Shown here piece by piece: positions 1 to 64,000 of a stretch of 64,000 bases of DNA. The DNA comes from a virus (Duplodnaviria > Caudoviricetes): positions 128,001 through 192,000 of the IMG/VR virus record IMGVR_UViG_2907128583_000005; one strand, given 5' to 3'. The position numbers and the translations under genes are program-made. The notes under the pieces were generated by a model. That model made no database searches and was not told the origin of the DNA. It saw only the letters and a list, made by a program, of their open reading frames with translations. Each line of letters starts with the position of its first letter. Positions within the stretch are counted from its first letter, which is position 1.

Positions 1-139
1 TGTCCCATATGCGGAAACCATTTGCCATAAAGTTATTTAAATCGTTCGCTTCTTCTGCTTCAATATTTACAAATTTCCATGTCTTCAGGTTATGCTCTTT
101 ATCATAGGCTGCTAATTTCATTAAACTATATCTTTTCAT
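1..139 (-). CDS. hypothetical protein, truncated by window edge (MKRYSLMKLAAYDKEHNLK...)
   Basis: Manual translation from ATG at 139; GAGG upstream; frame open to position 1. Confidence 0.55.
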   Translation of the reverse strand, partial: MKRYSLMKLAAYDKEHNLKTWKFVNIEAEEANDLNNFMANGFRIWD

Positions 140-289
140 AGTAACATGTCCTCTAAAGTTGTATTTTTTACTGTTATTTCATTAAACAATCTGCTAGAAT
201 AAAATGACAAATACACCCTTCGCCCAAAATCATAAGGAGTGTATTTGTCTTGTTGTGTAGTGACACGAAATTCGTATCACCTGAGTTAT

Positions 290-318
290 ATTATAGGGTT
301 TATCTAATTTCGTGTCAA
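290..318 (-). promoter_or_regulatory. sigma-A promoter TTGACA-17-TATAAT overlapped by a 12-bp inverted repeat (261-272 / 306-317)
   Basis: Perfect consensus hexamers with 17-nt spacer; TGACACGAAATT...AATTTCGTGTCA is a candidate operator for the divergent HTH gene. Confidence 0.8.
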
Positions 319-334
319 CCCCTATTTGTAATTA

Positions 335-559
335 ATGGAGGAAATGTGTATGTCTTGGGTTGACATCAATCTTAAAGCTATACTTAAAAAATTCGAAATA
401 AGCGAAAGGGAAATTTCAAGAAGAACAGGTATCAGACAGGCTACAATCAATAACATGTGTAATAATGATGTTAAGCAAATTTCTTTAAAAAATATTTCTC
501 TCTTGTGTGATGAACTAGGAATTGATATTTCAGAGTTGCTTACTTTAAATAGAAAATAA
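335..559 (+). CDS. Xre/Cro-C1 family HTH regulator (start probably ATG 350)
   Basis: ISEREISRRTGIRQATINNMCNN HTH; GGAGG RBS before 350. Confidence 0.85.
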   Translation: MEEMCMSWVDINLKAILKKFEISEREISRRTGIRQATINNMCNNDVKQISLKNISLLCDELGIDISELLTLNRK

Positions 560-581
560 AAGAAGGATATTCCTTCTTTTA
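560..581. terminator. bidirectional intrinsic terminator candidate
   Basis: AAGAAGGA-tat-TCCTTCTT hairpin between convergent genes. Confidence 0.55.
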
Positions 582-598
582 TTTCACTCTCATCCTAC

Positions 599-979
599 TT
601 AGTTGATCCCCGCCACTACTTTATATGTACTGTTCAAACTTGATTCATATTCATGAGGAATACTTGCAACCTTACAAGCCAAATCTTTTTTGTCTAAAAC
701 TCTCATCTGTTCAAACAATGCAACTGAATGTCTATCGAATCCACATTTATCTTTGTCTAAAAGTACATGAGTTGGAAGATTTCCTTTTTGAGTCTGTGCG
801 GATAAAGGGACTACCATAACTACTGGAGAATATTTATTTCCAATATTGTTACTCATAACAATCACAGGTCTCTGTCCCTTTTGAATGTTTGTTTTTACTC
901 CATTAGTTTCTCCTAGGTTTGCAATCCATACGTCCATTTTTTTTACTTCTCTCGTTACTCTTTCTACTGCTACCGCCAT
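599..979 (-). CDS. PemK/MazF-family endoribonuclease homolog, no adjacent antitoxin
   Basis: QKGQRPVIVMSNNIGNKYSPVVMVVPLS...PTHV...SVALFEQMRVLDK matches the NdoA/MazF pattern; AAGGAG RBS before ATG 979. Confidence 0.88.
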   Translation of the reverse strand: MAVAVERVTREVKKMDVWIANLGETNGVKTNIQKGQRPVIVMSNNIGNKYSPVVMVVPLSAQTQKGNLPTHVLLDKDKCGFDRHSVALFEQMRVLDKKDLACKVASIPHEYESSLNSTYKVVAGIN

Positions 980-1268
980 TATGTACACGCTCCTTATAAT
1001 TGAAACTTGTTTATGTTGTTCTTATCGCTATCTTCGTATTATTCCTATTATATATAACTACACATTCTACTTTTAACTCTAACTATGTTTCTCATTTATT
1101 TACTCTCTATATTGGTAATTATACAAATAAAAATAATAAAAAACAATACGGAACGTTTGTTCTGTCAAGGAATTTAAACACCATGTATATATTCAGTCTT
1201 TTACTGCATAAATAACTTGACAACTGGATATACATAGCAATAAGGAATATTTATTGGGAGGAATATAG

Positions 1269-1790
1269 ATGCGACAAGACGCTTGGACTCAGCCTGAAGA
1301 TGATCTACTAGCCAAAACAGTGATAGCCAATATACGCAGCAACAAAACCCAATTAACCGCATTTCAGGAGGCTGGGAGAGAACTAAATCGTACAGCGGCA
1401 GCATGTGGTTTTCGCTGGAACAGTGCTTTGAGACATAACTATAGGAATGAAATAAAAGCAGCTAAAGAAGAAAGAATGAATAATAAGATAAATACAAAAA
1501 TAAGAAATACAAATACCAACACAGCTATGAAAGAAGACATAAAACATATGACAGAAATAGATAAAGCAATCGACGCACTAAATAACCTGCGATTGGAATT
1601 TCTAAATATGCAGGAAACAATTCGAATGCAAACAAATAAAATAAATGAGTTGAAAATCGAAATTAGTGATGGCAGAAAAGAAAGACCTATCGCAAGCGAG
1701 GATTTAGACACATTAATTAAAATTATACACAGAGCTGAGCAATTAGGGTTTCCAAAAACCATTGGACATAAAGAAGAACCTGCCATTTAA
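1269..1790 (+). CDS. rsfA: RsfA/YlbO-family sporulation transcription regulator (Myb-like domain plus coiled coil)
   Basis: RQDAWT..EDDLLA..V...IR...TQLTAF.E.G..LNRTAAACGFRWNS is the RsfA family signature; GGAGG RBS. Confidence 0.9.
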   Translation: MRQDAWTQPEDDLLAKTVIANIRSNKTQLTAFQEAGRELNRTAAACGFRWNSALRHNYRNEIKAAKEERMNNKINTKIRNTNTNTAMKEDIKHMTEIDKAIDALNNLRLEFLNMQETIRMQTNKINELKIEISDGRKERPIASEDLDTLIKIIHRAEQLGFPKTIGHKEEPAI

Positions 1791-1804
1791 TTGGCAGGCT
1801 TTTT
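1777..1804. terminator. intrinsic terminator
   Basis: CCTGCCA-tttaat-TGGCAGG followed by T run. Confidence 0.7.
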
Positions 1805-1880
1805 AATAAAAATTATATTTTACTCACTATAAAACAAACTTTGTGGTGCGGTTATTTAGCTGCATCGTTCAGAGGTTGAT

Positions 1881-1979
1881 TCAGCAGAGATCAATCAGCA
1901 ATTCGCTTGCCTTCAACCCTTCCCCAATACCAATTAGATATACAGCCTTCCTAAGTGCTTCTCTTGCCTTCTCGTCCAC
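1881..1979 (-). CDS. 32-aa small protein (MDEKAREALRKAVYLIGIGEGLKASELLIDLC)
   Basis: Manual translation; GTG start with AAGGGG RBS. Confidence 0.45.
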   Translation of the reverse strand: MDEKAREALRKAVYLIGIGEGLKASELLIDLC

Positions 1980-2009
1980 TATTGCTGCTTCCCCTTACTT
2001 GTATGTATT

Positions 2010-2090
2010 TTATCCATTGCACTCATGGAGGATGTGCTTAACGTGTTCCAACACATCCTCTAGTTTCTTACCACACTTCTCACAATACAT
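2010..2090 (-). CDS. 26-aa zinc-finger-like peptide (MYCEKCGKKLEDVLEHVKHILHECNG)
   Basis: Manual translation; AGGTGA RBS 8 nt upstream; CxxC plus H/H/H/C ligands. Confidence 0.55.
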   Translation of the reverse strand: MYCEKCGKKLEDVLEHVKHILHECNG

Positions 2091-2153
2091 TCTGCATTTC
2101 ACCTATCTTTTTAATTAAAACTACATTTCAACTGCCATCCATAAATATCTAAA

Positions 2154-2432
2154 TTAATCTTCTATAAACTTTTGTCTTTTTATACATTCTACATGCTTCT
2201 TATGTTGCTTCTTTTTCTCTTCGTCCCAAGGCTCATACTCTAAAATATTTTCAGACATATACAATCTTACTACTAATTTTCCATTTACCATTCTTTCTAC
2301 TACATATTTGTCCTTAACATCACAATAACCTTTTATCCATCCAATACTCGCACCTCTTACCCATATGCGTTGGTTATAGCTCCATTTATTTTGTTTAGAT
2401 TTTAAGTTATCTATTAGTCTATTTGATACCAA
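2154..2432 (-). CDS. hypothetical phage protein
   Basis: ORF with GGGAG RBS in the - strand array. Confidence 0.65.
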   Translation of the reverse strand: MVSNRLIDNLKSKQNKWSYNQRIWVRGASIGWIKGYCDVKDKYVVERMVNGKLVVRLYMSENILEYEPWDEEKKKQHKKHVECIKRQKFIED

Positions 2433-2466
2433 CCCATTTTTCTCCCTTCCGCTTAAGATATAAAGA

Positions 2467-2742
2467 TCAAGAGAGTATCACCAATTGCGTATCATTATGT
2501 CTAAGTTGTTCTTTGAACATGTCTAAGGTTTCTTTGTTTCTACTAATTCGGGTTACGTCGGTCACAATAACAGCGTCAACTTCTGATAGATTATTGGTAG
2601 CTAATTCTAAATCTACATCACTCGCTACTACAACAATGTGAACAAGATTGATACCTTCTGATATTGCATACTGATTTATTTTATTTTGCTGTTCGTCTAT
2701 GCTCCATTCGATAGACGATCTTACGATTGCCATAGCCTTCAT
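2467..2742 (-). CDS. stand-alone serine recombinase (resolvase) catalytic-domain fragment
   Basis: AIVRSS...SIDEQ...DAVIVTDVTRISR motifs; only 91 aa, no DNA-binding domain. Confidence 0.7.
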   Translation of the reverse strand: MKAMAIVRSSIEWSIDEQQNKINQYAISEGINLVHIVVVASDVDLELATNNLSEVDAVIVTDVTRISRNKETLDMFKEQLRHNDTQLVILS

Positions 2743-2796
2743 GAATTAATACTCCTTTACTATTCGCATTAATATTGGACTAATCAAACTTGCATT

Positions 2797-3951
2797 TTAT
2801 AAAGCTTCTACCCAGTTTACGGCTATCTCAAAATCGTTAATTACTTTCTCGGTATCCCTCGCATTGGGCATGAGCGAAGAATGAGCAATCTTATGACGGT
2901 ATCTATTCCTGTGGGAATTAATGTTTGTCCAAAGAGTAGGATTGTTTCGTACCAGTGATTGCCCTGCCTTCTCATTCAATTGTCTGTCGCATCTCCTATA
3001 AAAATTAGTCTTTGTGCTGTCTAAGAAAGTATCAATTTCCGCTTGCGTGTTTCCATTCAAATACATTTTCTCAATGATTTTTTGTTCTACAGCAACCTCA
3101 AGAGCTGCGGAACTATTAATGATTGCTGAACGGTACTCTCCTCTTTCAGCAAGATTGCGAGCCATTATAATCAAATCTTTAGTAGGTGGAATATCGAAAC
3201 CATTTATAAGTCTTTCTTTTAATGTTTCAACATGATTACTATCGATCTCTGGTAACCATTTTTGATATGGCATCATGCTAGGTGCTTTTCCAGCATGCTT
3301 AATAGAATCATAATAATAACCATCGACAAACTGTCTCGATGTCGTCCCCTTAAGAGTATGCATAGTTGTAGTTTCGACAAAAAAATCATTTCGCAGATAA
3401 GAATATTGTTTTATGAATTGATTTAAAGCATTATGATAGGGATAAACTAATCTGCTAAGTTCATTCAATCTCCTATTAACAACGTAATCTATTTTTTCTT
3501 CTAAAACCTGATCTGTATTGTAGGTGCCAAATTCTGTTGTCGCCATTCTAGTTAAATCAATGGTATCAGTATATTTAATTCCTTCTCTTATCATTTTTGA
3601 TTTAATTTTATCAATCAAGTCGTCGTTCGTGACATTTAAATACAGTTCATCTTTTAATTCTAGTTCCTCCTCAATTGTACAACTAATATAACTTTTACAA
3701 GGTTCGAAAGCATAATTTGGAATACGATTATTGATTATGTAACTTTCCAATTCCGCTCTCTCACCTTCGATACACATGGCAGACTTTTTGCTACCAAAAG
3801 GATTAATATGTACTCTGAAAACATCATCACTTAATTTTAGGATAAAATCTTTCTCTTCTGTTGGGTTTAGTCTCGTTCTTACTGAATAATCTCCATTTGG
3901 AAGTTGAATCATAAATGGTAGCTCGTTTGTGAACTGAACCTTTAATTTCAT
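2797..3951 (-). CDS. protein with C-terminal HEPN-like domain (candidate RNase / defence effector)
   Basis: YRSAIINSSAALEVAVE helix and RHKIAH (Rx4H) motif; GGAGAGGAG RBS favours ATG 3951. Confidence 0.7.
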   Translation of the reverse strand: MKLKVQFTNELPFMIQLPNGDYSVRTRLNPTEEKDFILKLSDDVFRVHINPFGSKKSAMCIEGERAELESYIINNRIPNYAFEPCKSYISCTIEEELELKDELYLNVTNDDLIDKIKSKMIREGIKYTDTIDLTRMATTEFGTYNTDQVLEEKIDYVVNRRLNELSRLVYPYHNALNQFIKQYSYLRNDFFVETTTMHTLKGTTSRQFVDGYYYDSIKHAGKAPSMMPYQKWLPEIDSNHVETLKERLINGFDIPPTKDLIIMARNLAERGEYRSAIINSSAALEVAVEQKIIEKMYLNGNTQAEIDTFLDSTKTNFYRRCDRQLNEKAGQSLVRNNPTLWTNINSHRNRYRHKIAHSSLMPNARDTEKVINDFEIAVNWVEAL

Positions 3952-3989
3952 TTTATTCTGGGTCTCCTCTCCATTATGAAACATGCCTT

Positions 3990-4355
3990 TTACCAGCTAC
4001 CAGAATACTTGTTCACCGTTATAGGATAATGATATATCTCAATATCCTCATCGATAAAACCTCTCCGCTGAGCAGCTAACAACGTTTCATGCATGTTCTT
4101 GCGTCCCACAGGGTTGTCTGTATGTAAATATATCTTATCAGCCCTCAATCCATGTTCACAGAAGTACTTCACCAAGTCATATCCGTTAGGCAGTTCTTTA
4201 CCATCTACGTCCTCTCCCAAATCATGGTCTAACGTAAGAATGCCGACACTTTTGGTTTCAAGGATATGTATTGCTTCATAGTATGTACGAGCCACCACAA
4301 AGCCATCTGGACAGTCTCTAAGATCGTCAACATACAGGTCAATCTTATCAGTCAC
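3990..4355 (-). CDS. cyclic-phosphate-processing receiver (cREC) domain protein
   Basis: LYVDDLR.CP...ART..EAI...LTLDHDLG...GYD...LHTDNPVGRKNM signature. Confidence 0.85.
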   Translation of the reverse strand: MTDKIDLYVDDLRDCPDGFVVARTYYEAIHILETKSVGILTLDHDLGEDVDGKELPNGYDLVKYFCEHGLRADKIYLHTDNPVGRKNMHETLLAAQRRGFIDEDIEIYHYPITVNKYSGSW

Positions 4356-4386
4356 AGCTATGCTCCTTCCCTGTGAAACACATCTT

Positions 4387-4740
4387 TTACTTTAACTCAA
4401 AGGTATCCAATATAAATTTAACTTCGTCTGCTGAAATTGAAATTATTTTTCTCACACCTTCAACCTTTTCTTCTTCGTTTGCCATGATTACAACTATTCC
4501 TGTAAGTTGTTTGCCTTCAATCTCAATATTTGGTCTTTTGTCATCACTTAAAGCAGTAGGTACTGAGTGTACACTTAGACTTGTTCCTTTGATTGGCATT
4601 CCAATCGGATGGTTTCCTATAATTTCAGCTAGGCTATTAATGTGATTATCCATCCATCTAACATCAAATCCCAAGTCAGGATCTAAGACCATTATTCTTG
4701 TTTTCTCATAAACAGGTTTTTTCTTCTTGAACCAATTCAT
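4387..4740 (-). CDS. hypothetical protein (DUF3846-like, tentative)
   Basis: L.EIIG...PNI....LTGIVVI pattern. Confidence 0.55.
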   Translation of the reverse strand: MNWFKKKKPVYEKTRIMVLDPDLGFDVRWMDNHINSLAEIIGNHPIGMPIKGTSLSVHSVPTALSDDKRPNIEIEGKQLTGIVVIMANEEEKVEGVRKIISISADEVKFILDTFELK

Positions 4741-4773
4741 TTTCTTACCACCATTCACTTTTGAATAACCGTC

Positions 4774-5139
4774 TCACAAAGTTTCATCTGAACCTCCAAA
4801 TTTATCAAAAATATCTACTAAACTAATAGCAGAAACAATCGGATGTGTTTTTTCTTTATCTCCGGGCAAATAAACAATTTCATTATCGATTTTTTCTTGA
4901 ATTAGATTAATAAGAAGCTTGGCTCCAGCAACGTATATTTCATGTAAATTCCCGTCGATATCGTAGTTATAATCTTCACCACGTTTTGGAACTTTAAACT
5001 CTTCCAACAGATACTGAATATCACTAGATTCGAGTCCAATCTGTGATAGTCCATAGGTTAATCTAACAACTTTCGATTCAAATGGATGTGCAACCATTTC
5101 TCCATTTAAAATATGATATCCGTAAGGTGCTTCAGACAT
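4774..5139 (-). CDS. protein resembling the isolated recombinase DNA-binding domain of large serine recombinases
   Basis: APYGY...GEMV..P.ESKVVRL.Y.L...G pattern. Confidence 0.55.
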   Translation of the reverse strand: MSEAPYGYHILNGEMVAHPFESKVVRLTYGLSQIGLESSDIQYLLEEFKVPKRGEDYNYDIDGNLHEIYVAGAKLLINLIQEKIDNEIVYLPGDKEKTHPIVSAISLVDIFDKFGGSDETL

Positions 5140-5185
5140 ATGAGTACCTCTTTCCTTAAAATATTTTCAAGGTAAAACAGTCATT

Positions 5186-5545
5186 TCACACAAATTGAAT
5201 TGAGATTCCGTCTTCAGTTGTCTGAACGCTCACTGTTAACTCAACCAATTTATTCTCTTCTATCCTCTTTAGTATTTGTACTTCATCGTGTGTAAAATTT
5301 CCATCAATGAAGAGCTTAAACCTGTCCTGTCTCTCTTGAAGTTCATCTGCAAGGTATTCGTTTATTCCTTTTACTAAATCTTCAATTTTGTCCATCTTAT
5401 CAATCATTAGAAATTTATCTTCTAAATAAAGCATTCCCTTTGTGACAGGAACACCTTTATAATCAAAGAAAATATCACCTTTTTCTTTATTGAAGATCTC
5501 GGCCATTGCTATATTCTTTGTTGCTTTTCCTTTAACCAGTCTCAT
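5186..5545 (-). CDS. hypothetical phage protein
   Basis: AAGGAG RBS; bounded by junction elements 5172 and 5560. Confidence 0.75.
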   Translation of the reverse strand: MRLVKGKATKNIAMAEIFNKEKGDIFFDYKGVPVTKGMLYLEDKFLMIDKMDKIEDLVKGINEYLADELQERQDRFKLFIDGNFTHDEVQILKRIEENKLVELTVSVQTTEDGISIQFV

Positions 5546-5568
5546 GTCTTCATCTCCTTATAAATTAG

Positions 5569-5808
5569 TTATTTCACGTAAATCTCTTTAATGTCAGTTG
5601 CTAAAGTTCCAATTAATAGTATCATATCTCTTTCTGTTAGTTTTTTATTTTCTTTTAGTAAGCTTAATATATTTTGAACGCATTCTTCAACCTTCATATC
5701 CTTGTAGTGATCTTGAGCCTTTTCGAGTTTTTCAATGGCTTCTTTTGCGTCATAAGATGCCATTGACATTCTAGCAAACCCCTCCAGAACCTTATCCTGT
5801 GCATTCAT
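5569..5808 (-). CDS. hypothetical phage protein
   Basis: AAGGAG RBS; bounded by elements 5560 and 5832. Confidence 0.75.
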   Translation of the reverse strand: MNAQDKVLEGFARMSMASYDAKEAIEKLEKAQDHYKDMKVEECVQNILSLLKENKKLTERDMILLIGTLATDIKEIYVK

Positions 5809-5848
5809 ATTGTTACTCCTTCATTTTATGAATAAAATAAACCTTTTA

Positions 5849-6010
5849 CTACAACATAATATATTGATTGCCATCATCCATGAAAGCCACCAACAATGAC
5901 TTCCTTTTAATAGTCCTAGCTTGAAAGGCGACAATGCGTGAAACATCTACTTCCATTTCCTTTTTAGTTGCTTCGTCGTATACGAATATCTTCTTTTTAT
6001 CCTGACTCAT
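5849..6010 (-). CDS. 53-aa hypothetical protein (not in ORF track)
   Basis: MSQDKKKIFVYDEATKK...; GAGGTGA RBS. Confidence 0.65.
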   Translation of the reverse strand: MSQDKKKIFVYDEATKKEMEVDVSRIVAFQARTIKRKSLLVAFMDDGNQYIML

Positions 6011-6182
6011 TCTGTATCACCTCTGCGCAATAGCGCAATATTCTTCAAACTCTACAATACTATGTTACTAGTTTCTTTACAATGTTTGCCTATCGATAAA
6101 TAAATCATAACATATCTCTATACCATATTCAATATATTCATTATTTTTGTTTATTAAAAAGACCACATTAACGTTATCTTTA

Positions 6183-6305
6183 TTATGTATGTTTCAATAT
6201 TCTATGTTGTTCATATTGTTTCGCTGCTTCTTGTAATTCGATCCACTTGCCCTGATCATTCCTAACATACAGCTTATTATCTTTTAATGCCCCAGCTTTA
6301 AACAT
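6183..6305 (-). CDS. 40-aa hypothetical protein (not in ORF track)
   Basis: MFKAGALKDNKLYVRNDQGKW...; GGGGAGTGA RBS. Confidence 0.55.
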   Translation of the reverse strand: MFKAGALKDNKLYVRNDQGKWIELQEAAKQYEQHRILKHT

Positions 6306-6474
6306 AATGATACTCACTCCCCGTTAAAGAACTATAGATGTTCACATTAGCAGAAAAAATACTCCAGTGATAGAAACGATCAATCAATACAAAACTCATT
6401 GCTTCTTTGGAACGTCCAGCGGTTTCGATTTCTTCTTTTACTTTTCCATCTACAACTATCATATATGTATCCAT
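6298..6474 (-). CDS. 58-aa hypothetical protein (not in ORF track)
   Basis: MDTYMIVVDGKVKEEIE...; AAGGAG RBS. Confidence 0.6.
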   Translation of the reverse strand: MDTYMIVVDGKVKEEIETAGRSKEAMSFVLIDRFYHWSIFSANVNIYSSLTGSEYHYV

Positions 6475-6499
6475 CTCAAATTCTCCTTTTATTATATTT

Positions 6500-6673
6500 T
6501 TATTCGTTAGACAGAGGTACTACTTGTTCCGTTGCTTCTGTAATATCTTCAGCATCATGCCAATTCTCAAACTTGACAGCTAGATCTACGTCATGCGTAT
6601 ATAGTTGACCGCGCTGTTCTTCCCAATCTGCTCTAAGGTATTTCTTCGTTTCTGTATTAATTACTGTAAACAT
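6500..6673 (-). CDS. 57-aa hypothetical protein (not in ORF track)
   Basis: MFTVINTETKKYLRADWEE...; GGAGG RBS. Confidence 0.65.
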   Translation of the reverse strand: MFTVINTETKKYLRADWEEQRGQLYTHDVDLAVKFENWHDAEDITEATEQVVPLSNE

Positions 6674-6753
6674 ATTTATTCCTCCGTTGTTATGTGAATT
6701 ATAGTTATTAAAAGACTTATTTTATCTGTAACATTTCCCTATTGCTGATAACA

Positions 6754-7149
6754 CTAACTCTTAACAAGCTTTTCAAAGTCATAAATAAATGACTCCATTT
6801 TTTTCTTATTGAATTGATAAAGTTTGTGTTCATTTAATGCTGGTCTATCTATAAAAATTGTGTTTTCTCGGATATGAAGATAGCCATTAGTGTCGAGTTC
6901 TTTGTCATAATATTCGTAATAGTCTGATCCTAAACTGTCGGCTCCCTTGGGAGATAAATTAGCCCAAGCTTCATTCGCAATCATTTTAATGTAGTTATAC
7001 AACTCTACGAAATCCTTAAGTTCAAAATTATATGTAACATTATATTTATTATTTATTTGGTTTTGATTCATTTCAAATATCACTGCTGATTTTCGATGTT
7101 TAACAATTAACTCTGTCCCGTTAGAACATGTAAAAACCCTAGTCTTCAT
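6754..7149 (-). CDS. hypothetical protein
   Basis: AAGGAG RBS, 131 aa. Confidence 0.75.
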   Translation of the reverse strand: MKTRVFTCSNGTELIVKHRKSAVIFEMNQNQINNKYNVTYNFELKDFVELYNYIKMIANEAWANLSPKGADSLGSDYYEYYDKELDTNGYLHIRENTIFIDRPALNEHKLYQFNKKKMESFIYDFEKLVKS

Positions 7150-7250
7150 AATCTTCGCTCCTTCTTACTTGATTACATTCCAGTATTTGCATATCATACA
7201 AATAGATTAGTATAATTAAATTAATCTTAAATTGAGAAAGGAAAATATGA

Positions 7251-7505
7251 ATGGTAGTAAAAATCAAAAATTTGGGTTATGGATTAAGCGCACTATCCTT
7301 CGTTTATGCTATTTATGCATACTTCATCAAACATCTGCTAAGGGTTACTCCAGATACACGAGAATTTATGGGTTCTCAGATTAGCAATTCGCTTAATAAA
7401 GATTTAGTTCAAGCATTAAATGACTACACTGTGTCTATTCCATTTGCTTTTATTTTCTTAGCGATTGGTATAGCAATTATTTTTGCTAATAAATACTTTG
7501 ATTAA
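7251..7505 (+). CDS. two-TM membrane protein with its own promoter and terminator (moron-like)
   Basis: Two hydrophobic segments; TTGCAT-18-TATAAT at 7187-7216; GCGAC-ttttg-GTCGC hairpin plus T run downstream. Confidence 0.75.
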   Translation: MVVKIKNLGYGLSALSFVYAIYAYFIKHLLRVTPDTREFMGSQISNSLNKDLVQALNDYTVSIPFAFIFLAIGIAIIFANKYFD

Positions 7506-7550
7506 GTTGCGACTTTTGGTCGCTTCTTTTTTTGTTATCAAATACTTCTT

Positions 7551-7805
7551 TTATAAATAATCTTGATAGTTAGCAATGGCTTGATTTTTTCGTTTTGATA
7601 GCTCAAGTAACAACAATTCGTAGAGTTCGATATTTTCACGTAGTTCAAAGAAGTATTCAAAATCGTCATTCTTTGGGTTCTTATCTTGTGCTTCAATTAA
7701 TCGAAATACCTTATCAATGATCTCCATAAACTCTTCATGTTCCATCTCACTTAAGCGACTCTTAACATCTTCGTAATTCTTCCTTCGTTTCTCATTAATA
7801 TTCAT
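7551..7805 (-). CDS. hypothetical protein
   Basis: GAGGAG RBS; stop codon lies inside element 7537. Confidence 0.7.
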   Translation of the reverse strand: MNINEKRRKNYEDVKSRLSEMEHEEFMEIIDKVFRLIEAQDKNPKNDDFEYFFELRENIELYELLLLELSKRKNQAIANYQDYL

Positions 7806-7832
7806 TCGATCATCTCCTCATAAGAAACACTT

Positions 7833-8177
7833 CTATTCACTAAGAATATTATTTATTTTTATTTTCAATTTATCTTCAAGTTCATCTGTTAATCTAGAAA
7901 TTGAACGAAGTGAATCCATAAAATCTTTGTCTAATTTATCCTCAATCATTCCTTCAGCCCTCTTCTTTACCATATCCTCGAATTGTCCACCAATGTGTTC
8001 GAATACTTTAGCTAATGGCAAGTCTACTCCATTGATAATTAATTTTGCTTCCATAGATGAAGGATCATATCCTTTTTGATATAAGGGACTGTTTTTACCT
8101 ACTGCACTTAACGCTTCAATAATAAAATATCCCGTCCATGAATCGATACCGTGTTCCCATAAATCAAATTTGCTCAT
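7833..8177 (-). CDS. hypothetical phage protein
   Basis: AGGAG RBS. Confidence 0.75.
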   Translation of the reverse strand: MSKFDLWEHGIDSWTGYFIIEALSAVGKNSPLYQKGYDPSSMEAKLIINGVDLPLAKVFEHIGGQFEDMVKKRAEGMIEDKLDKDFMDSLRSISRLTDELEDKLKIKINNILSE

Positions 8178-8195
8178 CTAATTTCTCCTATTATT

Positions 8196-8669
8196 TCATT
8201 GTATATCAGAATCTTCTATAAATTTTCCAACGAAAAACATATTGTCTTTCTCTTCTTCAAAATCACTTTGGTAATAAACAATCGGTGAATTATGTAAGTC
8301 CGTTATCTTATATTGTGTATCACTGTACCCATAACCATCAATGCTTTCACTTTTGATCAAAAAGAAGCGATTCTTATAAAGGTATAGATTAGTTCGTTCA
8401 ATGTTTCTTTCTTCTGAGGAAAAGTATCCAACAAAAGTGAGTTCATCGCACATCATTTGCTGCTCAAGTTCCTTAAGAAACTCAATCAATGTTTTAAGAC
8501 CATAGTTCAATGTTATTTTCGCATTAATAATATCGCCGTTTAATGTAATAAAATCATCATGCCCACATCTAGGCAGTTTGGAAATTTCATTATTAACTTT
8601 TAGTACCTTATTCTCTGTCATTCTAAGACTTAACTTGACTTGTGAATACATTGACATTTTTCTCATCAT
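8196..8669 (-). CDS. hypothetical protein
   Basis: 157-aa ORF in the array. Confidence 0.65.
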   Translation of the reverse strand: MMRKMSMYSQVKLSLRMTENKVLKVNNEISKLPRCGHDDFITLNGDIINAKITLNYGLKTLIEFLKELEQQMMCDELTFVGYFSSEERNIERTNLYLYKNRFFLIKSESIDGYGYSDTQYKITDLHNSPIVYYQSDFEEEKDNMFFVGKFIEDSDIQ

Positions 8670-8699
8670 CCCTTTTATTCTTATAAAAGAATCCTTTTA

Positions 8700-8891
8700 T
8701 CAATACTTCCGAGCAAAGATAATTACACAATCTTCCTCATTGAATCCTTCCAATAATGACTGAATATGAAATCCTCTATCATCTTCTCGCTTAGAATTAA
8801 CATTAACAAAAACATTCTTTTCAGAACTAGCTCTATAAATTGCTGGACTGTCATCAAAAGTTCTATCTACTGAATACTCAACTTGTTTCAT
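8700..8891 (-). CDS. hypothetical protein
   Basis: ORF ending at element 8683. Confidence 0.6.
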   Translation of the reverse strand: MKQVEYSVDRTFDDSPAIYRASSEKNVFVNVNSKREDDRGFHIQSLLEGFNEEDCVIIFARKY

Positions 8892-8928
8892 CTTTCACAA
8901 TTCTCATCTCCTTATAAAATCAATCATG

Positions 8929-9276
8929 CTAATTCACTAATATCCATCGATCATTAGCATCATCATACACGAAAGCAAACACACCTATCGTAGACTTCAC
9001 ATTAACAAATCGACTATTGGCAATTTGCCTTCCCGCTTCTTTTGTCAACCTGAGCATAAAGAAATTCAAAAACTTCACATTAGAACAAGCAAAGACATAA
9101 TCTACTGTTTCAGTAAAGTCTAAATTTTGATCTAGTGTAACTAGATCCTCAAAATTTACTAACGATGGAACAGCAAAAGTTATATATGAATCGTATTTAT
9201 TATCAAGAATCATCTTTTGATCTGGACTCAACATTGCGCCTTCATCTATAAATACTTTTGCTTTCAATGAATTCAC
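8929..9276 (-). CDS. hypothetical protein
   Basis: GGAGGTGA RBS (true start probably the TTG just downstream). Confidence 0.7.
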   Translation of the reverse strand: MNSLKAKVFIDEGAMLSPDQKMILDNKYDSYITFAVPSLVNFEDLVTLDQNLDFTETVDYVFACSNVKFLNFFMLRLTKEAGRQIANSRFVNVKSTIGVFAFVYDDANDRWILVN

Positions 9277-9306
9277 CTCCAGTATAATGAAAATAAAATA
9301 ATCTTT

Positions 9307-9468
9307 TTACTGACTTTCAAGATCAAAACAAATGCTGAGTAGCTCTTTAGTGCCAATTCTTTTCTTAACTCCATCTTTAGTTATAAAGAATCCTGGTTTA
9401 TCGCTATTCTCTGTAACTTTTATCCCTTGTTCTTTTGCCAGATTCATCATTTTCTCTATATCAGCTAT
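9307..9468 (-). CDS. 53-aa hypothetical protein, probable ATA start (not in ORF track)
   Basis: GGAGTGA 5 nt before in-frame ATA; stop inside element 9293. Confidence 0.5.
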   Translation of the reverse strand: MADIEKMMNLAKEQGIKVTENSDKPGFFITKDGVKKRIGTKELLSICFDLESQ

Positions 9469-9512
9469 TTGTATCACTCCTATCTTTGTCTCCTCGTAAA
9501 ATATTCATTTGA

Positions 9513-9677
9513 TCAGATATATTTCAAAATTTTTGTACTGACTTCAGCATGAGGATTTTGCGTGAAGATCTTCTTCGAAATTTCAGTAGCTTTCTTATGA
9601 AGTTCGGTTAAATCACCACGGATTCCCATTCCGCCGTTATAACACTTGCCGTTAGCGTATACGAACATAATAAACAT
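9513..9677 (-). CDS. 54-aa hypothetical protein (not in ORF track)
   Basis: MFIMFVYANGKCYNGG...; GAGGAGTGA RBS. Confidence 0.6.
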   Translation of the reverse strand: MFIMFVYANGKCYNGGMGIRGDLTELHKKATEISKKIFTQNPHAEVSTKILKYI

Positions 9678-9702
9678 TTTTAATTTCACTCCTCATAACA
9701 AA

Positions 9703-9921
9703 TTACTTACTGTACTTATCAATCATAGCTCCCATAGTTGTACGAGCTTCTTTGTACGTCATTATTACCTGTGGCTTACCCTCGGCCTCGAATACATATT
9801 GATATGGCTTCCCATTGTTCGTTTCGGTATTAGTAAATGTTCCTTGAAATATGTATTCCTCACCATCAATACCAAAACAGCAGCCAATGAACTTTTCAAA
9901 CCATTGTTTCCTTTGGGACAT
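9703..9921 (-). CDS. hypothetical protein
   Basis: AAGGAGTGA RBS. Confidence 0.7.
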   Translation of the reverse strand: MSQRKQWFEKFIGCCFGIDGEEYIFQGTFTNTETNNGKPYQYVFEAEGKPQVIMTYKEARTTMGAMIDKYSK

Positions 9922-9945
9922 TTTAAATCACTCCTTATCAGAAGA

Positions 9946-10167
9946 TCATTTCACCCATTTGGGTAACAATAAATCCTTATACTCTTCAACAGAATTTTCT
10001 ACAATCATCTTTGCCTCATCCACAGCTTTTATATATTCCTCCTCTTTATTGTGATACAAAAATACATAGCCACTCGTTTGTCTACCCAATAAATATTTTT
10101 TAAACTCATCTAATGTTTTGCACCTTTTTCCTGACTTCACGTACATAGCAAACAATTCTCTTTTCAA
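9946..10167 (-). CDS. hypothetical protein
   Basis: AAGGAG RBS, TTG start. Confidence 0.7.
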   Translation of the reverse strand: MKRELFAMYVKSGKRCKTLDEFKKYLLGRQTSGYVFLYHNKEEEYIKAVDEAKMIVENSVEEYKDLLLPKWVK

Positions 10168-10179
10168 GTTTATCGCTCC

Positions 10180-10377
10180 TTACCTAGTATCTCTCACATA
10201 TTCTTTAAGCCAACGGTTTTCATGATTATAAATAGCAACAGCAGTAAATTGACCAGTCTGAACTAATTTTTTTGCGACTCTAGTTGCTTTTAGCAAGCTA
10301 TCGTTCAACATTTTATCTTTTACTTTGTTGCCAAAAAGATAGCATTCTAATCTGAACAATTGCCTTCCTCCTTCCAT
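10180..10377 (-). CDS. hypothetical protein
   Basis: GGAGG RBS inside the called ORF; the real start is probably the downstream TTG. Confidence 0.6.
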   Translation of the reverse strand: MEGGRQLFRLECYLFGNKVKDKMLNDSLLKATRVAKKLVQTGQFTAVAIYNHENRWLKEYVRDTR

Positions 10378-10387
10378 TGTAAAAGGA

Positions 10388-10615
10388 TCATTTTATATGC
10401 TCGTAAAACTGTTCTGGCAAAGTTCGGGAATGCTCTCTCCCCATTATAAAAGGATATGACCACTCTTCAAAGTTGATGTAGATTCTTCTTTGTCCATCAA
10501 CTTCGATGCATTTTGCTCCAGCAAACTGATAAGTATTTTGAATTAATCCTTCTTTTCTCATATGACTGAGAACTTCCAAAAGTATGTTTTGTTCGATTAG
10601 GATTTCTTTAGACAT
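10388..10615 (-). CDS. hypothetical protein
   Basis: Bounded by elements 10379 and 10638. Confidence 0.7.
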   Translation of the reverse strand: MSKEILIEQNILLEVLSHMRKEGLIQNTYQFAGAKCIEVDGQRRIYINFEEWSYPFIMGREHSRTLPEQFYEHIK

Positions 10616-10655
10616 CTTTGCTACCCCAACTTTCTTTATAAAAATATAGTTTTAT

Positions 10656-11003
10656 CTACTCATTGATAATTTCATTGATTCGTTTAAGTTGGTCTAGCGT
10701 CAGATCTAACTTACCAAAAGCATTAAATTTCGATCTAATGTCACGCTCTAACTTTTGAAATTCTTGTTCGTCTAAGATTTCTTGTTTGGAAAAGTATAGT
10801 TTCCAATCGGCAGTATAGCCACCAGTTTCTTGCTCTTTGTTCTCCATTTTAAATTTTACTCCATCTACCTCAAAGTATTTCCTTCCCACCTTTGTTATTT
10901 TCGATTCTTTAATAAGTAGCTGATCCTTATATTTAACAGCCATATTTCCGACAGCTTTTAGATATACCTTATCTCCTATGTTCATTTGTTTTATGTCCCC
11001 CAA
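10656..11003 (-). CDS. hypothetical phage protein (SH3-like beta-barrel pattern)
   Basis: IGDKVY...KITKVGRKYF motif common in phage small proteins. Confidence 0.7.
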   Translation of the reverse strand: MGDIKQMNIGDKVYLKAVGNMAVKYKDQLLIKESKITKVGRKYFEVDGVKFKMENKEQETGGYTADWKLYFSKQEILDEQEFQKLERDIRSKFNAFGKLDLTLDQLKRINEIINE

Positions 11004-11006
11004 TAA

Positions 11007-11231
11007 TTAATGATCTAGTTTAGTATTCAACGTTTCAATCTCATTGATGAGTTGCACATATCTTGAAGTTATTCGTTTTATTTGATTATGTATTGCAATA
11101 AAGTCTAGACTATCATAATCTCTTCGGCTCCTAACTGATTCAACTAATTTTTCAAGTGTATTTTCTACATCTCTTTTCTCCATAGCCAGCATGCCTACAA
11201 TATAAATCGCCGTTCCTGATAGGCTTTTCAT
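11007..11231 (-). CDS. hypothetical protein
   Basis: GAGGA RBS. Confidence 0.65.
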   Translation of the reverse strand: MKSLSGTAIYIVGMLAMEKRDVENTLEKLVESVRSRRDYDSLDFIAIHNQIKRITSRYVQLINEIETLNTKLDH

Positions 11232-11253
11232 CTTATTTCATCCTCTCTTAGTG

Positions 11254-11412
11254 TTATGCTGTTTTTTGTTTTGTGTTTAGAGTGACTACAACCATTACGC
11301 CATCAGCTTCACATAAAGCGGCAAACTTAGCCATTACTATTTTATCATCGAACGAATATGTATTCGCCTCTAATTTACCTAACACCTTCTCAAAAACAGT
11401 TACTTTATACAT
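11254..11412 (-). pseudogene. small gene apparently frameshifted in a T5 run
   Basis: GAGGTGA RBS and ATG 11412 read MYKVTVFEGVR*; removing one T gives a 51-aa ORF ending at 11254. Confidence 0.35.
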
Positions 11413-11567
11413 GTAATCACCTCATATTTGTTGTTTTTCATAAATTAATTATACTACATTTATTTATTTTTGTATATAGGTTTTATATAATTTCATTATA
11501 TTTAATTATAAAAAAAGACCGCCTAAGCGATCTTGGTCAAATTAATCTTTTATAAGGAGTATGATAA

Positions 11568-12455
11568 TCAATGCATCTTCTTAAATAATACTGCCATTTT
11601 TGCTTCACCCTCACCTGTCAATACAACTTCAAAAGCTTCTTCGAACCACGATACTTTTTTCAGTCTCTTTTTAATAACAGTGTATGTTGAGTTTTCCTTG
11701 TAGCCTTTGTTTTTGGGCTTTAGGTTTAATATATATTTACTTGAAAAATCGTAAGCATCTATGATCACTGCTCCATTATCTGAAAGAATGTCTAAATATG
11801 TTTCAAGTAGTGAGTTAAATTTGGAAATATCTTTAGTATGCCAAAGAGCACCTTTTATGTCCCAAATTAAATCTACTTTTTGAACTCCCATTTTCGATAA
11901 ACACTCGGCTGATTTTAAAGCATCATTAGGCTCAGTTAAATAAACTATGTTATCTGATGTTTGAATATGTTCATTCGGAACACATATATCTGTAGCAACT
12001 ATATTAGAGTCAGGATATTGTTGTGACAATTTATATTCGTACTTACCTTTATTTGCAGAAGGACTAAATATTTTTTTACTCGAAAAATTAACCCCTACTA
12101 CCGACAAGTTTTCTACCGCTTTAGTCAACCAATTTTGCTTTAGGTTGTAATCATAAGTTGAATCATACCATCCATTTAGATCTGCCCCTTGCATGTATCT
12201 TAATTCTGGATGTTTTGTTCCTAAGTATAAACCAATAGAACCTGAGATCCATTCTATAAGTTTAACAACAAGCATCCCAACTGCAACAGTTGCTGAATAT
12301 CCCATCAATTGTAGATCTAATTTAAAGAATCCTATAAGATAAAATAGCAATCCAACCGCAATAATACTCCATATCCAATTACTTAATCTTGCTATCTTCT
12401 TAGATAAGTTAAAAAACTGATAATATTGTTTATGTACTTTTTTAGTATATTCCAT
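11568..12455 (-). CDS. membrane-anchored protein with possible class I SAM-methyltransferase-like domain
   Basis: Two N-terminal TM helices; NIVATDI, VDLIW and ILSDNGAVIID resemble MTase strands, but the glycine motif is degenerate. Confidence 0.5.
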   Translation of the reverse strand: MEYTKKVHKQYYQFFNLSKKIARLSNWIWSIIAVGLLFYLIGFFKLDLQLMGYSATVAVGMLVVKLIEWISGSIGLYLGTKHPELRYMQGADLNGWYDSTYDYNLKQNWLTKAVENLSVVGVNFSSKKIFSPSANKGKYEYKLSQQYPDSNIVATDICVPNEHIQTSDNIVYLTEPNDALKSAECLSKMGVQKVDLIWDIKGALWHTKDISKFNSLLETYLDILSDNGAVIIDAYDFSSKYILNLKPKNKGYKENSTYTVIKKRLKKVSWFEEAFEVVLTGEGEAKMAVLFKKMH

Positions 12456-12501
12456 TCGCTCAATCTCCCATGCACTATTTTAAAAAAGAGTAGCCTTTCG
12501 G

Positions 12502-12726
12502 CTACCCTTTAAGAATTTGACGCCAAGCATCCTCAATAGCATCCGAAGCATTCTCGTGTTTATCCGATGAAGCTCTTTTCTTTGTTTCGAAATCTTCAAG
12601 ATAGCATTGATACATTCCAACAGTTTTCAAGTAGACTATGTAAGTACGCCCATCCAACTCCATAATTGATACTTGAGTCTTGTTGTTATTCACTTCAGCA
12701 GAATTGACATTTAACAATATACTCAC
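12502..12726 (-). CDS. hypothetical protein
   Basis: GGAGGGAGGTGA RBS; terminator hairpin GTAGCC-tttc-GGCTAC at its 3' end. Confidence 0.7.
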   Translation of the reverse strand: MSILLNVNSAEVNNNKTQVSIMELDGRTYIVYLKTVGMYQCYLEDFETKKRASSDKHENASDAIEDAWRQILKG

Positions 12727-12804
12727 CTCCCTCCATAATCAATTATAGCACAAATTTATATGATTAACTCTATGTTATATGAAATTTTTCAAGATTTTTA
12801 TGTA

Positions 12805-13761
12805 TTATTGTGTTACCAAATCTTTATGTGACCCATTTTGAACAAACTCTGTTTCTATAGTCTTATAAGCCTCACTTGCCAATTCCCATTTATTATAATC
12901 ATCAATAACATCTGCACAATTATATTTCTTGTTTAGGCTAGATTTAGAATAGGGTTTCTTACCTTCTTTTGTTCGTTCTGCGTCCATCTTTTCCCATTCA
13001 TTTTTTCGTCTTGCGTACACATCAAAACTACCAAGAAGCTTCATTTTATTAAATAATTCTCCATAGGCTTGCTGCAAGTCTCTACCGAAATATTTATTAG
13101 CTAATATTCTAATTCGTTCGCTGAAGTTTGTTCTATTACATACGAAAAGCTGCTGTGTTCTAATTAACTCATTTTCATTTTGCACCCTTTCTACAGCTTC
13201 GGTCAACACTTCAACCTTTTCTTTGATCGCCTTTGTTTCTTGTTGTTGCTTGTATAGCTCTAGCGATTTTTCAGCATCTTTATATTGAATCTGTACTAAT
13301 TGGTCTCTAGGATCTACTTTTAATACTTGTCCAATAGCATACAACTTCATGTGCAATTCTCTCTCTGTTTCATCTGTAATCTGTGCGATTCGATTTTCAG
13401 CTTCATCGTAACGACCAGTCGCTTGAATCTGCTTAATTACTTTTTTTACTGTCTTTTTGAACTCTCTAGCTTTCGGTAACTTGCTACAATAAATTAAATC
13501 AAAAATCCCATCTTCTTCTATAAACCAGTTACCCCGTTGACCTAAACTCACAGGTGAATCGCCGTTGAGTTTTTCTTTAGTGACCAAATATTTCTCATCA
13601 ATGCTTACATGTTTTTTGATAGCGTCACTCGTATCTTTATATCCAAGGAGTTCAGCACTCTGATTTCCGTGAAAAATAACATCGCCTTCAAAATCAAAAA
13701 TAACATCTTCTTTCGTTAAAAACTCCACGTTAAACCCTTCGAATTGAATTAAGTTGCTCAA
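12805..13761 (-). CDS. BRO-N domain antirepressor-like protein
   Basis: AELLGYKDTSDAIKKHV...FIEEDGIFDLIYCSKLPKAREFK...IQATGRY. Confidence 0.85.
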   Translation of the reverse strand: MSNLIQFEGFNVEFLTKEDVIFDFEGDVIFHGNQSAELLGYKDTSDAIKKHVSIDEKYLVTKEKLNGDSPVSLGQRGNWFIEEDGIFDLIYCSKLPKAREFKKTVKKVIKQIQATGRYDEAENRIAQITDETERELHMKLYAIGQVLKVDPRDQLVQIQYKDAEKSLELYKQQQETKAIKEKVEVLTEAVERVQNENELIRTQQLFVCNRTNFSERIRILANKYFGRDLQQAYGELFNKMKLLGSFDVYARRKNEWEKMDAERTKEGKKPYSKSSLNKKYNCADVIDDYNKWELASEAYKTIETEFVQNGSHKDLVTQ

Positions 13762-13844
13762 ATATATATCTTCCTTTTTGATTTGTCAGGCGGTCTCACC
13801 CTGCCGTCTTCCTCGCTGTTATGAGTAATTATTTACTTATTATT

Positions 13845-14084
13845 TTATTCCTTAGTGTTGAATCCACCATGATCATCCTCAGCAAGAATTTCTGCACATA
13901 GTCCAATGCATTCGTTGCAAATACAGATGTTCTTTGCTGTCACCATTTTATCCACTTCAGATTGACTCTTACCGCAAAATGAGCAACGCAACTCACAATC
14001 TCTTTCGGGAAAAGCGATTAATTCATCATACTTCTTTGCCTTTTCCATCAACGTCATGGCTTCTTGCATAGCTTGTGGATTCAT
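13845..14084 (-). CDS. stand-alone ClpX C4-type zinc-binding domain protein
   Basis: LRCSFCGKSQSEVDKMV...ICICNECIGLCAEIL. Confidence 0.9.
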   Translation of the reverse strand: MNPQAMQEAMTLMEKAKKYDELIAFPERDCELRCSFCGKSQSEVDKMVTAKNICICNECIGLCAEILAEDDHGGFNTKE

Positions 14085-14122
14085 AAACCTACCACTCCTT
14101 ATGTATTTTTATATTGTAAAAT

Positions 14123-14299
14123 TCAACTTTTACGCACTTCTCGTTCTTCATAATAATATTCTAGATAAGGTTTATCTCGATTGTGATCATCACAAAATGC
14201 CTTTGCTGCTTCTTCACTTTGAAAAATATCCACCAAAACCCTATTGACGCTGAAGACATACGCTTCTTCTGCATCCTCAAGTACAACAAATACTCTCAT
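14123..14299 (-). CDS. 58-aa hypothetical protein (not in ORF track)
   Basis: MRVFVVLEDAEEAYVF...; GGGAG RBS; stop codon in the core of element 14116. Confidence 0.6.
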   Translation of the reverse strand: MRVFVVLEDAEEAYVFSVNRVLVDIFQSEEAAKAFCDDHNRDKPYLEYYYEEREVRKS

Positions 14300-14387
14300 G
14301 CATACTCTCCCTATATTCTAATAAAATAAATCAATACTAATTTAACGCTTACCAACGCATCCTCCTGATCTTTCTTATAACTTCTCT

Positions 14388-14600
14388 TTATGATTTTTTT
14401 GATTTGTGCTGCTGCATCATTTCGCGCATACGATCCATTCCCACGCTTTTTGTTTTCTCTGTACTGGAAGCATAATCAATAAATTCGTTATAGCTTTTAA
14501 AATCCAACTGAGCAACTGTGGGACGTATTTCCTTAATTTTTACTTCTTTCAATTTAGTCCTTCTTTCTATGTATTGATGATAAAAGTCCGTTTTTATCAT
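14388..14600 (-). CDS. hypothetical protein (real start probably the TTG downstream of element 14580)
   Basis: Internal GAAGGA RBS before TTG. Confidence 0.55.
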   Translation of the reverse strand: MIKTDFYHQYIERRTKLKEVKIKEIRPTVAQLDFKSYNEFIDYASSTEKTKSVGMDRMREMMQQHKSKKS

Positions 14601-14624
14601 GAAGATACCTTATATTTTAATAAC

Positions 14625-15485
14625 TCATGCGTTTCTAAGTTCCAATTTAAATCCAATAGATTGCAGCTTGACTATTCGTTCTTGCGACAATTTATTCATT
14701 TTATAAGCTTGACGTTGGTTGGATACCCAGTTGCCTAGATTTACTTTACCTTCTATATATACTCTTGGAACGTTGCAATTTCCATGGTTGTATTTATATT
14801 GACGTAGAATTTCATAGAAGCTGTCCCACGTTTCATTTTGGGTTTCCCATTGAAAACCAATTGAATTAAGTCTGTCTATACGTTTTTGAGAAAGCAGATT
14901 ATTTTTTAATAGTTGTCTTTGAGTTGTAACCCATCTTCCTAATTTTATGTTGTCGACCTCATAATGCTGTGGAACACAGATATTTCCCTTAATATTTTTA
15001 TAATTATTTAACAAGTTAAAATATTTGTTCCATGTTTTTTCATGTAAATCCCATGTAAACCCTAAATCCTCCAGTTTCTTTATTCTATCTTCTGACAACA
15101 AATTTTTTTCATAAGACTTTCTCTGTTGGTTTACCCACATACCAAGTTTAATATCCTTATATACATAACTTACTGGAACATCACAATCACCATACTGGTG
15201 CTTATATTTTAATAGTAAACTGTATTTATCAGCCCATTTTTTCTTATCATCTTTTATTCTTATATTGTAATTAAAACCAACAGTATTCAATTTCTCAATT
15301 TGATCTTGCGACAATTTTCCTTTACGATAAGATTGCCTTTGTGTTTTTACCCACATACCAAGTTTAATATCGTCTACTACATAATTTTGAGGTACATTCG
15401 CATGTTTATATGTATCTTTATATTTTAACAAAAAGATAAACTTTTTGTTCCACGAAGCAATTCTATTGTTGTAACAATGTTTCAT
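14625..15485 (-). CDS. helicase-associated (HA) domain repeat protein, four repeats, no helicase
   Basis: Four copies of W...L..YK...G...VP..Y....LG.WV..QR......LS..RI.KL..IGF. Confidence 0.9.
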   Translation of the reverse strand: MKHCYNNRIASWNKKFIFLLKYKDTYKHANVPQNYVVDDIKLGMWVKTQRQSYRKGKLSQDQIEKLNTVGFNYNIRIKDDKKKWADKYSLLLKYKHQYGDCDVPVSYVYKDIKLGMWVNQQRKSYEKNLLSEDRIKKLEDLGFTWDLHEKTWNKYFNLLNNYKNIKGNICVPQHYEVDNIKLGRWVTTQRQLLKNNLLSQKRIDRLNSIGFQWETQNETWDSFYEILRQYKYNHGNCNVPRVYIEGKVNLGNWVSNQRQAYKMNKLSQERIVKLQSIGFKLELRNA

Positions 15486-15536
15486 TTTGTCTCCTCCTTA
15501 ATTTGTCAAGAGTAAAATAACTGTTTCATCATCTAT

Positions 15537-15803
15537 CTAGTCTTCCATGCTTTTTCTCAACCTGTTTGCTTCTAATTCCAAAAACAATATCTTATCTCCA
15601 GTATTTATGTCTTTTGCTATAAAAGCCTCATCTTCATTTAAAATTTCAGATAGTTGTTCAAGTCTAGATTTAGGAATTGGTCTTTTCTTGCTCAGCCACC
15701 CCATTATAGTTGGAGAAGAAATTCCTAATTGCTCCGCAAGTTTTTTATACTCAACGTCTCTATATTTACAGATCAACTCTAACCCAATGGTCACATTACT
15801 CAA
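15537..15803 (-). CDS. Xre-family HTH regulator
   Basis: YKKLAEQLGISSPTIMGWLSKKRPIP. Confidence 0.85.
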   Translation of the reverse strand: MSNVTIGLELICKYRDVEYKKLAEQLGISSPTIMGWLSKKRPIPKSRLEQLSEILNEDEAFIAKDINTGDKILFLELEANRLRKSMED

Positions 15804-15832
15804 CTCCTTAAAAAATCCTGCTTTTACTATAA

Positions 15833-16036
15833 TTAATTCCTGATGTACTTTCGCAGCATTTTGCTAATTTGATCTTCTTTACATAGGCCTTGAACCAGCA
15901 GTCTTGCTCCTGTCCCCGCTTCAACTGACTTAATTTTTGTGATATACATTTTCTTCCCCTCGACATCGATCAAATCACCAACAGATACCTTATCGGAGAC
16001 CATAATATCGAAGCTTACTGATTTGTTATTTTTCAT
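15833..16036 (-). CDS. hypothetical protein
   Basis: AAGGAG RBS immediately after element 16050. Confidence 0.7.
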   Translation of the reverse strand: MKNNKSVSFDIMVSDKVSVGDLIDVEGKKMYITKIKSVEAGTGARLLVQGLCKEDQISKMLRKYIRN

Positions 16037-16063
16037 CTGTGAACTCCTTATAAAATACTGTTT

Positions 16064-16258
16064 TTACTCAAAAAATTTCACATCTTTTTCATATGATGCT
16101 GCCGGGATCGATCCAACATTTGATTTGATAACTTCATAATCGTATTTATGCTCCCAACCATCTTGAAACATTATCTTTCTATGATTTTTTCTCTCCTCTT
16201 TACTGTTATATTCACAATCTCTTGTTATGAATTCTGAAACGATTTTCATGTAAAGCAT
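16064..16258 (-). CDS. hypothetical protein
   Basis: AAGGAGG RBS; TAA lies inside element 16050. Confidence 0.7.
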   Translation of the reverse strand: MLYMKIVSEFITRDCEYNSKEERKNHRKIMFQDGWEHKYDYEVIKSNVGSIPAASYEKDVKFFE

Positions 16259-16273
16259 CCTCCTTTAGAAACT

Positions 16274-16579
16274 CTATAGTTTTTCAATTTTCCCCATCAT
16301 TATACTCTTTATATCTTTGTAGCCTTTATTTTGTTTTATTGAAACAATGGTTTCTTTACTCGAAGGATCATCGAAGATATAAGCAACAACACCTTTATAT
16401 GATCTACTTCCAACTACTTCAATCTTTACATTATCACCAATCTGTACGCCGTATTTTTTAAACCTCTCATTGCAAATCCCAACAACTTCCGATCTATATT
16501 CTTCATAATCTTGTCCCTGCTTTGGTGCTTGCTGTACAAACCATTGTCCTGAGCCGATTTCAATACTCTCATTATTCAT
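16274..16579 (-). CDS. hypothetical protein
   Basis: AGGAGGAG RBS. Confidence 0.75.
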   Translation of the reverse strand: MNNESIEIGSGQWFVQQAPKQGQDYEEYRSEVVGICNERFKKYGVQIGDNVKIEVVGSRSYKGVVAYIFDDPSSKETIVSIKQNKGYKDIKSIMMGKIEKL

Positions 16580-16823
16580 AAATTTCTCCTCCTAAAATTT
16601 CCATATATTTTTTTGTCGTATGCTTTATAGTTCCATTTATTTATATTTATTTCTTATAAAATCGTTGTTTTAATTGGTTACAATACATTGTTTCTATCTC
16701 CCGATACAGTGTTGCTTTCTTTGTTAAAACTATTATATCATCATTCTTTATATTTATCAATATTCATTATATTTAATTATATTAAAAAACTGAGCCTGCA
16801 ATTAGACTCAGTTTTTAATACTA

Positions 16824-17882
16824 CTATTTTAATTCCACTAATCCATTTTTGTCTTTCGTGTAAGTTCGCCCCAATGATTCTTCTTCTATGGTTGCAATTT
16901 CTCCCGTATTATTAACACCACTAAGAACTATTTTTCGAATTGCTTTAATGTTTGATTCTAAAGCCAACTTACTTTTCTTAAGCTTGCTAATAGTTCTATC
17001 TTTCTTATTAATCTCTACTGCTTTAGCTTCCAGTTCTAATTCCTTAAGTTCTAATTTATGCTTAATCTCTCTTGTTTCAAGTTTTAATTGACTAACTTTC
17101 AATTCTAACTCTTTTACAGTATTCATATTTTCTAGAAATCTATTTATTTCTAAGTGAATTTGATTTAATTCAGTTTTGTTTTCTTCCTTTGGATTACCCA
17201 GTTCTGTTTGGTGACTTTCTTGAGATTCCTTATTAAAATAAACTAAATTATTTGTCGATATATAATTCTCTAATGATCCATGCTTCTTGGTAACATTTCG
17301 ATATTTTTGATAAACTGTTTGAGGATTCTTTTTAAGTGCCTTTGCAGCTATCTTAATTGATTCCATCTTACTATTTCCGCTTTTTCTCTCTTGATTAAAT
17401 ATTTTGTTTAAAGTAAGAACATCTTCATCTGTCCAGCCCCCAATTACAATCTTTTTTTGTTCATTGGTTGTGTTTTCCTCTATACTTAACAAATAATTTC
17501 TTACTTCCTTTGCAATAACACTATCACGTAACAACATTCCAATTCTCAGTACGGATCTTCTCGTAAACACATTAATCATTTTCCTCGGAATAACCAATAC
17601 TGAATTGTTTTCAGTATTAAAATCCACCGCTTCTTCTCCTTTTAACATTAACATACCATCACTAACAAATTCGTTTCGTTGTTTTTTTATAATTTGTTCT
17701 ATGACATTTTTATCTACTTCATAGTACTCAGCTATCATTTTTGCTGTAATGTGTTTATTATCTGGCAACATAGAAAGTACTTTTACTTTATCAAGCACTT
17801 CTATTCGATCTATGTATTTATTTCTAATGCTGCAATTCTCAGAAGTAGTGAAACTTTCATCATATAATTTCAGTATACTCAT
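16824..17882 (-). CDS. antirepressor-like DNA-binding protein with central Myb-like motif and coiled coil
   Basis: IEVLDKVK.L.MLP....T..MIAEYYEV...VLRIGMLLRDSVIAKEVRNYLL N-terminal domain; WTDED motif; heptad-rich C-terminus. Confidence 0.7.
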   Translation of the reverse strand: MSILKLYDESFTTSENCSIRNKYIDRIEVLDKVKVLSMLPDNKHITAKMIAEYYEVDKNVIEQIIKKQRNEFVSDGMLMLKGEEAVDFNTENNSVLVIPRKMINVFTRRSVLRIGMLLRDSVIAKEVRNYLLSIEENTTNEQKKIVIGGWTDEDVLTLNKIFNQERKSGNSKMESIKIAAKALKKNPQTVYQKYRNVTKKHGSLENYISTNNLVYFNKESQESHQTELGNPKEENKTELNQIHLEINRFLENMNTVKELELKVSQLKLETREIKHKLELKELELEAKAVEINKKDRTISKLKKSKLALESNIKAIRKIVLSGVNNTGEIATIEEESLGRTYTKDKNGLVELK

Positions 17883-17905
17883 TTTTATTCTCCTCTACTT
17901 TTCAC

Positions 17906-18082
17906 TTATTTATAAGATTCAATCAATTTCTCCAGTTTCATTATTTCAGGTTTTTGTAGTGGCTGCTTATCATTAATAAATAGCGAGAACAATGAATTAC
18001 TTATAGATAATTTACTAGCAATAAATGATTTCTTAATTCCTCTTTCACTAATTAACTGAAGCGTTCTTTCTCTTAGTGTCAT
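17906..18082 (-). CDS. Cro-like HTH regulator
   Basis: GIKKSFIASKLSISNSLFSLFIN; GGAGGTGA RBS before ATG 18082. Confidence 0.8.
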   Translation of the reverse strand: MTLRERTLQLISERGIKKSFIASKLSISNSLFSLFINDKQPLQKPEIMKLEKLIESYK

Positions 18083-18126
18083 GCACTCACCTCCGTTAAA
18101 ATTTATTTTAATGTTCTCTTGAGATA

Positions 18127-18155
18127 AGTATATCATTCTGTTTCTACTCTGTCAA
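18127..18155 (-). promoter_or_regulatory. sigma-A promoter TTGACA-17-(TGa)TATACT
   Basis: Consensus -35 and extended -10; conserved box at 18160 directly upstream. Confidence 0.8.
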
Positions 18156-18267
18156 TATATTCATTATATTTAGTTGTTTAATATATAATGATGTTACTCT
18201 CAATAAAAAAGCGCTTGAGATATTAACTCAGCGCTTCTTATTAGTAAAAGTAACAATTTATCAATCT

Positions 18268-18942
18268 CTATTCTGTGAACATCCAATCCTTAGTCACCCA
18301 TTGAATAACCTTAGCAAATCTATTTTCATCGAAATGAATAAATTCTTTATTATACCATTCGGTTAATTCCTTATCATGTTTACTACTATTGCATTCTTTA
18401 CAAGCTGGAACACAGTTGTCAATAAAATTGCTGCCTTCGTGAATAACATGATCTCTATGTAGTTGTTGTCCATTAACTGCGAAATGTATTTCTTGAGTCA
18501 TATCGCAATAAGCACATTTCCATTCAAAATACTCTAAACATCTACTCCACTCATCTTGGGTGATTTCATGAGACTTATTGAATCTTTTCTGTCTATAGAG
18601 TTTTAATTTATCCTTATTTTTTCTTTGCCACTCCCGCAAAAGTCCATTTTCTCTTCTTTTTTTCTCAGACAGTCGCCTTTTTTCTTTATTCTGAGGCTTA
18701 TCATTTCTTTTCTTTTGGAATGTAAGGGTCTTTTCATAATTTTCTTTGTTCCATTTAGTTGAGTTACTAATATTGCATTGCTTGCATTTTGGATTTAGGC
18801 CATCTTTTTTATTGCTCAGGTTTTTATAGAAATATATTTCATTGCAAGGGTACCACTGATTACAATTGGAACATAATTTTTGTTGTTCGCTTTCAAAAAA
18901 TCTATGACTATCTTCAAAACTTATTCGCTTTCTATCTCGCAA
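18268..18942 (-). CDS. HNH endonuclease
   Basis: CAYC...HRDHV...GSN..DNCVPACKECNSSKH plus N-terminal CxxC pairs. Confidence 0.9.
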   Translation of the reverse strand: MRDRKRISFEDSHRFFESEQQKLCSNCNQWYPCNEIYFYKNLSNKKDGLNPKCKQCNISNSTKWNKENYEKTLTFQKKRNDKPQNKEKRRLSEKKRRENGLLREWQRKNKDKLKLYRQKRFNKSHEITQDEWSRCLEYFEWKCAYCDMTQEIHFAVNGQQLHRDHVIHEGSNFIDNCVPACKECNSSKHDKELTEWYNKEFIHFDENRFAKVIQWVTKDWMFTE

Positions 18943-19029
18943 ACCAATTATTCTCCCTTTTTATAAATTAAAATTTTATATAAAAAAACAAAACCAAACC
19001 TCTTTTAGCTTGTTGGTTTTGTATATTAC

Positions 19030-19461
19030 TTAAAGCTTTCCTTTTTTCAATTTTAATTTATTTTCTCGAGTCAATACATACCTTTTACTTGATGTGTTAT
19101 TGCTTCCGTCCAGAACAAAAGCAACTAACGATACTCCAAAAGCCACAATCGTTGAATAGTTTGATAGTAGGTTTATATCTAGAGTTTTTTCAAACTCACC
19201 AGTGTATAGCAGCATAAAACTACGTGAAATCACTGCAATCATGATGAGAATACATAATATTGTAACACCTTTATAAAACTTTGTAGCTACCTTTCTCAAC
19301 AAGGCAAAGAGTAGTATCATGAGCGAAACAATAAAAGAAAAAACAGTTATTACAGACGATATAAATGGTGAAACTTCAATTTTAAAGAAAATCACGACAA
19401 TTCCATAAACTATAAAAATAACTGCAATTAATAATAACATACCATGATAAATATGCTTCAA
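19030..19461 (-). CDS. multi-pass membrane protein
   Basis: Four hydrophobic segments and a basic C-terminus. Confidence 0.7.
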   Translation of the reverse strand: MKHIYHGMLLLIAVIFIVYGIVVIFFKIEVSPFISSVITVFSFIVSLMILLFALLRKVATKFYKGVTILCILIMIAVISRSFMLLYTGEFEKTLDINLLSNYSTIVAFGVSLVAFVLDGSNNTSSKRYVLTRENKLKLKKGKL

Positions 19462-19845
19462 GAAAATCTTCCTTTTTGTAAGTTTAGAATAGTTTTATTG
19501 TGAGCATGTCACCCATTAAGTTATGTATACATTTTAGTATAGTAGATATATCTACATTATTTCAATCATGTATTTAGATTGCATTGCTACGCATTGGTTT
19601 GTACGGTACATGTATGAGAGAAATTGAATGAGTGTTGATCTTCAGATAGTACAGTTCTTCAGCATCAAGTTTCTTATTGATTTGCTTCACAATTTCTCAA
19701 TTTTCATTAAGTATATTCTCCCATCAAAGCAATTTTATAATTATACATATTTATGAATTAAAATATCATTAAATGCGAGTTTTATACATTTATTATTGAA
19801 TATTAATACATTTGTAACTACGTAAAACAAGAATTTTATGCACAA

Positions 19846-20250
19846 TTAATTTATTGAACAATCATATAAATTGTTCATATAGCGCATTGTTGCGGTTGCT
19901 ATTTTTCTATCTCCTTCTGTAGGATAAACTTTCCACTCTATTCCAAAAATAAAGCCATTATCATTACCTTTTTTTACTTCCTCTTCTATTACTGAATCAA
20001 TTTGTGCAAAAATCGTTTTACTAGTAACGGTGTCCGAATGTACATGTATTACGTTTACTTTGTCAACCAAATAATCATAAATTGTCTTAAAACCCTTCTT
20101 TGCAACCAGTAAATTAATAGTTAATTTCAAACCTTTTTTTGTTTCTGATATACGTGCTGAATAGTCTTTAGTTGACCATCCATACATTCTCAATATCTCT
20201 TGTTTTGCTGATTTTAGTAATATTCTTGCTTGATCTTTATCCGTTATCAT
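19846..20250 (-). CDS. hypothetical protein
   Basis: GGAGG RBS; flanked by elements 19822 and 20290. Confidence 0.75.
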   Translation of the reverse strand: MITDKDQARILLKSAKQEILRMYGWSTKDYSARISETKKGLKLTINLLVAKKGFKTIYDYLVDKVNVIHVHSDTVTSKTIFAQIDSVIEEEVKKGNDNGFIFGIEWKVYPTEGDRKIATATMRYMNNLYDCSIN

Positions 20251-20371
20251 GCTTATTCCTCCACATTCATATCTTTACTTTTTAAGGCTATGAAATCACT
20301 CATTTATCAACACTGATCATTAGCACCTAACCACCTGTTATAGACGGTTAACGCTCTAGGCTTAAAGCGTA

Positions 20372-20587
20372 TTAAATATAAGGTGAGAAATGTACAGAGG
20401 CATATTCTTTCGTTTCCCCATTATCATTTTCTATGATTAAATTTTTCGTTTGACTAATGTCTTTTATTTGATAGGCTTTTCCTACAGTAAAACCAGCCCA
20501 TTCGATACTCCAAGAAGCAAGCACAATATCGCCTTTGCCCCTCAAATAGTCTTTAACAGTGCAACCTATTCTTACTTTCATTTTCAT
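20372..20587 (-). CDS. hypothetical protein
   Basis: GGAGG RBS right after element 20601. Confidence 0.7.
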   Translation of the reverse strand: MKMKVRIGCTVKDYLRGKGDIVLASWSIEWAGFTVGKAYQIKDISQTKNLIIENDNGETKEYASVHFSPYI

Positions 20588-20657
20588 TCCTCCAATACTT
20601 ATAAAATGAGTATTTTACAAAGTCCTATTGTCTTACAGATAAACGATAGACCCCGTT

Positions 20658-20915
20658 TTAGATCATGCCTCGATCTTTCAGCGATTTTTCTAGTTTCTTT
20701 AATTCGTCGAACTTTTTAGCATACATATCATTGAAAGCTACGTGAATTATTGAGTTTTTAGCTTCCAATCTGTAAAACTCTTCTACTGCATCAACTAAGT
20801 TCTTGTACATAACTATGAAAAGGCGGTAGTCATAATCTTTGCCCTCACATTTTTTGAGTGTTTTATTAAAATTAATACCCATGTGAGATAATTTAATTCT
20901 TATATCCTCGCTCAT
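20658..20915 (-). CDS. hypothetical protein
   Basis: GGGAGGT RBS; promoter TTGAAT-17-TATAAT upstream. Confidence 0.7.
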   Translation of the reverse strand: MSEDIRIKLSHMGINFNKTLKKCEGKDYDYRLFIVMYKNLVDAVEEFYRLEAKNSIIHVAFNDMYAKKFDELKKLEKSLKDRGMI

Positions 20916-21081
20916 ACCCGCTACCTCCCGCGTAAGGCCGCCGACTGCTATGTATTAACTTACCTTATGAATTTATTATAACACATCATTTCATTATATT
21001 CAATAGTTTAATTATTTTTGTATGTTGAATTGTGATTATTCTCCTTCTCTACGTCGAACAGTTCCTTGTAAAATATCAGTT

Positions 21082-21309
21082 TTATAACCCTTTAGACTCA
21101 ACATAGGCGTAATACTCCTCAAATGATTTATGACCTCCATGCTGCTTATATTTTATGTATTGTTCCAACACAATTTGATTAAATTGTTTTAGAGTTAATT
21201 CAGCAAGATCTAAGTTCCCCTGTAAATAGCTCCAATATAGCCGTGATACGCCAGCAGGCTTTCTCTGAGGTTTATTCTTTCTCATGTAATCACCAACTTT
21301 CCTCCCCAA
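21082..21309 (-). CDS. hypothetical protein
   Basis: Stop codon inside element 21068. Confidence 0.65.
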   Translation of the reverse strand: MGRKVGDYMRKNKPQRKPAGVSRLYWSYLQGNLDLAELTLKQFNQIVLEQYIKYKQHGGHKSFEEYYAYVESKGL

Positions 21310-21320
21310 ATTCTAAATCA

Positions 21321-24300
21321 TTAGTTTACTCTTACTCTCTCTTCTTCAACTTTTTCAATAACTACCAACACTGTATTGACCCCGGTTCCCGACTCCTTGA
21401 ATGAACCTTCTGGAAGTTTCTCATAATACCCCTTATCATTTAACCAGTTACGAAACTGAATACTCTTGGTATCATTAGCGAATGTCCAATGTGGTGACAT
21501 AATAGCGATGAGCCTTCCCCCATCCTTAAGACATTCGTATGCCTTTAATACATGATCAACATCTTTCCCCTTCTCAAAAGGTGGGTTCATAATTATTTTA
21601 TTGTACTTAGTAAATGGCGTAAATTCGATAAAATCATTAGCAACTAACTTGTATTGTTTTAACTCAAGAATTTGACGTAATGTATAATTCCACTCTATGC
21701 CGTGCAACTCTGCACTTAGGTTGTTGTCTTGTATATATTCATTTACACCATCTAAAATATTACCGTTGCCAGCGCTTGGTTCCAAAATGGTTTCACCATC
21801 TTGTAAATCAGCCAACTCAATCATACGTTCTACGATAGTTTTAGGAGTCGGAAAGTAACCATCAATTTTATACAGCTTAACTTCACTTTCCATTTTCTTA
21901 ATTTTCTGCTGGACTGGATTGACTGGTTTTTCTATAGCTTTCACAAGTGCAGCATATTTATCTATTGCATCATTGTATTGTTCTGTATTGTGTATTCCTG
22001 CTTTGTTTAATCGCTTCTGCATTTTTGGAACTTCTTGATTCCACCAACCGTTAACATCAGCATCAGAATTAATAGTCGGATATTTTACTTCATTATTATA
22101 TCTACCTCTTGATCTATATTTAATTCTCATATCTTCTCTAAAGCTTCCTACTAATAAAGCTATGTCGAATTCGTCCATTGTATTGCTACATGCTTTTTCC
22201 TTTAGATACTCCAATATCTTAATTTCTAAGTTCAAATTATCTTTTTTCTGTTCTCGGCTTGCTGCTTCTTGCTGGCGTTTCCATGTGTTAGTTAAATAAT
22301 CACCAGACAAGGCATTCACTTTCCTTTGTGTTGACTCGATTTTCTTATTAATCTTGCTAATATATTGCTGCTGATTGCTATTTTCACTTTCTGATTCTTC
22401 TTGTAAAATTCGTATTTTATCATTATTTTCATTTGTGCTTGTTGATTCATCCTTGCTAATTAAATATGCAACAAATCTTTTGGCCTCATTCAATCGACTA
22501 GTCGTTTTTAAGCTTGTGTCTACCTCTTTTCCATCCTTAAAAACACGATACATTCCCCACGACTTAGTAATCATATAGTTCTTATAGGTGTATACTCTTG
22601 TTGTCTCTGTATAACCAGCTACAGTGATTTGCTTACGATCTATCTTAAATTCTGGTATTTCTACAACTCCATTGACTTCTTTATCTAATCTTTCTTTTTC
22701 TAATTGGAAAATTCTCGTTTTGAATTTATCCATACGATTATCAAATTCTTTTTTCATATCTGAAAACTGACTCAATAAATTTCCATATCTGTCCTGCATT
22801 TTGTTATACCGTCTTACATTTAGTCCACCTCGACCAGTAACAGCCCATGAAGGGTTGTTGGCGCGATGATTAAGTATTTTAATATATTGAGTATAATAAC
22901 GCTGCTTAAAAGATTGTAAGTACTTTTTAATTTGATACTGTAGATATTCATTGTCTGTCTGCGATAACACACTTAAAGCGTCTTTTTGGAGTTCGTTAAA
23001 TGTATTGAAACAATCCGTTTTATAATCTACCTGAAACAGACTAGATGAATGCAAACGTGATTGTAATTCATCTGAGACTGTATACATGTGAAGATCATCA
23101 ATATTAATGTCTTCGTTCACTGCAATATTGACTGATCCGTTGAATTCAGTATTATTGGGTTTGTTATAGTCCACTTGCAGTGAACTTGCAAATTTATTTG
23201 CTTTATCTGACTGTTTAGCATACCAAAAACCACGGGGAGACCATCTAAAACCATAAGCTTTAAGTTGCTCAATAATATTGTTTTCAGGTTTAGACGGGAA
23301 ACGGATCTCAACTCCTTGTTTTTCTTCGTTATATGTTACAGTTACTTCAGCAGACACGTTCACAATTTCATTGTTTTCCTTGGCTTGTTCTGTTGTTTCG
23401 ATAGCTGGAACATTATATACATTCTGTTTACGAGCTGCCTTCTTGAATACTGTTTTTTCTTGGTATTCTGTAACCTCTTGCAAGGTGTATACTTTAACGG
23501 TGCCTTCTTCAATCCCCTTGTTTAATCTATCAAGTGTTTGGTAATAACTTTTAACACTCATACTCTTTAAACGTTGATATCCTCTTTTTTCACTGCCCAA
23601 AAGTTCGTAGGTAATACAAGATTGTCCTTTGGAATTTGTGTAAATATCGGTTACTACCCAATAATGCCCATGATAAGAGAAAGACAATACATCATTAAGA
23701 TTGATAGTTTTGTCTTCTTTTTCAACTGGTTTAATGACTTTCTTTTCTACTTTAATTACTACAGCTTTCAATGCGCCTGCATCTTTAATTGCTTTTTCAA
23801 ATCTATTGATCAATGCTTCTACTTTCTCAGCTTTTTGCTGCTTTTCGGTCTTCTCTTTGTTCTCCCAATCATAGTCATTGACTGCAAATACACCTTTACC
23901 TTTTGCAATAATCTGACCATCTTTTTCAATGTGCCAGCTTGTACCACGTGGATTAGCAAAAGAGAATGTAGGATACGTTTCAATAACTTTATACTTCTCA
24001 ATCATTCCTGACTTTTCTTTTTCCTTCTCAATTAATACTGCACAAGAAGCCTTTTCATTATCAGTTGAAGCTTCATCATTCATCATTGCCTCAAGTTTTT
24101 GAATACGTGCATTAGTTTTATATACAGCATTACCACCTATGTATTCTTTTTGTTCATAACCACTGTAACGTGTATTATTTTGATCGATGCAAAGAACATA
24201 ACCGTTCTTTTCAGCAATGCCATCCCAATCGGCAGGACTAAAGTAATCAACCATTGCATCAGATTCATCATTTTTCCAACCGTAAATTTTCCATCCCTTT

Positions 24301-24356
24301 TCAACTAAAGCCATTGCAATTTTTACTCTTGCTTCTCTTTTGTCTCCGTACCACAT
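21321..24356 (-). CDS. large multidomain protein with C-terminal N6-adenine DNA methyltransferase
   Basis: YFPTP, ILEPSAGNG (motif I), IIMNPPF (motif IV), FKESGTGVNT; long uncharacterised N-terminal part. Confidence 0.85.
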   Translation of the reverse strand: MWYGDKREARVKIAMALVEKGWKIYGWKNDESDAMVDYFSPADWDGIAEKNGYVLCIDQNNTRYSGYEQKEYIGGNAVYKTNARIQKLEAMMNDEASTDNEKASCAVLIEKEKEKSGMIEKYKVIETYPTFSFANPRGTSWHIEKDGQIIAKGKGVFAVNDYDWENKEKTEKQQKAEKVEALINRFEKAIKDAGALKAVVIKVEKKVIKPVEKEDKTINLNDVLSFSYHGHYWVVTDIYTNSKGQSCITYELLGSEKRGYQRLKSMSVKSYYQTLDRLNKGIEEGTVKVYTLQEVTEYQEKTVFKKAARKQNVYNVPAIETTEQAKENNEIVNVSAEVTVTYNEEKQGVEIRFPSKPENNIIEQLKAYGFRWSPRGFWYAKQSDKANKFASSLQVDYNKPNNTEFNGSVNIAVNEDINIDDLHMYTVSDELQSRLHSSSLFQVDYKTDCFNTFNELQKDALSVLSQTDNEYLQYQIKKYLQSFKQRYYTQYIKILNHRANNPSWAVTGRGGLNVRRYNKMQDRYGNLLSQFSDMKKEFDNRMDKFKTRIFQLEKERLDKEVNGVVEIPEFKIDRKQITVAGYTETTRVYTYKNYMITKSWGMYRVFKDGKEVDTSLKTTSRLNEAKRFVAYLISKDESTSTNENNDKIRILQEESESENSNQQQYISKINKKIESTQRKVNALSGDYLTNTWKRQQEAASREQKKDNLNLEIKILEYLKEKACSNTMDEFDIALLVGSFREDMRIKYRSRGRYNNEVKYPTINSDADVNGWWNQEVPKMQKRLNKAGIHNTEQYNDAIDKYAALVKAIEKPVNPVQQKIKKMESEVKLYKIDGYFPTPKTIVERMIELADLQDGETILEPSAGNGNILDGVNEYIQDNNLSAELHGIEWNYTLRQILELKQYKLVANDFIEFTPFTKYNKIIMNPPFEKGKDVDHVLKAYECLKDGGRLIAIMSPHWTFANDTKSIQFRNWLNDKGYYEKLPEGSFKESGTGVNTVLVVIEKVEEERVRVN

Positions 24357-24409
24357 AATCATTACCACCTTTATTATCATTATTTTTATTTATATGTTTC
24401 TTTTTCATT

Positions 24410-24505
24410 TTATCTCAATACTAAGTGACCGTATACTGTTTTACTTTTTAATGCTTGCAGGCGCTGCCATTGACTTTTTAAAACTGCTAATTTAGATTGA
24501 CTCAT
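24410..24505 (-). CDS. 31-aa leader peptide/small protein (not in ORF track)
   Basis: MSQSKLAVLKSQWQRLQALKSKTVYGHLVLR; GAGGTGA RBS; first gene after promoter TTGTAT-17-TATAAT. Confidence 0.5.
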   Translation of the reverse strand: MSQSKLAVLKSQWQRLQALKSKTVYGHLVLR

Positions 24506-24662
24506 TGTGTTTTCACCTCGTAATCTCATGTTCTTTATATATTTATTATAGCATGTTTTTATTTTATATACAATACATTTCATTATATTTAATTATATAA
24601 TTTGAATAAACGACAAATAAACCACCTATCAGATGAATAGATGGTTAGATGAAAAAATATGC

Positions 24663-25685
24663 TTATCTTTTATGTGCTATGTACAATTTATCTTTTAATT
24701 CTCTGCTTATGATTATTTTATCCTCTTCTTTATAATCTATATTTGAAGCTTTCAAAAATGATATATTATAGGTTGAAGGTGTGATAATGCTATAACCCAA
24801 ACTTCTATAAAAATAATCAATATACAGTTCAAACTCTGATTCGCAATTGTTAAGTTGGTCTATTTCTTTGATTTTTTCCAAAAAGTAATTATCTATTTTT
24901 CTTTTTACATAGCAGCCTTCTGAATTCAGTTTATTGTTCATTTTATCTATCTCTTCTTTGAATTCTTTGAAACATAATTCTACAAATGTTTTTCTGCTCA
25001 TTTTTTTAATTTTCCCAGTTAATTTTTTATTGACATTTTTATTTTTTCTTTCTTCTTTTAAATTGCTATTTACTTCACGACTTGAAAATTCTTGATATTC
25101 ATCTTTGCTCATTTCAGTGATTAATTGACCATCTATGTATTTAACAGTACCCTCTAATTTTAAAATATCATATGAACTTATTTCTATTATCTTGATACCA
25201 AGCATTTTAGCCAAACTTCTTTTCTGTGGTGTACATTTATGCTTGTGTAATATCTCAATCCATACTTTATGTTCTCCTTCAAAACCATAAGATATATCAG
25301 GAACAAAACTAAAAAAATTTTTATGTTTACTATGATAATCAAAAATGATATTTGATTTTGTAAGGTTTGATTTTACACACTTTAAACATGGTACAGTTTC
25401 ATTATAACCTGTAAATGCTTCTTTGTTGCAAGATTTTGATGGCATATCTATTTCATAATCCTTAATCAATTTTAATAAACATGGATAATAATTATTTAAC
25501 CCAATAGCTTTCTTTGACTTATAACTAGTAGGATATTCAAGATTTAAAAATTCATCTTTTTTATTTGTGAGTGTGAAGTTATATTGTTTATCATTTTGAT
25601 CAACAATAATTAAGTTATTATTTTTAATCAGATGAAATAGTTTACGTTTTGCTTTAATATATGCATCATTTTCAGAATACTTCAA
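24663..25685 (-). CDS. hypothetical protein with possible PD-(D/E)xK (CoiA-like) nuclease motif
   Basis: FVPDI...VWIEILHKHKC...K...IIEI. Confidence 0.55.
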   Translation of the reverse strand: MKYSENDAYIKAKRKLFHLIKNNNLIIVDQNDKQYNFTLTNKKDEFLNLEYPTSYKSKKAIGLNNYYPCLLKLIKDYEIDMPSKSCNKEAFTGYNETVPCLKCVKSNLTKSNIIFDYHSKHKNFFSFVPDISYGFEGEHKVWIEILHKHKCTPQKRSLAKMLGIKIIEISSYDILKLEGTVKYIDGQLITEMSKDEYQEFSSREVNSNLKEERKNKNVNKKLTGKIKKMSRKTFVELCFKEFKEEIDKMNNKLNSEGCYVKRKIDNYFLEKIKEIDQLNNCESEFELYIDYFYRSLGYSIITPSTYNISFLKASNIDYKEEDKIIISRELKDKLYIAHKR

Positions 25686-25944
25686 AATTATATTTTCCTC
25701 TCTTATTTGCTATTAAAAATCAAAAATAGGAGCAAAGGGGTGAATTGCTGAAAGCAAGAGGGGAAACGGTGACAAGCAATACTACTATGTAGCGTAGCGG
25801 AATAGTTTTATTGCCACTGAGTTTCCCTTATTAATTATCTATCTTATATTATATAATTATATACCTTTGCTTCTAACACTTACGCTAAAAAAATCCAGTG
25901 TTTATATGTATTATTTTTATCGTTTATTACTTTTGAGGTAATAC

Positions 25945-27171
25945 TCATATCTCATCATCAAGCCATTGATTCAATAAACTTCTCATTCTTTGTGAAGGAA
26001 TATATAAATTAATTTCTTCATTGTTCCTAATCGCACTTCTCCATATCCACTGTACCAATTCAGATAACGCAAATAGTTCTTGATTGATTTTAATATTCTT
26101 AGTATGGAAATAGCTTTCTATTAGTGGACTTGCAAATCTATTGACTGCATAAGCCAAAACCTTTTTATGACAGTATTTATTTGTACTTCTCTCTGTTACT
26201 GAGACATAGCCCTTTGTATATCCTTTTCCACTTATCTTTGATTTATAATCTTTAAAAGTTGTCCACATATTATCATTAGACTTAGATTGCATGATATTGT
26301 TGAAGTAGTTTAATGTATTATTTTTCAATTGTTTATGTAGGTGCGTCTTTTTGCTATACCATGATTTAGACAAAGAATAGTGTTCATCGCCTATTTTATT
26401 TAAAGTGCCTTCGTAAATGAACATATTCCTTTTGATTGCTTCTTTGATTTTTGTATCATCATTGTTGATCTCTTGAGAAAACATATACAGATCGTTTTCA
26501 ACTTTCACATTATAGTATTCATACTCAATACCATGAATATCAAAATAGTATTTTTGTAACTGAGCGCTAAATAAATATGTTAGTATGTATGATTCTTTGA
26601 ATAACTTAAATATGTCTGGTGGGAAATTCCACAACAATATGACTCCATTATGCATTATTAGATTATTGTTTAACGCATATCTTCTCACTGTTTGGAATTT
26701 CCCATTGTATACACCCTGTAATGACTCTTTTTTGGTATCCCACTGTATTAATCCATTTTCATCTTGCTTCATCCATTCTTTTAGTAGCATCTTTGTATCA
26801 TCTGGAGAAACCTTTAACTCTTTAATTACTTCCAATGCTTCGTCAAGAATTAATGTGTAACCCTCGTTGTAAATCAATTCTCTAGTTTCCTCTGTAGCCA
26901 TTTTAAATAATGCATGTGTTGTGGCTATATTTTTACCTTCTGATAGTAATTTGTGTAGGGAATCCAATTTAAAAAATATCTCTCCGTCCATTGTGAATAC
27001 CTTTGGTTCATAAAATTTACGCTGCGTACAAGTATTTTTGATTCTTGCTATTTCATCTAAGTATGGAGTGATATAGATATATTTGTCATCATCAATTTTA
27101 TTCATCATTTGAATTGCTGATGTCGTTTTCCCTGAACCCATAATTGAATCAACAACTTTAATCTTTGTTAT
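25945..27171 (-). CDS. YonV-like P-loop/SF2 helicase-like protein (probable ATA start)
   Basis: KVVDSIMGSGKTT Walker A, LILDE Walker B, LVQWIWRSAIR; strand beta1 lies upstream of the called ATG. Confidence 0.8.
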   Translation of the reverse strand: MTKIKVVDSIMGSGKTTSAIQMMNKIDDDKYIYITPYLDEIARIKNTCTQRKFYEPKVFTMDGEIFFKLDSLHKLLSEGKNIATTHALFKMATEETRELIYNEGYTLILDEALEVIKELKVSPDDTKMLLKEWMKQDENGLIQWDTKKESLQGVYNGKFQTVRRYALNNNLIMHNGVILLWNFPPDIFKLFKESYILTYLFSAQLQKYYFDIHGIEYEYYNVKVENDLYMFSQEINNDDTKIKEAIKRNMFIYEGTLNKIGDEHYSLSKSWYSKKTHLHKQLKNNTLNYFNNIMQSKSNDNMWTTFKDYKSKISGKGYTKGYVSVTERSTNKYCHKKVLAYAVNRFASPLIESYFHTKNIKINQELFALSELVQWIWRSAIRNNEEINLYIPSQRMRSLLNQWLDDEI

Positions 27172-27326
27172 GGCTTATCAACCTTTCTTAACTTAATCAA
27201 TCCTGTAGTAAGTGAATACAATCCCACAAATGAAACAATGCTTATTGACCACCAATTAGGCATGAATGACGCAAGCACAAACATGAGAATAGCAATAGAT
27301 AGCCTTGTGGCTGCTTCAGATTTCAT
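27168..27326 (-). CDS. 52-aa two-TM membrane protein in yoyJ-like position (not in ORF track)
   Basis: MKSEAATRLSIAILMFVLASFMPNWWSISIVSFVGLYSLTTGLIKLRKVDKP; AAGGAGG RBS. Confidence 0.75.
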   Translation of the reverse strand: MKSEAATRLSIAILMFVLASFMPNWWSISIVSFVGLYSLTTGLIKLRKVDKP

Positions 27327-27389
27327 ATTTTATTGTCCTCCTTCTTTTGTTTATTGACTATAGGCAACACATTATAATAAAATGTAAGG

Positions 27390-27490
27390 GATAAGAGTAG
27401 GACGGTGTTAGTTTCCGTCCTTGGATTGTCTTCAAGTTTAGCGACTTGGTTTAGCGCTTACGTCTGTTGCGAGACGTGGGTGCTTTTTTC
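27390..27490 (+). ncRNA. candidate cis-antisense antitoxin RNA (SR6-like)
   Basis: TTGACT-18-TAAAAT promoter at 27354-27383; GGACGG/CCGTCC hairpin; terminator GCGCTTACGTCT/AGACGTGGGTGC plus T run overlapping the toxin 3' end. Ends approximate. Confidence 0.7.
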
Positions 27491-27600
27491 TTTTTCCGTT
27501 TCTTCTTTCTTGATGCTATGTATTCGGTAATGTCCTTATACACAAGTCGTAAGAAAGTTAGAATGGATATGATGACTGCTGTTTTCTGCCAGTTGTCCAA
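27451..27600 (-). CDS. YonT-like type I toxin, 49 aa (not in ORF track)
   Basis: MDNWQKTAVIISILTFLRLVYKDITEYIASRKKKRKKKKAPTSRNRRKR: hydrophobic helix plus polybasic tail; GGAGGGAGGTGA RBS, TTG start. Confidence 0.8.
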   Translation of the reverse strand: MDNWQKTAVIISILTFLRLVYKDITEYIASRKKKRKKKKAPTSRNRRKR

Positions 27601-27883
27601 GTAGTTTCACCTCCCTCCCTTACTTATATAATTATATCATACTTCATACTCTATGTACATTATTTCATTATATTTATTTATTTAGGCAATATAAAATATA
27701 TCCCTATTGGACGGTTTGGTTATGTTTTGTAATGTGCAAGTGGTATTTATTACCTTTTGTTTCACGTGGAACATTTCATTATATTCATGTGTTAGTATTT
27801 AATCTTTATTATCACAATTAGCCAAAACAATATGCTAGTTAGAATAGTTACCTTGTCTTTAATCTTCCACGAGTTCATAATAT

Positions 27884-28033
27884 TCATCCTTTCAGGTGAA
27901 TGTAGACATACTTGCCGTGATAATCTACCCTATCCATTTGGAAAGCTGTAGATAGTTCAAGAATATCCATATCAGTACCTAGTGTATGTATGATTGTTGA
28001 ACCGTTTTGTTTGACTACTCTTATGTGCTTCAT
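27884..28033 (-). CDS. 49-aa hypothetical protein (not in ORF track)
   Basis: MKHIRVVKQNGSTIIHTLG...; AAGGAGGAG RBS. Confidence 0.65.
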   Translation of the reverse strand: MKHIRVVKQNGSTIIHTLGTDMDILELSTAFQMDRVDYHGKYVYIHLKG

Positions 28034-28058
28034 GTGTATACTCCTCCTTTTTGGTTAC

Positions 28059-28691
28059 TTAGAAAATTAATATAGGCTCTTTTTTAATAGAAGTAGTTGT
28101 ACTTTGATAACTAACATATTCACCCATATCATTTATTCCTGTGTCAATCCAACCGTCGTAAATTCTCAATTCGGAATCTTTTTCATAGGTATGCTTGTAT
28201 AATGTTCTTGAACGTTTAGGTTTATGGATAACGATTAATTTATTATTTTCTTCTTTTGTTTCCCTTATAGTTGTCTGCATTTCATAAGGAAATCCCATAC
28301 TATTGAAAGCTGTGATTGTTGCTTTAGTGTTTTCTAATACCTTTGTCTTTTCGTCGCTTTGATTAATTATTTTGTAATATGTCTCTCTTGAAATGTAATA
28401 AGTGACTTCTTTATTGACATATTGTAATGTTAATTCAATTAGTACGTTGCTAGTGTTGTAGCAGTCTGTATTCATCACTTTTATCCAAAACGATATACCT
28501 TCTATTGATAAGTCTAATAAATCATTATAAGAAATTTCTTCTTTGTCCTTAATTGATTGATACGTTGATAAATGTTTGTTGATGTCTCTTTGCCATTCAT
28601 TGTTTGACAATTCGCCCTGCTGAGAATCAGTATTCACATAAATCATTTGGTATCCATCACGGTTAATACATTTATCGGTTATGTTTATCAT
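28059..28691 (-). CDS. hypothetical phage protein
   Basis: AAGGAG RBS, 210 aa. Confidence 0.75.
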   Translation of the reverse strand: MINITDKCINRDGYQMIYVNTDSQQGELSNNEWQRDINKHLSTYQSIKDKEEISYNDLLDLSIEGISFWIKVMNTDCYNTSNVLIELTLQYVNKEVTYYISRETYYKIINQSDEKTKVLENTKATITAFNSMGFPYEMQTTIRETKEENNKLIVIHKPKRSRTLYKHTYEKDSELRIYDGWIDTGINDMGEYVSYQSTTTSIKKEPILIF

Positions 28692-28822
28692 TATGTATCG
28701 TCTCCTTTTGTGTTCCTTTTGATATCTTCATTATACAGTATTGTATATTCATTAGTCAATAGTATATCAATAATTTATTCAATATTGTATACTATAATAA
28801 CCACGTTAAAGGAGATATTATA

Positions 28823-29041
28823 ATGCTCAAATACAAAGGTAAGCTAAGAGAAATAATCAAAGAGAAAGACATAAAACAATCTCAATTAGCAGTAGATGCA
28901 GGAGTTCCACAGCCTTATATATCGCGGTTCGATAAGTCAGAGCAGCATAATATAAATAATTTGTTTGCAGTGGCTAAAGCATTAGGAATAAGCGTAGAAG
29001 AGTTATTTACAGCTGAGGAATCAGATGAAGATGGCGAATAA
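28823..29041 (+). CDS. Xre-family HTH regulator (divergent)
   Basis: IKQSQLAVDAGVPQPYISRF...VAKALGISVEELF; terminator GAGCCTAGA/TCTAGGCTC downstream. Confidence 0.9.
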   Translation: MLKYKGKLREIIKEKDIKQSQLAVDAGVPQPYISRFDKSEQHNINNLFAVAKALGISVEELFTAEESDEDGE

Positions 29042-29128
29042 GTAGATCGCTTGTATGATCCTAAATAGCACAAAAAGAGCCTAGACATAAATCATCTAGG
29101 CTCGTATAAATCTATTAGTTTCTATTAG

Positions 29129-29290
29129 TTACTTTCTCATTGAAGCTACAAAGGTAATTACACTTATGAAAATGAACGCATAAGGAATAAAGCTGGGTAA
29201 TGATGTATTGTTAATACCTAATAAGACACATCCAATTATAAATACAATGACCGATAATGTACGCGTCAACATTGCTTTAGAGTTGGTCAT
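29129..29290 (-). CDS. 53-aa two-TM membrane protein (not in ORF track)
   Basis: MTNSKAMLTRTLSVIVFIIGCVLLGINNTSLPSFIPYAFIFISVITFVASMRK; GAAAGGAG RBS. Confidence 0.7.
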   Translation of the reverse strand: MTNSKAMLTRTLSVIVFIIGCVLLGINNTSLPSFIPYAFIFISVITFVASMRK

Positions 29291-29399
29291 ACATAAGTCT
29301 CCTTTCATACTTGATGCCGTATCATAACAAACTTAATGTTATTGTAGCCTAGTGATTAAAAGGAGTCAATCGACCCCTTTAACCTAGACAGGATATGTA

Positions 29400-29600
29400 T
29401 TATGCCTGATTGTCACGTTCTAGCTTGTCATTTTCTAGTTTAAGTCTTCTTGTCTCCTCCTTTATTTTTTCTGTTTCAGCTTTAACCTTTTCAGTGTCAG
29501 CAATTTTTCTAGCCTTATCAGGGAAGAAGTTCATCGCCAATATTGTTGTGGTTAAAGCAGCTCCAACCGTTGCAAGTATTTTACTTATTGTTTCTATCAT
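29400..29600 (-). CDS. second type I toxin-like small membrane protein, 66 aa
   Basis: MIETISKILATVGAALTTTILAMNFF TM helix plus charged coiled coil; AAGGAGGTGA RBS; TGtTATAAT promoter. Confidence 0.7.
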   Translation of the reverse strand: MIETISKILATVGAALTTTILAMNFFPDKARKIADTEKVKAETEKIKEETRRLKLENDKLERDNQA

Positions 29601-30786
29601 TGTTATCACCTCCTTACATATATTATTATAACACATTTCATTATTTTTGTGTATATAAATTTGATAAATAGAGGAAAAATATTGAGGGAAAATGATGAGA
29701 TGAGTTATAGATATAGATATAGATATAGGCTATGAGGTGAGATGAATATATAGATATAATAGATTGATTAAAGTTGATTGATAGTTTGTATATATGAGTC
29801 TTATCTTGCGCTAATTCCGTTACAACTCGATTAAGGTGTTGTGTAGGTGCTATCCCCTATTGGTTATAGAGTTTGAAAATTCAAATTTAAAATCAGAATC
29901 CAAGTGTTTTTTGAAAATAATTTCCATATTTATAAACTGGTAGAGTATGGATATAGTTAGTCAATGCTTGATTGATGGATACTTCTAAATGCGCTACAAC
30001 TATGGTTTTACCTCATTTAGAATAGAGTAGTGGGGGGTAGTTTACATCCAGAGAGCACCTATTTTTTACAAATATGCCCCTAGCACTTCAACTCTCACGC
30101 TCAGTTTATTTTTTTAACTGATCATTTTCATTTATTACATCTTTGTAACTATTACATCATATTTTCAACTCATCTCAATCGTAACTTGAATCGTCAAACT
30201 CCTTATCTCTCCTATATTTTATCTCTCATTACAACTTTGTAACTACGCCCTTTTTGATCATTTTTATCTCTCCTGCATCAAATTATCCTTTTACTGTCTA
30301 TACTTTTACGATTCAATAGCCCCAAAACCAATCCAATATCCCCCACAACCCCTTATAACATATATGTTTTTCATCCATTTACTCTCAATTTACGATTCAA
30401 CTTTTTTTCATCGCGATTGAGATCTCCTCGGGGGTAATTTAACATCAAACGACAGTAAGATCCAACCATCCATATGATCATATATTTAATAGCACATACA
30501 TTATCAACTTTTACTTACACATACATACCCTATTAAACTGTTTGAATCTATTGTTCTAATATTTTTAAATTTTCAATTTTAACAGAACACAAAAAAAGAC
30601 AGCCACAATCGACTGTCCTATAATTCAACTTATTTAATAAAATTATTGTCAAGCTAACCACAACAAAAAACAACGACAGAGAGTTGGATGCGCGTTAGCG
30701 AAGACATACTCTAAATACTGTATATACATATCTAATATCTATATATCTATTACTAACTTACTAGCCCCCAATTTCTCCAGGACATT

Positions 30787-30860
30787 TTGGGAGTGGTTCT
30801 TGGATTATTTGGGAGTGGATGTTGGATAAATTGGGAGTGGTTCTTGGATAAATTGGGACT
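30787..30860. repeat. tandem 22-bp iteron-like repeats (3 plus a partial copy)
   Basis: TTGGGAGTGGTTCTTGGATTAT / TTGGGAGTGGATGTTGGATAAA / TTGGGAGTGGTTCTTGGATAAA / TTGGGACT, next to an AT-rich tract at 30720-30760. Confidence 0.85.
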
Positions 30861-30868
30861 AGGTGTAT

Positions 30869-31546
30869 TTATAAGGTTTCTAGCCTATCGTAATTCAAAT
30901 AGTAATGGTTGTTATACTTATTGAATAATAGCTTACCCTCATCATCATATTGGTAACTGGTATGTATTGCATTCTTTTCAATGCTAAGTATCCCTTTTTC
31001 CTCTAGTTGCTTTGTATACTTAGGAATTGTGTTCTTGCTCATATTCAATTCTCTAGTCATGGTTGTTTCAATCCCCGGATAACAATACATCTTCTTACTA
31101 TTCGTATGATTTATATAACTTTTTAAATAATATAATATTCTTACTTCTTTTCTGTCTAACTTTCGATCTCTCATGGCATATAAAACATTTATGGGTAATT
31201 GAGTAAAGTATTCCGTCTCTTCTTTGCTGATAGAGGTCAAAAACTTATCCTTGTTCAAGGTAAGTAAGATGGGCTTATTTTGTTTTAACTCTTCAACTTC
31301 TTTCAGTAAATACCTCAGATTGTACAGTTCTTTGAATATAGTCTTTATCGTTTTATTATCTGAGATACAAAGATAATCTTTTACTTCTGTAGTAAATACT
31401 TCGAACTCAAACTTGTTCCCTGTCTTCCAATATAAATACTTCAGGTAAAATACAAATGCAAATCCATTTACGCTCAAGTTAGGATCTCTTACTACATCAT
31501 TTCTAATGAGAATGGTTTGTTTAACCGCTTTTTTGTTTTCATTCAT
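30869..31546 (-). CDS. tandem winged-helix protein, putative replication initiator
   Basis: Two related halves (I.NDVVRDPNLS..GF..VFYL; FTQLP...LDRKEVRILYYL...CYPGIETT..ELNMSKNTIPKY..QLEEKGIL); abuts the iterons. Confidence 0.7.
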   Translation of the reverse strand: MNENKKAVKQTILIRNDVVRDPNLSVNGFAFVFYLKYLYWKTGNKFEFEVFTTEVKDYLCISDNKTIKTIFKELYNLRYLLKEVEELKQNKPILLTLNKDKFLTSISKEETEYFTQLPINVLYAMRDRKLDRKEVRILYYLKSYINHTNSKKMYCYPGIETTMTRELNMSKNTIPKYTKQLEEKGILSIEKNAIHTSYQYDDEGKLLFNKYNNHYYLNYDRLETL

Positions 31547-31593
31547 ATTTGTCTTCCATCATTTACACAGATAAGTATTTTAATCTTATCTGC

Positions 31594-32667
31594 CTACCTT
31601 TCCTCCTTTTTATTAATTAATTTTTTAGCTTCTCTTTGCAGTATAATTTTAATGGATTCACTTTGCTTATTAATGATTTGCAGCAATTCTTCTTTATTTA
31701 GTTTTTCTAAGATATTTTCATCAATATCTTCTAACATCCGAATGCCTGCCATATTGGCATAGTCTTTATCGTCAGACATATAGTGTTTTAGTGAAGCATA
31801 GTTTGAATGTCCAAGTTGACTTCTAATCTCCTCAATGTCTCCACCAGTCTCTTTTATGTAGTTTGCCGCTACATTTCTAAAACTGTGGAAAACTATGTTT
31901 CTATCCTCAGAGATATTCATTTCAGCTCTTAAATTTTTCATCATCGCTAAGATTGTATTATCTGACAAATGGAATACATAGTTGTCATTATATTTTTTAT
32001 AGTACGCCTGCTCCTTTATTTTTAACATCTCATTGTATAAGTCAGGAGATAGTGGACGAGAATGCTTTTTATTTCCTTTGCCAATAATCTTTACAATATA
32101 GTTTTGACTATTTGGATCTATACTTATGTCTGACCATTTAATATGTAGCAAACTTGATTTTCTGAAGCTCGTTGTATACGCTACCCTTATTAGTGTTGCT
32201 TTTTCCTGCCCCTTTTTTTGTTTCATTGCCAATTTTGCCATTGTCTCAGCTTCTTTTACGGTTAGTTTGCCATAGCTCTCTCCATCGTCTGGGAGTTTGT
32301 CTAAGCGGACATCTTCTGCCTTTACGTTATATCTGTTTCGAGACAAATGTTCATACAGCTTAACGATTGGAGCTGCCAGTGCATTTACATAGTTATGACC
32401 ATAATCATAATCATCCAATAAATGAGCCTGATACCTAATCATTTGTTCGTTTAAAATATCGAGATCTTCTTCTTTTAGCTCTTCTAAATTCTTATTTCTA
32501 TACCACATAAAGAATCTGCGAATCGCAACTTCATAGTTATAACGCGTATGTGTACTTCTTCTTTCAACCTTCATTAGATATGCTGAAATACTTTCAAATA
32601 CTCTGTTAGTATGCAACCCAACTACATTATTATTTAATGCTGCGTTCATGTTACGACCTCCATTCAT
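31594..32667 (-). CDS. tyrosine recombinase / integrase-fold protein
   Basis: N-terminal SAM-like domain; R (SFRKS), K (GKGNK), HSFR, LGH and Y (LKHY) all present. Confidence 0.92.
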   Translation of the reverse strand: MNGGRNMNAALNNNVVGLHTNRVFESISAYLMKVERRSTHTRYNYEVAIRRFFMWYRNKNLEELKEEDLDILNEQMIRYQAHLLDDYDYGHNYVNALAAPIVKLYEHLSRNRYNVKAEDVRLDKLPDDGESYGKLTVKEAETMAKLAMKQKKGQEKATLIRVAYTTSFRKSSLLHIKWSDISIDPNSQNYIVKIIGKGNKKHSRPLSPDLYNEMLKIKEQAYYKKYNDNYVFHLSDNTILAMMKNLRAEMNISEDRNIVFHSFRNVAANYIKETGGDIEEIRSQLGHSNYASLKHYMSDDKDYANMAGIRMLEDIDENILEKLNKEELLQIINKQSESIKIILQREAKKLINKKEER

Positions 32668-32728
32668 CTTTATATCTATTATACATCATATCTTTATACA
32701 AGTAAATATAATGAAAATATTTATATTG

Positions 32729-32758
32729 TTGACGAGTTCGAATATGTCATGCTATATT
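32729..32758 (+). promoter_or_regulatory. sigma-A promoter TTGACG-18-(TGc)TATATT for the RNAP operon
   Basis: Near-consensus hexamers with extended -10; conserved box at 32704 upstream. Confidence 0.7.
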
Positions 32759-32817
32759 GTTTGTACAGAGATTAATTGTCTCTGAAAATATAACTTGAGA
32801 GGAAAATATCATACATA

Positions 32818-33039
32818 ATGAAAAAACAGAATAAAGGAAATCATTCAATTATTACTTGGGAGGATTTGTACTATGACGGATATGAGTTAGATTACTACGA
32901 TGAGAGAGATGTATCACTAGATAGAGATATTGAAGAAGAAGACTATACATATATGGATGTCGAAGTAATTTGGTTAAAAAATGAAGCTGCTAAAAAATAT
33001 CCTAGAGGTAATAAACAACCCATACATAGCAATGTATAG
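32818..33039 (+). CDS. small acidic hypothetical protein
   Basis: GAGG RBS; D/E/Y-rich. Confidence 0.55.
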   Translation: MKKQNKGNHSIITWEDLYYDGYELDYYDERDVSLDRDIEEEDYTYMDVEVIWLKNEAAKKYPRGNKQPIHSNV

Positions 33040-33078
33040 ATTTAGAAAGTAAATATATTTTGTTGGAGGACTAAGTAA

Positions 33079-34368
33079 TTGATGTATGACAATATCAAAT
33101 TGTGGTTTGCTAGAAATCAGACAGGAAATACAATATGTATAGATGAAATAAACAATGGCAATCTTAATGAAAAATATTATTGTCCAATATGTGGCTCAGA
33201 ATTAAAACCGAAAGCAACACATTCAGAAAAAGTATCTGCCCACTTTGCTCATTTCGACATTAGTAAATGCAATTCAGAGTCAATGGTTCATTGGTGGTTT
33301 AAGCATGAATTCATTAAACCCGGAGACACTTTTTATATAGTCACTGACAAAGAAACAAAATATGTTTGCGAAGAGATTTTCACAGAAGAAACACACAAAG
33401 TAGACAGCAGAAAATACAGACCAGATGTGACAATTAAAACAGAGTGTGGAAATACCATATTTTTCGAGATTTACTGCACCAATAAAAAGAGTATTAGAGA
33501 TTATTTCGATCTATGGACATCACTTTCATCAATAGTTGTGGAAATTGACACAAAAAACTTGTTACAAAGAGATATGAAATTTAAAGCATTGTTCTATAGT
33601 GGAAAGTGTTTTAATGTTAAGAGAAATGATACATACTATCATACAATAGGTAGTTACAAAGAAGAATTGATGCTATCACAGAATAATAATACTCACCTAA
33701 AAGAAAGAGTGCGTAAACTTGATTGGTTCTGGGATGATGTAATCAAGTACAAAAATAATAAAATTGATATCGAACAGATAGCGAATACTATTGACTCTAT
33801 TGAAAATACTGATAAACATATTGTTATGAAAGTTTTGAAAAAATCAATGTGTGCGAATTTGTACCAAGACTATAAAAATTTTATGAGTCTAAATGAGTCA
33901 GCCATCTTTACAGAGAGACTTGGTGGTTCTCATTCACTCAATCATTTAACGAACAGAATTCAACTTATTCTAGAACCTTTGATAGAAAACATCGAAGTTA
34001 AATTAATAAGTAAAAATCATTATTCACATCGTAGTTATTATAATGGCTCAAGAAAGCATCCTTATAAATACAGAAAAGAATTCTCGCATTACACATATTG
34101 TTTAATTATTAGACGTACAAATAAGACACTGCGTAAGATTGAAATAACAAATAAAATTTTGAACATGGCAGAAGCCCAATTAAAAATATTTTGCGAAGAT
34201 ATTAGGGCTTCGTTAAAAGATAGAAAGGTTAAACATGTCTGTATTAACTGTAAAAAGGGATATTTATTATCCTATTCTGAAATGCAAAGCTACCTAAGAA
34301 AAGAATTAAATATCCCTAAAAGATGTAAGACATGTAGATTGAAAAGGAGGAAAACTATTGTTGACTAA
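33079..34368 (+). CDS. CoiA-like zinc-ribbon/nuclease-domain protein with C-terminal zinc ribbon
   Basis: YYCPICG...HFAH...CNSESMVHWWFK; RPDV...FFEI..TNKK; CINC...PKRCKTCR. Confidence 0.75.
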   Translation: MMYDNIKLWFARNQTGNTICIDEINNGNLNEKYYCPICGSELKPKATHSEKVSAHFAHFDISKCNSESMVHWWFKHEFIKPGDTFYIVTDKETKYVCEEIFTEETHKVDSRKYRPDVTIKTECGNTIFFEIYCTNKKSIRDYFDLWTSLSSIVVEIDTKNLLQRDMKFKALFYSGKCFNVKRNDTYYHTIGSYKEELMLSQNNNTHLKERVRKLDWFWDDVIKYKNNKIDIEQIANTIDSIENTDKHIVMKVLKKSMCANLYQDYKNFMSLNESAIFTERLGGSHSLNHLTNRIQLILEPLIENIEVKLISKNHYSHRSYYNGSRKHPYKYRKEFSHYTYCLIIRRTNKTLRKIEITNKILNMAEAQLKIFCEDIRASLKDRKVKHVCINCKKGYLLSYSEMQSYLRKELNIPKRCKTCRLKRRKTIVD

Positions 34369-37135
34369 TCGACAGTTTTATACAATGAAGTTTAAGTCAT
34401 CTAGACTCAAAGAGTTCGACTATGATATTAACTTATCATTTGAAGAAGCAAAGTCGTTTGGGGAAATCATTGCTTTAGCCGATAATCAATTTTTAAGAAG
34501 CATTAGAGACATCAAAAGCAAAAAAGTCGATATAAAAAAACTAGAAGAACTATACGATGAACGAAATGCGTTGCGAAAATCAAATTCCCAGAGCAATTTA
34601 AAAAAAATTAAACAAATACAGTCTAAAATATACGATATGATGTTTATTCCTGAATACATAACCATTGAAATTGAACATACTAGTCATTATGACTACTTAT
34701 TCCAAAATGGACTGCTTTTGAACGGTAAAAAATATGTGCGCCTATCAAGCTCGGCTGGGCAAGCAAGAGCATCAACTGTTGTTTTCTGTGAAGAAAAAAT
34801 GAAGATAAAATTATGTGAAGTGCTAAATAATGGTCGTAACCCAGATGTGAAACTTGCCCCTTCTAAATTCAATGCCTACTTTGGTCTAGCTGGTTCAGCC
34901 ACTAAGATAGTATCTACACCAAGATTTTGTGTCGTACCAGACTATCATAGCGAGACAAATATGTTTTACAACTATGCGACTGAAACAGCTTTAGATAAGG
35001 ATGATACTATTGAAGTCAAAGAATTAGCACAGTTATTTAATCGTTTTGATGGTCAGGGATTAATTAGTTATGAAATGGCTGCGAAATGGGCTGGTGATTT
35101 AGGATTAGATTATGTACCTGCCCAATGGTGTATACGACAAAACTATATTAAGGGTATGCTCTGTACTTTTGACATTCATAAATTCTGTGAATCTGAGAAT
35201 AATGGGAATTATATCGTTAAATCTTTATATAAGGATGTGAGCGGAAACGATATTTTTATAGATGTTAAAAATATCGATGTCATACTTTCAGAAAGTCAGT
35301 TTAAACTGTGGGACTCATTTCCGAGCTTAGAGTATTATCAGAACAATTGTGAAAAAAACAATTTAAAATGGGGAGTTTCCCTGTATACTCCAAAAGAAAC
35401 AAAAGATATTCTGAGAATGAATTATCAGTTTCTACAAACTTTAAACTTGTCCAAACAAGATATTGAAGATATTTGCGAAAAATTTGTCAACTGGGTATCT
35501 GGTATAAGTTCTGATAATATATACTATACTCTTCTGTTTTTGTTGGGAATGAATCCAACAGAAAGCAAAATAAATAAATTTCTGGTAGGAAGCGACAAGT
35601 ATTGGATTAAAAGTTTAATCCTTAACCATTCTTTGATTAATGATGATTTTATTAAAAAGAAAATTCATGAAATGATCAAAACTAAGATTAAAAACGCTTG
35701 TCTTGGTGAAATTATTGTTGATGGCAACTTTCAGACCCTAGTAAGTGATCCGTATGCGATGATGCAGCATGTTTGTGGACTAGAAGTAACAGGATTACTA
35801 AAGAAAAATGAATATTATTCGAATTATTGGAATGAAAAAAGAGTAAAAACTGTTGATTCCATGAGAGCGCCGCTCACATATCGCAGCGAACATCTTAAGC
35901 TGAAGTTAGTCGACAACAATAATCTTAATGATTGGTACAAACATTGCTATACGGGAGTTATCGTGAATGTCTTTGGCAAAGAAACGGTAAACTGGGCAGG
36001 TAGCGATTGGGACTACGATCAAATTGCAACAACAAGCAATGAAACCATTTTGAACAGTGTATATGAAGATGAATTGCCAATTACATATGATCCACCCAAA
36101 CCAACCAAGATAAATTTCATCGACTTTGATTTGTATCAGTCTGACAAATTTTCTTTTGGTTCTCAGATTGGTTCCATTACAAATAAGAGTACTTCTGCCT
36201 ACGCTCTTCTTCCTATGTTCGATGTAGGCTCTGCTGAATATGAATTGACTATGAATAGACTAAAAATGTGTACAAAATTACAGTCTGCACAGATTGATAA
36301 AGCTAAAATAGGTCGAAATGTAAAGGGAATCCCAAAAAATTGGACTACTTATCAAAAGATAGATAATGAAGATTCTCCAGAACTAAAAGAAGAAAAAGAA
36401 CTCTTGAATCGCTCATTACTTGATAAACATCCATATTTCTTTATTTACCTATATAGAGACACAAAAAAGAAATATAAAAAATACGTTGAAGGCAAAAATC
36501 TTGAGTGCCAACATAAACTCGATTTAACATTAAAGGATCTAATTAATAAACCCAGAAAAAACACTGATGAGCGTAATTTCCTCAAAGAGTACTATAAACA
36601 ATCACCAGTGATTGAATCTGATTGCGTAATGAACAACGTTTGCAAATACATAGAGTCTATTGATTTTTCTATCAAAGAAAAAATACATACTTATGATTTA
36701 GAAGTGAAAAACCATCTTAAATCAGATAAGGTGCATTGGAACGAACTAACATTTAAAAAGGTTGCTCGTAATATTAAGAGATATAACAGAAAAGTCAGCG
36801 ACTCCGGTAATTTGAATATGCATTCAGTTGGAATGAATAATAAATATGACTCTTATACAGATAATCAAAGAAGCATTCAATTAGATTATCTAAAAGACAT
36901 AATGGACGATATTTGCACTAATCATGAAGAGTTGGTTAACTATCTGATAGAACTTGCATATTCAGATAAACCGAAAATGAAAAAAAATTTACTATGGGAG
37001 CTATACGGCAATATTTTATTTAATAACGTCAAAAGAAAATCAAAAAACATAGTGTATTTCCCCTTCCCTTCTGCACATGGGAATATTGAGTATTTGAATA
37101 AAAAATATGAATTACGGGAGGTTAATCTTGATTAA
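34358..37135 (+). CDS. yonO: YonO-like single-subunit DNA-dependent RNA polymerase (RdRP-related double-psi beta-barrel)
   Basis: SSAGQAR, KFNAYFGL, FDGQGLI, IR...KGML, RAP, DWDYD metal motif, IGSITN, QIDKAK; position upstream of HU and terminase. Confidence 0.92.
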   Translation: MLTNRQFYTMKFKSSRLKEFDYDINLSFEEAKSFGEIIALADNQFLRSIRDIKSKKVDIKKLEELYDERNALRKSNSQSNLKKIKQIQSKIYDMMFIPEYITIEIEHTSHYDYLFQNGLLLNGKKYVRLSSSAGQARASTVVFCEEKMKIKLCEVLNNGRNPDVKLAPSKFNAYFGLAGSATKIVSTPRFCVVPDYHSETNMFYNYATETALDKDDTIEVKELAQLFNRFDGQGLISYEMAAKWAGDLGLDYVPAQWCIRQNYIKGMLCTFDIHKFCESENNGNYIVKSLYKDVSGNDIFIDVKNIDVILSESQFKLWDSFPSLEYYQNNCEKNNLKWGVSLYTPKETKDILRMNYQFLQTLNLSKQDIEDICEKFVNWVSGISSDNIYYTLLFLLGMNPTESKINKFLVGSDKYWIKSLILNHSLINDDFIKKKIHEMIKTKIKNACLGEIIVDGNFQTLVSDPYAMMQHVCGLEVTGLLKKNEYYSNYWNEKRVKTVDSMRAPLTYRSEHLKLKLVDNNNLNDWYKHCYTGVIVNVFGKETVNWAGSDWDYDQIATTSNETILNSVYEDELPITYDPPKPTKINFIDFDLYQSDKFSFGSQIGSITNKSTSAYALLPMFDVGSAEYELTMNRLKMCTKLQSAQIDKAKIGRNVKGIPKNWTTYQKIDNEDSPELKEEKELLNRSLLDKHPYFFIYLYRDTKKKYKKYVEGKNLECQHKLDLTLKDLINKPRKNTDERNFLKEYYKQSPVIESDCVMNNVCKYIESIDFSIKEKIHTYDLEVKNHLKSDKVHWNELTFKKVARNIKRYNRKVSDSGNLNMHSVGMNNKYDSYTDNQRSIQLDYLKDIMDDICTNHEELVNYLIELAYSDKPKMKKNLLWELYGNILFNNVKRKSKNIVYFPFPSAHGNIEYLNKKYELREVNLD

Positions 37136-37940
37136 TTATAGATACAATGAGACAAAATATGCTTTAAAGCTATTAGAAAATGGATTTATTACAAAATATC
37201 ATGTGTATGAATTGAAGATCTTAGCGAAGTTTTTTAAAGCGAAAGGATTTAAACCTAAACAGAGAAAAGAATTGATTTATGAGTTTTGTCAGAAATATAT
37301 TGAAGGCTTCAATCAGGTACTCTACTTTAGGGCTATAAACTCAGTATTGAACTATGCAGTGAAAAAAGAAAATAAGTTAATCGATATTGACAGAATTAGC
37401 GTATCAAGATCAGAGATTGATTACATTATCGGTGCAGAGCTTACTTTGAATGAAAAGAAAGTACTGTTTACCTTATTGACGATGAATAAGATTAATAAAC
37501 AGATCAGTAACACTATGTTCGGTAAAGAGTCAAGTCACAATAAGTTTGGTGGTAGTAGAACTCAATTTAGAGAATTATATAAGGCGGCGAAAATTAATGG
37601 CAAGTCCAATATCAATGAGATAATTCATGACCTTTATAAAAAAAATCATTTAAATATTGAAACTGGATATCGAAAAGATAACGGCAAAGTACAACTGAGT
37701 TTTATCGATAAGATAGAGCGTGATGATCAGGTAGCAATTATTATTAATACATATGATAATATTGGTTATTACTTTGACCAGTTTATTGGGGATAGTAAGG
37801 TCATAAATTGTAAATGCTGTGGTACGTTGATACATATTACATCAAACAGAAAAAAATATTGTGTTGATTGCTTTAGTAAAATCAGAGAAACACAAAACAG
37901 AAATAAGTCTTTGAGATACTATTATAAAAATAAAAGTTAA
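37128..37940 (+). CDS. conserved hypothetical protein coupled to the RNAP gene, C-terminal zinc finger
   Basis: GGAGG RBS before TTG 37128; CKCCG...KYCVDC. Confidence 0.75.
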   Translation: MINYRYNETKYALKLLENGFITKYHVYELKILAKFFKAKGFKPKQRKELIYEFCQKYIEGFNQVLYFRAINSVLNYAVKKENKLIDIDRISVSRSEIDYIIGAELTLNEKKVLFTLLTMNKINKQISNTMFGKESSHNKFGGSRTQFRELYKAAKINGKSNINEIIHDLYKKNHLNIETGYRKDNGKVQLSFIDKIERDDQVAIIINTYDNIGYYFDQFIGDSKVINCKCCGTLIHITSNRKKYCVDCFSKIRETQNRNKSLRYYYKNKS

Positions 37941-38079
37941 TACTTTACCATTTAGAAAACATCAAAAAATCCATGGTACATAAGGGTTTTCTGTATAAAT
38001 TAAATTTTTTATATAGTGATAGAATAGACAGAAAATATCTTTCTATCACAAAAAACAAAACTAAGGGAGATTATATATT

Positions 38080-38355
38080 ATGAATAAAACAGATTTGGTA
38101 AAAGCGACGACAGAAACTACGGGTTACACAAAGAAAGATGTTGAAGCGGTAGTAGACGCAGCTCTAGAAACAATTGTAACTGCTCTAAAAAATGGAGATA
38201 AAGTTAAATTGGCTGGCTTTGGTAACTTCGAGGTTCGTGAACGTTCCGCACGTAAAGGACGTAACCCGCAAACAGGAGAAGAAATCGATATCCCTGCTAC
38301 AAAAGTTCCAGCATTCAAACCAGCTCCAGCGTTCAAAGAGCAAGTAAAGCAGTAA
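38080..38355 (+). CDS. hup: histone-like DNA-binding protein HU (YonN-like)
   Basis: MNKTDLV...[36 protein letters not shown]. Confidence 0.97.
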
Positions 38356-38380
38356 TTTTATAAAGTTTACATACATATTA

Positions 38381-38625
38381 GAACCATTTGTGGTTCGCAC
38401 AAGTTAGATATAAGCCAATGAAGTGGGAAAGGTTCCCGGCGCGCTTGCTTATAGCAAGTTACCAGAAATCAGGATACGCCGCCCTGCATTGACTCAATTC
38501 TTAACTAAGCCCTGAACAAGGGAACCTGCAAGATGAAACATGGCAGACTAACGACTGAAGAAGTTAAACAGTAAATACTTGAGGGGTTAATCTCCCCTCC
38601 ATCTTACCCTAATCGGGTAAGCTAC
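38381..38625 (+). ncRNA. candidate structured non-coding RNA with pseudoknot
   Basis: GC-richer intergenic tract with no credible ORF, several nested stems and an 8-bp crossing pair (38430-37 / 38520-27). Strand and ends inferred. Confidence 0.5.
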
Positions 38626-38679
38626 AAAAAAGCAGATAGATTAGATCAAAAAAACACATAATATAGGGAGCATATATAT

Positions 38680-38850
38680 ATGGAATCGAATAAAGAGAAA
38701 TTGGTTGGCTTGAATGGAATTCGAGAAGCAGCCTTTGGACTATACCCTAATGCCTCTAAGATCACCATTACAATTGATGGTGAAAAAATCAAAGTTGCTC
38801 CGATTGAGGACTATGAAATTCCAGTTGGACTAGAAATTGAAGAGGAGTAA
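38680..38850 (+). CDS. 56-aa hypothetical protein (not in ORF track)
   Basis: MESNKEKLVGLNGIREAAFGLYPNASKITITIDGEK...; GGGAG RBS. Confidence 0.7.
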   Translation: MESNKEKLVGLNGIREAAFGLYPNASKITITIDGEKIKVAPIEDYEIPVGLEIEEE

Positions 38851-38854
38851 ATGA

Positions 38855-40042
38855 ATGACTTCTCTTCAATCATTAGATAACGAGACATACGAGGAATACC
38901 TTATACGGATTGGCTCCAGCAAAGAAGAGTTGGGTTTATCTTGGAGTAAAATTGCGACACTTATGAATGAATATCTCAATGAGGACTTCACGGAGTCTAA
39001 ATATCGCAAAGAGTTCCACTTGCTTACTCGTGGCATCTCAATTGGCGTGAAAAAGTCGTCAACTGATGAGTACAGGCGCGAAATTGAAGATAAAACTATT
39101 GAATTACAAAAGCAAAAATATCAGTTTCAAGATCAAAAACGCGAATTCAATAATAAAATCAAAATGATTGCTAAGTTTGAACACTTAAAAGATGAAATTT
39201 CAACTAGCATTAAGCAACTTGAAAAAGTTAAGCCTCTCCCCTACTCTCCTGCCAAGGAAAGTCCCTCTTATATTCGCGCAAACGTCCTTTTTTCAGACTT
39301 TCACTACGGACAAGAATCGGACAACTCTTTAAACAAATACAATCCACGTGTGTTTGATAAAAGATTTAATCATCTTGTATCCAAAACGATTTATTATTGT
39401 CAGAAACACAATGTTGACGAATTAACAATAGCTTCAATTGGAGATCAAATCGCAGGATTTATCCATCTTACTTCAAGAATTGAACAGAGTGAAGATGTCA
39501 TCTCTCAAACTCAATACATATCAGAGCGATTGTCTGAAGCCGTTGCAGAGATTGCTAAGTTTGTACCAAAGGTAAGAGTCATAAACCTAATTGGCAATCA
39601 TAGTCGGACTTTTCAAAGTAAAAACGAAGCTATATTAAAAGAAAACTTTGAAAATATCATTCCTTGGTATATGGAAACTCGCCTTAGAGAATTCGATAAT
39701 ATTGAACTATTAAAAGGCGAAGATGGTTATTTTATCGATGAATCATTTAAAAAGCCTCACATATATGTGCATGGCGATTTAGACCATGTAACGACCTCAG
39801 CCCGACAATTACCTCAATTCCTTGGCGTAATACCTCAATACATCTTCCAAGGCCATATTCATCATGATACTGTTAAAGATTTCGGTAGAACAACGGTAGT
39901 TTCTAATGGCAGTCTTTGCGGCGTAGATTCTTATGCCGTCAGTAAACGTATGTATTCGGATGCAATGCAAAAGATGCATATTTTTGATGTGGACGGACGA
40001 ATTGAATACAAAATAGATATCAATTTACAAGAAGTAAAATAA
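38855..40042 (+). CDS. calcineurin-like metallophosphoesterase (YonJ-like)
   Basis: SDFHYG, GD, GNH, VHGD and GHIH motifs. Confidence 0.9.
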   Translation: MTSLQSLDNETYEEYLIRIGSSKEELGLSWSKIATLMNEYLNEDFTESKYRKEFHLLTRGISIGVKKSSTDEYRREIEDKTIELQKQKYQFQDQKREFNNKIKMIAKFEHLKDEISTSIKQLEKVKPLPYSPAKESPSYIRANVLFSDFHYGQESDNSLNKYNPRVFDKRFNHLVSKTIYYCQKHNVDELTIASIGDQIAGFIHLTSRIEQSEDVISQTQYISERLSEAVAEIAKFVPKVRVINLIGNHSRTFQSKNEAILKENFENIIPWYMETRLREFDNIELLKGEDGYFIDESFKKPHIYVHGDLDHVTTSARQLPQFLGVIPQYIFQGHIHHDTVKDFGRTTVVSNGSLCGVDSYAVSKRMYSDAMQKMHIFDVDGRIEYKIDINLQEVK

Positions 40043-40057
40043 AATTTATACATATTA

Positions 40058-40327
40058 TTGGAGGAAATAATGTACGCATATTTAGATAAATATCAAATTT
40101 TGCATGTAGTTAATGAGAAAGAGCTAGCTGAACAATACGCACTAAACAAGAAAATTGTTGAAGTAGATATCGAAGAAGAACACGGATACCCAGTGATTAA
40201 TAAACAAGCGGTTGTTTACTACGCTGAAGATGGAGCAGCATTTATTTATGGCAACCGAACTGACAAACGAGCAAAACAGATTATTACACCTGAAGAAATT
40301 ACGAAGATTGTGAACAAATTGAAATAA
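40058..40327 (+). CDS. hypothetical protein
   Basis: GGAGG RBS (start probably ATG 40070); terminator GCCTGA/TCAGGC-TTTT downstream. Confidence 0.7.
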   Translation: MEEIMYAYLDKYQILHVVNEKELAEQYALNKKIVEVDIEEEHGYPVINKQAVVYYAEDGAAFIYGNRTDKRAKQIITPEEITKIVNKLK

Positions 40328-40497
40328 CTAAGAGCTGAGGAATACATAAATCAAATGCCTGAGTACTATCAGGCTTTTTATTATTTGTTTCTCATTGGGA
40401 GACCTTCCGTCTTTAAACAGGCTGCTCCCTCCTACCCCATGCTTTTTATTATCAAATGGGAATTTTATTGTTTTTTCTATGTAAAGAAGGTGAAATA

Positions 40498-41295
40498 TTG
40501 GCTGATACAAAAAAAGAATCGCCATCTTCTAAAAAAATAACTTGTCTAACATGCCGTAAGACAAAAGTTGCAACATCTTTTTATGTGAATTCTAATCCAT
40601 TGTTCATTACTGAAAAATTTGAAATATGTAAGTCATGTATGAATGAATACATAGGCGAAAAAGATGCTAATTACCTGAACAGAGTTGTTAGTGTTTTGGC
40701 AATGATGGATAAGCCTTTTATTGAAGATTTATGGATTTCTCGTGGAGAGGAATGGTCAAGGTATATTCCACAACTCTCGTCTTTTCCCAAGTACAAAGAT
40801 ATGAAATTTTCCGACAGCGACAATTATTTTATCCAGAGTAATACAGATGCAAACGAAGCTGAATATATAGATGAAGCACGTCATTACAATAAGAAGTGGA
40901 TGGGAGAATACACCGCTTCCGACATTGACTATCTTGAGGAATACTATACTGGATTAGATAGAGATTTTAAAATAGTTACAACTAATCACAAGGACTACGC
41001 TAAGAAGATATGCAAAGCAAGCTTACATATGGATAAGTGCTTTCAAGATGTATTGAATGGCGTTTCTGGAGCCGATTCTAAGTACAAATCTGCAAGAGAG
41101 ACATTTGATACTTTATCAAAATCAGCCCAGTTCTCTGAATCGCAAAGAGGACAAAATGATGTAGGTCTAGGGTGCTTTGGAGTAACGTTTGATCAGGTTG
41201 AGCAGAGAAAATGGGTACCAAAACACATTCCTATGGATAAAGATAGTATTGATAAGATGATAGATCAATTTGCATCTATCAAAGAATCGGTTTAG
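40498..41295 (+). CDS. YonG-like protein, candidate terminase small subunit
   Basis: Two CxxC pairs; directly upstream of the large terminase; AAGGTGA RBS before TTG 40498. Confidence 0.65.
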   Translation: MADTKKESPSSKKITCLTCRKTKVATSFYVNSNPLFITEKFEICKSCMNEYIGEKDANYLNRVVSVLAMMDKPFIEDLWISRGEEWSRYIPQLSSFPKYKDMKFSDSDNYFIQSNTDANEAEYIDEARHYNKKWMGEYTASDIDYLEEYYTGLDRDFKIVTTNHKDYAKKICKASLHMDKCFQDVLNGVSGADSKYKSARETFDTLSKSAQFSESQRGQNDVGLGCFGVTFDQVEQRKWVPKHIPMDKDSIDKMIDQFASIKESV

Positions 41296-41304
41296 GTGAA
41301 ATAA

Positions 41305-43047
41305 ATGGCATTCAAAAATTATAGTAAGAAAAGTAGAAATAAAAATGATGGAAATTCAGATAACTTTGAGAACTCAATAAGTTATGATCCAATAAAGAGA
41401 GAATCTATTGATTATGAGAATTGGGAAACATACATAGCATATTATCGACATCATATAGATGAGTTTGCTGTAAACGTATTAGGACTAAAGCTATATCCGT
41501 TTCAAAGGTTAATACTTAGAGCAATGGCTAGATATCAATACTCTATGCTGATTTGTTGTCGCGGTATCGGTAAAAGTTGGTTAAGTGCTGTATTTTTTAT
41601 ATGTGCTGCCATTCTGTATCCGGGTATTAAACTAGGGATAGCTTCAGGCAAAGGACAGCAAGCTAGAAATGTAATTATTCAAAAAATCAAAGGTGAACTA
41701 GCAAAACACGAAGATATTGCAAGAGAAATAAACTTCCCGATTAAAACAGGTTCTGACGACTGCGTTGTTAATTTTAAAAATGGCAGTGAAATTCGAGCCA
41801 TTGTTTTGGGTAATGGACAAAGCGGTGATTCTGCTCGTTCATGGCGTTTTCATTATTTGCTTTGTGATGAAGCTAGAATTATCCCCGATGATATTATAGA
41901 AACAATTTTGATCCCGATGACTAAAACTAAACGACCTATCGCTATCACTCACAGTGAATATGAAAAAGGTAAAGTTATCTTTATTTCATCTGCATATTTA
42001 AAAACGTCCAGTCTATACAAAAGATTTATGCATCATTATAAAAAAATGGTCAGTGGAGATCCAAACTATTTTGTATGTACTCTCCCCTATCAGGTTGGTG
42101 TAGATGCAGGAATATTCGATGAAGATGATATTCTTAGCGAACTAGAAAAACCAACGATGAATAAAGAAAAATTTGATTATGAATACAGGGGAGTTTTTGT
42201 TGGCTCAAGTGGCGAAAGTTATTATCCTTATGAATTAACACAAGAAGTTAGAACTTTAGAAAAATGTGAACTTGAACAACCGAAAAAATCAAAAAGTGAG
42301 TATATCATCGTCCATGACGTAGCAACAAGCACAGCATTAGATGCGGATCAGGCTGTTACAACAGTAATTAAACTAAAGCCAAAAGTAAATGGAACATTTA
42401 CCAAAGAAGTTGTATATATGAAAGCTAATAAGGGTCTGACACTGCAAAAGCAAAGAGATTTTTTAAGGTATTTAGTACATATTAGATTCCCAAACACTAT
42501 TAAGCTGGTGATTGACTCTAGAGGTAACGGTGAAAACCTGCCTCATTTGTTTTATGAAACTTGGGAATATGTAGATGAAAAAAATGGACAAAGATTTGAG
42601 TTTCCCCCACTCATTAAAGATGACGATCAAGACGCTTTTACACTTAAGAACTCAAATCCTCTCATAAGAGCTGTTACAGCTACAAATCAATACAATAATA
42701 TTATGTACCCATATATGAAGAGTTGCTTTGAAGATGGTACGTTGAGACTATTGGTTCCGTCAGAACAAATGGACATTTTGTTTAAAACCGATGCAATGAC
42801 TGCTGAAGAATTTGCTGTATATATTGAAACAGATCTATTACTACAGGAATTGAGTAATATTAAACAAATGGAAAGTAACGCTAAGAATATTATTTATGAA
42901 AGAATCGTAAATACCACGAAAAGGGATAGAGTTACAAGCTTAGGATATGGACTTCACTTTATTTATGAAATGGAAATGGATAATAAACTTAGAGCAAACC
43001 AAAATGACGAGTTTAATTATTTAGATTACCTATACATATCGCAATAA
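41305..43047 (+). CDS. terL: terminase large subunit (YonF-like)
   Basis: LYPFQ Q-motif, CRGIGKS Walker A, LLCDEAR Walker B, HDVA and KRDR nuclease residues. Confidence 0.93.
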   Translation: MAFKNYSKKSRNKNDGNSDNFENSISYDPIKRESIDYENWETYIAYYRHHIDEFAVNVLGLKLYPFQRLILRAMARYQYSMLICCRGIGKSWLSAVFFICAAILYPGIKLGIASGKGQQARNVIIQKIKGELAKHEDIAREINFPIKTGSDDCVVNFKNGSEIRAIVLGNGQSGDSARSWRFHYLLCDEARIIPDDIIETILIPMTKTKRPIAITHSEYEKGKVIFISSAYLKTSSLYKRFMHHYKKMVSGDPNYFVCTLPYQVGVDAGIFDEDDILSELEKPTMNKEKFDYEYRGVFVGSSGESYYPYELTQEVRTLEKCELEQPKKSKSEYIIVHDVATSTALDADQAVTTVIKLKPKVNGTFTKEVVYMKANKGLTLQKQRDFLRYLVHIRFPNTIKLVIDSRGNGENLPHLFYETWEYVDEKNGQRFEFPPLIKDDDQDAFTLKNSNPLIRAVTATNQYNNIMYPYMKSCFEDGTLRLLVPSEQMDILFKTDAMTAEEFAVYIETDLLLQELSNIKQMESNAKNIIYERIVNTTKRDRVTSLGYGLHFIYEMEMDNKLRANQNDEFNYLDYLYISQ

Positions 43048-43071
43048 ATCTATATAGAAAGGATGTGAACA

Positions 43072-44619
43072 ATGACCAGAAAAAACAACAAGGATACGCC
43101 TAATGTAAATACAACTCCTCCCAAAATAGAAAATAGTGAAGATTATGCACTGCAATTTGCAAAAGCTCTCTCTAGTAGCTATCAAAGTGGTTCGCTATTT
43201 AGTCCACTATGGCAAAATGAATTGTTAAAGTCGTTAAATATGTCCCCTACTACATTTGATCGAAAAAAGATTGAAGAAATGATTAAAAATCCAAAAGCAA
43301 ACGAAGATGCCTTAAAGGATTTAAGTCAGTATCTTTTTAATGTAGTAATGCAGTTTAATCGATTGGTTAACTACTATTCTACTATACCTACCTTCGACTC
43401 ATTTATAGTTGCAACTAATGCCGATGAAGAAGATATGAAATCTACAGCTTTTAAAAAATCCAGACGTAAAGCAGTAGATATCGTAGAAAAACTATCGCCC
43501 AAGTCAACCTTTCCAAATATATTAAAAGGTGTAATCTTGGAAGATGCAAAATTCTATTATGTTCGTGAGTTTGGTGATTCAGTTGCTTTGCAAGAGATGC
43601 CATCAAAATACTGTAAGATCATCAATAAAACCGAATACGGATATCAATATGCTTTTAACATGTATTACTTTTTACAATCAGGTGTGAATATAAACGATTT
43701 CGCTCCTGAATTTAGTGAATATTACAGTGACTTTGCCAATGCTGGGAGCAGTAAAGATCGTTATGTCTATTGGCAACCTCTCGATCCTATAAAAGCTCCA
43801 GTGTTTAAATTTGATGAAACCAGAGCCGGACTAACCCCTCCTCTAATGGGGTTATTCTTAGATAGCGCTGAAATAGAACATTACAAAGGTTTGCTGAAAA
43901 CAAAAACTGAGCTTGAAACTTGGAAGATAATTGTTGGGCAAATTCCAATGAAGAGTGACACTAAGGGAGCTTCGGTAGCTAATAACTTTGCTATTGATCC
44001 TAATGTTGCAGGTCAATATACTGCAATCCTCCAAGCTGGTGTTCCGAATGGAGTAAAAGTTGCTACAACCCCGTTTGAGTTAAAAACGGTTGATTTTAAT
44101 CAATCACAAACTCAAAATAACATAGTTGGTTTTAGTCAGGATAATTTTTATCAAGCTGCTGGTTCAACTCCTATATTATTTGGTTCGGGGACTGTTAATG
44201 CTTCTGGTCTTCAAGCATCAATCAAAGTCGATGAAGGTTATGTAATTCATATGTATCGCCAGTTTGAGCGTTTTATCAACAGTTATCTAAAAAGCAAAAC
44301 GGGAAAATATCGCCATAAAGTAGTCTTCCCTGATATAACAGTGTTCAACAGAGACGAAAAGTTCGAAAAGTACCTTAAAGCTGGACAGTTTGGATTTTCT
44401 AAAACATTGGTCTCTTTGGCTATGGGCATAAACCCTGAAGATATGCAAAGTCTGTTGGCTTATGAGAACAGTATTAGCCTTGTTGAAAAATACCTTGTTC
44501 CCCTTTCCAGTTCCCATGTGCAGAACGGTAATAAGGATAGCGGTCGCCCAAAAGTATCTGATAACGATCTTAGTGATGATGGTGCAAAGACAAGAGACTT
44601 AGATTTGAATAATCGTTAG
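43072..44619 (+). CDS. portal protein (YonE-like)
   Basis: 515 aa directly after terminase; C-terminal SSHVQ...GRP motif. Confidence 0.8.
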   Translation: MTRKNNKDTPNVNTTPPKIENSEDYALQFAKALSSSYQSGSLFSPLWQNELLKSLNMSPTTFDRKKIEEMIKNPKANEDALKDLSQYLFNVVMQFNRLVNYYSTIPTFDSFIVATNADEEDMKSTAFKKSRRKAVDIVEKLSPKSTFPNILKGVILEDAKFYYVREFGDSVALQEMPSKYCKIINKTEYGYQYAFNMYYFLQSGVNINDFAPEFSEYYSDFANAGSSKDRYVYWQPLDPIKAPVFKFDETRAGLTPPLMGLFLDSAEIEHYKGLLKTKTELETWKIIVGQIPMKSDTKGASVANNFAIDPNVAGQYTAILQAGVPNGVKVATTPFELKTVDFNQSQTQNNIVGFSQDNFYQAAGSTPILFGSGTVNASGLQASIKVDEGYVIHMYRQFERFINSYLKSKTGKYRHKVVFPDITVFNRDEKFEKYLKAGQFGFSKTLVSLAMGINPEDMQSLLAYENSISLVEKYLVPLSSSHVQNGNKDSGRPKVSDNDLSDDGAKTRDLDLNNR

Positions 44620-44633
44620 ACTCTTTTGAGGAG

Positions 44634-46154
44634 GTGATAATTATAAAAAATAAGGATAAAAAAGCTACTCTTTTCGTCGAGAATTATGAAATCGAACCTC
44701 TTAACGATTCTAGATTTTCAAGACTTAGAATGTGGATATCTCATGATGGTGTAAACAACAATAAAAGTAACATCGATTTCGATGTTCTTAAAAATGCTGA
44801 ATCATCTGTCGTTAATATTCCTATTTTGGCCCATATAGAAGGCGATGATTTTGGTGAGCATGAAATGGAATATAATGAAGACGAAGATAAAATTACATAT
44901 ATAGAAAAGCCCATCGGAGTAATTTCTGCCGTTAATAACAACTATCATTATGAAGAAATTGATGGGAGAAATTATGCAGTTGTAGATGGATACATATGGA
45001 ATGTCTATGCACAAGATGAGATGAAAATCATCAACAACCAAGAAGAAACTAAGCTGTCAATCGAAATTGTAATTGATGAATCTGAGTACAACAAAGAGAC
45101 AAAAATATTGAATATTAAATCATTTAGGTATACTGGCGTTACTTTATTGGGCAATAAATACGGCACTGGTATGATTAATGCTCACGCAAAAATTGAGCAT
45201 TTTTCTTTGGATGATGATTTTACCAAAAAAATGAAAGAGTTAAATTCATTTCTACATCATTTTAATGATGTTAATAAACAAACAAAGGACAGTAAGGAGG
45301 ATAATGTTCAATTGCAAAAAAACAAAAAAGAAATTGCAGCTCTTTTCAAATTGACTACTAACCAATTATACGAAGAGATTGACAATGCCCTTAGTAAACA
45401 AAAATACATAGGTACTAATTGGTATGGAGAGTCGGTAGAAAGATGCTCTTATTATCTTAGTGACTTTGATGAAAATTATATCTATCTTTGCGATGTCCAA
45501 GATGGATATAGGCACAAGAAAGCATCTTACAGTATGCAAGGAGATAATGTTGTAATTGATTTCGACACTCTTACGAGAATTAAATATTCTCCTGTAGATT
45601 GGGTAGATGGTGATGAAGCCGATGACGCGATCAACACCTTTAAGTCCACTATCGATTCAATTAGCAGCGAAGCAACAGAAGCCATAAACAAGGAAAAAAA
45701 CGAAAAAGAAACACTGGTTGCTGAGTTTACCGAAAAAATCGCGGGTAAAGATGAAGCCATTCTTTCTTTGAATCAAACATTGACAGAAATTCAAGAGAAA
45801 TTTACTGAAGTAGAGTCTCAAATTACAAATAAAGACGAGAAAATCATCGAGCTTCAAGAAGAAATTATAAAATTTAAAGAAGCTGAAGATGTAGAAAGAA
45901 TCGATGAGCTATTTAATTCTTACCCTACTCTTCTTACCGAAGATGAAAAAGCTAAGTTTACAGAAAAGCGTTCTTCATTTGCTACTTTTTCTGAATTTGA
46001 AAAAGAAGTTAAATCTTACGTATGTGATCGTATTATCGAAACTACCAAATCGAAGAACTTTAACTTTATTTCAATGGGACTTCCAGATGATGGCGAACAA
46101 AATAAAGAAACACCTAAAACAGTTTGGGATAGACTTTCCCAACAAAACAATTAA
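44634..46154 (+). CDS. prohead protease/scaffold protein (YonD-like)
   Basis: PIL.H...GEH, GYIW, LSIEI, GVTLLG protease-like N-domain and acidic coiled-coil C-terminus; position after portal. Confidence 0.75.
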   Translation: MIIIKNKDKKATLFVENYEIEPLNDSRFSRLRMWISHDGVNNNKSNIDFDVLKNAESSVVNIPILAHIEGDDFGEHEMEYNEDEDKITYIEKPIGVISAVNNNYHYEEIDGRNYAVVDGYIWNVYAQDEMKIINNQEETKLSIEIVIDESEYNKETKILNIKSFRYTGVTLLGNKYGTGMINAHAKIEHFSLDDDFTKKMKELNSFLHHFNDVNKQTKDSKEDNVQLQKNKKEIAALFKLTTNQLYEEIDNALSKQKYIGTNWYGESVERCSYYLSDFDENYIYLCDVQDGYRHKKASYSMQGDNVVIDFDTLTRIKYSPVDWVDGDEADDAINTFKSTIDSISSEATEAINKEKNEKETLVAEFTEKIAGKDEAILSLNQTLTEIQEKFTEVESQITNKDEKIIELQEEIIKFKEAEDVERIDELFNSYPTLLTEDEKAKFTEKRSSFATFSEFEKEVKSYVCDRIIETTKSKNFNFISMGLPDDGEQNKETPKTVWDRLSQQNN

Positions 46155-46172
46155 TAGGAGGAAATATATTTA

Positions 46173-46679
46173 ATGAGTACAATTGTAAATCTTAATCTGA
46201 TGGCTGGTACTAAAGTAGACAGCTTTATTCAGTCTGTTCAATTGCCTGAGGCGGTTGATAACGGTAGCTTAGTAGTTCTAAAGGGGGTGTTGGCTGGTAA
46301 CCCAGAAGTTCGTATCGCTGCAACTCCAACTGATGTAGCGGCTCAAGAAGTACTGTTGGTTGCAAGCCCAGAGATTCCAGAGGTCAATGGCTTCCGAATT
46401 GACGTAAGTGACCCTGCTCTATTCACTAATAAAGCTAATACCCCTGCTCGTGCATTTCGCCTTAAAAATGGTGACACATTCACTATCACGGATGACGGCA
46501 TCGATGGCGCAACAGTTGTGGATCAATACGTTATTCCACAGGATGGTAAATATAAAGGCATTGCTAGCGCAACCCTTGGAACAACTAAAGTAGCGCTGTT
46601 GGTTCTTGAAAAAACAACTATTTCCGTTGGGCGCTCTCGTGTTCCAGCAACTAAACTGCAAGTAATTAAAGAAGCCTAA
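46173..46679 (+). CDS. head decoration/minor capsid protein (YonC-like)
   Basis: VDNG..V.L and ARAFRL..GDTF patterns; position before the capsid gene. Confidence 0.65.
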   Translation: MSTIVNLNLMAGTKVDSFIQSVQLPEAVDNGSLVVLKGVLAGNPEVRIAATPTDVAAQEVLLVASPEIPEVNGFRIDVSDPALFTNKANTPARAFRLKNGDTFTITDDGIDGATVVDQYVIPQDGKYKGIASATLGTTKVALLVLEKTTISVGRSRVPATKLQVIKEA

Positions 46680-46708
46680 TACATAATAATCGGAGGAACT
46701 AATTTAGT

Positions 46709-47818
46709 ATGAAAAACTATGGTAGCCTTAAGTTTTTTAATATGTCGCAAAATGAAAAAGATGTTGTACAAGCTGGTGTAGAAGCTTGGTACCACTATTG
46801 TTATCAAAACCGCAACAAAGATGGTCGTTTTAATAAGTATGCTCAATATGCGAATGATGGCGTAACCCTTGATGCAAAACAAGAACTGTTCACCAAAGGC
46901 TTGAAAAAAGAAGCTTACCGTCTAGCAGGCATTCCGTCTGATACCAATTTTACTGAAGGTATGATGGCTTCTAACCCTAATATCCAGTGGGCAACATTTG
47001 CTCTGGTAGCTCAAACTTTGGATATCGTAATCCCTGAAACAGTTTTGGATAGTTTTTACCAGTTCGCAGAAGTTAAAAATGTAAACTGGGGCGATCAACT
47101 GGTGTTTCACGTAGATAGTCCAGATTTGTTTGTCGTTAGTACTAAAGCTAATGGTCAACGAGGTAATCAACGGCAACGTTTGTTCGGAAAAGATGTAACA
47201 CTTACTCCTCAACGCCGTACTGTAGAAATTTATGAAGAACTTTATCGTGTGCTTGCAGGAAAAACAAATTGGGGCGCATGGGTTGCACGTGTAGCTCAAG
47301 CAATTGAAACTGATATCACTACTCGCATTTACTCTTCGATTTATGACTCTTTTACTACTCTGGGCGCTAAATATAAAGAAAATGCTGCCTTTACTTCTAC
47401 AGCTTTTAACAATCTGGTTCAACGTGTTTCTGCTGCAAACAATACGGACAAGAGTGTGGTATTCGGCACTAAAACTGCACTTGCTCGTATCTTGCCAGAG
47501 AATCAGTACCTTCAATTTGGTCTTGGACAAGAATTTAATAAGACCGGACATTTGGGTAACTTCCAAGGCACTGAGCTTTTTGAAATTGGTCAACGTTTGA
47601 AGCCAAATAGCGATGAATTTGCTATCGATGGTGACTTCGCTGTTGTACTCTCTTCTGGCTCTGATAAGCTAGTCAAAATTGGTTTTGAGGGTAACACAAT
47701 TATTACTCAATCTAAACCTGAAGATAATGCAGATCAAACAATGGGATATTCTGTATCGCAGAATTATGATGTGCAGTTGATTACAGCAGCAGCTTATGGA
47801 TTGTATAAATTCTCATAA
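46709..47818 (+). CDS. major capsid protein (YonB-like)
   Basis: 369 aa; FAEVKNV.WGD and VFGTKTALA motifs; followed by a terminator. Confidence 0.85.
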   Translation: MKNYGSLKFFNMSQNEKDVVQAGVEAWYHYCYQNRNKDGRFNKYAQYANDGVTLDAKQELFTKGLKKEAYRLAGIPSDTNFTEGMMASNPNIQWATFALVAQTLDIVIPETVLDSFYQFAEVKNVNWGDQLVFHVDSPDLFVVSTKANGQRGNQRQRLFGKDVTLTPQRRTVEIYEELYRVLAGKTNWGAWVARVAQAIETDITTRIYSSIYDSFTTLGAKYKENAAFTSTAFNNLVQRVSAANNTDKSVVFGTKTALARILPENQYLQFGLGQEFNKTGHLGNFQGTELFEIGQRLKPNSDEFAIDGDFAVVLSSGSDKLVKIGFEGNTIITQSKPEDNADQTMGYSVSQNYDVQLITAAAYGLYKFS

Positions 47819-47825
47819 TTCCATT

Positions 47826-47858
47826 GGTCGGTAAGTACATTCTTATCGACCTTTTTAT
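47826..47858 (+). terminator. intrinsic terminator after major capsid gene
   Basis: GGTCGGTAAG-tacatt-CTTATCGACC followed by TTTTT. Confidence 0.8.
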
Positions 47859-47880
47859 TAAATAATAGGGAGGCATATAG

Positions 47881-48567
47881 ATGGCAGCACCAAAGAAAAT
47901 GGAGATAGCTAATACTGAAAATACAAACAATGAATCTACTCAAAAAACAGTAAGAGAAATCGCATTAGAAGATCAAGTTGCTAAACTCACTTCTTTAGTT
48001 GAAGACTTACTGGAGAAAAATAAAAAAATTGAAACTTCTCATGAGGAAATCAAAACAGAAACTAAAAAAGTAAACTCTCTGTTCGAATCTGTTGAGGATA
48101 AATTAGATATTGATCCCCGTGAATACATTAGAGTTATTTCTTTAACTAATGGTGGGTTAAATCTAACAGGCACTACATCTACCATTAGATTCAATGATTT
48201 TGGCAGCTCTAAAACGATTACTTTCGAAGATGTGCGAGCAATTGTAGACAACCATACTAAGTTTGCTCATGAAGGGGCGTTCTTGATTCAAAGTGAAAAA
48301 GCGGTTAAAGCCTTGTATCTGGATGATGTTTACCAAAAATTTGTGAGTCGTGAAACAATTGATAATATTATCTCTCTTGATATTGATGAAATTGTTGATA
48401 CATTAAATTCTGTTTCTCCAACGTTAAAAGAAAATATCATTGAAAGAATTGTGGTTGGCATTGCGGCTAATGATAGTAGATTCCAAGATAGATACAAAAT
48501 AGACTCTATTGGTAAATTGATCAAACAAGATCTGTATGAACTGGCTAAAGTAAAGAATAGCGTGTAA
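47881..48567 (+). CDS. YonA-like conserved phage protein
   Basis: Synteny; GGAGG RBS. Confidence 0.65.
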   Translation: MAAPKKMEIANTENTNNESTQKTVREIALEDQVAKLTSLVEDLLEKNKKIETSHEEIKTETKKVNSLFESVEDKLDIDPREYIRVISLTNGGLNLTGTTSTIRFNDFGSSKTITFEDVRAIVDNHTKFAHEGAFLIQSEKAVKALYLDDVYQKFVSRETIDNIISLDIDEIVDTLNSVSPTLKENIIERIVVGIAANDSRFQDRYKIDSIGKLIKQDLYELAKVKNSV

Positions 48568-48579
48568 AGGGGATTAATC

Positions 48580-49005
48580 ATGACCCCATATTCAAAAATA
48601 TTTGAGAGATTTCAAGGTAAAATTCAGGATTATACAATCGATGAAATGTTTCTAAATTCGATTGAAGATTATGAAGACTATCTTATGGGATTTCTTAAAT
48701 CAGGCTTGGTTAAGTTCAGCTACTGTAAAAATGATCTGTCTGACAGAGACGAGGAAAACAGAAGCTTTACTGCCGATTTAACGGAGTTAGAACAAGAAAT
48801 ACTCTCACAGCTAATGCTTGGCGAATGGTTTGAAAAAGAGGTAAATAATATTCTTGATATGAGATTGGCGATTTCTTCATCTGACTGGAAAAGATATAGC
48901 GAATCTCAGAACTTTAAAGAAAAAGCTGTACTACGTGATAAGGCTATTGAACGTGCTGATTCGTTAATGATGCAATACTATTTGAAAAATATGAGCGTGA
49001 ATTAG
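48580..49005 (+). CDS. head-tail adaptor candidate (YomZ-like)
   Basis: TPYSKIFERF..KI.DY...F..DLT..EQEILS.LM..EW; synteny. Confidence 0.65.
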   Translation: MTPYSKIFERFQGKIQDYTIDEMFLNSIEDYEDYLMGFLKSGLVKFSYCKNDLSDRDEENRSFTADLTELEQEILSQLMLGEWFEKEVNNILDMRLAISSSDWKRYSESQNFKEKAVLRDKAIERADSLMMQYYLKNMSVN

Positions 49006-49006
49006 T

Positions 49007-50203
49007 ATGAGTTACAAGGCATACAAGTCATATCTGTCTAACTGTAAAACAACTGTTAGAGACAGAAATATTGCCCACACAAAGCAAGTTATGAATTCAA
49101 CTTTCTCGCAATCTCCTAGTTATTATCAAGTGAGTATCAATGGAGACGATAATCAAGAAGTTTGGATTACTGATGATGGAGATATTCGTGAACAAAAGAA
49201 TATTGTTGCAATGAATCATCCGTTAAAAATGGGTGATTTGGTTGTATGGAAAGATAGGACTTGGCTATGTAATCATGTTGATGATATGGAATTATATCAT
49301 CGTGGCGTGATTCTAATTTGTTACTCAACTCTTAAATGGTTAGACGATCAAGGAGAAATTAAAGAAGCTCCCTTCTCCTTTAAATCTGATACATCATCTA
49401 ATTTTGGCATCCAAGAAGGAAGAATCCTGATGATGCCTAATGAAAGACGACAAATAACAATCCAAAAGAATAATGAGACTGAGAAAATAAAGAAAAATAG
49501 GCGTTTTATTATTGATGGTCGTGCTTGGAAAACCGTGGGGATCAATCGTCTAATTGATGGATTAATAAATTTGACATTAGAAGAGCAAGATTTAATCCCT
49601 GCTGACAATTTAGAACTTGAGATTGCCGATTACAATGGCAACATTGCTGACTACCAACTGAGGGTTTTGAATGTTAAGGACACTGTTGCTATAGAAGAAA
49701 ATCAGACTCTTCAGTTGAACATTGAACTAACCAATAATTCAAAGGTAATGGAAGTTGATGATCAAATTACATACTCTGTCGCTGATGAAACAGTTTTAAG
49801 GGTCTCTCCAACTGGTTTAGTAACCCCTTTAAAAAAAGGAACAAGTAAAATAACCATTTCATTCAGAAATATTTCTCAAACTATTCAAGTTAATGTTACG
49901 TCCTCCACTACAAATAATTATTCAGCTCACATCACTGGCGACGACTTTATTAAATATAACATGACTAAATCCTTCACTTGTTCGTTTAAGGATAATGGGG
50001 TTGCTCGACAAGACAAAGCTTGTTTTTGGTTAACCGAGTCTGATGGTTCAACACCCACCACTTTAGCCAGTATAATCGAACAAGATGGACAAGCCTGTAA
50101 AATTAAAGCCAACAACAAGAAAGGCAGAGTTATTTTGCATGTCGAAAACTCTACCAGATTAGCTTATGCAACAAAAGAAATTGAAATAAAATCATTACTA
50201 TAA
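49007..50203 (+). CDS. head-closure/neck protein with C-terminal Ig-like (Big_2) domain
   Basis: ITYSVADETVLRVSPTGLVTPLKKGTSKITI Ig-like motif; synteny. Confidence 0.7.
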   Translation: MSYKAYKSYLSNCKTTVRDRNIAHTKQVMNSTFSQSPSYYQVSINGDDNQEVWITDDGDIREQKNIVAMNHPLKMGDLVVWKDRTWLCNHVDDMELYHRGVILICYSTLKWLDDQGEIKEAPFSFKSDTSSNFGIQEGRILMMPNERRQITIQKNNETEKIKKNRRFIIDGRAWKTVGINRLIDGLINLTLEEQDLIPADNLELEIADYNGNIADYQLRVLNVKDTVAIEENQTLQLNIELTNNSKVMEVDDQITYSVADETVLRVSPTGLVTPLKKGTSKITISFRNISQTIQVNVTSSTTNNYSAHITGDDFIKYNMTKSFTCSFKDNGVARQDKACFWLTESDGSTPTTLASIIEQDGQACKIKANNKKGRVILHVENSTRLAYATKEIEIKSLL

Positions 50204-50214
50204 GGAGTGTATCC

Positions 50215-50724
50215 ATGCAAGCCATCATCCGTTTTGGAGAACTTAAGCTTGAGCAATTTATTCAAGGAGCTACAAATAATTGGCTTATTTTTTCTCCCCT
50301 CCCCTACTCTATGCAGCACTCATCTGGGATTGATAACTCTGTAATTATTAGTGCTACACCTACAATTGAAATCATTGATGCTGATCTAGACGTAGCTATT
50401 AATCCACAATATAAATATGCTTATTCGATTGCTACAGATAATAAACTTAAATTAGCATTTTCCAAGGAAACACACGCCGACAAAGGATCTGCACTTGAAG
50501 CTCTAAAATGCATTGCCCTTACATATGAACTTGGTAATCTACAACCTAATGGTAATTATTATAAGGTTAAGGTTCGTAATAGTCTTGGCGAGGAAATTCA
50601 CCGAACTACTCCACTTACTCTGGATCAGGTAGATAAGGTCGTCGCTACATTTGATGATACAAGGGATATGAACACTAGTGGTTTTCTGGAATATGTACTG
50701 ACCAGAGATTTTATTGTGAACTAA
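50215..50724 (+). CDS. hypothetical virion-module protein
   Basis: AAGGAG RBS within the structural operon. Confidence 0.65.
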   Translation: MQAIIRFGELKLEQFIQGATNNWLIFSPLPYSMQHSSGIDNSVIISATPTIEIIDADLDVAINPQYKYAYSIATDNKLKLAFSKETHADKGSALEALKCIALTYELGNLQPNGNYYKVKVRNSLGEEIHRTTPLTLDQVDKVVATFDDTRDMNTSGFLEYVLTRDFIVN

Positions 50725-50725
50725 C

Positions 50726-51202
50726 ATGTCTCGATTTAGAGAATTAGGATCTCTCAGAACAAAAGTCTTAGAAAAGCTAATTAGCTCACAAGAATTATGT
50801 AAGGCTTTACAGTACGATAATAGCAACTATTTAAATCGAGAGACAATAGATGATCCATCTTCTCTATTGTTCAATAAAATATACCCCTACAATCATGTTC
50901 CTGAGTTATCTAGTGACGCTTCCTCGTATGTTACTTTTTCCTTTAAAGAATACAGACCGACAGATAATTTGAAATTCAAGTCTGCCCTGCTACACTTTCA
51001 AGTTTTGGTGCATAAAGATTTAATAAGAACCGATTATGAAAATCTGAGATACGACGATATTATTGCTGCCATTGATGAACTATTTAACGATGAACGAATC
51101 TTAGGAATTGGAAAATTAGAGTTTTACCGTATGGATGAGATGTTCGTAAATACAAATTATGTGGGTTACTACTTACAATACAAGTTATATGAATTTAAGT
51201 AG
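50726..51202 (+). CDS. tail terminator/completion protein candidate (YomW-like)
   Basis: LRYD.I...IDELFN....GIGKLEF motif; synteny. Confidence 0.65.
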   Translation: MSRFRELGSLRTKVLEKLISSQELCKALQYDNSNYLNRETIDDPSSLLFNKIYPYNHVPELSSDASSYVTFSFKEYRPTDNLKFKSALLHFQVLVHKDLIRTDYENLRYDDIIAAIDELFNDERILGIGKLEFYRMDEMFVNTNYVGYYLQYKLYEFK

Positions 51203-51210
51203 GTGGTCAT

Positions 51211-51924
51211 TTGGATGAATTAGATATCCATTTCAAGTTACTTGGCGGTAGACCAATTTACATCGAGCAAGCTGGCTACCTAACAATCCCCTCTCTTGAA
51301 AAAATCGTTGATATAAACATGTCTCTGTATAATTCTTTCCTGGCATCTCTCCTTATAGATAAAACTATGATAAAAAGCGACTTAGACAATAATGTTACGA
51401 ATTTTGATATCTTTTATGCAAACTGCTATCACAATGAAGAGTTTAAGGCTAATGCATTTGCAGCAATATACTTGTTTTTTAGTGAGAGTCCAACCCTAAA
51501 AGAATCGGAAAATAATGTTTATATTGAGATTGGTAAGGGGCAAATAAATCATAGTAATTTTAATATAATCCAAAAGATTATAAGGCTTGGTAATAATGTA
51601 GAGATACAGAATGAGCCTGAATTTAAACCTGCTAACTCACGTGCTAAGAAGATGATAGAGATGATTTTAAAGAATCGAGCCAAACAACCAAAAGTAAAAG
51701 AAAAAATTGACTTACATAGTATAGTTGCAGGTTTAGCTTGGAAAGACAACGGGTTAAGCCTTTTTGATTTGTATAAAATGAATATTTATCAAATCTACAA
51801 CGGTCTGTATGTCAGTAACAATATCGATAACTATCACCACACAATAACAGCTCTTTATGCTGGAACACTTGATGGTAAGAGTATAAAGATGGCTGACATA
51901 CATTGGGCAAACAAATTAAAATAA
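51211..51924 (+). CDS. YomV-like tail-module protein
   Basis: FNIIQKIIR..N, KPANSRAK and MNIYQ motifs; synteny. Confidence 0.65.
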   Translation: MDELDIHFKLLGGRPIYIEQAGYLTIPSLEKIVDINMSLYNSFLASLLIDKTMIKSDLDNNVTNFDIFYANCYHNEEFKANAFAAIYLFFSESPTLKESENNVYIEIGKGQINHSNFNIIQKIIRLGNNVEIQNEPEFKPANSRAKKMIEMILKNRAKQPKVKEKIDLHSIVAGLAWKDNGLSLFDLYKMNIYQIYNGLYVSNNIDNYHHTITALYAGTLDGKSIKMADIHWANKLK

Positions 51925-51942
51925 GAAAGATGTGTGATCATA

Positions 51943-52737
51943 TTGACACCTAATACTTGGGCAATCCGTGAGGTTGCACTTGCTACGTTTTATGATAAGA
52001 AAACTGGTAAAGCAAAGATTCAACTCCAAAATCTTAAAACATCGGGAATTGAGAACACTGCAACCACTGTATATGCAATGGGTGGCCGTGGTAATAACCG
52101 TATTGTTGGTTTTTCTGGAGATCGTGGCGGTAAGGTATCGTTGCAAGACGCTATTTTTACAAACGAAGTTATTGCAATGATGACTGGTAATGATATTAAG
52201 AGTGGACAAGTTCCTATCAAATATCGCGATATTATTAAAGTAATTGACGATAAGGCAACATTGAAATACACTCCTGCTACTCCTGTTAATGGACTAAATA
52301 GTGTTTACACGCTCTCTGAGGATCAAGTTCATCTTGAAGAAATTACATTTGCGACTGGTACTCTTGGAGATAAGCAATACAAGATTGAAGGTAAAGAATT
52401 AACATTTAAAACAGGTGAGTTTACTAATGGCACAGAATTGGTTGCTTATTATACGACTCAAACAGGTGCTTCAGCAAAACAAATAACAGTTAGCTCTGAT
52501 AAGTTCGCTGGTACATATGAATTGATTCTAGATTGCTTGATCCGGGATACAGTCACTAAACAAGATTTTGCGGCACAAATTCAAATTTTCGATGCCAAGA
52601 TGGAAGATAACTGGAACCTTACTATGGCTGCCGAAGGAGACCCTTCTGTATTTGACATTCCAATTGAGATTTTGAAACCAGTAAATCGTAAAGAAACCTA
52701 TATCATGACAATCTATGATGAAGATGAACTTGTATAA
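51943..52737 (+). CDS. major tail tube protein (YomU-like)
   Basis: LK.S.IE......YA.GGRGN and MAAEGDPSVF motifs; followed by a terminator. Confidence 0.8.
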   Translation: MTPNTWAIREVALATFYDKKTGKAKIQLQNLKTSGIENTATTVYAMGGRGNNRIVGFSGDRGGKVSLQDAIFTNEVIAMMTGNDIKSGQVPIKYRDIIKVIDDKATLKYTPATPVNGLNSVYTLSEDQVHLEEITFATGTLGDKQYKIEGKELTFKTGEFTNGTELVAYYTTQTGASAKQITVSSDKFAGTYELILDCLIRDTVTKQDFAAQIQIFDAKMEDNWNLTMAAEGDPSVFDIPIEILKPVNRKETYIMTIYDEDELV

Positions 52738-52752
52738 TTAAAAACTAATTTT

Positions 52753-52788
52753 GAGTGGGTAGACAATCATGTCTAGCCACTCTTTATT
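52753..52788 (+). terminator. intrinsic terminator after major tail gene
   Basis: GAGTGGGTAGACA-atca-TGTCTAGCCACTC followed by TTTATTTT. Confidence 0.75.
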
Positions 52789-52807
52789 TTAGGGAGGATG
52801 AAACTTT

Positions 52808-53590
52808 ATTTGTACAGAAACTATTACAATAGCATCTCCAATTAGAAATAGAGCTTGGATACTTCCTTTATATCTTGAACACATCAGAAATATTGAATAT
52901 CCCAAAAATAAAATTGAGTTACTGTTTGTTGTAAATGATTCTCAAGATGAGTCACTTAACATATTGACTGAATTCAAGAAAACTCATCACGAATATAAAA
53001 AAATACGAATTGAGAAATATAACCGCAATGTCCCAGAAGACAAACGAGATTTAAGCACTAGGAATAACTATGTATACACTCATTTGAGTATTTTAAAGAA
53101 TTATGTCATGACCAAAGCCAGAACAGATAGATTGTTATTTGTCGACAGTGATATCCTTGTTCAACCTGATATTATTAATAATCTACTCAAATCAAACAAA
53201 GATATTATTTCAGGATTGATTTGGAACGGATATATAGCTAATATCGATAAGCCTTACCTTTATCCCAACATCATGAAGATAACTGAACAGGGATTGTACA
53301 AACACATCGTAAACAGTTATGTCAAAAAAGCCCCCTCTCTCTCCTCTTCATTTCTTATAAAAGTTGATCTTACAGGGGCAGTTATTATGTTAAGCCGTAA
53401 AGTCTACAAGTCAGTAAAATACGGATTTCATCCGCAAGGCGAGGATGCATACTTTTGTAAAATGGCTCAGGACAAAGGGTTTGAGCTTTTTTGTGATTTA
53501 AGTGTGTTTTCGAATCATATTATGAGTCCAGAATATTTAAGGGAGTTCTTAAATGAAACAAAAAATAATACTTTATCCACCCACCCTTAA
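52808..53590 (+). CDS. GT-A fold (GT2-like) glycosyltransferase, probable ATT start
   Basis: In-frame extension upstream of the called ORF gives ITIASPIRNRAWILPLYL...FVVNDSQDES; FVDSD DxD motif; GED..FC motif. Confidence 0.88.
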   Translation: MCTETITIASPIRNRAWILPLYLEHIRNIEYPKNKIELLFVVNDSQDESLNILTEFKKTHHEYKKIRIEKYNRNVPEDKRDLSTRNNYVYTHLSILKNYVMTKARTDRLLFVDSDILVQPDIINNLLKSNKDIISGLIWNGYIANIDKPYLYPNIMKITEQGLYKHIVNSYVKKAPSLSSSFLIKVDLTGAVIMLSRKVYKSVKYGFHPQGEDAYFCKMAQDKGFELFCDLSVFSNHIMSPEYLREFLNETKNNTLSTHP

Positions 53591-54557
53591 CTGGGATTTC
53601 CTCACGCAACGTCCTCAACAGATTGTTAAGCAATTTGCTCGAAGAGGTTGGACAGTGGTTTTCTGCAATAACACTCAATCAGACAAGCCGCCCGAAGAAG
53701 TAGAGCCTAATTTATTTGTCTATCACAGTTTCGAAGAAGTACTTAAATTAATTAAGCATAGAAGCATTAAAGTAGATATATTTTATTACACTTGGGCAAA
53801 ATCGGCTCAATATGTCGAAGATATAAAAGCAAAGATTAATATTTATGATTCAGTTGATAGTTTTAGCGATTGGTATGAGTATGAAGATGATGCCATTAAG
53901 AAAGCCGACATTGTGTTAACGTCTAGTCAGTTTCTGTATGACCTTAGAAGCAAAAGCAGTGAAAGTACATATCTAGTCAGAAATGCTTGTCCAGAATCGT
54001 ATATAAATAAACCCTCACAAATTCCTGAAGAATATAAAACATTAAATGGCCCAATTGCCCTCTTTTCAGGTGCTATTGGCTCTTGGGTAGATACTCGTCT
54101 GATTCGTAAAGTTGCAGAGAAATATACTACTGTACTTGTGGGACAAGAGTTTGGCAAGGAATGTCCATCAAATGTTATTAAATTGGGAACCAAGGATCAC
54201 GACGACCTTTACAACTATTATGCTCATGCTGATGTATGTCTCCTTCCCTTCAATACGAAATTGGAAATCACACAAGCAGCATGTGCTATTAAAATGTTCG
54301 AACATATGGCTGCGGGTAAAATCACTGTAGCTACCAAATGGATGGAAACAGAGATTTATGATGAAGCTGTTCTAGTTGCTGATAATGACGATGAATTTTT
54401 AGCCCAAGTCGACAAAGCAATCGAACTTGGAAAAATGGATACCTATAAGGATATATGCCTTAAACACGCTAAAGAAAATACATGGGAGAAACGTTCTGAA
54501 CAGATACTTAAAGCCATTAATGATTACTGTTTAAAGAGTGGTGTTATACTTGACTGA
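53553..54557 (+). CDS. GT-B fold (GT4/TuaH-like) glycosyltransferase
   Basis: QRPQQIVKQFARRG, IYDSVD, FSGAIGSWVD, ADVCLLPF, IKMFEHMAAGK. Confidence 0.92.
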   Translation: MKQKIILYPPTLNWDFLTQRPQQIVKQFARRGWTVVFCNNTQSDKPPEEVEPNLFVYHSFEEVLKLIKHRSIKVDIFYYTWAKSAQYVEDIKAKINIYDSVDSFSDWYEYEDDAIKKADIVLTSSQFLYDLRSKSSESTYLVRNACPESYINKPSQIPEEYKTLNGPIALFSGAIGSWVDTRLIRKVAEKYTTVLVGQEFGKECPSNVIKLGTKDHDDLYNYYAHADVCLLPFNTKLEITQAACAIKMFEHMAAGKITVATKWMETEIYDEAVLVADNDDEFLAQVDKAIELGKMDTYKDICLKHAKENTWEKRSEQILKAINDYCLKSGVILD

Positions 54558-55521
54558 AAAATTGAAAGTGCTTTTTACAAATAATGCAGCGTTAATCAAG
54601 TATGGTATTGCGTCAGGCTTTAAAAACCTTGGATGTGACACTTATATTATGGATGGTAGATACCAACTGTGGGATAAGTCTAAGGAAATCCAGAGTGAGT
54701 TATTCAAAGAGGTAGTTGAAAATTATAAACCCGACATTGTATTCTCAGAATGCTTTGCGAACTTTGCTGAAGATATATTTGAACACACTAAAGAAAAAGG
54801 CATTTTCCATGCTTATTGGGCAATCGAAGATACTCCTCATGACCACTGGATAGGCGACTACTGGTCAGACTATGCTGATCACATCTTTACTACCACCGCC
54901 GAATGTTTACAAAATTACTGGAGCAAAGGGAAAAAAGCAGAGTTAATGCTATTTGGGTGTAACCCCTCCTTCCACAAGACAGTATCCGCTAAGGCAAGTT
55001 ATGATATTTCACTAGTAGCTAATAACTACGAACGAAGATCTAAACAAACGAAAGGCTTTATTTTGCCCTTGGTTGAACAAGGATTTGATATATCTATTTA
55101 CGGTAATGATTGGTGGATGGATGGAAACCGTGAAATAAATTTGGTGAGTCATCCTCATGTATATAAGGGATATAAGGCATATGAAGAACTCCCTCTACTC
55201 TACTCTTCTTCAAAAATTATCATTGGACAAAACTTAGACGATCATTCTATCACACAAACTTCAATGAGGCCGTTTGAAGCTATTGCAATTGGTGGAGGTG
55301 TATTTGTATCCCCTTGGACTAAAGCTCAAGAGTATCTATTCCATGACTTAATCTATCTCCCCAATACGACTGAAGAAATGATTCAAATGGTAAACGAAGT
55401 TCTTAATATGACGGACAGACAGCGAAAAATCAAAGCAAAAAAAGCACAAAGATTTGTATATAAATATCACAATTACGACATTAGAGCATCACAAGTTGTT
55501 GATGCTTATTTTTGTCGTTAA
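54550..55521 (+). CDS. CgeB-like glycosyltransferase (Glyco_trans_1_2 type)
   Basis: WAIEDTP, ADHIFTT, GCNPSFH, YDISLVAN, LYSSSKI, MRPFEAIAIGG, HNYDIRA. Confidence 0.9.
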   Translation: MTEKLKVLFTNNAALIKYGIASGFKNLGCDTYIMDGRYQLWDKSKEIQSELFKEVVENYKPDIVFSECFANFAEDIFEHTKEKGIFHAYWAIEDTPHDHWIGDYWSDYADHIFTTTAECLQNYWSKGKKAELMLFGCNPSFHKTVSAKASYDISLVANNYERRSKQTKGFILPLVEQGFDISIYGNDWWMDGNREINLVSHPHVYKGYKAYEELPLLYSSSKIIIGQNLDDHSITQTSMRPFEAIAIGGGVFVSPWTKAQEYLFHDLIYLPNTTEEMIQMVNEVLNMTDRQRKIKAKKAQRFVYKYHNYDIRASQVVDAYFCR

Positions 55522-55536
55522 GGGAGAGTGTAATTA

Positions 55537-56064
55537 TTGGCTAAGAAGTTAACAGCAACTGAACTCAATAAGTTAAAGACTAGTCTAAATAAAAAGAAAA
55601 ATGAGTACATCAAAACTAATGATGGAGAAGAATACGAAGTTGCTGTAAGCGTTGAATTTCGCGACTCTCTAATCGAGAACGTTGCTATGTCTTATATTGG
55701 ATACCTTCAAGAGTTACGTGAAACATCAAAAAATGATCAACTGGACAATGAATTGATTAAAGGGACATTGAAACTAGTTCCTGTTTTAGCATTTAGAGAG
55801 TTTACCAATATTCCCGTTCCAAAAAAGGCTACACTGAAAGAAATCATTGGGCTATCTGAATTGCTTGCAGATAAAGGTATTACAGAGGCGCTTTTGAGTA
55901 AGTTTCCTGCAGGTGAATATCAAAAGATTGTCAATAAGATTAAACAGGCTGCGAAAAGTGCTAAGGCAACCGTAGGAGAAATTATGTTAGCCAATGCTTT
56001 AAATCAGGATGGTGATGATAATGGATTTCAACAATCTGACGGATCTAATGAAACAACTGGATGA
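55537..56064 (+). CDS. tail assembly chaperone candidate (YomO-like)
   Basis: KKLT N-terminus, REFTNIP motif; synteny. Confidence 0.6.
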   Translation: MAKKLTATELNKLKTSLNKKKNEYIKTNDGEEYEVAVSVEFRDSLIENVAMSYIGYLQELRETSKNDQLDNELIKGTLKLVPVLAFREFTNIPVPKKATLKEIIGLSELLADKGITEALLSKFPAGEYQKIVNKIKQAAKSAKATVGEIMLANALNQDGDDNGFQQSDGSNETTG

Positions 56065-56449
56065 ACAAATTGCTGAGACATTAAAGGTTGATGTAGGCAA
56101 TACCGCAAAAGAAATAATGAAAGATAAGATTCAGGAAGAAGTGTATTCCGTATATTCCCCTACTGTTTATCAGCGACAAGGCGAACATGGTGGATTAACC
56201 GATGACGAAAACATCGAAGTAAGAATGATAGCTAAGGACACTGTATCTATCGAAAGTAAACGTATGGATGATGGTAGGAATGTGAGTGAAATTGTTGAGA
56301 CGGGTCAAGGATACCAATATTCGTTTCCTTACGCTGGAGTAGCAAGACCATTCACCGAAGCAACTAGAGAAGAATTGGAGAATAGCGGCGTAGTCGAAGC
56401 TATTTTATATAAGGGATTACGTAAAAAAGGATTGGACGTACAGAAATAA
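56021..56449 (+). CDS. YomN-like tail completion protein (HK97 gp10-like position)
   Basis: IQEEVY.VYSP.VYQR and ARPF motifs. Confidence 0.7.
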   Translation: MDFNNLTDLMKQLDEQIAETLKVDVGNTAKEIMKDKIQEEVYSVYSPTVYQRQGEHGGLTDDENIEVRMIAKDTVSIESKRMDDGRNVSEIVETGQGYQYSFPYAGVARPFTEATREELENSGVVEAILYKGLRKKGLDVQK

Positions 56450-56488
56450 AGTAAAACTAAAAAATATTAAACAATATAAGGAGAATAT

Positions 56489-56809
56489 ATGAAAATCAAT
56501 AAACACATGATTGCATTTTTTATTTATGGTTTAAACACATTAATTGATAATGGGGAAAACATAAACAAAACTGATATGCTAAAACTTATAGAATCAAAAG
56601 ATATTATTTCATACCTAAACAGAACTTTCAAATTAAAATATTGGGATTTTACAGTACTGATAAAATATGAAGACGACTTGTCTGATCGATTAATGGAATA
56701 TTATCCTTACCTCAGTAACGATAGTTATAGTAAATTTGGTGTTGAAAACAATGGCTATATTATATTAAATTCTATTGCGACAGGTTTGCTATTGGATTTT
56801 AATGACTAA
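56489..56809 (+). CDS. hypothetical protein (AT-rich, accessory)
   Basis: AAGGAG RBS. Confidence 0.65.
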   Translation: MKINKHMIAFFIYGLNTLIDNGENINKTDMLKLIESKDIISYLNRTFKLKYWDFTVLIKYEDDLSDRLMEYYPYLSNDSYSKFGVENNGYIILNSIATGLLLDFND

Positions 56810-56945
56810 GAAATTAGGCCATGAATATAAATTCTTGGTTGTGATGTAATTTATGAAAATACATGGGAGTGTTTCTTAATGAATCCAAAACAACGTGATG
56901 AGTTCACCTAAATACTCATTAATAATACATAAGGATTTGATGTGA

Positions 56946-57947
56946 ATGAGCAAAAAAGAAGTAAAAAAGAATACTTTGCGCGAACCAGCTAAAAAGCAAG
57001 CCGAAGTCACAGATGATATGTGGCAGCAAGTCAATGAAGATTATAGATTTAATGCTGAAGAGTTTGTTTCTGTGCAGGATCTTTCCCCTCAATCTCGCAA
57101 ACAATACACGAGTGTAATTAGGCAGTTTGGCTGGTACATGGTTAACTCTATGAACAACAAGCCATTTTACAAAATTACAAAGAGAGACTTTCTTCGTTAC
57201 CTAAGCTATATACGCGACAATAGAAAAATGTCCTCGTCAGCAATCAGTTTTAGAAAGTCTGTCATTTCAAGTTTTTGTAATCATATAGAAAACATCATCG
57301 CAGAAGAAGATGAAAACTATAAGAGCTTCCGAAATTTCACTCGTGGCCTCCCTTCTATCGCCAAGAATCGCGTTTATGAAAAAATTAAGGTTACTAAAGA
57401 TGAATATGACATGATGATGAGCGTTTTAGAAGAAGACGAAAACTGGCTTGGAATGGCTTGGTTGGCTACCGCTTTTAGAGTTGGTGCTCGACGATCAGAG
57501 ATCATTCAGTTTAAGACTGAAATATTGGATTATGAAGTGTCGGATGACAAAAATTATATTATGACCCACAATGTAAGAGGTAAAGGAAAATCAATCGACG
57601 GAAAGCCAATTCAATATATGATTCCATTAGACGTTATTCCCCATCTGAGAAAATGGGTTGATTCTCGTGGCTATGATAGCGAATATATTTTTACTACTAA
57701 ATACGGAAATGAAATTAAAGCGATGTCTCCTGCTTGGGCAGATGACTTTTGTTCTAATACCCTCTCTGATATTTTAGAGCGTAGGGTTAATGTTCATATT
57801 TTCAAAAATTCATGTATCACATATCTCCTTGAAAGTGGGAAAGATATTAAGATAGTCTCCAAGTTTGTGGCGCATCACAATGATATTTCCACTACCTCTA
57901 TTTATGACCTGCGTGATTTTGAAGATGAGAAAAATAAGATTTTTTAA
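56946..57947 (+). CDS. YomM-like tyrosine recombinase
   Basis: GARRSE (R), GKGK (K), HIFK in place of HxxR, AHH, TTSIY (Y); position before tape measure as in SPbeta. Confidence 0.9.
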   Translation: MSKKEVKKNTLREPAKKQAEVTDDMWQQVNEDYRFNAEEFVSVQDLSPQSRKQYTSVIRQFGWYMVNSMNNKPFYKITKRDFLRYLSYIRDNRKMSSSAISFRKSVISSFCNHIENIIAEEDENYKSFRNFTRGLPSIAKNRVYEKIKVTKDEYDMMMSVLEEDENWLGMAWLATAFRVGARRSEIIQFKTEILDYEVSDDKNYIMTHNVRGKGKSIDGKPIQYMIPLDVIPHLRKWVDSRGYDSEYIFTTKYGNEIKAMSPAWADDFCSNTLSDILERRVNVHIFKNSCITYLLESGKDIKIVSKFVAHHNDISTTSIYDLRDFEDEKNKIF

Positions 57948-57960
57948 TTAGCTTGACCCA

Positions 57961-57978
57961 GTAAAACTATCCTTTTAT
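57961..57978. repeat. perfect copy of the RTAAAA-N6-TTTTAY element just after the recombinase stop
   Basis: GTAAAA-CTATCC-TTTTAT; the only perfect copy I noticed in the late region. Confidence 0.85.
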
Positions 57979-58012
57979 CACAATTACATATCTTAATTTA
58001 AAGGGAGTCAAA

Positions 58013-58435
58013 ATGAAACTATACAAATTTGAACTTGAAAATTTTATAGCTTATCTAGATAAACTAAAAACAGACCGAACTGACACTAGACATAGAGTTA
58101 AATTTAAAGGTTTACTTACCGACCATTACACAGAACTTTTAAATGATGCAAATGATATCAATCTTGATTATGTGATTAAAGATAAAGAAGGAAATCCCAT
58201 TGTTGAAAACGGAAAATATACCTTCGAGAATGATAATGAACGGCTCTCTGAGTTAAACAAGCTTTATAATGAAGAAATTGTAATTGATGAAACAGATGAA
58301 CGAAAAGCAATGCTCCTATCTGTTAAGGAATCGGTGATCAATCGTGGTCCAACCGAGTTTACTGGTACCGAAGGAGACTGGTATGTTCGCTTCTGTGAAA
58401 TTGTAGAACAAATTGAATATAAGGATGAACAATAA
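58013..58435 (+). CDS. hypothetical phage protein (DUF1617-like, tentative)
   Basis: R.R.KF...L....YV.KD.EGNPI pattern; terminator AAGAAGAGA/TCTCTTCTT downstream. Confidence 0.65.
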   Translation: MKLYKFELENFIAYLDKLKTDRTDTRHRVKFKGLLTDHYTELLNDANDINLDYVIKDKEGNPIVENGKYTFENDNERLSELNKLYNEEIVIDETDERKAMLLSVKESVINRGPTEFTGTEGDWYVRFCEIVEQIEYKDEQ

Positions 58436-58502
58436 GAAGAGATATTAAGTCTCTTCTTTTTTCTATTTTTCTAAAGTAAAAAAAGGAAGTGACTTAAACG
58501 TA

Positions 58503-61500
58503 ATGGCAGATATGCGTATATTAATAAGTGCTGGCTTAAATGTAGGTAAATCAATTGGGGATGTAAATGCTTCAATTAAAGCGTTGAGCAAGCACCCTTC
58601 TCTTCAGAAGTTAGATTTAAAAATTAATGTAGACCAAAGTTTTGTAAAATCGATTCAAGGATTTGTTGATGCTACAAAGAAGCTTAATGTAGCAATGGAA
58701 CAGCAAAATAGAGTTGTAAAAGAAACACAAGATGTGTACAAAAACTTAGATGGTACTGTTAAACAAGTTACTCAGCAAGTTTTAAAGAACGGTGAAGTAA
58801 TTGAAAAGACAAAGACAGTTCATGATGCAAATAAAAAGGCTGTAAATGATGAATCTAAATCTCTACAAGATCAGATTCGTACGCTAAAACAACTAGAAAA
58901 AGAGCTTGAAGGTTATACACTAGCTAAAACAAGAGCTAATAAAAATAAGCTTGGTGAAACAAATAGTACTACAAATACATATAAGAATGACTCTGGGCAA
59001 CAGATTTCCGTTAAACTGGATCAACAAGGAAACGTAAAAAACTATAGCGAGATTAATGAAATATTAAAGCAGCAACAAGCTGTACTTAAGTCGGCTGAAA
59101 CTATGGATAGAGCACACTATGATGCATTAAAGTCCAACAAGCAACGCATTGAAGTTATGGATAAGTTGCACTATCAAGCATTACAAAGAAATAGAGAGAT
59201 CGACAGACGTAACCAAGAGCAATCATTAAAAGCTGCTGAGTCATTGGATCGTGCTCACTATCAAGCTTTGAAGTCGAATAGTGAAAGACAAATTGCACAA
59301 GAAAAGCAACATGCCTTAGCTTTACAACAAAATGCTAAAAGAGATCAGCAATATGCTCAATCTGTGGCAAATACACAACAAAAGATTAATGATGCCAGAA
59401 GTAAATTTAGTGGTAACACTCAAGCTCAAAATAGTTTAGCTGAATTAGAAAATAGACTAAAAGGTATACGTAATATTGGTGATTTTAAGTCACCTCTAGG
59501 GAATTTAAATAACGATTTAAAAAGAACAGTACAAGGTTTTAATGAAGCCAGTAAAAGTTCTGAAACTTTCGGTAGTTCAATACAGGGCATACTTAAAAGT
59601 ATGATCATGTGGTCGGCAGTTACCGCCGCGATCTATGCTCCAATCAACGCTTTTAAAGAGGGCATTCAGCATATCTACGAACTTGATAAAGCAATGACTG
59701 ATCTCAAGAAAGTTACAGATGAAACAAATGAAATGTATCAACAAGTCATTTTGAACTCATCTAAAACAGCAAATGAAATTGGTGGCTTGACTCTAGATGT
59801 AATTAACTCCACTACTGAATGGGCTAGATTAGGTTACACAATCCAACAGGCGCAGCAATTAGCAAAGCAAACATTGGTTTATCAAAATGTAGGTGATATA
59901 TCTAATGCCCAAGAAGCATCTAAGCAGCTTATTTCTTCTATAAAAGGCTTTGGCATTGAAGTAGACAACGAAGGCAAAAACATTCAACATGTCGTAGATG
60001 TTTATAATGAGGTTGGTAATAAATTTGCCATCTCCACCGAAGGGATTGGTCAAGCGGTACAAAGATCGGCATCCTCCCTCTCCTCTGCTGGTAATACAAT
60101 AGAACAATCTGTAGCACTAATTACAGCAGCAAATAGTACAGTGCAAGATCCAGCTAAAGTAGGTAATGCACTCAAAACACTGTCAATGCGTTTGCGTGGT
60201 GTGGGAGAAGATGGAGAAGCAATTGATGGACTCGTTCCCAAGCTTGAGAAAAAGTTTCAATCGCTTGGATTAACCTTAAAAAAAGATGATAAAACTTTTA
60301 AGAGTACATATGAAATATTCGATGACTTATCAAAGATTTGGAAGAATCTTAGCGATATTCAACAAGCAGATGTTCTAGAATTAGTAGCTGGTAAAATGCA
60401 AGGTAATATTGCTGCTTCCATGATTAGTAACTGGAAAGATGCTCAAGCTTCTTTAGAAGCAGGTATTAACTCATTCGGCTCGGCTTCTAAGGAAAATGAA
60501 ACCTATCTAGCATCATTAGAAGGAAGAATTCATACCTTTACCAATGCAGTCAGTGCCTTTTGGGAGCACTCAATTAGTGCCAGTTTCCTAAAGGGTGTTG
60601 TTGATATAGGAACTACTCTTATTAACGTATTAGGTAAAGTATCTAGCACAATTGGGTTTCTCCCTACAGTTGTAGGAGCTGCTACACTAGCCTTTATGCT
60701 TTTTTCAAAAACTGGGCTTACTCCACTTTACACACTCTTGACTACTATTCCTTTGAAATTAAACCTGTTTAAACTTGAATTGCGATCCCTTATAGCTACT
60801 AATGGACTCGCCTCTGCTTCACTTAAAATACTCGGTACCTCCTTTGCTGCCTTGGGTAGAACTATTGCACCATTAGCCATTATTACTGGAGTTACTTGGG
60901 CTTTGACAGAACTGTTTTCTTGGATTTCAAAATCCAACGAAGCCGCCAGAGAAGCTAGGACAATTAACTATGACACTGTAAACTCTTATAGAGAGCAAAA
61001 AAAGTCTATAGAAGATTTGTCTCAGGAAATGAATACACTCCAAGAAGCTGAAAGCAATCAAACAATTAACACTGATCAGAAAAAGAGATTGTTAGAAATT
61101 CAAGTAATGCTGGTTGAACAGTATGGTGTTGCTGCTAACAAGATTAATGCCGAAGGTAAAGCCTATACTGATTCAGTTGAGGCTATAAATGCACGTACCG
61201 AAGCATTACAAAAGCAGATTGAAGCGGAAAATTCACTTAATCGCTCTAAATTGGCTGGTCAAGACAATGAAAGCACAACAAAAATAAAAGATAGTAAAGA
61301 TGAAGTTGAAGAGTACCAAAAGAAAATAGATCAAACCAAGAAACAAATAGAGTTATTAAAGAAAGATATGGAATCAGGAAAGCTATCACCTGATACAAAA
61401 ATAAATACATCTGATATTTTGAAAAGATATGGTGATTTAGCTACCTCTGATTCTATTTTTGGAAAAGATTTAGATCAACTCCAGTATTCTGCTAAAGGAT

Positions 61501-64000
61501 TGTTAGAGCAATATAATCGGACTGACGCTGAATTACAAGGAAAAATGTCTGAGTCGAATGGTAAATTACATGAAGCATTAAGCGAACGAGTAAAAGTTCT
61601 TCAAGATTCTACGACTCAATACATATTCGAGCTGACTGACAAAGGTAAAACGGTTTCTGATTCACAACGCGCTTTTGTTCAAGAGATGGTTAAATCTATA
61701 GCTGGTAACTCTTCTAGTCTTACTGACCAAGAAAAACAAATACGCCAAGTAGTTGATAGTCTCAACAACAGTAATATTGAAAGTTTAATTCAAAAATATC
61801 AAAAACTAAGCGATGCGTTTAAACTTGACCCTTCAACTCAAAATAATAATGAGATATTGAAAGTCCGCAACGATATTTCTGAGCTATTGGAAACCATAAC
61901 TAAAGGGGTTCCAATGTTTGGAGACTATAAAGAATCTGTAATGGCAATGTTTCCGGCGTTTAGTATGGCTGATGTTGCTGCCCAACAATTCGCTAAAACT
62001 TCTGGACAAATTGAGTCATTACAAAAATCTCTCCAATCAGCATATAAGGACACTACCTCGGAGATTAAAGATTTAAACAAGGTAATGGCAGATATCAGCA
62101 AAGGTAACGCCTTAAATGCAGATCAAGTAGCTGAGTTAATTATTAAGTACCCTTCTCTTGCTGGGCACATCAAAAAAGTTGCTGACGGTTGGACAATTGA
62201 AGAATCAGCGATTCAAGCTTTACAGAAAGCAAAGATAACTGAAACCAAATACACTTTAGAACAAGAGAAGACAAAGACTACTCAACTCCTTCAAGCCACA
62301 TTAAATCGATTAAAGATTTATGATATCGAAGTCAATGCCTTAGATCAGATAGCAAATAAGCAGAAGGCCATAGATGAGCTGAATTCCAAAAAGATTCCAA
62401 CGTCTGATGGAATGAATGTAAAAGCTCCAAGTATTCTGCCGGGTTTGAATCCCATTATGGATAACTATCTCCCAAAACTAGCTCAAGAACATAATAAATT
62501 AATCGATGACACCAAGAGTCAAGTTGAAACGGTTTCTGATTTGTATAAGCAGCTAAATGATTTAGGGAAATTGTTTGACGATCCGAATTATGGTGTTAGC
62601 ACAGAATCAAAAAAGAAGAACGACCAATACAATGATTCTATGTCTCAGACGAATGAGATTTTAACTGAAACTCAGAAGAAGTTAAAGGCTGTTGAAGCAG
62701 CTCAAGATGCTTTAAACAGTAAGAAGAGTCGATTAAAAAAAGGTTCTGAGGAATACGGTAAAGCTCTTAAAGAGGAAATTAAACTCCTTGAAAAGCAAGC
62801 TGCATTGCTAACCGAAGGTATTAAAGATCCATCTAAGTTAGTGTCTACGAAAGTTACCACTACTACAAAAGGTGGAACTGGTTTAGATTCAATGATTTCC
62901 GAAGCCTTGTCCTTGTCTTCGTCCAAAACGTTCAAATATAGCCAAGCCGCCAAATCGAATGTTAGTTATGACCAGTTTACGGCAACTGCTGTATCCGACT
63001 GCTCTTTGTTCGTACAACAGATGTTTAAGGAATTCCTTGATATTAAGCTTCCCCGAACTACGCAAGAGCAAGTAAAACAAGGTCAAGCTGTAACCAATAA
63101 AAAGGATTTGCAAAAGGGCGATCTGGTATTCTTTAACACTGTCAAAGGTAAAGCTAATTCACATGTTGGTGTGTATATGGGTGACGGAAACTTTATGCAG
63201 ATGGGCAATTCTGGCTTAAAGCAAGGGAGCCTGAACGACAAGTATTGGGCAGATAAATACAGTGGTGCTAGACGTATTCCCGGTGCTAATGCTATTCCAG
63301 AAATTCAACCTCCCTCCACTTCTACATCAACAAAAGTAACTGGCAAAAATGCTGACTTGATTAATAAATATGCTGGAGCGAATGGTGTAGATCCTGCATT
63401 AATCAAAGCTATTATCCAACAGGAGTCTTCCAATGGTGCCAATGGTATTAAAAACGTCATGCAAGTTAGCAGCCTTGGTAAAAACACTAGCGTTGAAAGC
63501 AGTATTAAAACTGGTACCTCAATGTTTGCAAAATATCTCAATCAAACGGGCAACGTTGAAATTGCTTTGGCTATGTATAATATGGGGCCAGGAATATTGG
63601 ATTATTTCAATAAAAATGGTGGATACAGCGTTGAGAATATGAAAAAATTCTCTGCTCTGCAAAAGAGCAAGACGGGAAGCAAGGTTTATGGTGACGTAAA
63701 TTATGTTGGCAACGTATTGAGATACTATGATGGCGACACTTCTTCAGTTTCAGGTGGGAAATCTAAAAATAAATACACCCTCCCTTCTGCTTCTGATATG
63801 GATAAAGCTCAAGCTGATGCACGTGGACAAAGAACAACTACATACGACAACATTTATAAAGCACGAATTGATTACATTGATAACTATGTAACAATCGGTC
63901 AGAACAAGATAGATGCTTTAGATGCGGAAATAGCGAAGTCGCAAGGTAGACAAGCAAAATATGATCAAGTATCGAAAAACTGGAGAAAAGAAGAATCTGC
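58503..64000 (+). CDS. tail tape measure protein with NlpC/P60 peptidase and soluble lytic transglycosylase domains (CwlP/YomI-like; truncated by window edge, absent from ORF track)
   Basis: ATG 58503; tape-measure core (LDKAMTDLKKVTD, EWARLGY, VGNALKTLSMRLRG); DCSLFVQQMF...LPRT...GDLVFF...HVGVY at about 62990-63180; VDPALIKAIIQQES...AMYNMGPG at about 63390-63590. Confidence 0.93.
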   Translation, partial: MADMRILISAGLNVGKSIGDVNASIKALSKHPSLQKLDLKINVDQSFVKSIQGFVDATKKLNVAMEQQNRVVKETQDVYKNLDGTVKQVTQQVLKNGEVIEKTKTVHDANKKAVNDESKSLQDQIRTLKQLEKELEGYTLAKTRANKNKLGETNSTTNTYKNDSGQQISVKLDQQGNVKNYSEINEILKQQQAVLKSAETMDRAHYDALKSNKQRIEVMDKLHYQALQRNREIDRRNQEQSLKAAESLDRAHYQALKSNSERQIAQEKQHALALQQNAKRDQQYAQSVANTQQKINDARSKFSGNTQAQNSLAELENRLKGIRNIGDFKSPLGNLNNDLKRTVQGFNEASKSSETFGSSIQGILKSMIMWSAVTAAIYAPINAFKEGIQHIYELDKAMTDLKKVTDETNEMYQQVILNSSKTANEIGGLTLDVINSTTEWARLGYTIQQAQQLAKQTLVYQNVGDISNAQEASKQLISSIKGFGIEVDNEGKNIQHVVDVYNEVGNKFAISTEGIGQAVQRSASSLSSAGNTIEQSVALITAANSTVQDPAKVGNALKTLSMRLRGVGEDGEAIDGLVPKLEKKFQSLGLTLKKDDKTFKSTYEIFDDLSKIWKNLSDIQQADVLELVAGKMQGNIAASMISNWKDAQASLEAGINSFGSASKENETYLASLEGRIHTFTNAVSAFWEHSISASFLKGVVDIGTTLINVLGKVSSTIGFLPTVVGAATLAFMLFSKTGLTPLYTLLTTIPLKLNLFKLELRSLIATNGLASASLKILGTSFAALGRTIAPLAIITGVTWALTELFSWISKSNEAAREARTINYDTVNSYREQKKSIEDLSQEMNTLQEAESNQTINTDQKKRLLEIQVMLVEQYGVAANKINAEGKAYTDSVEAINARTEALQKQIEAENSLNRSKLAGQDNESTTKIKDSKDEVEEYQKKIDQTKKQIELLKKDMESGKLSPDTKINTSDILKRYGDLATSDSIFGKDLDQLQYSAKGLLEQYNRTDAELQGKMSESNGKLHEALSERVKVLQDSTTQYIFELTDKGKTVSDSQRAFVQEMVKSIAGNSSSLTDQEKQIRQVVDSLNNSNIESLIQKYQKLSDAFKLDPSTQNNNEILKVRNDISELLETITKGVPMFGDYKESVMAMFPAFSMADVAAQQFAKTSGQIESLQKSLQSAYKDTTSEIKDLNKVMADISKGNALNADQVAELIIKYPSLAGHIKKVADGWTIEESAIQALQKAKITETKYTLEQEKTKTTQLLQATLNRLKIYDIEVNALDQIANKQKAIDELNSKKIPTSDGMNVKAPSILPGLNPIMDNYLPKLAQEHNKLIDDTKSQVETVSDLYKQLNDLGKLFDDPNYGVSTESKKKNDQYNDSMSQTNEILTETQKKLKAVEAAQDALNSKKSRLKKGSEEYGKALKEEIKLLEKQAALLTEGIKDPSKLVSTKVTTTTKGGTGLDSMISEALSLSSSKTFKYSQAAKSNVSYDQFTATAVSDCSLFVQQMFKEFLDIKLPRTTQEQVKQGQAVTNKKDLQKGDLVFFNTVKGKANSHVGVYMGDGNFMQMGNSGLKQGSLNDKYWADKYSGARRIPGANAIPEIQPPSTSTSTKVTGKNADLINKYAGANGVDPALIKAIIQQESSNGANGIKNVMQVSSLGKNTSVESSIKTGTSMFAKYLNQTGNVEIALAMYNMGPGILDYFNKNGGYSVENMKKFSALQKSKTGSKVYGDVNYVGNVLRYYDGDTSSVSGGKSKNKYTLPSASDMDKAQADARGQRTTTYDNIYKARIDYIDNYVTIGQNKIDALDAEIAKSQGRQAKYDQVSKNWRKEES

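Follow-up and report, generated by a model that had tools for sequence, protein, structure and literature searches.

In the window (the whole stretch of phage DNA that was analysed, 64,000 nt), small genes are separated by copies of a palindromic motif, RTAAAA-N6-TTTTAY, and the phage, an SPbeta-like prophage, carries two orphan Xer-like tyrosine recombinase genes. Many of the small early genes in this phage group are counter-defence or host-takeover genes. An earlier note had placed the motif in an array at 1806–21085; the array is real, and all 12 perfect copies given for it are present, but the range was drawn too narrowly, since perfect copies also occur at 22403 and 57961. Ten of the 11 near-perfect copies that it named (2783, 3976, 4373, 5172, 6708, 7537, 9496, 15512, 16656 and 18244) have one mismatch, and the eleventh, at 20290, has two. 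The features are listed below, each fraction giving the number of four related phages in which an identical 6-bp centre is found.

1806–1823: perfect site, centre TATAAT (coding, minus strand), followed by a terminator; 4/4
2783–2800: one-mismatch site, centre TGCAAG; 3/4, two of these without homology on either flank
3976–3993: one-mismatch site, centre GGCATG; 4/4, flank states mixed
4373–4390: one-mismatch site, centre GATGTG; 3/4
5172–5189: one-mismatch site, centre TGACTG; 4/4
5832–5849: perfect site, centre GGTTTA; 4/4, flank homology upstream only in two, downstream only in one, none in one
6708–6725: one-mismatch site, centre TAAGTC; 3/4
7537–7554: one-mismatch site, centre GAAGTA; 4/4, each with downstream flank homology only
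8683–8700: perfect site, centre GGATTC; 4/4, three without homology on either flank
9293–9310: perfect site, centre AGATTA; 4/4, three without homology on either flank
9496–9513: one-mismatch site, centre TGAATA; 4/4
10379–10396: perfect site, centre TGATCC; 4/4, all without homology on either flank
10638–10655: perfect site, centre CTATAT; 4/4
11536–11553: one-mismatch site with centre GATTAA and a terminator after it; raw RNA reads of another strain match 11510–11553 only, the match ending exactly at 11553
14116–14133: perfect site, centre GTTGAA; 3/4; a BLAST match of 34 bp to L004 takes in this site and 16 bp more
14580–14597: perfect site, centre ACGGAC; 2/4, both with downstream flank homology only
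15512–15529: one-mismatch site, centre CAGTTA; 4/4, all without homology on either flank
15810–15827: one-mismatch site, centre GCAGGA; 2/4
16050–16067: perfect site, centre ACAGTA, ribosome-binding site directly after the second arm; 3/4, no flank homology in any of the three
16656–16673: one-mismatch site, centre CAACGA; 4/4, all with upstream flank homology only
18244–18261: one-mismatch site with centre TGTTAC and a terminator after it; 4/4
19822–19839: perfect site, centre TTCTTG, promoter-like region downstream; 4/4
20601–20618: perfect site, centre TACTCA; 4/4, all without homology on either flank
21068–21085: perfect site, centre CTGATA, directly after a 1019-aa gene; 4/4; a long BLAST match to L003 stops at 21068
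22403–22420: perfect match within the 1019-aa ORF; one centre base differs in three relatives and both flanks are homologous; probably not a joint
31594–32667, minus strand: YopP-like tyrosine recombinase gene (PF00589, 71.1 bits; cut-off 27.1)
56946–57947, plus strand: YomM-like gene of the tyrosine recombinase family, lying within the tail module (PF00589, 39.1 bits; cut-off 27.1)
57961–57978: perfect site of the late arm, centre CTATCC (plus strand), 13 bp past the stop codon of the YomM-like gene; site and both flanks conserved in 4/4

The motif far exceeds chance. Perfect copies number 14 in the window against an expectation of 0.25, and none of 100 shuffles of the window reaches 14; sites with at most one mismatch number 39 against 5.98 expected. 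The whole provirus (218 kb) has 49 perfect copies and a single copy of the pattern read backwards, with 44 of the 49 lying in the 100-kb early arm, while the 50 kb of host flank searched contains no perfect copy. Spacing between the arms is constant, as had been claimed: all 14 copies have a spacing of 6, and each other spacing from 0 to 15 yields 0–1. Mismatches at the symmetric third arm position are likewise seen, eight one-mismatch plus-strand sites between 1806 and 21085 departing at position 3 or 16. The logo of this phage is symmetric (RTAAAAB-N4-VTTTTAY) with weak outer positions; that of SPbeta reaches 28 bp and has A at position 23 in 31/32 sites. This asymmetric A, five bases past the site, is present at 34/44 sites of this phage and 31/32 of SPbeta. 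Inverted arms, a 6-bp centre, symmetric logos and enrichment of spacing 6 only agree with the tyrosine-recombinase-like geometry proposed earlier. The motif probably forms the core of a longer DNA element with two-fold symmetry, about 28 bp in all, in which 11-bp arms flank the 6-bp centre. Our literature search found no paper that describes RTAAAA-N6-TTTTAY sites.

On the coding (minus) strand each site lies between an upstream stop codon and the next ribosome-binding site, as first noted, and at 25 of the 84 early-arm sites that stop codon is the first arm's own TAA, a count that depends on our own rough gene calls. Units of 1–6 small ORFs separate the sites, which confirms another part of the earlier description. 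Among the gene labels given there, Pfam supports cREC (3990–4355) and HA (14625–15485), and no Pfam family at E ≤ 0.01 was found for 'HEPN' (2797–3984). We rejected the motif as a promoter or terminator because neither kind of signal coincides with the sites: promoter-like sites number 69 against 96 expected, none of them coinciding with the motif, and of nine terminator-like sites the few near the motif adjoin sites and never fall inside them. If the motif acted in the transcript, whether by forming a small A-U hairpin between cistrons or by signalling processing or translation there, this would suit the constant placement between stop codon and ribosome-binding site on the transcribed strand, as well as the asymmetric A. 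We nevertheless regard such a role as very improbable. The outer R..Y pair is A..C in 4/13 perfect sites of 1806–22420 and so does not covary, and mismatches at positions 3 and 16 go uncompensated, two observations that favour a site read as DNA over a hairpin formed in RNA; moreover, the stem would have six A-U-rich pairs, and the conserved unique centres and the breakpoints described below would go unexplained.

Comparison with related phages shows that the centre of each copy, rather than its surroundings, is what persists. In each of the four relatives an identical centre is found in collinear position at 64–69 of the 84 sites, against a shuffled null with a mean of 3.1–3.5 and a maximum of 8 for the collinear chain. 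Nearly every identical-centre pair is collinear (64–69 of 65–71), giving one fixed order in five phages; because the four relatives share ancestry, the site pairs are not independent. Among the 268 collinear pairs, neither 240-nt flank is homologous at the protein level in 107, the upstream flank alone is homologous in 47 and the downstream flank alone in 57 (background, one of 126 comparisons passing), and 131 of 264 intervals between shared addresses have been replaced. Mismatch within the centre is 2.3%, 3.8% and 6.0%, compared with 5.6–6.7%, 19.6% and 26% in the 5 bp that adjoin it (Fisher p = 0.04, 2e-9 and 1e-12). Within genomes the centres also avoid one another: among 82–101 sites per genome there are no duplicates, no reverse-complement pairs and no palindromic centres, where about 2.6, 2.6 and 2.3 are expected, and zero is reached in 0–5 of 2,000 column shuffles. 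The sites behave in the same way in a comparison of SPbeta with phi3T. With centres unchanged and neighbouring genes replaced, the copies resemble a numbered series of joints at which phages swap genes, and the fixed slot order points to allelic replacement, not reshuffling.

Breakpoints of gene gain, loss and replacement between relatives, which the earlier note had named as a check, coincide with sites at base resolution. On the non-homologous side, mismatch is about 0 within the site and jumps to about 0.65, the random level, at the first base beyond it. Ends of homology blocks fall within 3 bp of a site edge in 57 of 305 cases (0.6% expected), and 86 of the 305 lie at sites with at most one mismatch, against 6.8 expected. 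Block ends at sites make up only about one third of all; a block end is held by 86 of 260 junctions with a site and 103 of 516 without, so that a junction with a site is only 1.65 times likelier to hold one. General recombination through 18–28 bp of identity would leave the same breakpoints.

Since the same addresses recur in the same order with different genes between them, we propose that the sites serve as centre-matched crossover joints, putatively used by a phage tyrosine recombinase, a reading to which we assign a probability of roughly 0.6. Each copy's own 6-bp centre would work as an address in the 100-kb early arm, and two phage genomes in one cell would exchange DNA between two addresses that they share, so that accessory genes would be replaced slot by slot with their order unscrambled. 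Cre, Flp and Xer need identical centres in both partners; we infer a phage tyrosine recombinase with the same need, which would carry out the exchange as site-specific recombination. A fuller version, which we put forward tentatively and at slightly less than even odds, is a natural recombinase-mediated cassette exchange in SPbeta-like and related large Bacillales phages. The early arm would be indexed by about 90 Xer-like sites of 28 bp, each with a unique asymmetric 6-bp centre and incompatible with all the others, and phage tyrosine recombinases (YomM-like, YopP-like, or the pair for slightly unequal arms) might swap DNA between matching addresses of co-resident phages or prophages.

The candidate readers of the sites are the YomM-like and YopP-like proteins, one or both of which would probably be the enzyme. 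The YomM-like protein is 57–64% identical to YomM of SPbeta-like phages and conserves the pattern R..K..HxxK..H..Y, with HxxK in all six sequences compared. The YopP-like protein shares 28% identity with SPbeta YopP (E 8e-36) and keeps R, K, HxxR, H and Y throughout G000–G004; SPbeta YopP itself, like the YomM family, has Lys in place of the second catalytic Arg. Residues were mapped by alignment to chain 4a8e_A, using what we take to be the catalytic residues of that protein. Catalysis by the YomM family and SPbeta YopP may, from this substitution, be weak or absent. The motif is enriched in 5/5 other phages with a YomM-like gene and in 0/5 Bacillus phages that lack one, a co-occurrence that any gene typical of this phage lineage would show.

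The Lys substitution gives some weight to a different reading, in which the site is mainly a regulatory dock: a catalytically dead protein of recombinase fold would silence or punctuate the early arm, like stoperators, and crossovers would be incidental products of general recombination. This is unlikely in our judgement, though far from negligible. There is a precedent in MrpR of SPbeta, described as a recombinase-fold repressor without catalysis (PMC10516654); the sites are fixed in place relative to stop codon and ribosome-binding site, and some breakpoints lie away from them. A spacer that is not read, however, has no reason to be better conserved than the neighbouring bases, nor to avoid duplicates, reverse complements and palindromes. 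The plain repressor site that the earlier note had held as a fall-back fails likewise, leaving the conserved centres unexplained. Nor does the MrpR precedent extend to the motif: the ten MrpR ChAP-seq peaks were assigned by their authors to SPBRE (PMC10516654), and the sequence that we derived for SPBRE from the SPBc2 promoters of these peaks is different. Nine of the ten promoters have in common a non-palindromic AT-rich 15-mer around AATATGTATA, a core not enriched in the window (24 matches, 16.9 expected). We therefore rejected the motif as an SPBRE/MrpR operator, the shared promoter element being different from TAAAA-N6-TTTTA.

Host Xer recombinases (CodV/RipX in Bacillus) might act on the sites, as with the pdif modules of Acinetobacter plasmids; the 11-6-11 geometry resembles that of dif-type sites, pdif sites flank adaptive modules (PMC6449649), and XerC/XerD of the host are thought to act on those modules. 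We consider this improbable, given that the 50 kb of host flank lacks copies, that the motif follows phage lineages across several host genera and that the phages have Xer-like genes of their own.

The integron-like array of the earlier note, in which the phage would take up cassettes, cut them out as circles and rearrange them through any two sites, scarcely remains credible. The units of 1–6 ORFs between sites and the presence of tyrosine recombinases are what such a system would offer. Five phages, however, keep one fixed, collinear order and no centre is repeated within a genome, which goes against capture, excision and reshuffling. The integron analogy itself does not hold either: no IntI-type integrase lies next to the array, the two recombinase genes being about 10 kb and 36 kb from it, and the sites are dispersed over about 100 kb instead of gathered on a single platform beside an integrase. 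With the integron-integrase model TIGR02249 (NCBIfam) the YomM-like protein reaches 32.5 bits and the YopP-like protein 34.2 bits, far short of the cut-off of 265. An attC site is a long imperfect palindrome, about 57–141 bp, that folds as a single strand; here there is no attC-like structure, only an 18-bp core (28 bp with the weak outer positions) with an unpaired 6-bp centre. No excised or joined forms were found in four runs, but this counts for little, two of them being contigs and two barely covering the stretch. The suggested parallel with Tn916, whose integrases tolerate non-matching coupling sequences, fails because the opposite is seen: from phage to phage, the 6-bp centres vary less than any other part of a site.

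If the sites are crossover joints, a large and much-studied phage group, to which the model phages SPbeta and phi3T belong, has a built-in, indexed set of them, which would explain how small early genes are quickly replaced without breakage of operons and would offer a possible function for two conserved orphan recombinase genes. Were the cassette-exchange proposal true, accessory and counter-defence genes would spread slot by slot with gene order intact. The crossover-joint reading is directly testable in Bacillus subtilis 168, and truly orthogonal centres would supply dozens of ready-made, non-cross-reacting recombination sites for genome engineering. The usual explanation of phage mosaicism is that rare events, illegitimate or guided by short homology, pass through the filter of selection.

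Several known systems share features with these sites. SPBRE is, like the motif, a repeated intergenic element of SPbeta-like phages, and its binder has a tyrosine-recombinase fold (Kohm et al. 2023, PMC10516654), but SPBRE is described from ten peaks at promoters, whereas the motif forms about 35–90 sites after stop codons. The PeSL cassettes of T4-type phages, which comprise sigma-70-like promoters and terminator stem-loops, recombine by homology between any copies to give mini-circles, as reported by Arbiol et al. (2010, PMC2839356). PeSLs resemble the sites as repeated intergenic elements in regions of non-essential genes that mark insertions, deletions and replacements between related phages. 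Unlike the PeSLs so described, the sites are neither promoter nor terminator, have unique centres and keep a fixed slot order. The pdif modules, too, lie in accessory regions, where many short recombinase-type sites, built of inverted arms around 6 bp of centre, flank adaptive modules that vary between replicons (Mindlin et al. 2019, PMC6449649); position-specific centres are not described there, as far as the abstract shows. Compared with that account, the phage has about 90 sites per genome, with unique centres in fixed order, another arm sequence and Xer-like genes of its own. Integron arrays are alike in having small gene units separated by palindromic recombination-type sites, but an integron has an intI/attI/Pc platform and a matching integrase, where the phage array has none and instead keeps one order, with no centre used twice. 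Like these sites, the stoperators of cluster A mycobacteriophages are dozens of short protein-binding sites in small intergenic gaps of long temperate-phage operons. They are asymmetric, however, follow the direction of transcription and hardly differ from one another, whereas the phage sites are symmetric, each with its own conserved centre. Centre matching is known from Cre/lox, Flp/FRT and Xer/dif, which combine inverted arms with an asymmetric centre of 6–8 bp that must match between partners. Where the centres differ, as in the heterospecific lox or FRT variants used for laboratory cassette exchange, the sites fail to cross-react, and a segment between two different sites can be swapped in register. 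The lox, FRT and dif sites are single natural sites or engineered pairs, whereas in the phage about 90 natural, distinct centres of putative sites index a genome arm.

Across the 64 kb of the window, the palindrome RTAAAA-N6-TTTTAY is found at 14 positions, against a shuffle mean of 0.25 (0 of 100 shuffles reach 14), and allowing up to one mismatch gives 39 matches where 5.98 are expected. These 14 copies belong to a spacing of 6, the remaining spacings between 0 and 15 each yield 0 or 1, and the inverse arrangement TTTTA-Nx-TAAAA has no favoured spacing in the window. All 12 perfect copies named in the earlier note were recovered, together with 10 of its 11 near-perfect copies at one mismatch; the eleventh, at 20290, has two. 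The array that it placed at 1806–21085 exists, but is the last fifth of a far bigger one: the whole 218-kb IMG/VR record, of which the window is bases 128001–192000, holds 49 perfect copies where the backward-read pattern gives 1, with 44 in the 100-kb minus-strand early arm and 5 in the late arm. The first 50 kb of the record, whose GC content is 0.40–0.45, contain no perfect copy and are presumably host DNA. The motif observation is confirmed and extended by these counts.

The genes that set the context of the array, and those found in the slots between sites, are as follows.

3990–4355 (−), slot content: cREC_REC domain protein (Pfam)
14625–15485 (−), slot content: protein with four HA (helicase-associated) repeats (Pfam)
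18268–18942 (−), slot gene: HNH endonuclease
12805–13761 (−), slot gene: Bro-N protein
16824–17882 (−), slot gene: ORF6N-like protein
21321–24380 (−): 1019-aa protein, methyltransferase-like towards its C terminus (PF05175, 25.2 bits)
31594–32667 (−): YopP-like candidate recombinase
34358–37135 (+): 925-aa YonO homologue, opening the plus-strand arm
56946–57947 (+): YomM-like candidate recombinase

The YomM homologue is 57–64% identical to the versions in SPbeta-like phages, the YopP-like ORF resembles its SPbeta counterpart at 28% identity (E 8e-36), and the YonO homologue (phrog_8308) aligns at 24% identity over 532 aa (E 6e-25); in SPbeta, YonO is the single-chain RNA polymerase for late genes. 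The phage collection holds no close DNA match, and megablast of the array against it found nothing. These three ORFs, with the lack of a close match in that collection, mark the provirus, judged by its sequence, as a distant SPbeta-like prophage. Intervals between sites within 1806–21085 have a median of 814 bp and carry 1–6 called ORFs each, most of the remaining slot ORFs having no Pfam family.

We positioned the sites relative to genes using our own rough gene calls. Of 84 early-arm sites at up to one mismatch, 71 fall between genes by these calls. In 25 of the 84 the upstream gene ends on the TAA of the first arm, in 10 more its stop codon touches the site or shares one base with it, and in 39 the next start codon lies 13–36 nt downstream; an operon that ends at a site runs stop codon, site, terminator. 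Early-arm sites of this phage share a symmetric logo, RTAAAAB-N4-VTTTTAY, with outer positions that are symmetric but weaker. Read as 28 bp, the SPbeta site has 11-bp arms flanking the 6-bp centre (T at −4 in 23 of 32, A at +23 in 31 of 32), and its downstream arm is the better kept. An RNA hairpin is rejected: the outer R and Y positions are without the covariation expected of an RNA pair, and arm mismatches are uncompensated. A consensus scan likewise speaks against promoters and terminators, neither of which coincides with the sites, and promoter-like sequences are not enriched in it (69 against 96 expected).

Searching with the 1019-aa protein that adjoins the array identified related IMG/VR proviruses, four of which (158–171 kb, 44–46 perfect sites each) were compared over their full length. 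Listing the 6-bp centres along the genomes gives the same strings in the same order: 64–69 of the 84 early-arm sites have a collinear partner with an identical centre in each relative, where shuffling the letters within centres gives a mean collinear chain of 3.1–3.5 and a maximum of 8. Such a partner is present in all four relatives for 45 of the 84 sites and in none for 4. What lies beside the sites is less constant. Among 268 site–relative pairs, protein-level homology in the 240-nt flanks extends to both sides in 57, upstream only in 47, downstream only in 57 and neither in 107 (1 of 126 non-orthologous flanks passes the same test), and the sites at 20601, 15512 and 10379 keep an identical centre between wholly unrelated sequences in all four relatives. 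Of 264 intervals between consecutive shared addresses, as we call the centres, 131 are replaced (<20% nucleotide coverage), 80 partly shared and 53 the same. The gene of the 1019-aa protein, itself 79–88% identical in three relatives, contains a perfect, in-frame copy at 22403, and three relatives depart from its centre at a single base.

Breakpoints between relatives, which the earlier note had proposed to compare with the sites, often coincide with them: similarity is lost at site edges and block ends are enriched there. We built a base-level table anchored on the flanks, leaving the centre unused and keeping pairs with at least 5 of 6 equal centre bases. At sites with one homologous flank, mismatch is 0.15–0.35 in that flank and about 0–0.05 across the 18 bp; on the non-homologous side it rises to ~0.65 at once upstream, and downstream starts at 0.49 and reaches ~0.65 within five bases. 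BLAST block ends in the early arm come to within 3 bp of the outer edge of a site in 57 of 305 cases (0.6% expected by position), with 86 of 305 at sites of up to one mismatch (6.8 expected) and 24 at two-mismatch sites (6.5 expected). In a weaker control, a block end lies within 45 bp of 86 of 260 junctions with a site, against 103 of 516 without. The sites are favoured breakpoints, not the sole ones.

Public RNA reads supply an independent example of a breakpoint at a site edge. In raw reads from another strain (X21), 14 reads match 11510–11553 only, the 44 bp formed by a site and its terminator, with unrelated sequence on either side, a T>C change at 11537 and a match that stops exactly at the site edge, 11553. 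No read of a further run, X24, matched the stretch. Contigs from two RNA libraries (X3 and X4) span the whole stretch without joints, although contigs cannot reveal RNA ends or rare forms. These libraries bear the same organism label as the provirus, and their contigs cover 1600–21500 at depths of 5–59, which is no proof of transcription; contig breaks lie near operon boundaries (11424/11719, 16705/16832, 17780/17798, 18101/18497 and 21044/21130).

The centres change less than the bases beside them. Without the filter on equal centre bases, centre mismatch is 2.3% where both flanks are homologous (36 pairs), 3.8% where only the upstream flank is (52) and 6.0% where only the downstream flank is (58), against 5.6–6.7%, 19.6% and 26% in the adjacent 5 bp (Fisher p 0.04, 2e-9 and 1e-12, for pairs that are non-independent as the relatives share ancestry); at the degenerate arm positions 1 and 18 the figure is 8–28%. 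Within each of the five genomes (82–101 sites), there are no repeated centres, no reverse-complementary pairs and no palindromic centres, where column-preserving shuffles of this genome give about 2.6, 2.6 and 2.3 such events; only 0–5 of 2000 shuffles per genome have none. The centres thus appear to behave as addresses. Their conservation and uniqueness argue against a spacer read by no protein and would fit a centre that pairs with its partner: during strand exchange it would pair with the centre of the partner site, it would have to avoid pairing with any other site of its own genome, and it would give the site a direction. The main rival is a general recombination system that exchanges over ~18–28 bp of identity at a protein-binding site. 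Arm polymorphisms, tried as a means of placing the crossover within the site, are uninformative because the orthologous site is present in both parents.

The motif is also present in SPbeta, with 34 exact copies of TAAAA-N6-TTTTA against 0–3 at spacings 3–9, and 24 matches (up to one mismatch) in a 50-kb stretch of the early arm against 4.6 expected. When SPbeta (64.5–111 kb) is compared with phi3T (54–100 kb), an identical, collinear centre is found for 13 of 33 SPbeta sites (null mean 1.7, maximum 4), and in 8 of these rows, representing seven distinct places, a perfectly conserved site has 40 bp of unrelated sequence on at least one side. Addresses common to this phage and SPbeta do not exceed chance (3 pairs against a null of 2.2), so the address sets are clade-specific. 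A role in circularising DNA with terminal redundancy, by way of identical sites in both ends, is rejected on packaging direction and centre conservation: 10.1101/2021.11.22.469490 places the packaging start between yonR and yonP, directed towards the late arm, which has few sites, and such a role would not conserve centres between phages.

SPbeta also has a published repeated element, SPBRE, which PMC10516654 describes as bound by the master repressor MrpR, a protein with a tyrosine-recombinase fold but without recombinase activity. A shared-word search in ten SPBc2 ChAP-seq promoters named there gave a core around AATATGTATA, common to 9 of the 10; as this core is a different, non-palindromic sequence, we reject the motif as an MrpR operator. 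A promoter-like site (10/12) at 19740–19769 (−), adjoining sites 19768 and 19822, overlaps an exact copy of AATATGTATA at 19742–19751 and may be an MrpR-type operator, though this core shows no enrichment across the window (24 against 16.9 expected). The 'palindrome' features annotated in the SPBc2 record at 27856–27871 (upstream of yopM) and 32394–32411 (after yopR) are unrelated to the motif, and BLASTP of ORFs 24663–25685 and 25945–27141 against SPbeta YopR and YopQ detected no homology.

The enzyme and chemistry of exchange at the sites are inferred. Both candidate recombinases exceed the Pfam cut-off and are closest to the XerA, XerC and XerD models, yet far below those cut-offs; against the integron integrase model they score 32–34 bits (cut-off 265). 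Aligned to chain 4a8e_A, with the residues we take to be catalytic, 5 of 5 phages carry R, K, HxxR, H and Y in the YopP-like protein, and Lys replaces the second catalytic Arg in 6 of 6 aligned YomM-family sequences and in SPbeta YopP. YomM is the better conserved (95–100% identity within the clade, 57% to SPbeta), in keeping with arms that do not differ between this phage and SPbeta, and a perfect site lies 13 bp after its stop codon. The YomM-like gene, also seen at 40301–41302 (−) in record L048, lies within the tail-gene block, immediately ahead of the tape-measure region, and is conserved across SPbeta, E3, Perkons and the FADO/PBC2 group. Enrichment of the core motif extends to Perkons, E3, vB_BcoS-136, PBC2 and FADO (17–33 copies against 1–7 for the backward control), and each of these five has a YomM-like protein (E 1e-41 to 1e-141); in SPO1, G, AR9, 0305phi8-36 and SPP1 the motif is not enriched and the protein is found in none. 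Phage lineage confounds this co-occurrence, which does not point to any one enzyme.

Literature found under 'YomM' was confined to unrelated papers, and the motif is not described in the publications searched, including main-text passages of the SPbeta review PMC8270828, of 10.1101/2020.05.06.055103 on hybrid phages and of PMC10516654; Supplementary Table 1 of 10.1101/2020.05.06.055103, on recombination sites of phi3Ts–SPbeta hybrids, may bear directly on the claim. The earlier note had likened the array to an integron that captures, excises and reshuffles cassettes. Recombination joints, small gene units and recombinase-site geometry are shared with that system, but here slot order is fixed and each slot keeps its own conserved centre. 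The pattern points to replacement between genomes, not reshuffling within one, and the likeness to an integron, though apt in part, is wrong in kind.

Follow-up and report, generated by a model that had tools for sequence, protein, structure and literature searches.

The tail module of the SPbeta-like provirus studied here contains a gene for a tyrosine recombinase, and a perfect palindrome lies directly behind that gene. This arrangement raises the question of what a recombinase does among tail genes, and whether the adjacent palindrome is its substrate. The sequence-only reading of the locus gave an integron-like answer: the recombinase, a YomM homologue, would be a cassette integrase, the adjacent site would be attI-like and the dispersed copies of the palindrome attC-like, and late expression would shuffle or capture genes. 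We followed up this proposal in the window (the whole stretch of 64,000 nt that was analysed), in the 218,271 bp provirus record that holds it, and in other phage genomes.

The locus itself was described correctly (Table 1). The recombinase gene does lie amid tail genes, between a pair of overlapping ORFs in chaperone position and the tape measure gene, and the perfect site is present just past its stop codon. The statement that SPbeta carries accessory genes between yomM and its tape measure gene was also accurate, as yomL, yomK and yomJ lie there. The overlapping ORFs, which match PHROG families without known function plus one weak tail match, occupy the places of SPbeta yomO and the next gene; it is from position only that we infer a chaperone role. 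The 140-aa ORF after the site has a counterpart of 38-41% identity in genomes G003-G005. The provirus also encodes a homologue of MrpR, at 123795-124772 of the record (G000), just outside the window.

Table 1. Features of the recombinase locus and related elements, in window coordinates
Feature	Position	Strand	Details
Two ORFs with a 56-nt overlap	55537..56449	+	55537-56064 (175 aa) and 56009-56449 (146 aa); tail assembly chaperone position
106-aa ORF	56489..56809	+	No PHROG or Pfam family; follows the chaperone-like pair and precedes the recombinase gene
YomM-family tyrosine recombinase	56946..57947	+	333 aa; core-binding and catalytic domains
Junction palindrome GTAAAA-CTATCC-TTTTAT (GTAAAACTATCCTTTTAT)	57961..57978		13 nt past the recombinase stop (57947), 34 nt before the next start
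140-aa ORF	58013..58435	+	DUF1617, phrog_1401; within the window's clade, conserved behind the site
Terminator-like hairpin with T run	58434..58458	+	Follows the 140-aa ORF, ahead of the tape measure gene
Tape measure gene	58503..64000	+	Runs off the window
Second tyrosine recombinase, YopP homologue	31594..32667	-	357 aa; complete R-K-H-x-x-R-H-Y set
Other 15 window copies of TAAAA-N6-TTTTA	1807..22419		Starts 1807, 5833, 6709, 8684, 9294, 10380, 10639, 14117, 14581, 16051, 16657, 19823, 20602, 21069, 22404

The gene product was confirmed as a YomM-type tyrosine recombinase with HIFK in place of the HxxR motif. A Pfam profile search with the 333-aa product identified Phage_integrase (PF00589; 8.5e-10, 39.1 bits, cut-off 27.1) and Phage_int_SAM_4 (PF13495; 1.3e-8, 35.6 bits, cut-off 27), and SPbeta YomM is 57.5% identical to the protein across 99% of its length. 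In a large protein collection, 610 proteins matched at E <= 1e-10, and the closest named relatives (up to 95% identity) came from Paenibacillus genomes. A megablast search with the recombinase locus against a phage collection returned no match. The AlphaFold2 model (mean pLDDT 84.4) was matched by Foldseek to XerA, Cre, IntI4, XerH, lambda Int and Tn1549 Int with a probability of 1.00, IntI4 ranking 14th among the fold matches.

YomM shares with XerC/XerD- and Cre-type recombinases both the two-domain fold and the catalytic Arg I, hairpin Lys, His II, His III and Tyr. In the window protein these are R182 (Arg I), K213/K220 (hairpin Lys), H284 (His II), H310/H311 (His III) and the nucleophile Y320, and R182, K213, H284, H311 and Y320 are invariant in all 44 YomM family members compared. 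Unlike the XerC/XerD- and Cre-type enzymes, which have Arg II, the YomM proteins of the SPbeta-like clade carry a Lys: in alignments, H284-I-F-K287 falls on the H-x-x-R of XerD and XerA, and the position of K287 is occupied by K in 43 of the 44 family members and by R in one. The canonical Arg occurs here in the distant YomM homologues of AM1, Kirov, FADO, a 176-kb gut phage, Ldl1, VFW and RQ1, which likewise adjoin the tape measure gene. The substitution of Lys for Arg II is a conservative change. We take the window protein to be probably still an enzyme, because its active-site residues are kept under selection, whereas MrpR has lost its own. The accessible portions of papers on SPbeta relatives merely count YomM among 'multiple integrases' (PMC13245101, PMC3903500), and a role for YomM was not found in the accessible literature on yomM, SPbeta relatives, Perkons, Tsamsa and phiL47.

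The gene also keeps its position. Two small ORFs, a yomM homologue and then the tape measure gene are found in SPbeta, Goe14, Perkons, Geobacillus E3, a Staphylococcus SPbeta-like phage, Mammaliicoccus phi36, Lactococcus AM1, Kirov and FADO. AM1 is a virulent phage of the 949 group, and the same gene in the same place in virulent phages indicates that the role of YomM is not integration. This location in the tail module, virulent phages included, also sets YomM apart from XerC/XerD- and Cre-type recombinases. When crude provirus ORFs of at least 60 aa were compared with seven genomes by tblastn, 66 gave any match and five matched all seven, namely ribonucleotide reductase, a YopP-like protein, the large terminase, YomM and the tape measure protein. 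YomM was the best conserved of the five (33-62% identity). It should be noted that a profile of this kind would miss a small, fast-evolving helix-turn-helix protein.

The palindrome after the recombinase gene proved to be a member of a real dispersed family, as had been proposed. The exact 18-mer GTAAAACTATCCTTTTAT has a single occurrence in the window, and its core, TAAAA-N6-TTTTA, occurs 16 times, compared with a mean of 1.37 and a largest value of 5 in 100 dinucleotide-preserving shuffles; the same arms are found 0-3 times at each other spacing from 0 to 14. The core at window position 57962 is the sole copy outside 1807-22419, and the claim that it is the only perfect copy beyond the early array stood within the window, but not across the whole provirus, where four more late-region copies lie past the window end. 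The provirus contains 61 copies at spacing 6 versus 0-6 at other spacings; 56 lie in the early region and five in the late region, and the first 50 kb, with a host-like G+C content, has none. Screening all 1,024 pentamers as N6 palindromes in the provirus showed enrichment of TAAAA only (61 vs 2.4), the next best pentamer reaching 5.

The copies occupy a characteristic place. On a crude ORF map, 50 of the 61 provirus copies lie between ORFs, with the upstream stop codon inside an arm in 13; the typical copy abuts or overlaps the preceding stop codon, and the next start lies 14-30 nt downstream. A comparison by eye of site positions with GenBank gene tables placed 30 of the 34 SPbeta sites at annotated junctions. 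Oriented with transcription, the consensus reads G-TAAAA-N5-A-TTTTA-T, followed by a Shine-Dalgarno sequence. The sites fill the short gaps from stop codon to next ribosome-binding site.

The motif is not confined to the window's clade. A de novo scan recovered T(A/G)AAA-N6-TTT(T/C)A as the top palindrome in six of eight genomes and tied for top in a seventh. It ranks top or joint top in SPbeta, E3, Perkons, the Staphylococcus SPbeta-like phage, Kirov, FADO and the gut phage, as well as in Goe14, phi36 and G001-G005. Copy numbers were 34 in SPbeta (0-4 at other spacings), 25 in Kirov, 33 in FADO, 17 in the Staphylococcus SPbeta-like phage, 17 plus 35 G-variants in Perkons, 30 in E3, 54 in G001, 57 in G002 and, for the T(A/G)AAA form, 50-59 in G003-G005. 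Spacing 6 accounted for 31 of the 38 matches over spacings 3-9 in Goe14 and for 28 of 42 in phi36, and the gut phage was enriched in the TGAAA form (25 vs 1.4). Lactococcus AM1 showed weak enrichment, with nine copies versus 0-6 at other spacings (mean 2.3 over six of these). SPO1 (none of five matches at spacing 6) and phage K (four of 20) showed no enrichment, and a tyrosine-recombinase domain was found in neither. The predicted association between motif abundance and yomM was therefore observed: of the 16 genomes that have a YomM homologue at 32% identity or more, 15 showed clear enrichment at spacing 6, AM1 being the exception, as against neither of the two controls lacking a tyrosine recombinase, although the co-occurrence is confounded by shared ancestry. 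Among phages with one recombinase, RQ1 showed moderate enrichment, VFW and Ldl1 no clear enrichment and BtCS33 none, numbers that are too small to weigh. A description of the motif was not found in the accessible SPbeta literature on palindromic or repeated intergenic elements, though Lazarevic et al. (1999) may mention it. The site family is real, and its spacing, junction position, conservation and arm independence are measured properties.

Does the copy beside yomM behave as the primary site of a cassette integrase? Several observations suit this proposal. Inverted arms around a 6-bp spacer match the layout of a tyrosine-recombinase core site, the catalytic residues of YomM are kept, and, as for IntI and attI, a tyrosine recombinase gene adjoins both a site and a variable block of genes; IntI4 is among the fold matches. 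The site is found at +15 after yomM, identical, in five of five relatives whose YomM is at least 95% identical, and all four relatives whose YomM is 78-89% identical carry TAAAA-N6-TTTCA in the same place, at +12. The distance from the yomM stop is +21 in Goe14 and +14 in Perkons, giving 12-21 nt for these phages and the window's clade, and it reaches +219 in E3 and +400 in SPbeta. In every site-bearing lineage, variable genes separate yomM from the tape measure gene; all five lineages in which the tape measure gene comes straight after yomM, as it does in the virulent phages, lack the site. This pattern is compatible with an insertion point. A site after yomM exactly in the lineages with extra genes there is also what an attI-like reading would predict.

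Other features of the inserts count against it. The proposal that genes inserted after yomM are bounded by the motif was not upheld: the site is present at the yomM-proximal end only, no copy was found at the distal end of the insert in five lineages (the window's clade, Goe14/SPbeta, Perkons and E3), and none lies at the junctions among the extra genes of loci L062 and L065-L068. A one-sided site argues against insertion because a recombinase inserting a circle would leave two flanking sites. Moreover, no two sites share a spacer within any of six genomes (61, 54, 34, 30, 33 and 25 sites; 0.2-1.0 shared pairs expected per genome), which argues against exchange between different copies because canonical tyrosine recombination would need matching spacers. 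Breaks in homology with the closest relative, taken as the ends of blastn alignments, fell at 15 of the 45 junctions that carry the motif and at 40 of the 158 that do not; breakpoints therefore favour junctions generally and not the motif. The 140-aa ORF and the tape measure gene share the + strand with the recombinase gene, the supposed cassettes thus being oriented like yomM, which differs from the divergent integrase-cassette layout of integrons. The sites also differ from attC: they read as palindromes in double-stranded DNA, and nothing in them points to folded single-strand features. Finally, virulent phages have the same gene at the same place, and the ORF that follows the site is itself conserved rather than variable. 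With no distal sites, no shared spacers and no motif-biased breakpoints, we consider the model of a cassette integrase with an attI-like site very improbable.

The same data bear on a narrower role in recombination, in which YomM, alone or as an XerC/XerD-like pair with the YopP-like protein, would be catalytic only between allelic copies, or would nick and relax DNA in the manner of a sequence-specific type IB topoisomerase. Exchange between allelic copies would resolve multimers before packaging or swap modules among sister genomes or co-infecting relatives. Two tyrosine recombinases, both with catalytic residues, are conserved in all seven compared genomes. In dif, inner palindromic arms enclose a 6-bp centre, and the candidate site resembles it in having inverted arms at a spacing of strictly 6. 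That every spacer is unique would confine exchange to allelic copies, in keeping with this model. However, multimer resolution needs just one site, and XerC/XerD systems have one resolution site per replicon, whereas the provirus has 61 and SPbeta 34; if the motif were the YomM site, 20-60 copies with differing spacers would stand against one site in XerC/XerD-type systems. Motif-bearing junctions are not enriched for breakpoints, and the arms specify 5-6 bp only. We regard this explanation as unlikely.

We next consider whether the motif acts in DNA or RNA. Variants carrying the same change in both arms numbered 16 at spacing 6 in the provirus versus 11-19 at control spacings, and in Perkons and G003-G005 the mixed pairs TAAAA..TTTCA and TGAAA..TTTTA were as common as symmetric pairs. 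Arms that vary independently, without compensatory changes, point to a protein that would read double-stranded DNA, and we infer protein binding at that level. An RNA function, in which a small A-U hairpin ahead of the ribosome-binding site would act in processing or translational control, could draw on the copies directly upstream of Shine-Dalgarno sequences and on the G...T flanks, which could give a G-U pair on the sense strand. It is contradicted by the lack of excess in compensatory variants and by the A-C mismatched hybrids TAAAA..TTTCA, which are as frequent in G003 (22) as the G-U ones (20). Some SPbeta copies, including those preceding aimR and yorE, have a terminator hairpin on one side and the next promoter on the other. 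In the minimum-energy RNA fold of the local region the arms are unpaired (z = -0.49), and an Rfam search at the site gave no family match. Of the explanations weighed here, the RNA hairpin is the least probable.

Could the palindrome instead be a promoter, terminator or pause signal for host RNA polymerase or a phage RNA polymerase of the YonO type? Its position at gene junctions would fit, as would a weak orientation bias (of the 61 copies, 31 have G ahead of the left arm and 40 have T behind the right arm), and in four divergent phages a copy follows a 'virion structural protein' gene in the place of the major tail gene, a usual step-down in expression. Against this, a promoter and terminator scan found no -35/-10 pair or terminator pattern overlapping the site, and the T run belongs to the palindrome. 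SPbeta late genes are reported, in the accessible part of one study, to be transcribed from one start upstream of yonK (PMC5467207). In prophage-bearing RNA-seq contigs from two studies, single contigs bridge six and four sites, and in all four runs the contigs break near 11.42-11.54 kb and 16.70-16.83 kb, coinciding with a separate AT-rich repeat family (D4/D13) that resembles early promoters. The RNA libraries contain early-region sequence, parts of it without cover being uninformative, and such contigs are weak evidence for transcript ends; nevertheless, contigs span the sites, which therefore formed no strong barrier in the conditions of those studies. A signal read directly by RNA polymerase is in our view decidedly doubtful.

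Which protein, then, would bind the sites? Precedent comes from MrpR (YopR) of SPbeta, which has a recombinase fold and, in the accessible part of its description, binds a repeated intergenic inverted repeat, with peaks reported at ten promoter regions only (PMC10516654). These ten SPbeta promoter regions share AAATACAAA(A/T)AATATGTATA. We asked whether the motif is this operator, SPBRE, and rejected the identity: SPBRE is ATACA-N7-TGTAT-like, has another sequence and a 7-bp spacer, overlaps promoters and is present in about ten copies, and ATACA-N7-TGTAT scores separately from the motif in the SPbeta palindrome scan. The two systems belong to the same phage group and both use a repeated intergenic inverted repeat, but the motif is instead found at stop-codon/ribosome-binding-site junctions, with 34 copies in SPbeta.

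Given the MrpR precedent and a site geometry that is that of a tyrosine-recombinase core site, YomM and the YopP-like recombinase are the leading candidates. YomM is nevertheless less likely than not to be the reader and the YopP-like protein less likely still, about half of the probability falling to another phage protein. In AM1 both recombinases are present and motif enrichment is weak, which counts against a link between recombinase and site. Changes in half-site preference do not run parallel to YomM: the window and G003 proteins are 89% identical, and the window phage is strict for TAAAA whereas G003 is not. A search for covariation between YomM residues and this preference identified columns 27 and 35 as splitting strict from relaxed phages, but residue 27 failed on the gut phage and the candidate was dropped. 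The YopP-like protein was too divergent for the same analysis. The gut phage genome gives four tyrosine-recombinase domain matches, so YomM is not its sole recombinase.

Taken together, these results lead us to favour, by a modest balance of probability, a reading in which YomM is a core late gene product and probable enzyme, and in which the sites are candidate protein-binding junction marks in double-stranded DNA. YomM is an XerC/XerD-like protein encoded by a core late gene of a broad large-siphovirus lineage of Bacillota, between the chaperone-like and tape measure genes. The 18-bp site that follows it is an ordinary member of a lineage-wide family of predicted protein-binding sites, T(A/G)AAA-N6-TTT(T/C)A. 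The likeliest binder is a single conserved phage protein, with two protomers on each site, and the sites most likely act on gene junctions at the DNA level, as putative transcription roadblocks, insulators, attenuators or architectural marks; they would not serve as cassette boundaries or attI.

Dispersed operators offer a useful comparison for such junction marks. In cluster A mycobacteriophages, the immunity repressor binds asymmetric 13-mers known as stoperators. The motif fits this type of system in its copy number and junction position, and shares with stoperators the tens of short candidate protein-binding sites in short intergenic gaps, with an orientation related to transcription; it differs in being palindromic and in occurring in virulent relatives also. 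Another parallel is found in the PeSL elements of T4-type phages, units of promoter and stem-loop that flank small early ORFs and exchange by homology. Both are repeated elements that border small early genes in a highly mosaic region. PeSLs, however, are longer and include a promoter, whereas the motif is fixed at 10 bp and breakpoints are not biased towards it.

A bolder reading joins the two halves of the system: YomM, made late from the tail module, would recognize 20-60 mini-dif-like junction sites per genome throughout the lineage, acting either by allelic exchange and resolution or by a late roadblock of early operons. The lineage concerned comprises the SPbeta-like phages of Bacillus, Paenibacillus and Staphylococcus, together with E3, Perkons, the Tsamsa/Kirov-like phages, FADO and the gut phage. 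We hold this reading to be possible but rather unlikely. If it were true, the allelic branch would amount to built-in exchange of modules between co-infecting relatives, or to resolution of the genome at many points, and in either mode a tyrosine recombinase would be put to a new use in the lytic cycle.

YomM is among the best conserved proteins of its lineage and is fixed beside the tape measure gene even in virulent phages, and the same lineage carries tens of strictly spaced palindromes at its gene junctions. If YomM and the motif are linked, site-specific recombination machinery would have a new use across the genome; failing such a link, the motif would mark an unrecognized regulator of most early operons in these phages. 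SPbeta is a model temperate phage, and both the reader of the sites and the role of the tail-operon recombinase are approachable in Bacillus subtilis 168.

In four phages, E3, a Staphylococcus SPbeta-like phage, Kirov and FADO, we found a copy of the dispersed palindrome, T(A/G)AAA-N6-TTT(T/C)A, immediately 3' of a gene annotated 'virion structural protein', which in each case sits ahead of chaperone-like ORFs. The position of the palindrome after this gene is kept across very divergent phages. In the window, no palindrome copy was found at the corresponding place ahead of the chaperone-like ORFs.

The tail module of the window carries three successive glycosyltransferase-like genes, flanked by a major-tail-like gene and the chaperone-like ORFs, and relatives retain two of the three, with 62-95% identity. 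In the interval between the homologue of the tyrosine recombinase YomM and the tape measure gene, the Staphylococcus and Mammaliicoccus phages have a long hairpin and, after it, a T run. Ldl1, VFW, RQ1 and BtCS33 (loci L073, L074, L075 and L129), with genomes of 42-93 kb, each encode one tyrosine recombinase, approximately 25% identical to YomM; its gene adjoins the lysis genes and closes the late operon or lies close to its end.

Features located in the window and in compared phage loci
Feature	Sequence	Position	Strand	Remark
Palindrome copy after 'virion structural protein' gene	L004 (E3)	2518
Same	L005 (Staphylococcus SPbeta-like)	2931
Same	L011 (Kirov)	3901
Same	L012 (FADO)	3815
Three glycosyltransferase-like genes	window	52964-55521	+	within tail module
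Long hairpin and T run	L005 (Staphylococcus)	5012-5107
Same	L006 (Mammaliicoccus)	5021-5111
925-aa ORF	window	34358-37135	+	PHROG family shared with large SPbeta-like proteins
1019-aa ORF	window	21321-24380	-	DNA methyltransferase-like region at C-terminal end
Three tandem 22-bp repeats	window	30780-30866		GGAT.ATTTGGGAGTGG...
225-aa ORF	window	30869-31546		weak PHROG match: replication initiation protein
AT-rich repeats, core TTTCATTATATTTA	window	11456-11519, 16753-16790, 18124-18180, 24569-24610, 27628-27684, 29627-29668	+ (core)
Further AT-rich repeat copies	window	6096-6158, 20967-21029
295-aa ORF	window	11568-12455	-	no Pfam or PHROG family

Elsewhere in the window, we take the 925-aa ORF to be, probably, a YonO-type RNA polymerase. 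The 22-bp tandem repeats stand immediately 5' of the 225-aa ORF and look like origin iterons. A second family of repeats, 26-60 bp in length and AT-rich, probably represents the early promoters; this phage's counterpart of SPBRE, the operator of the SPbeta repressor MrpR, may lie within these repeats. The RNA-seq contigs of two studies are interrupted at two of the copies, one near 11.42-11.54 kb and the other near 16.70-16.83 kb. In three runs, word depth was 100-126 on the RNA contigs that carry the 295-aa ORF, compared with roughly 9-60 for the neighbours of this ORF, which the resting prophage may express.

Finally, the half-sites of the palindrome vary by phage. Comparison of genomes including Perkons, relatives of the window's phage (G003-G005) and the gut phage MT835469.1 showed either strictly TAAAA, a mixture of TAAAA and TGAAA, or TGAAA alone. 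Given more genomes, this natural variation could, through covariation, identify the reader protein proposed to bind the palindrome.
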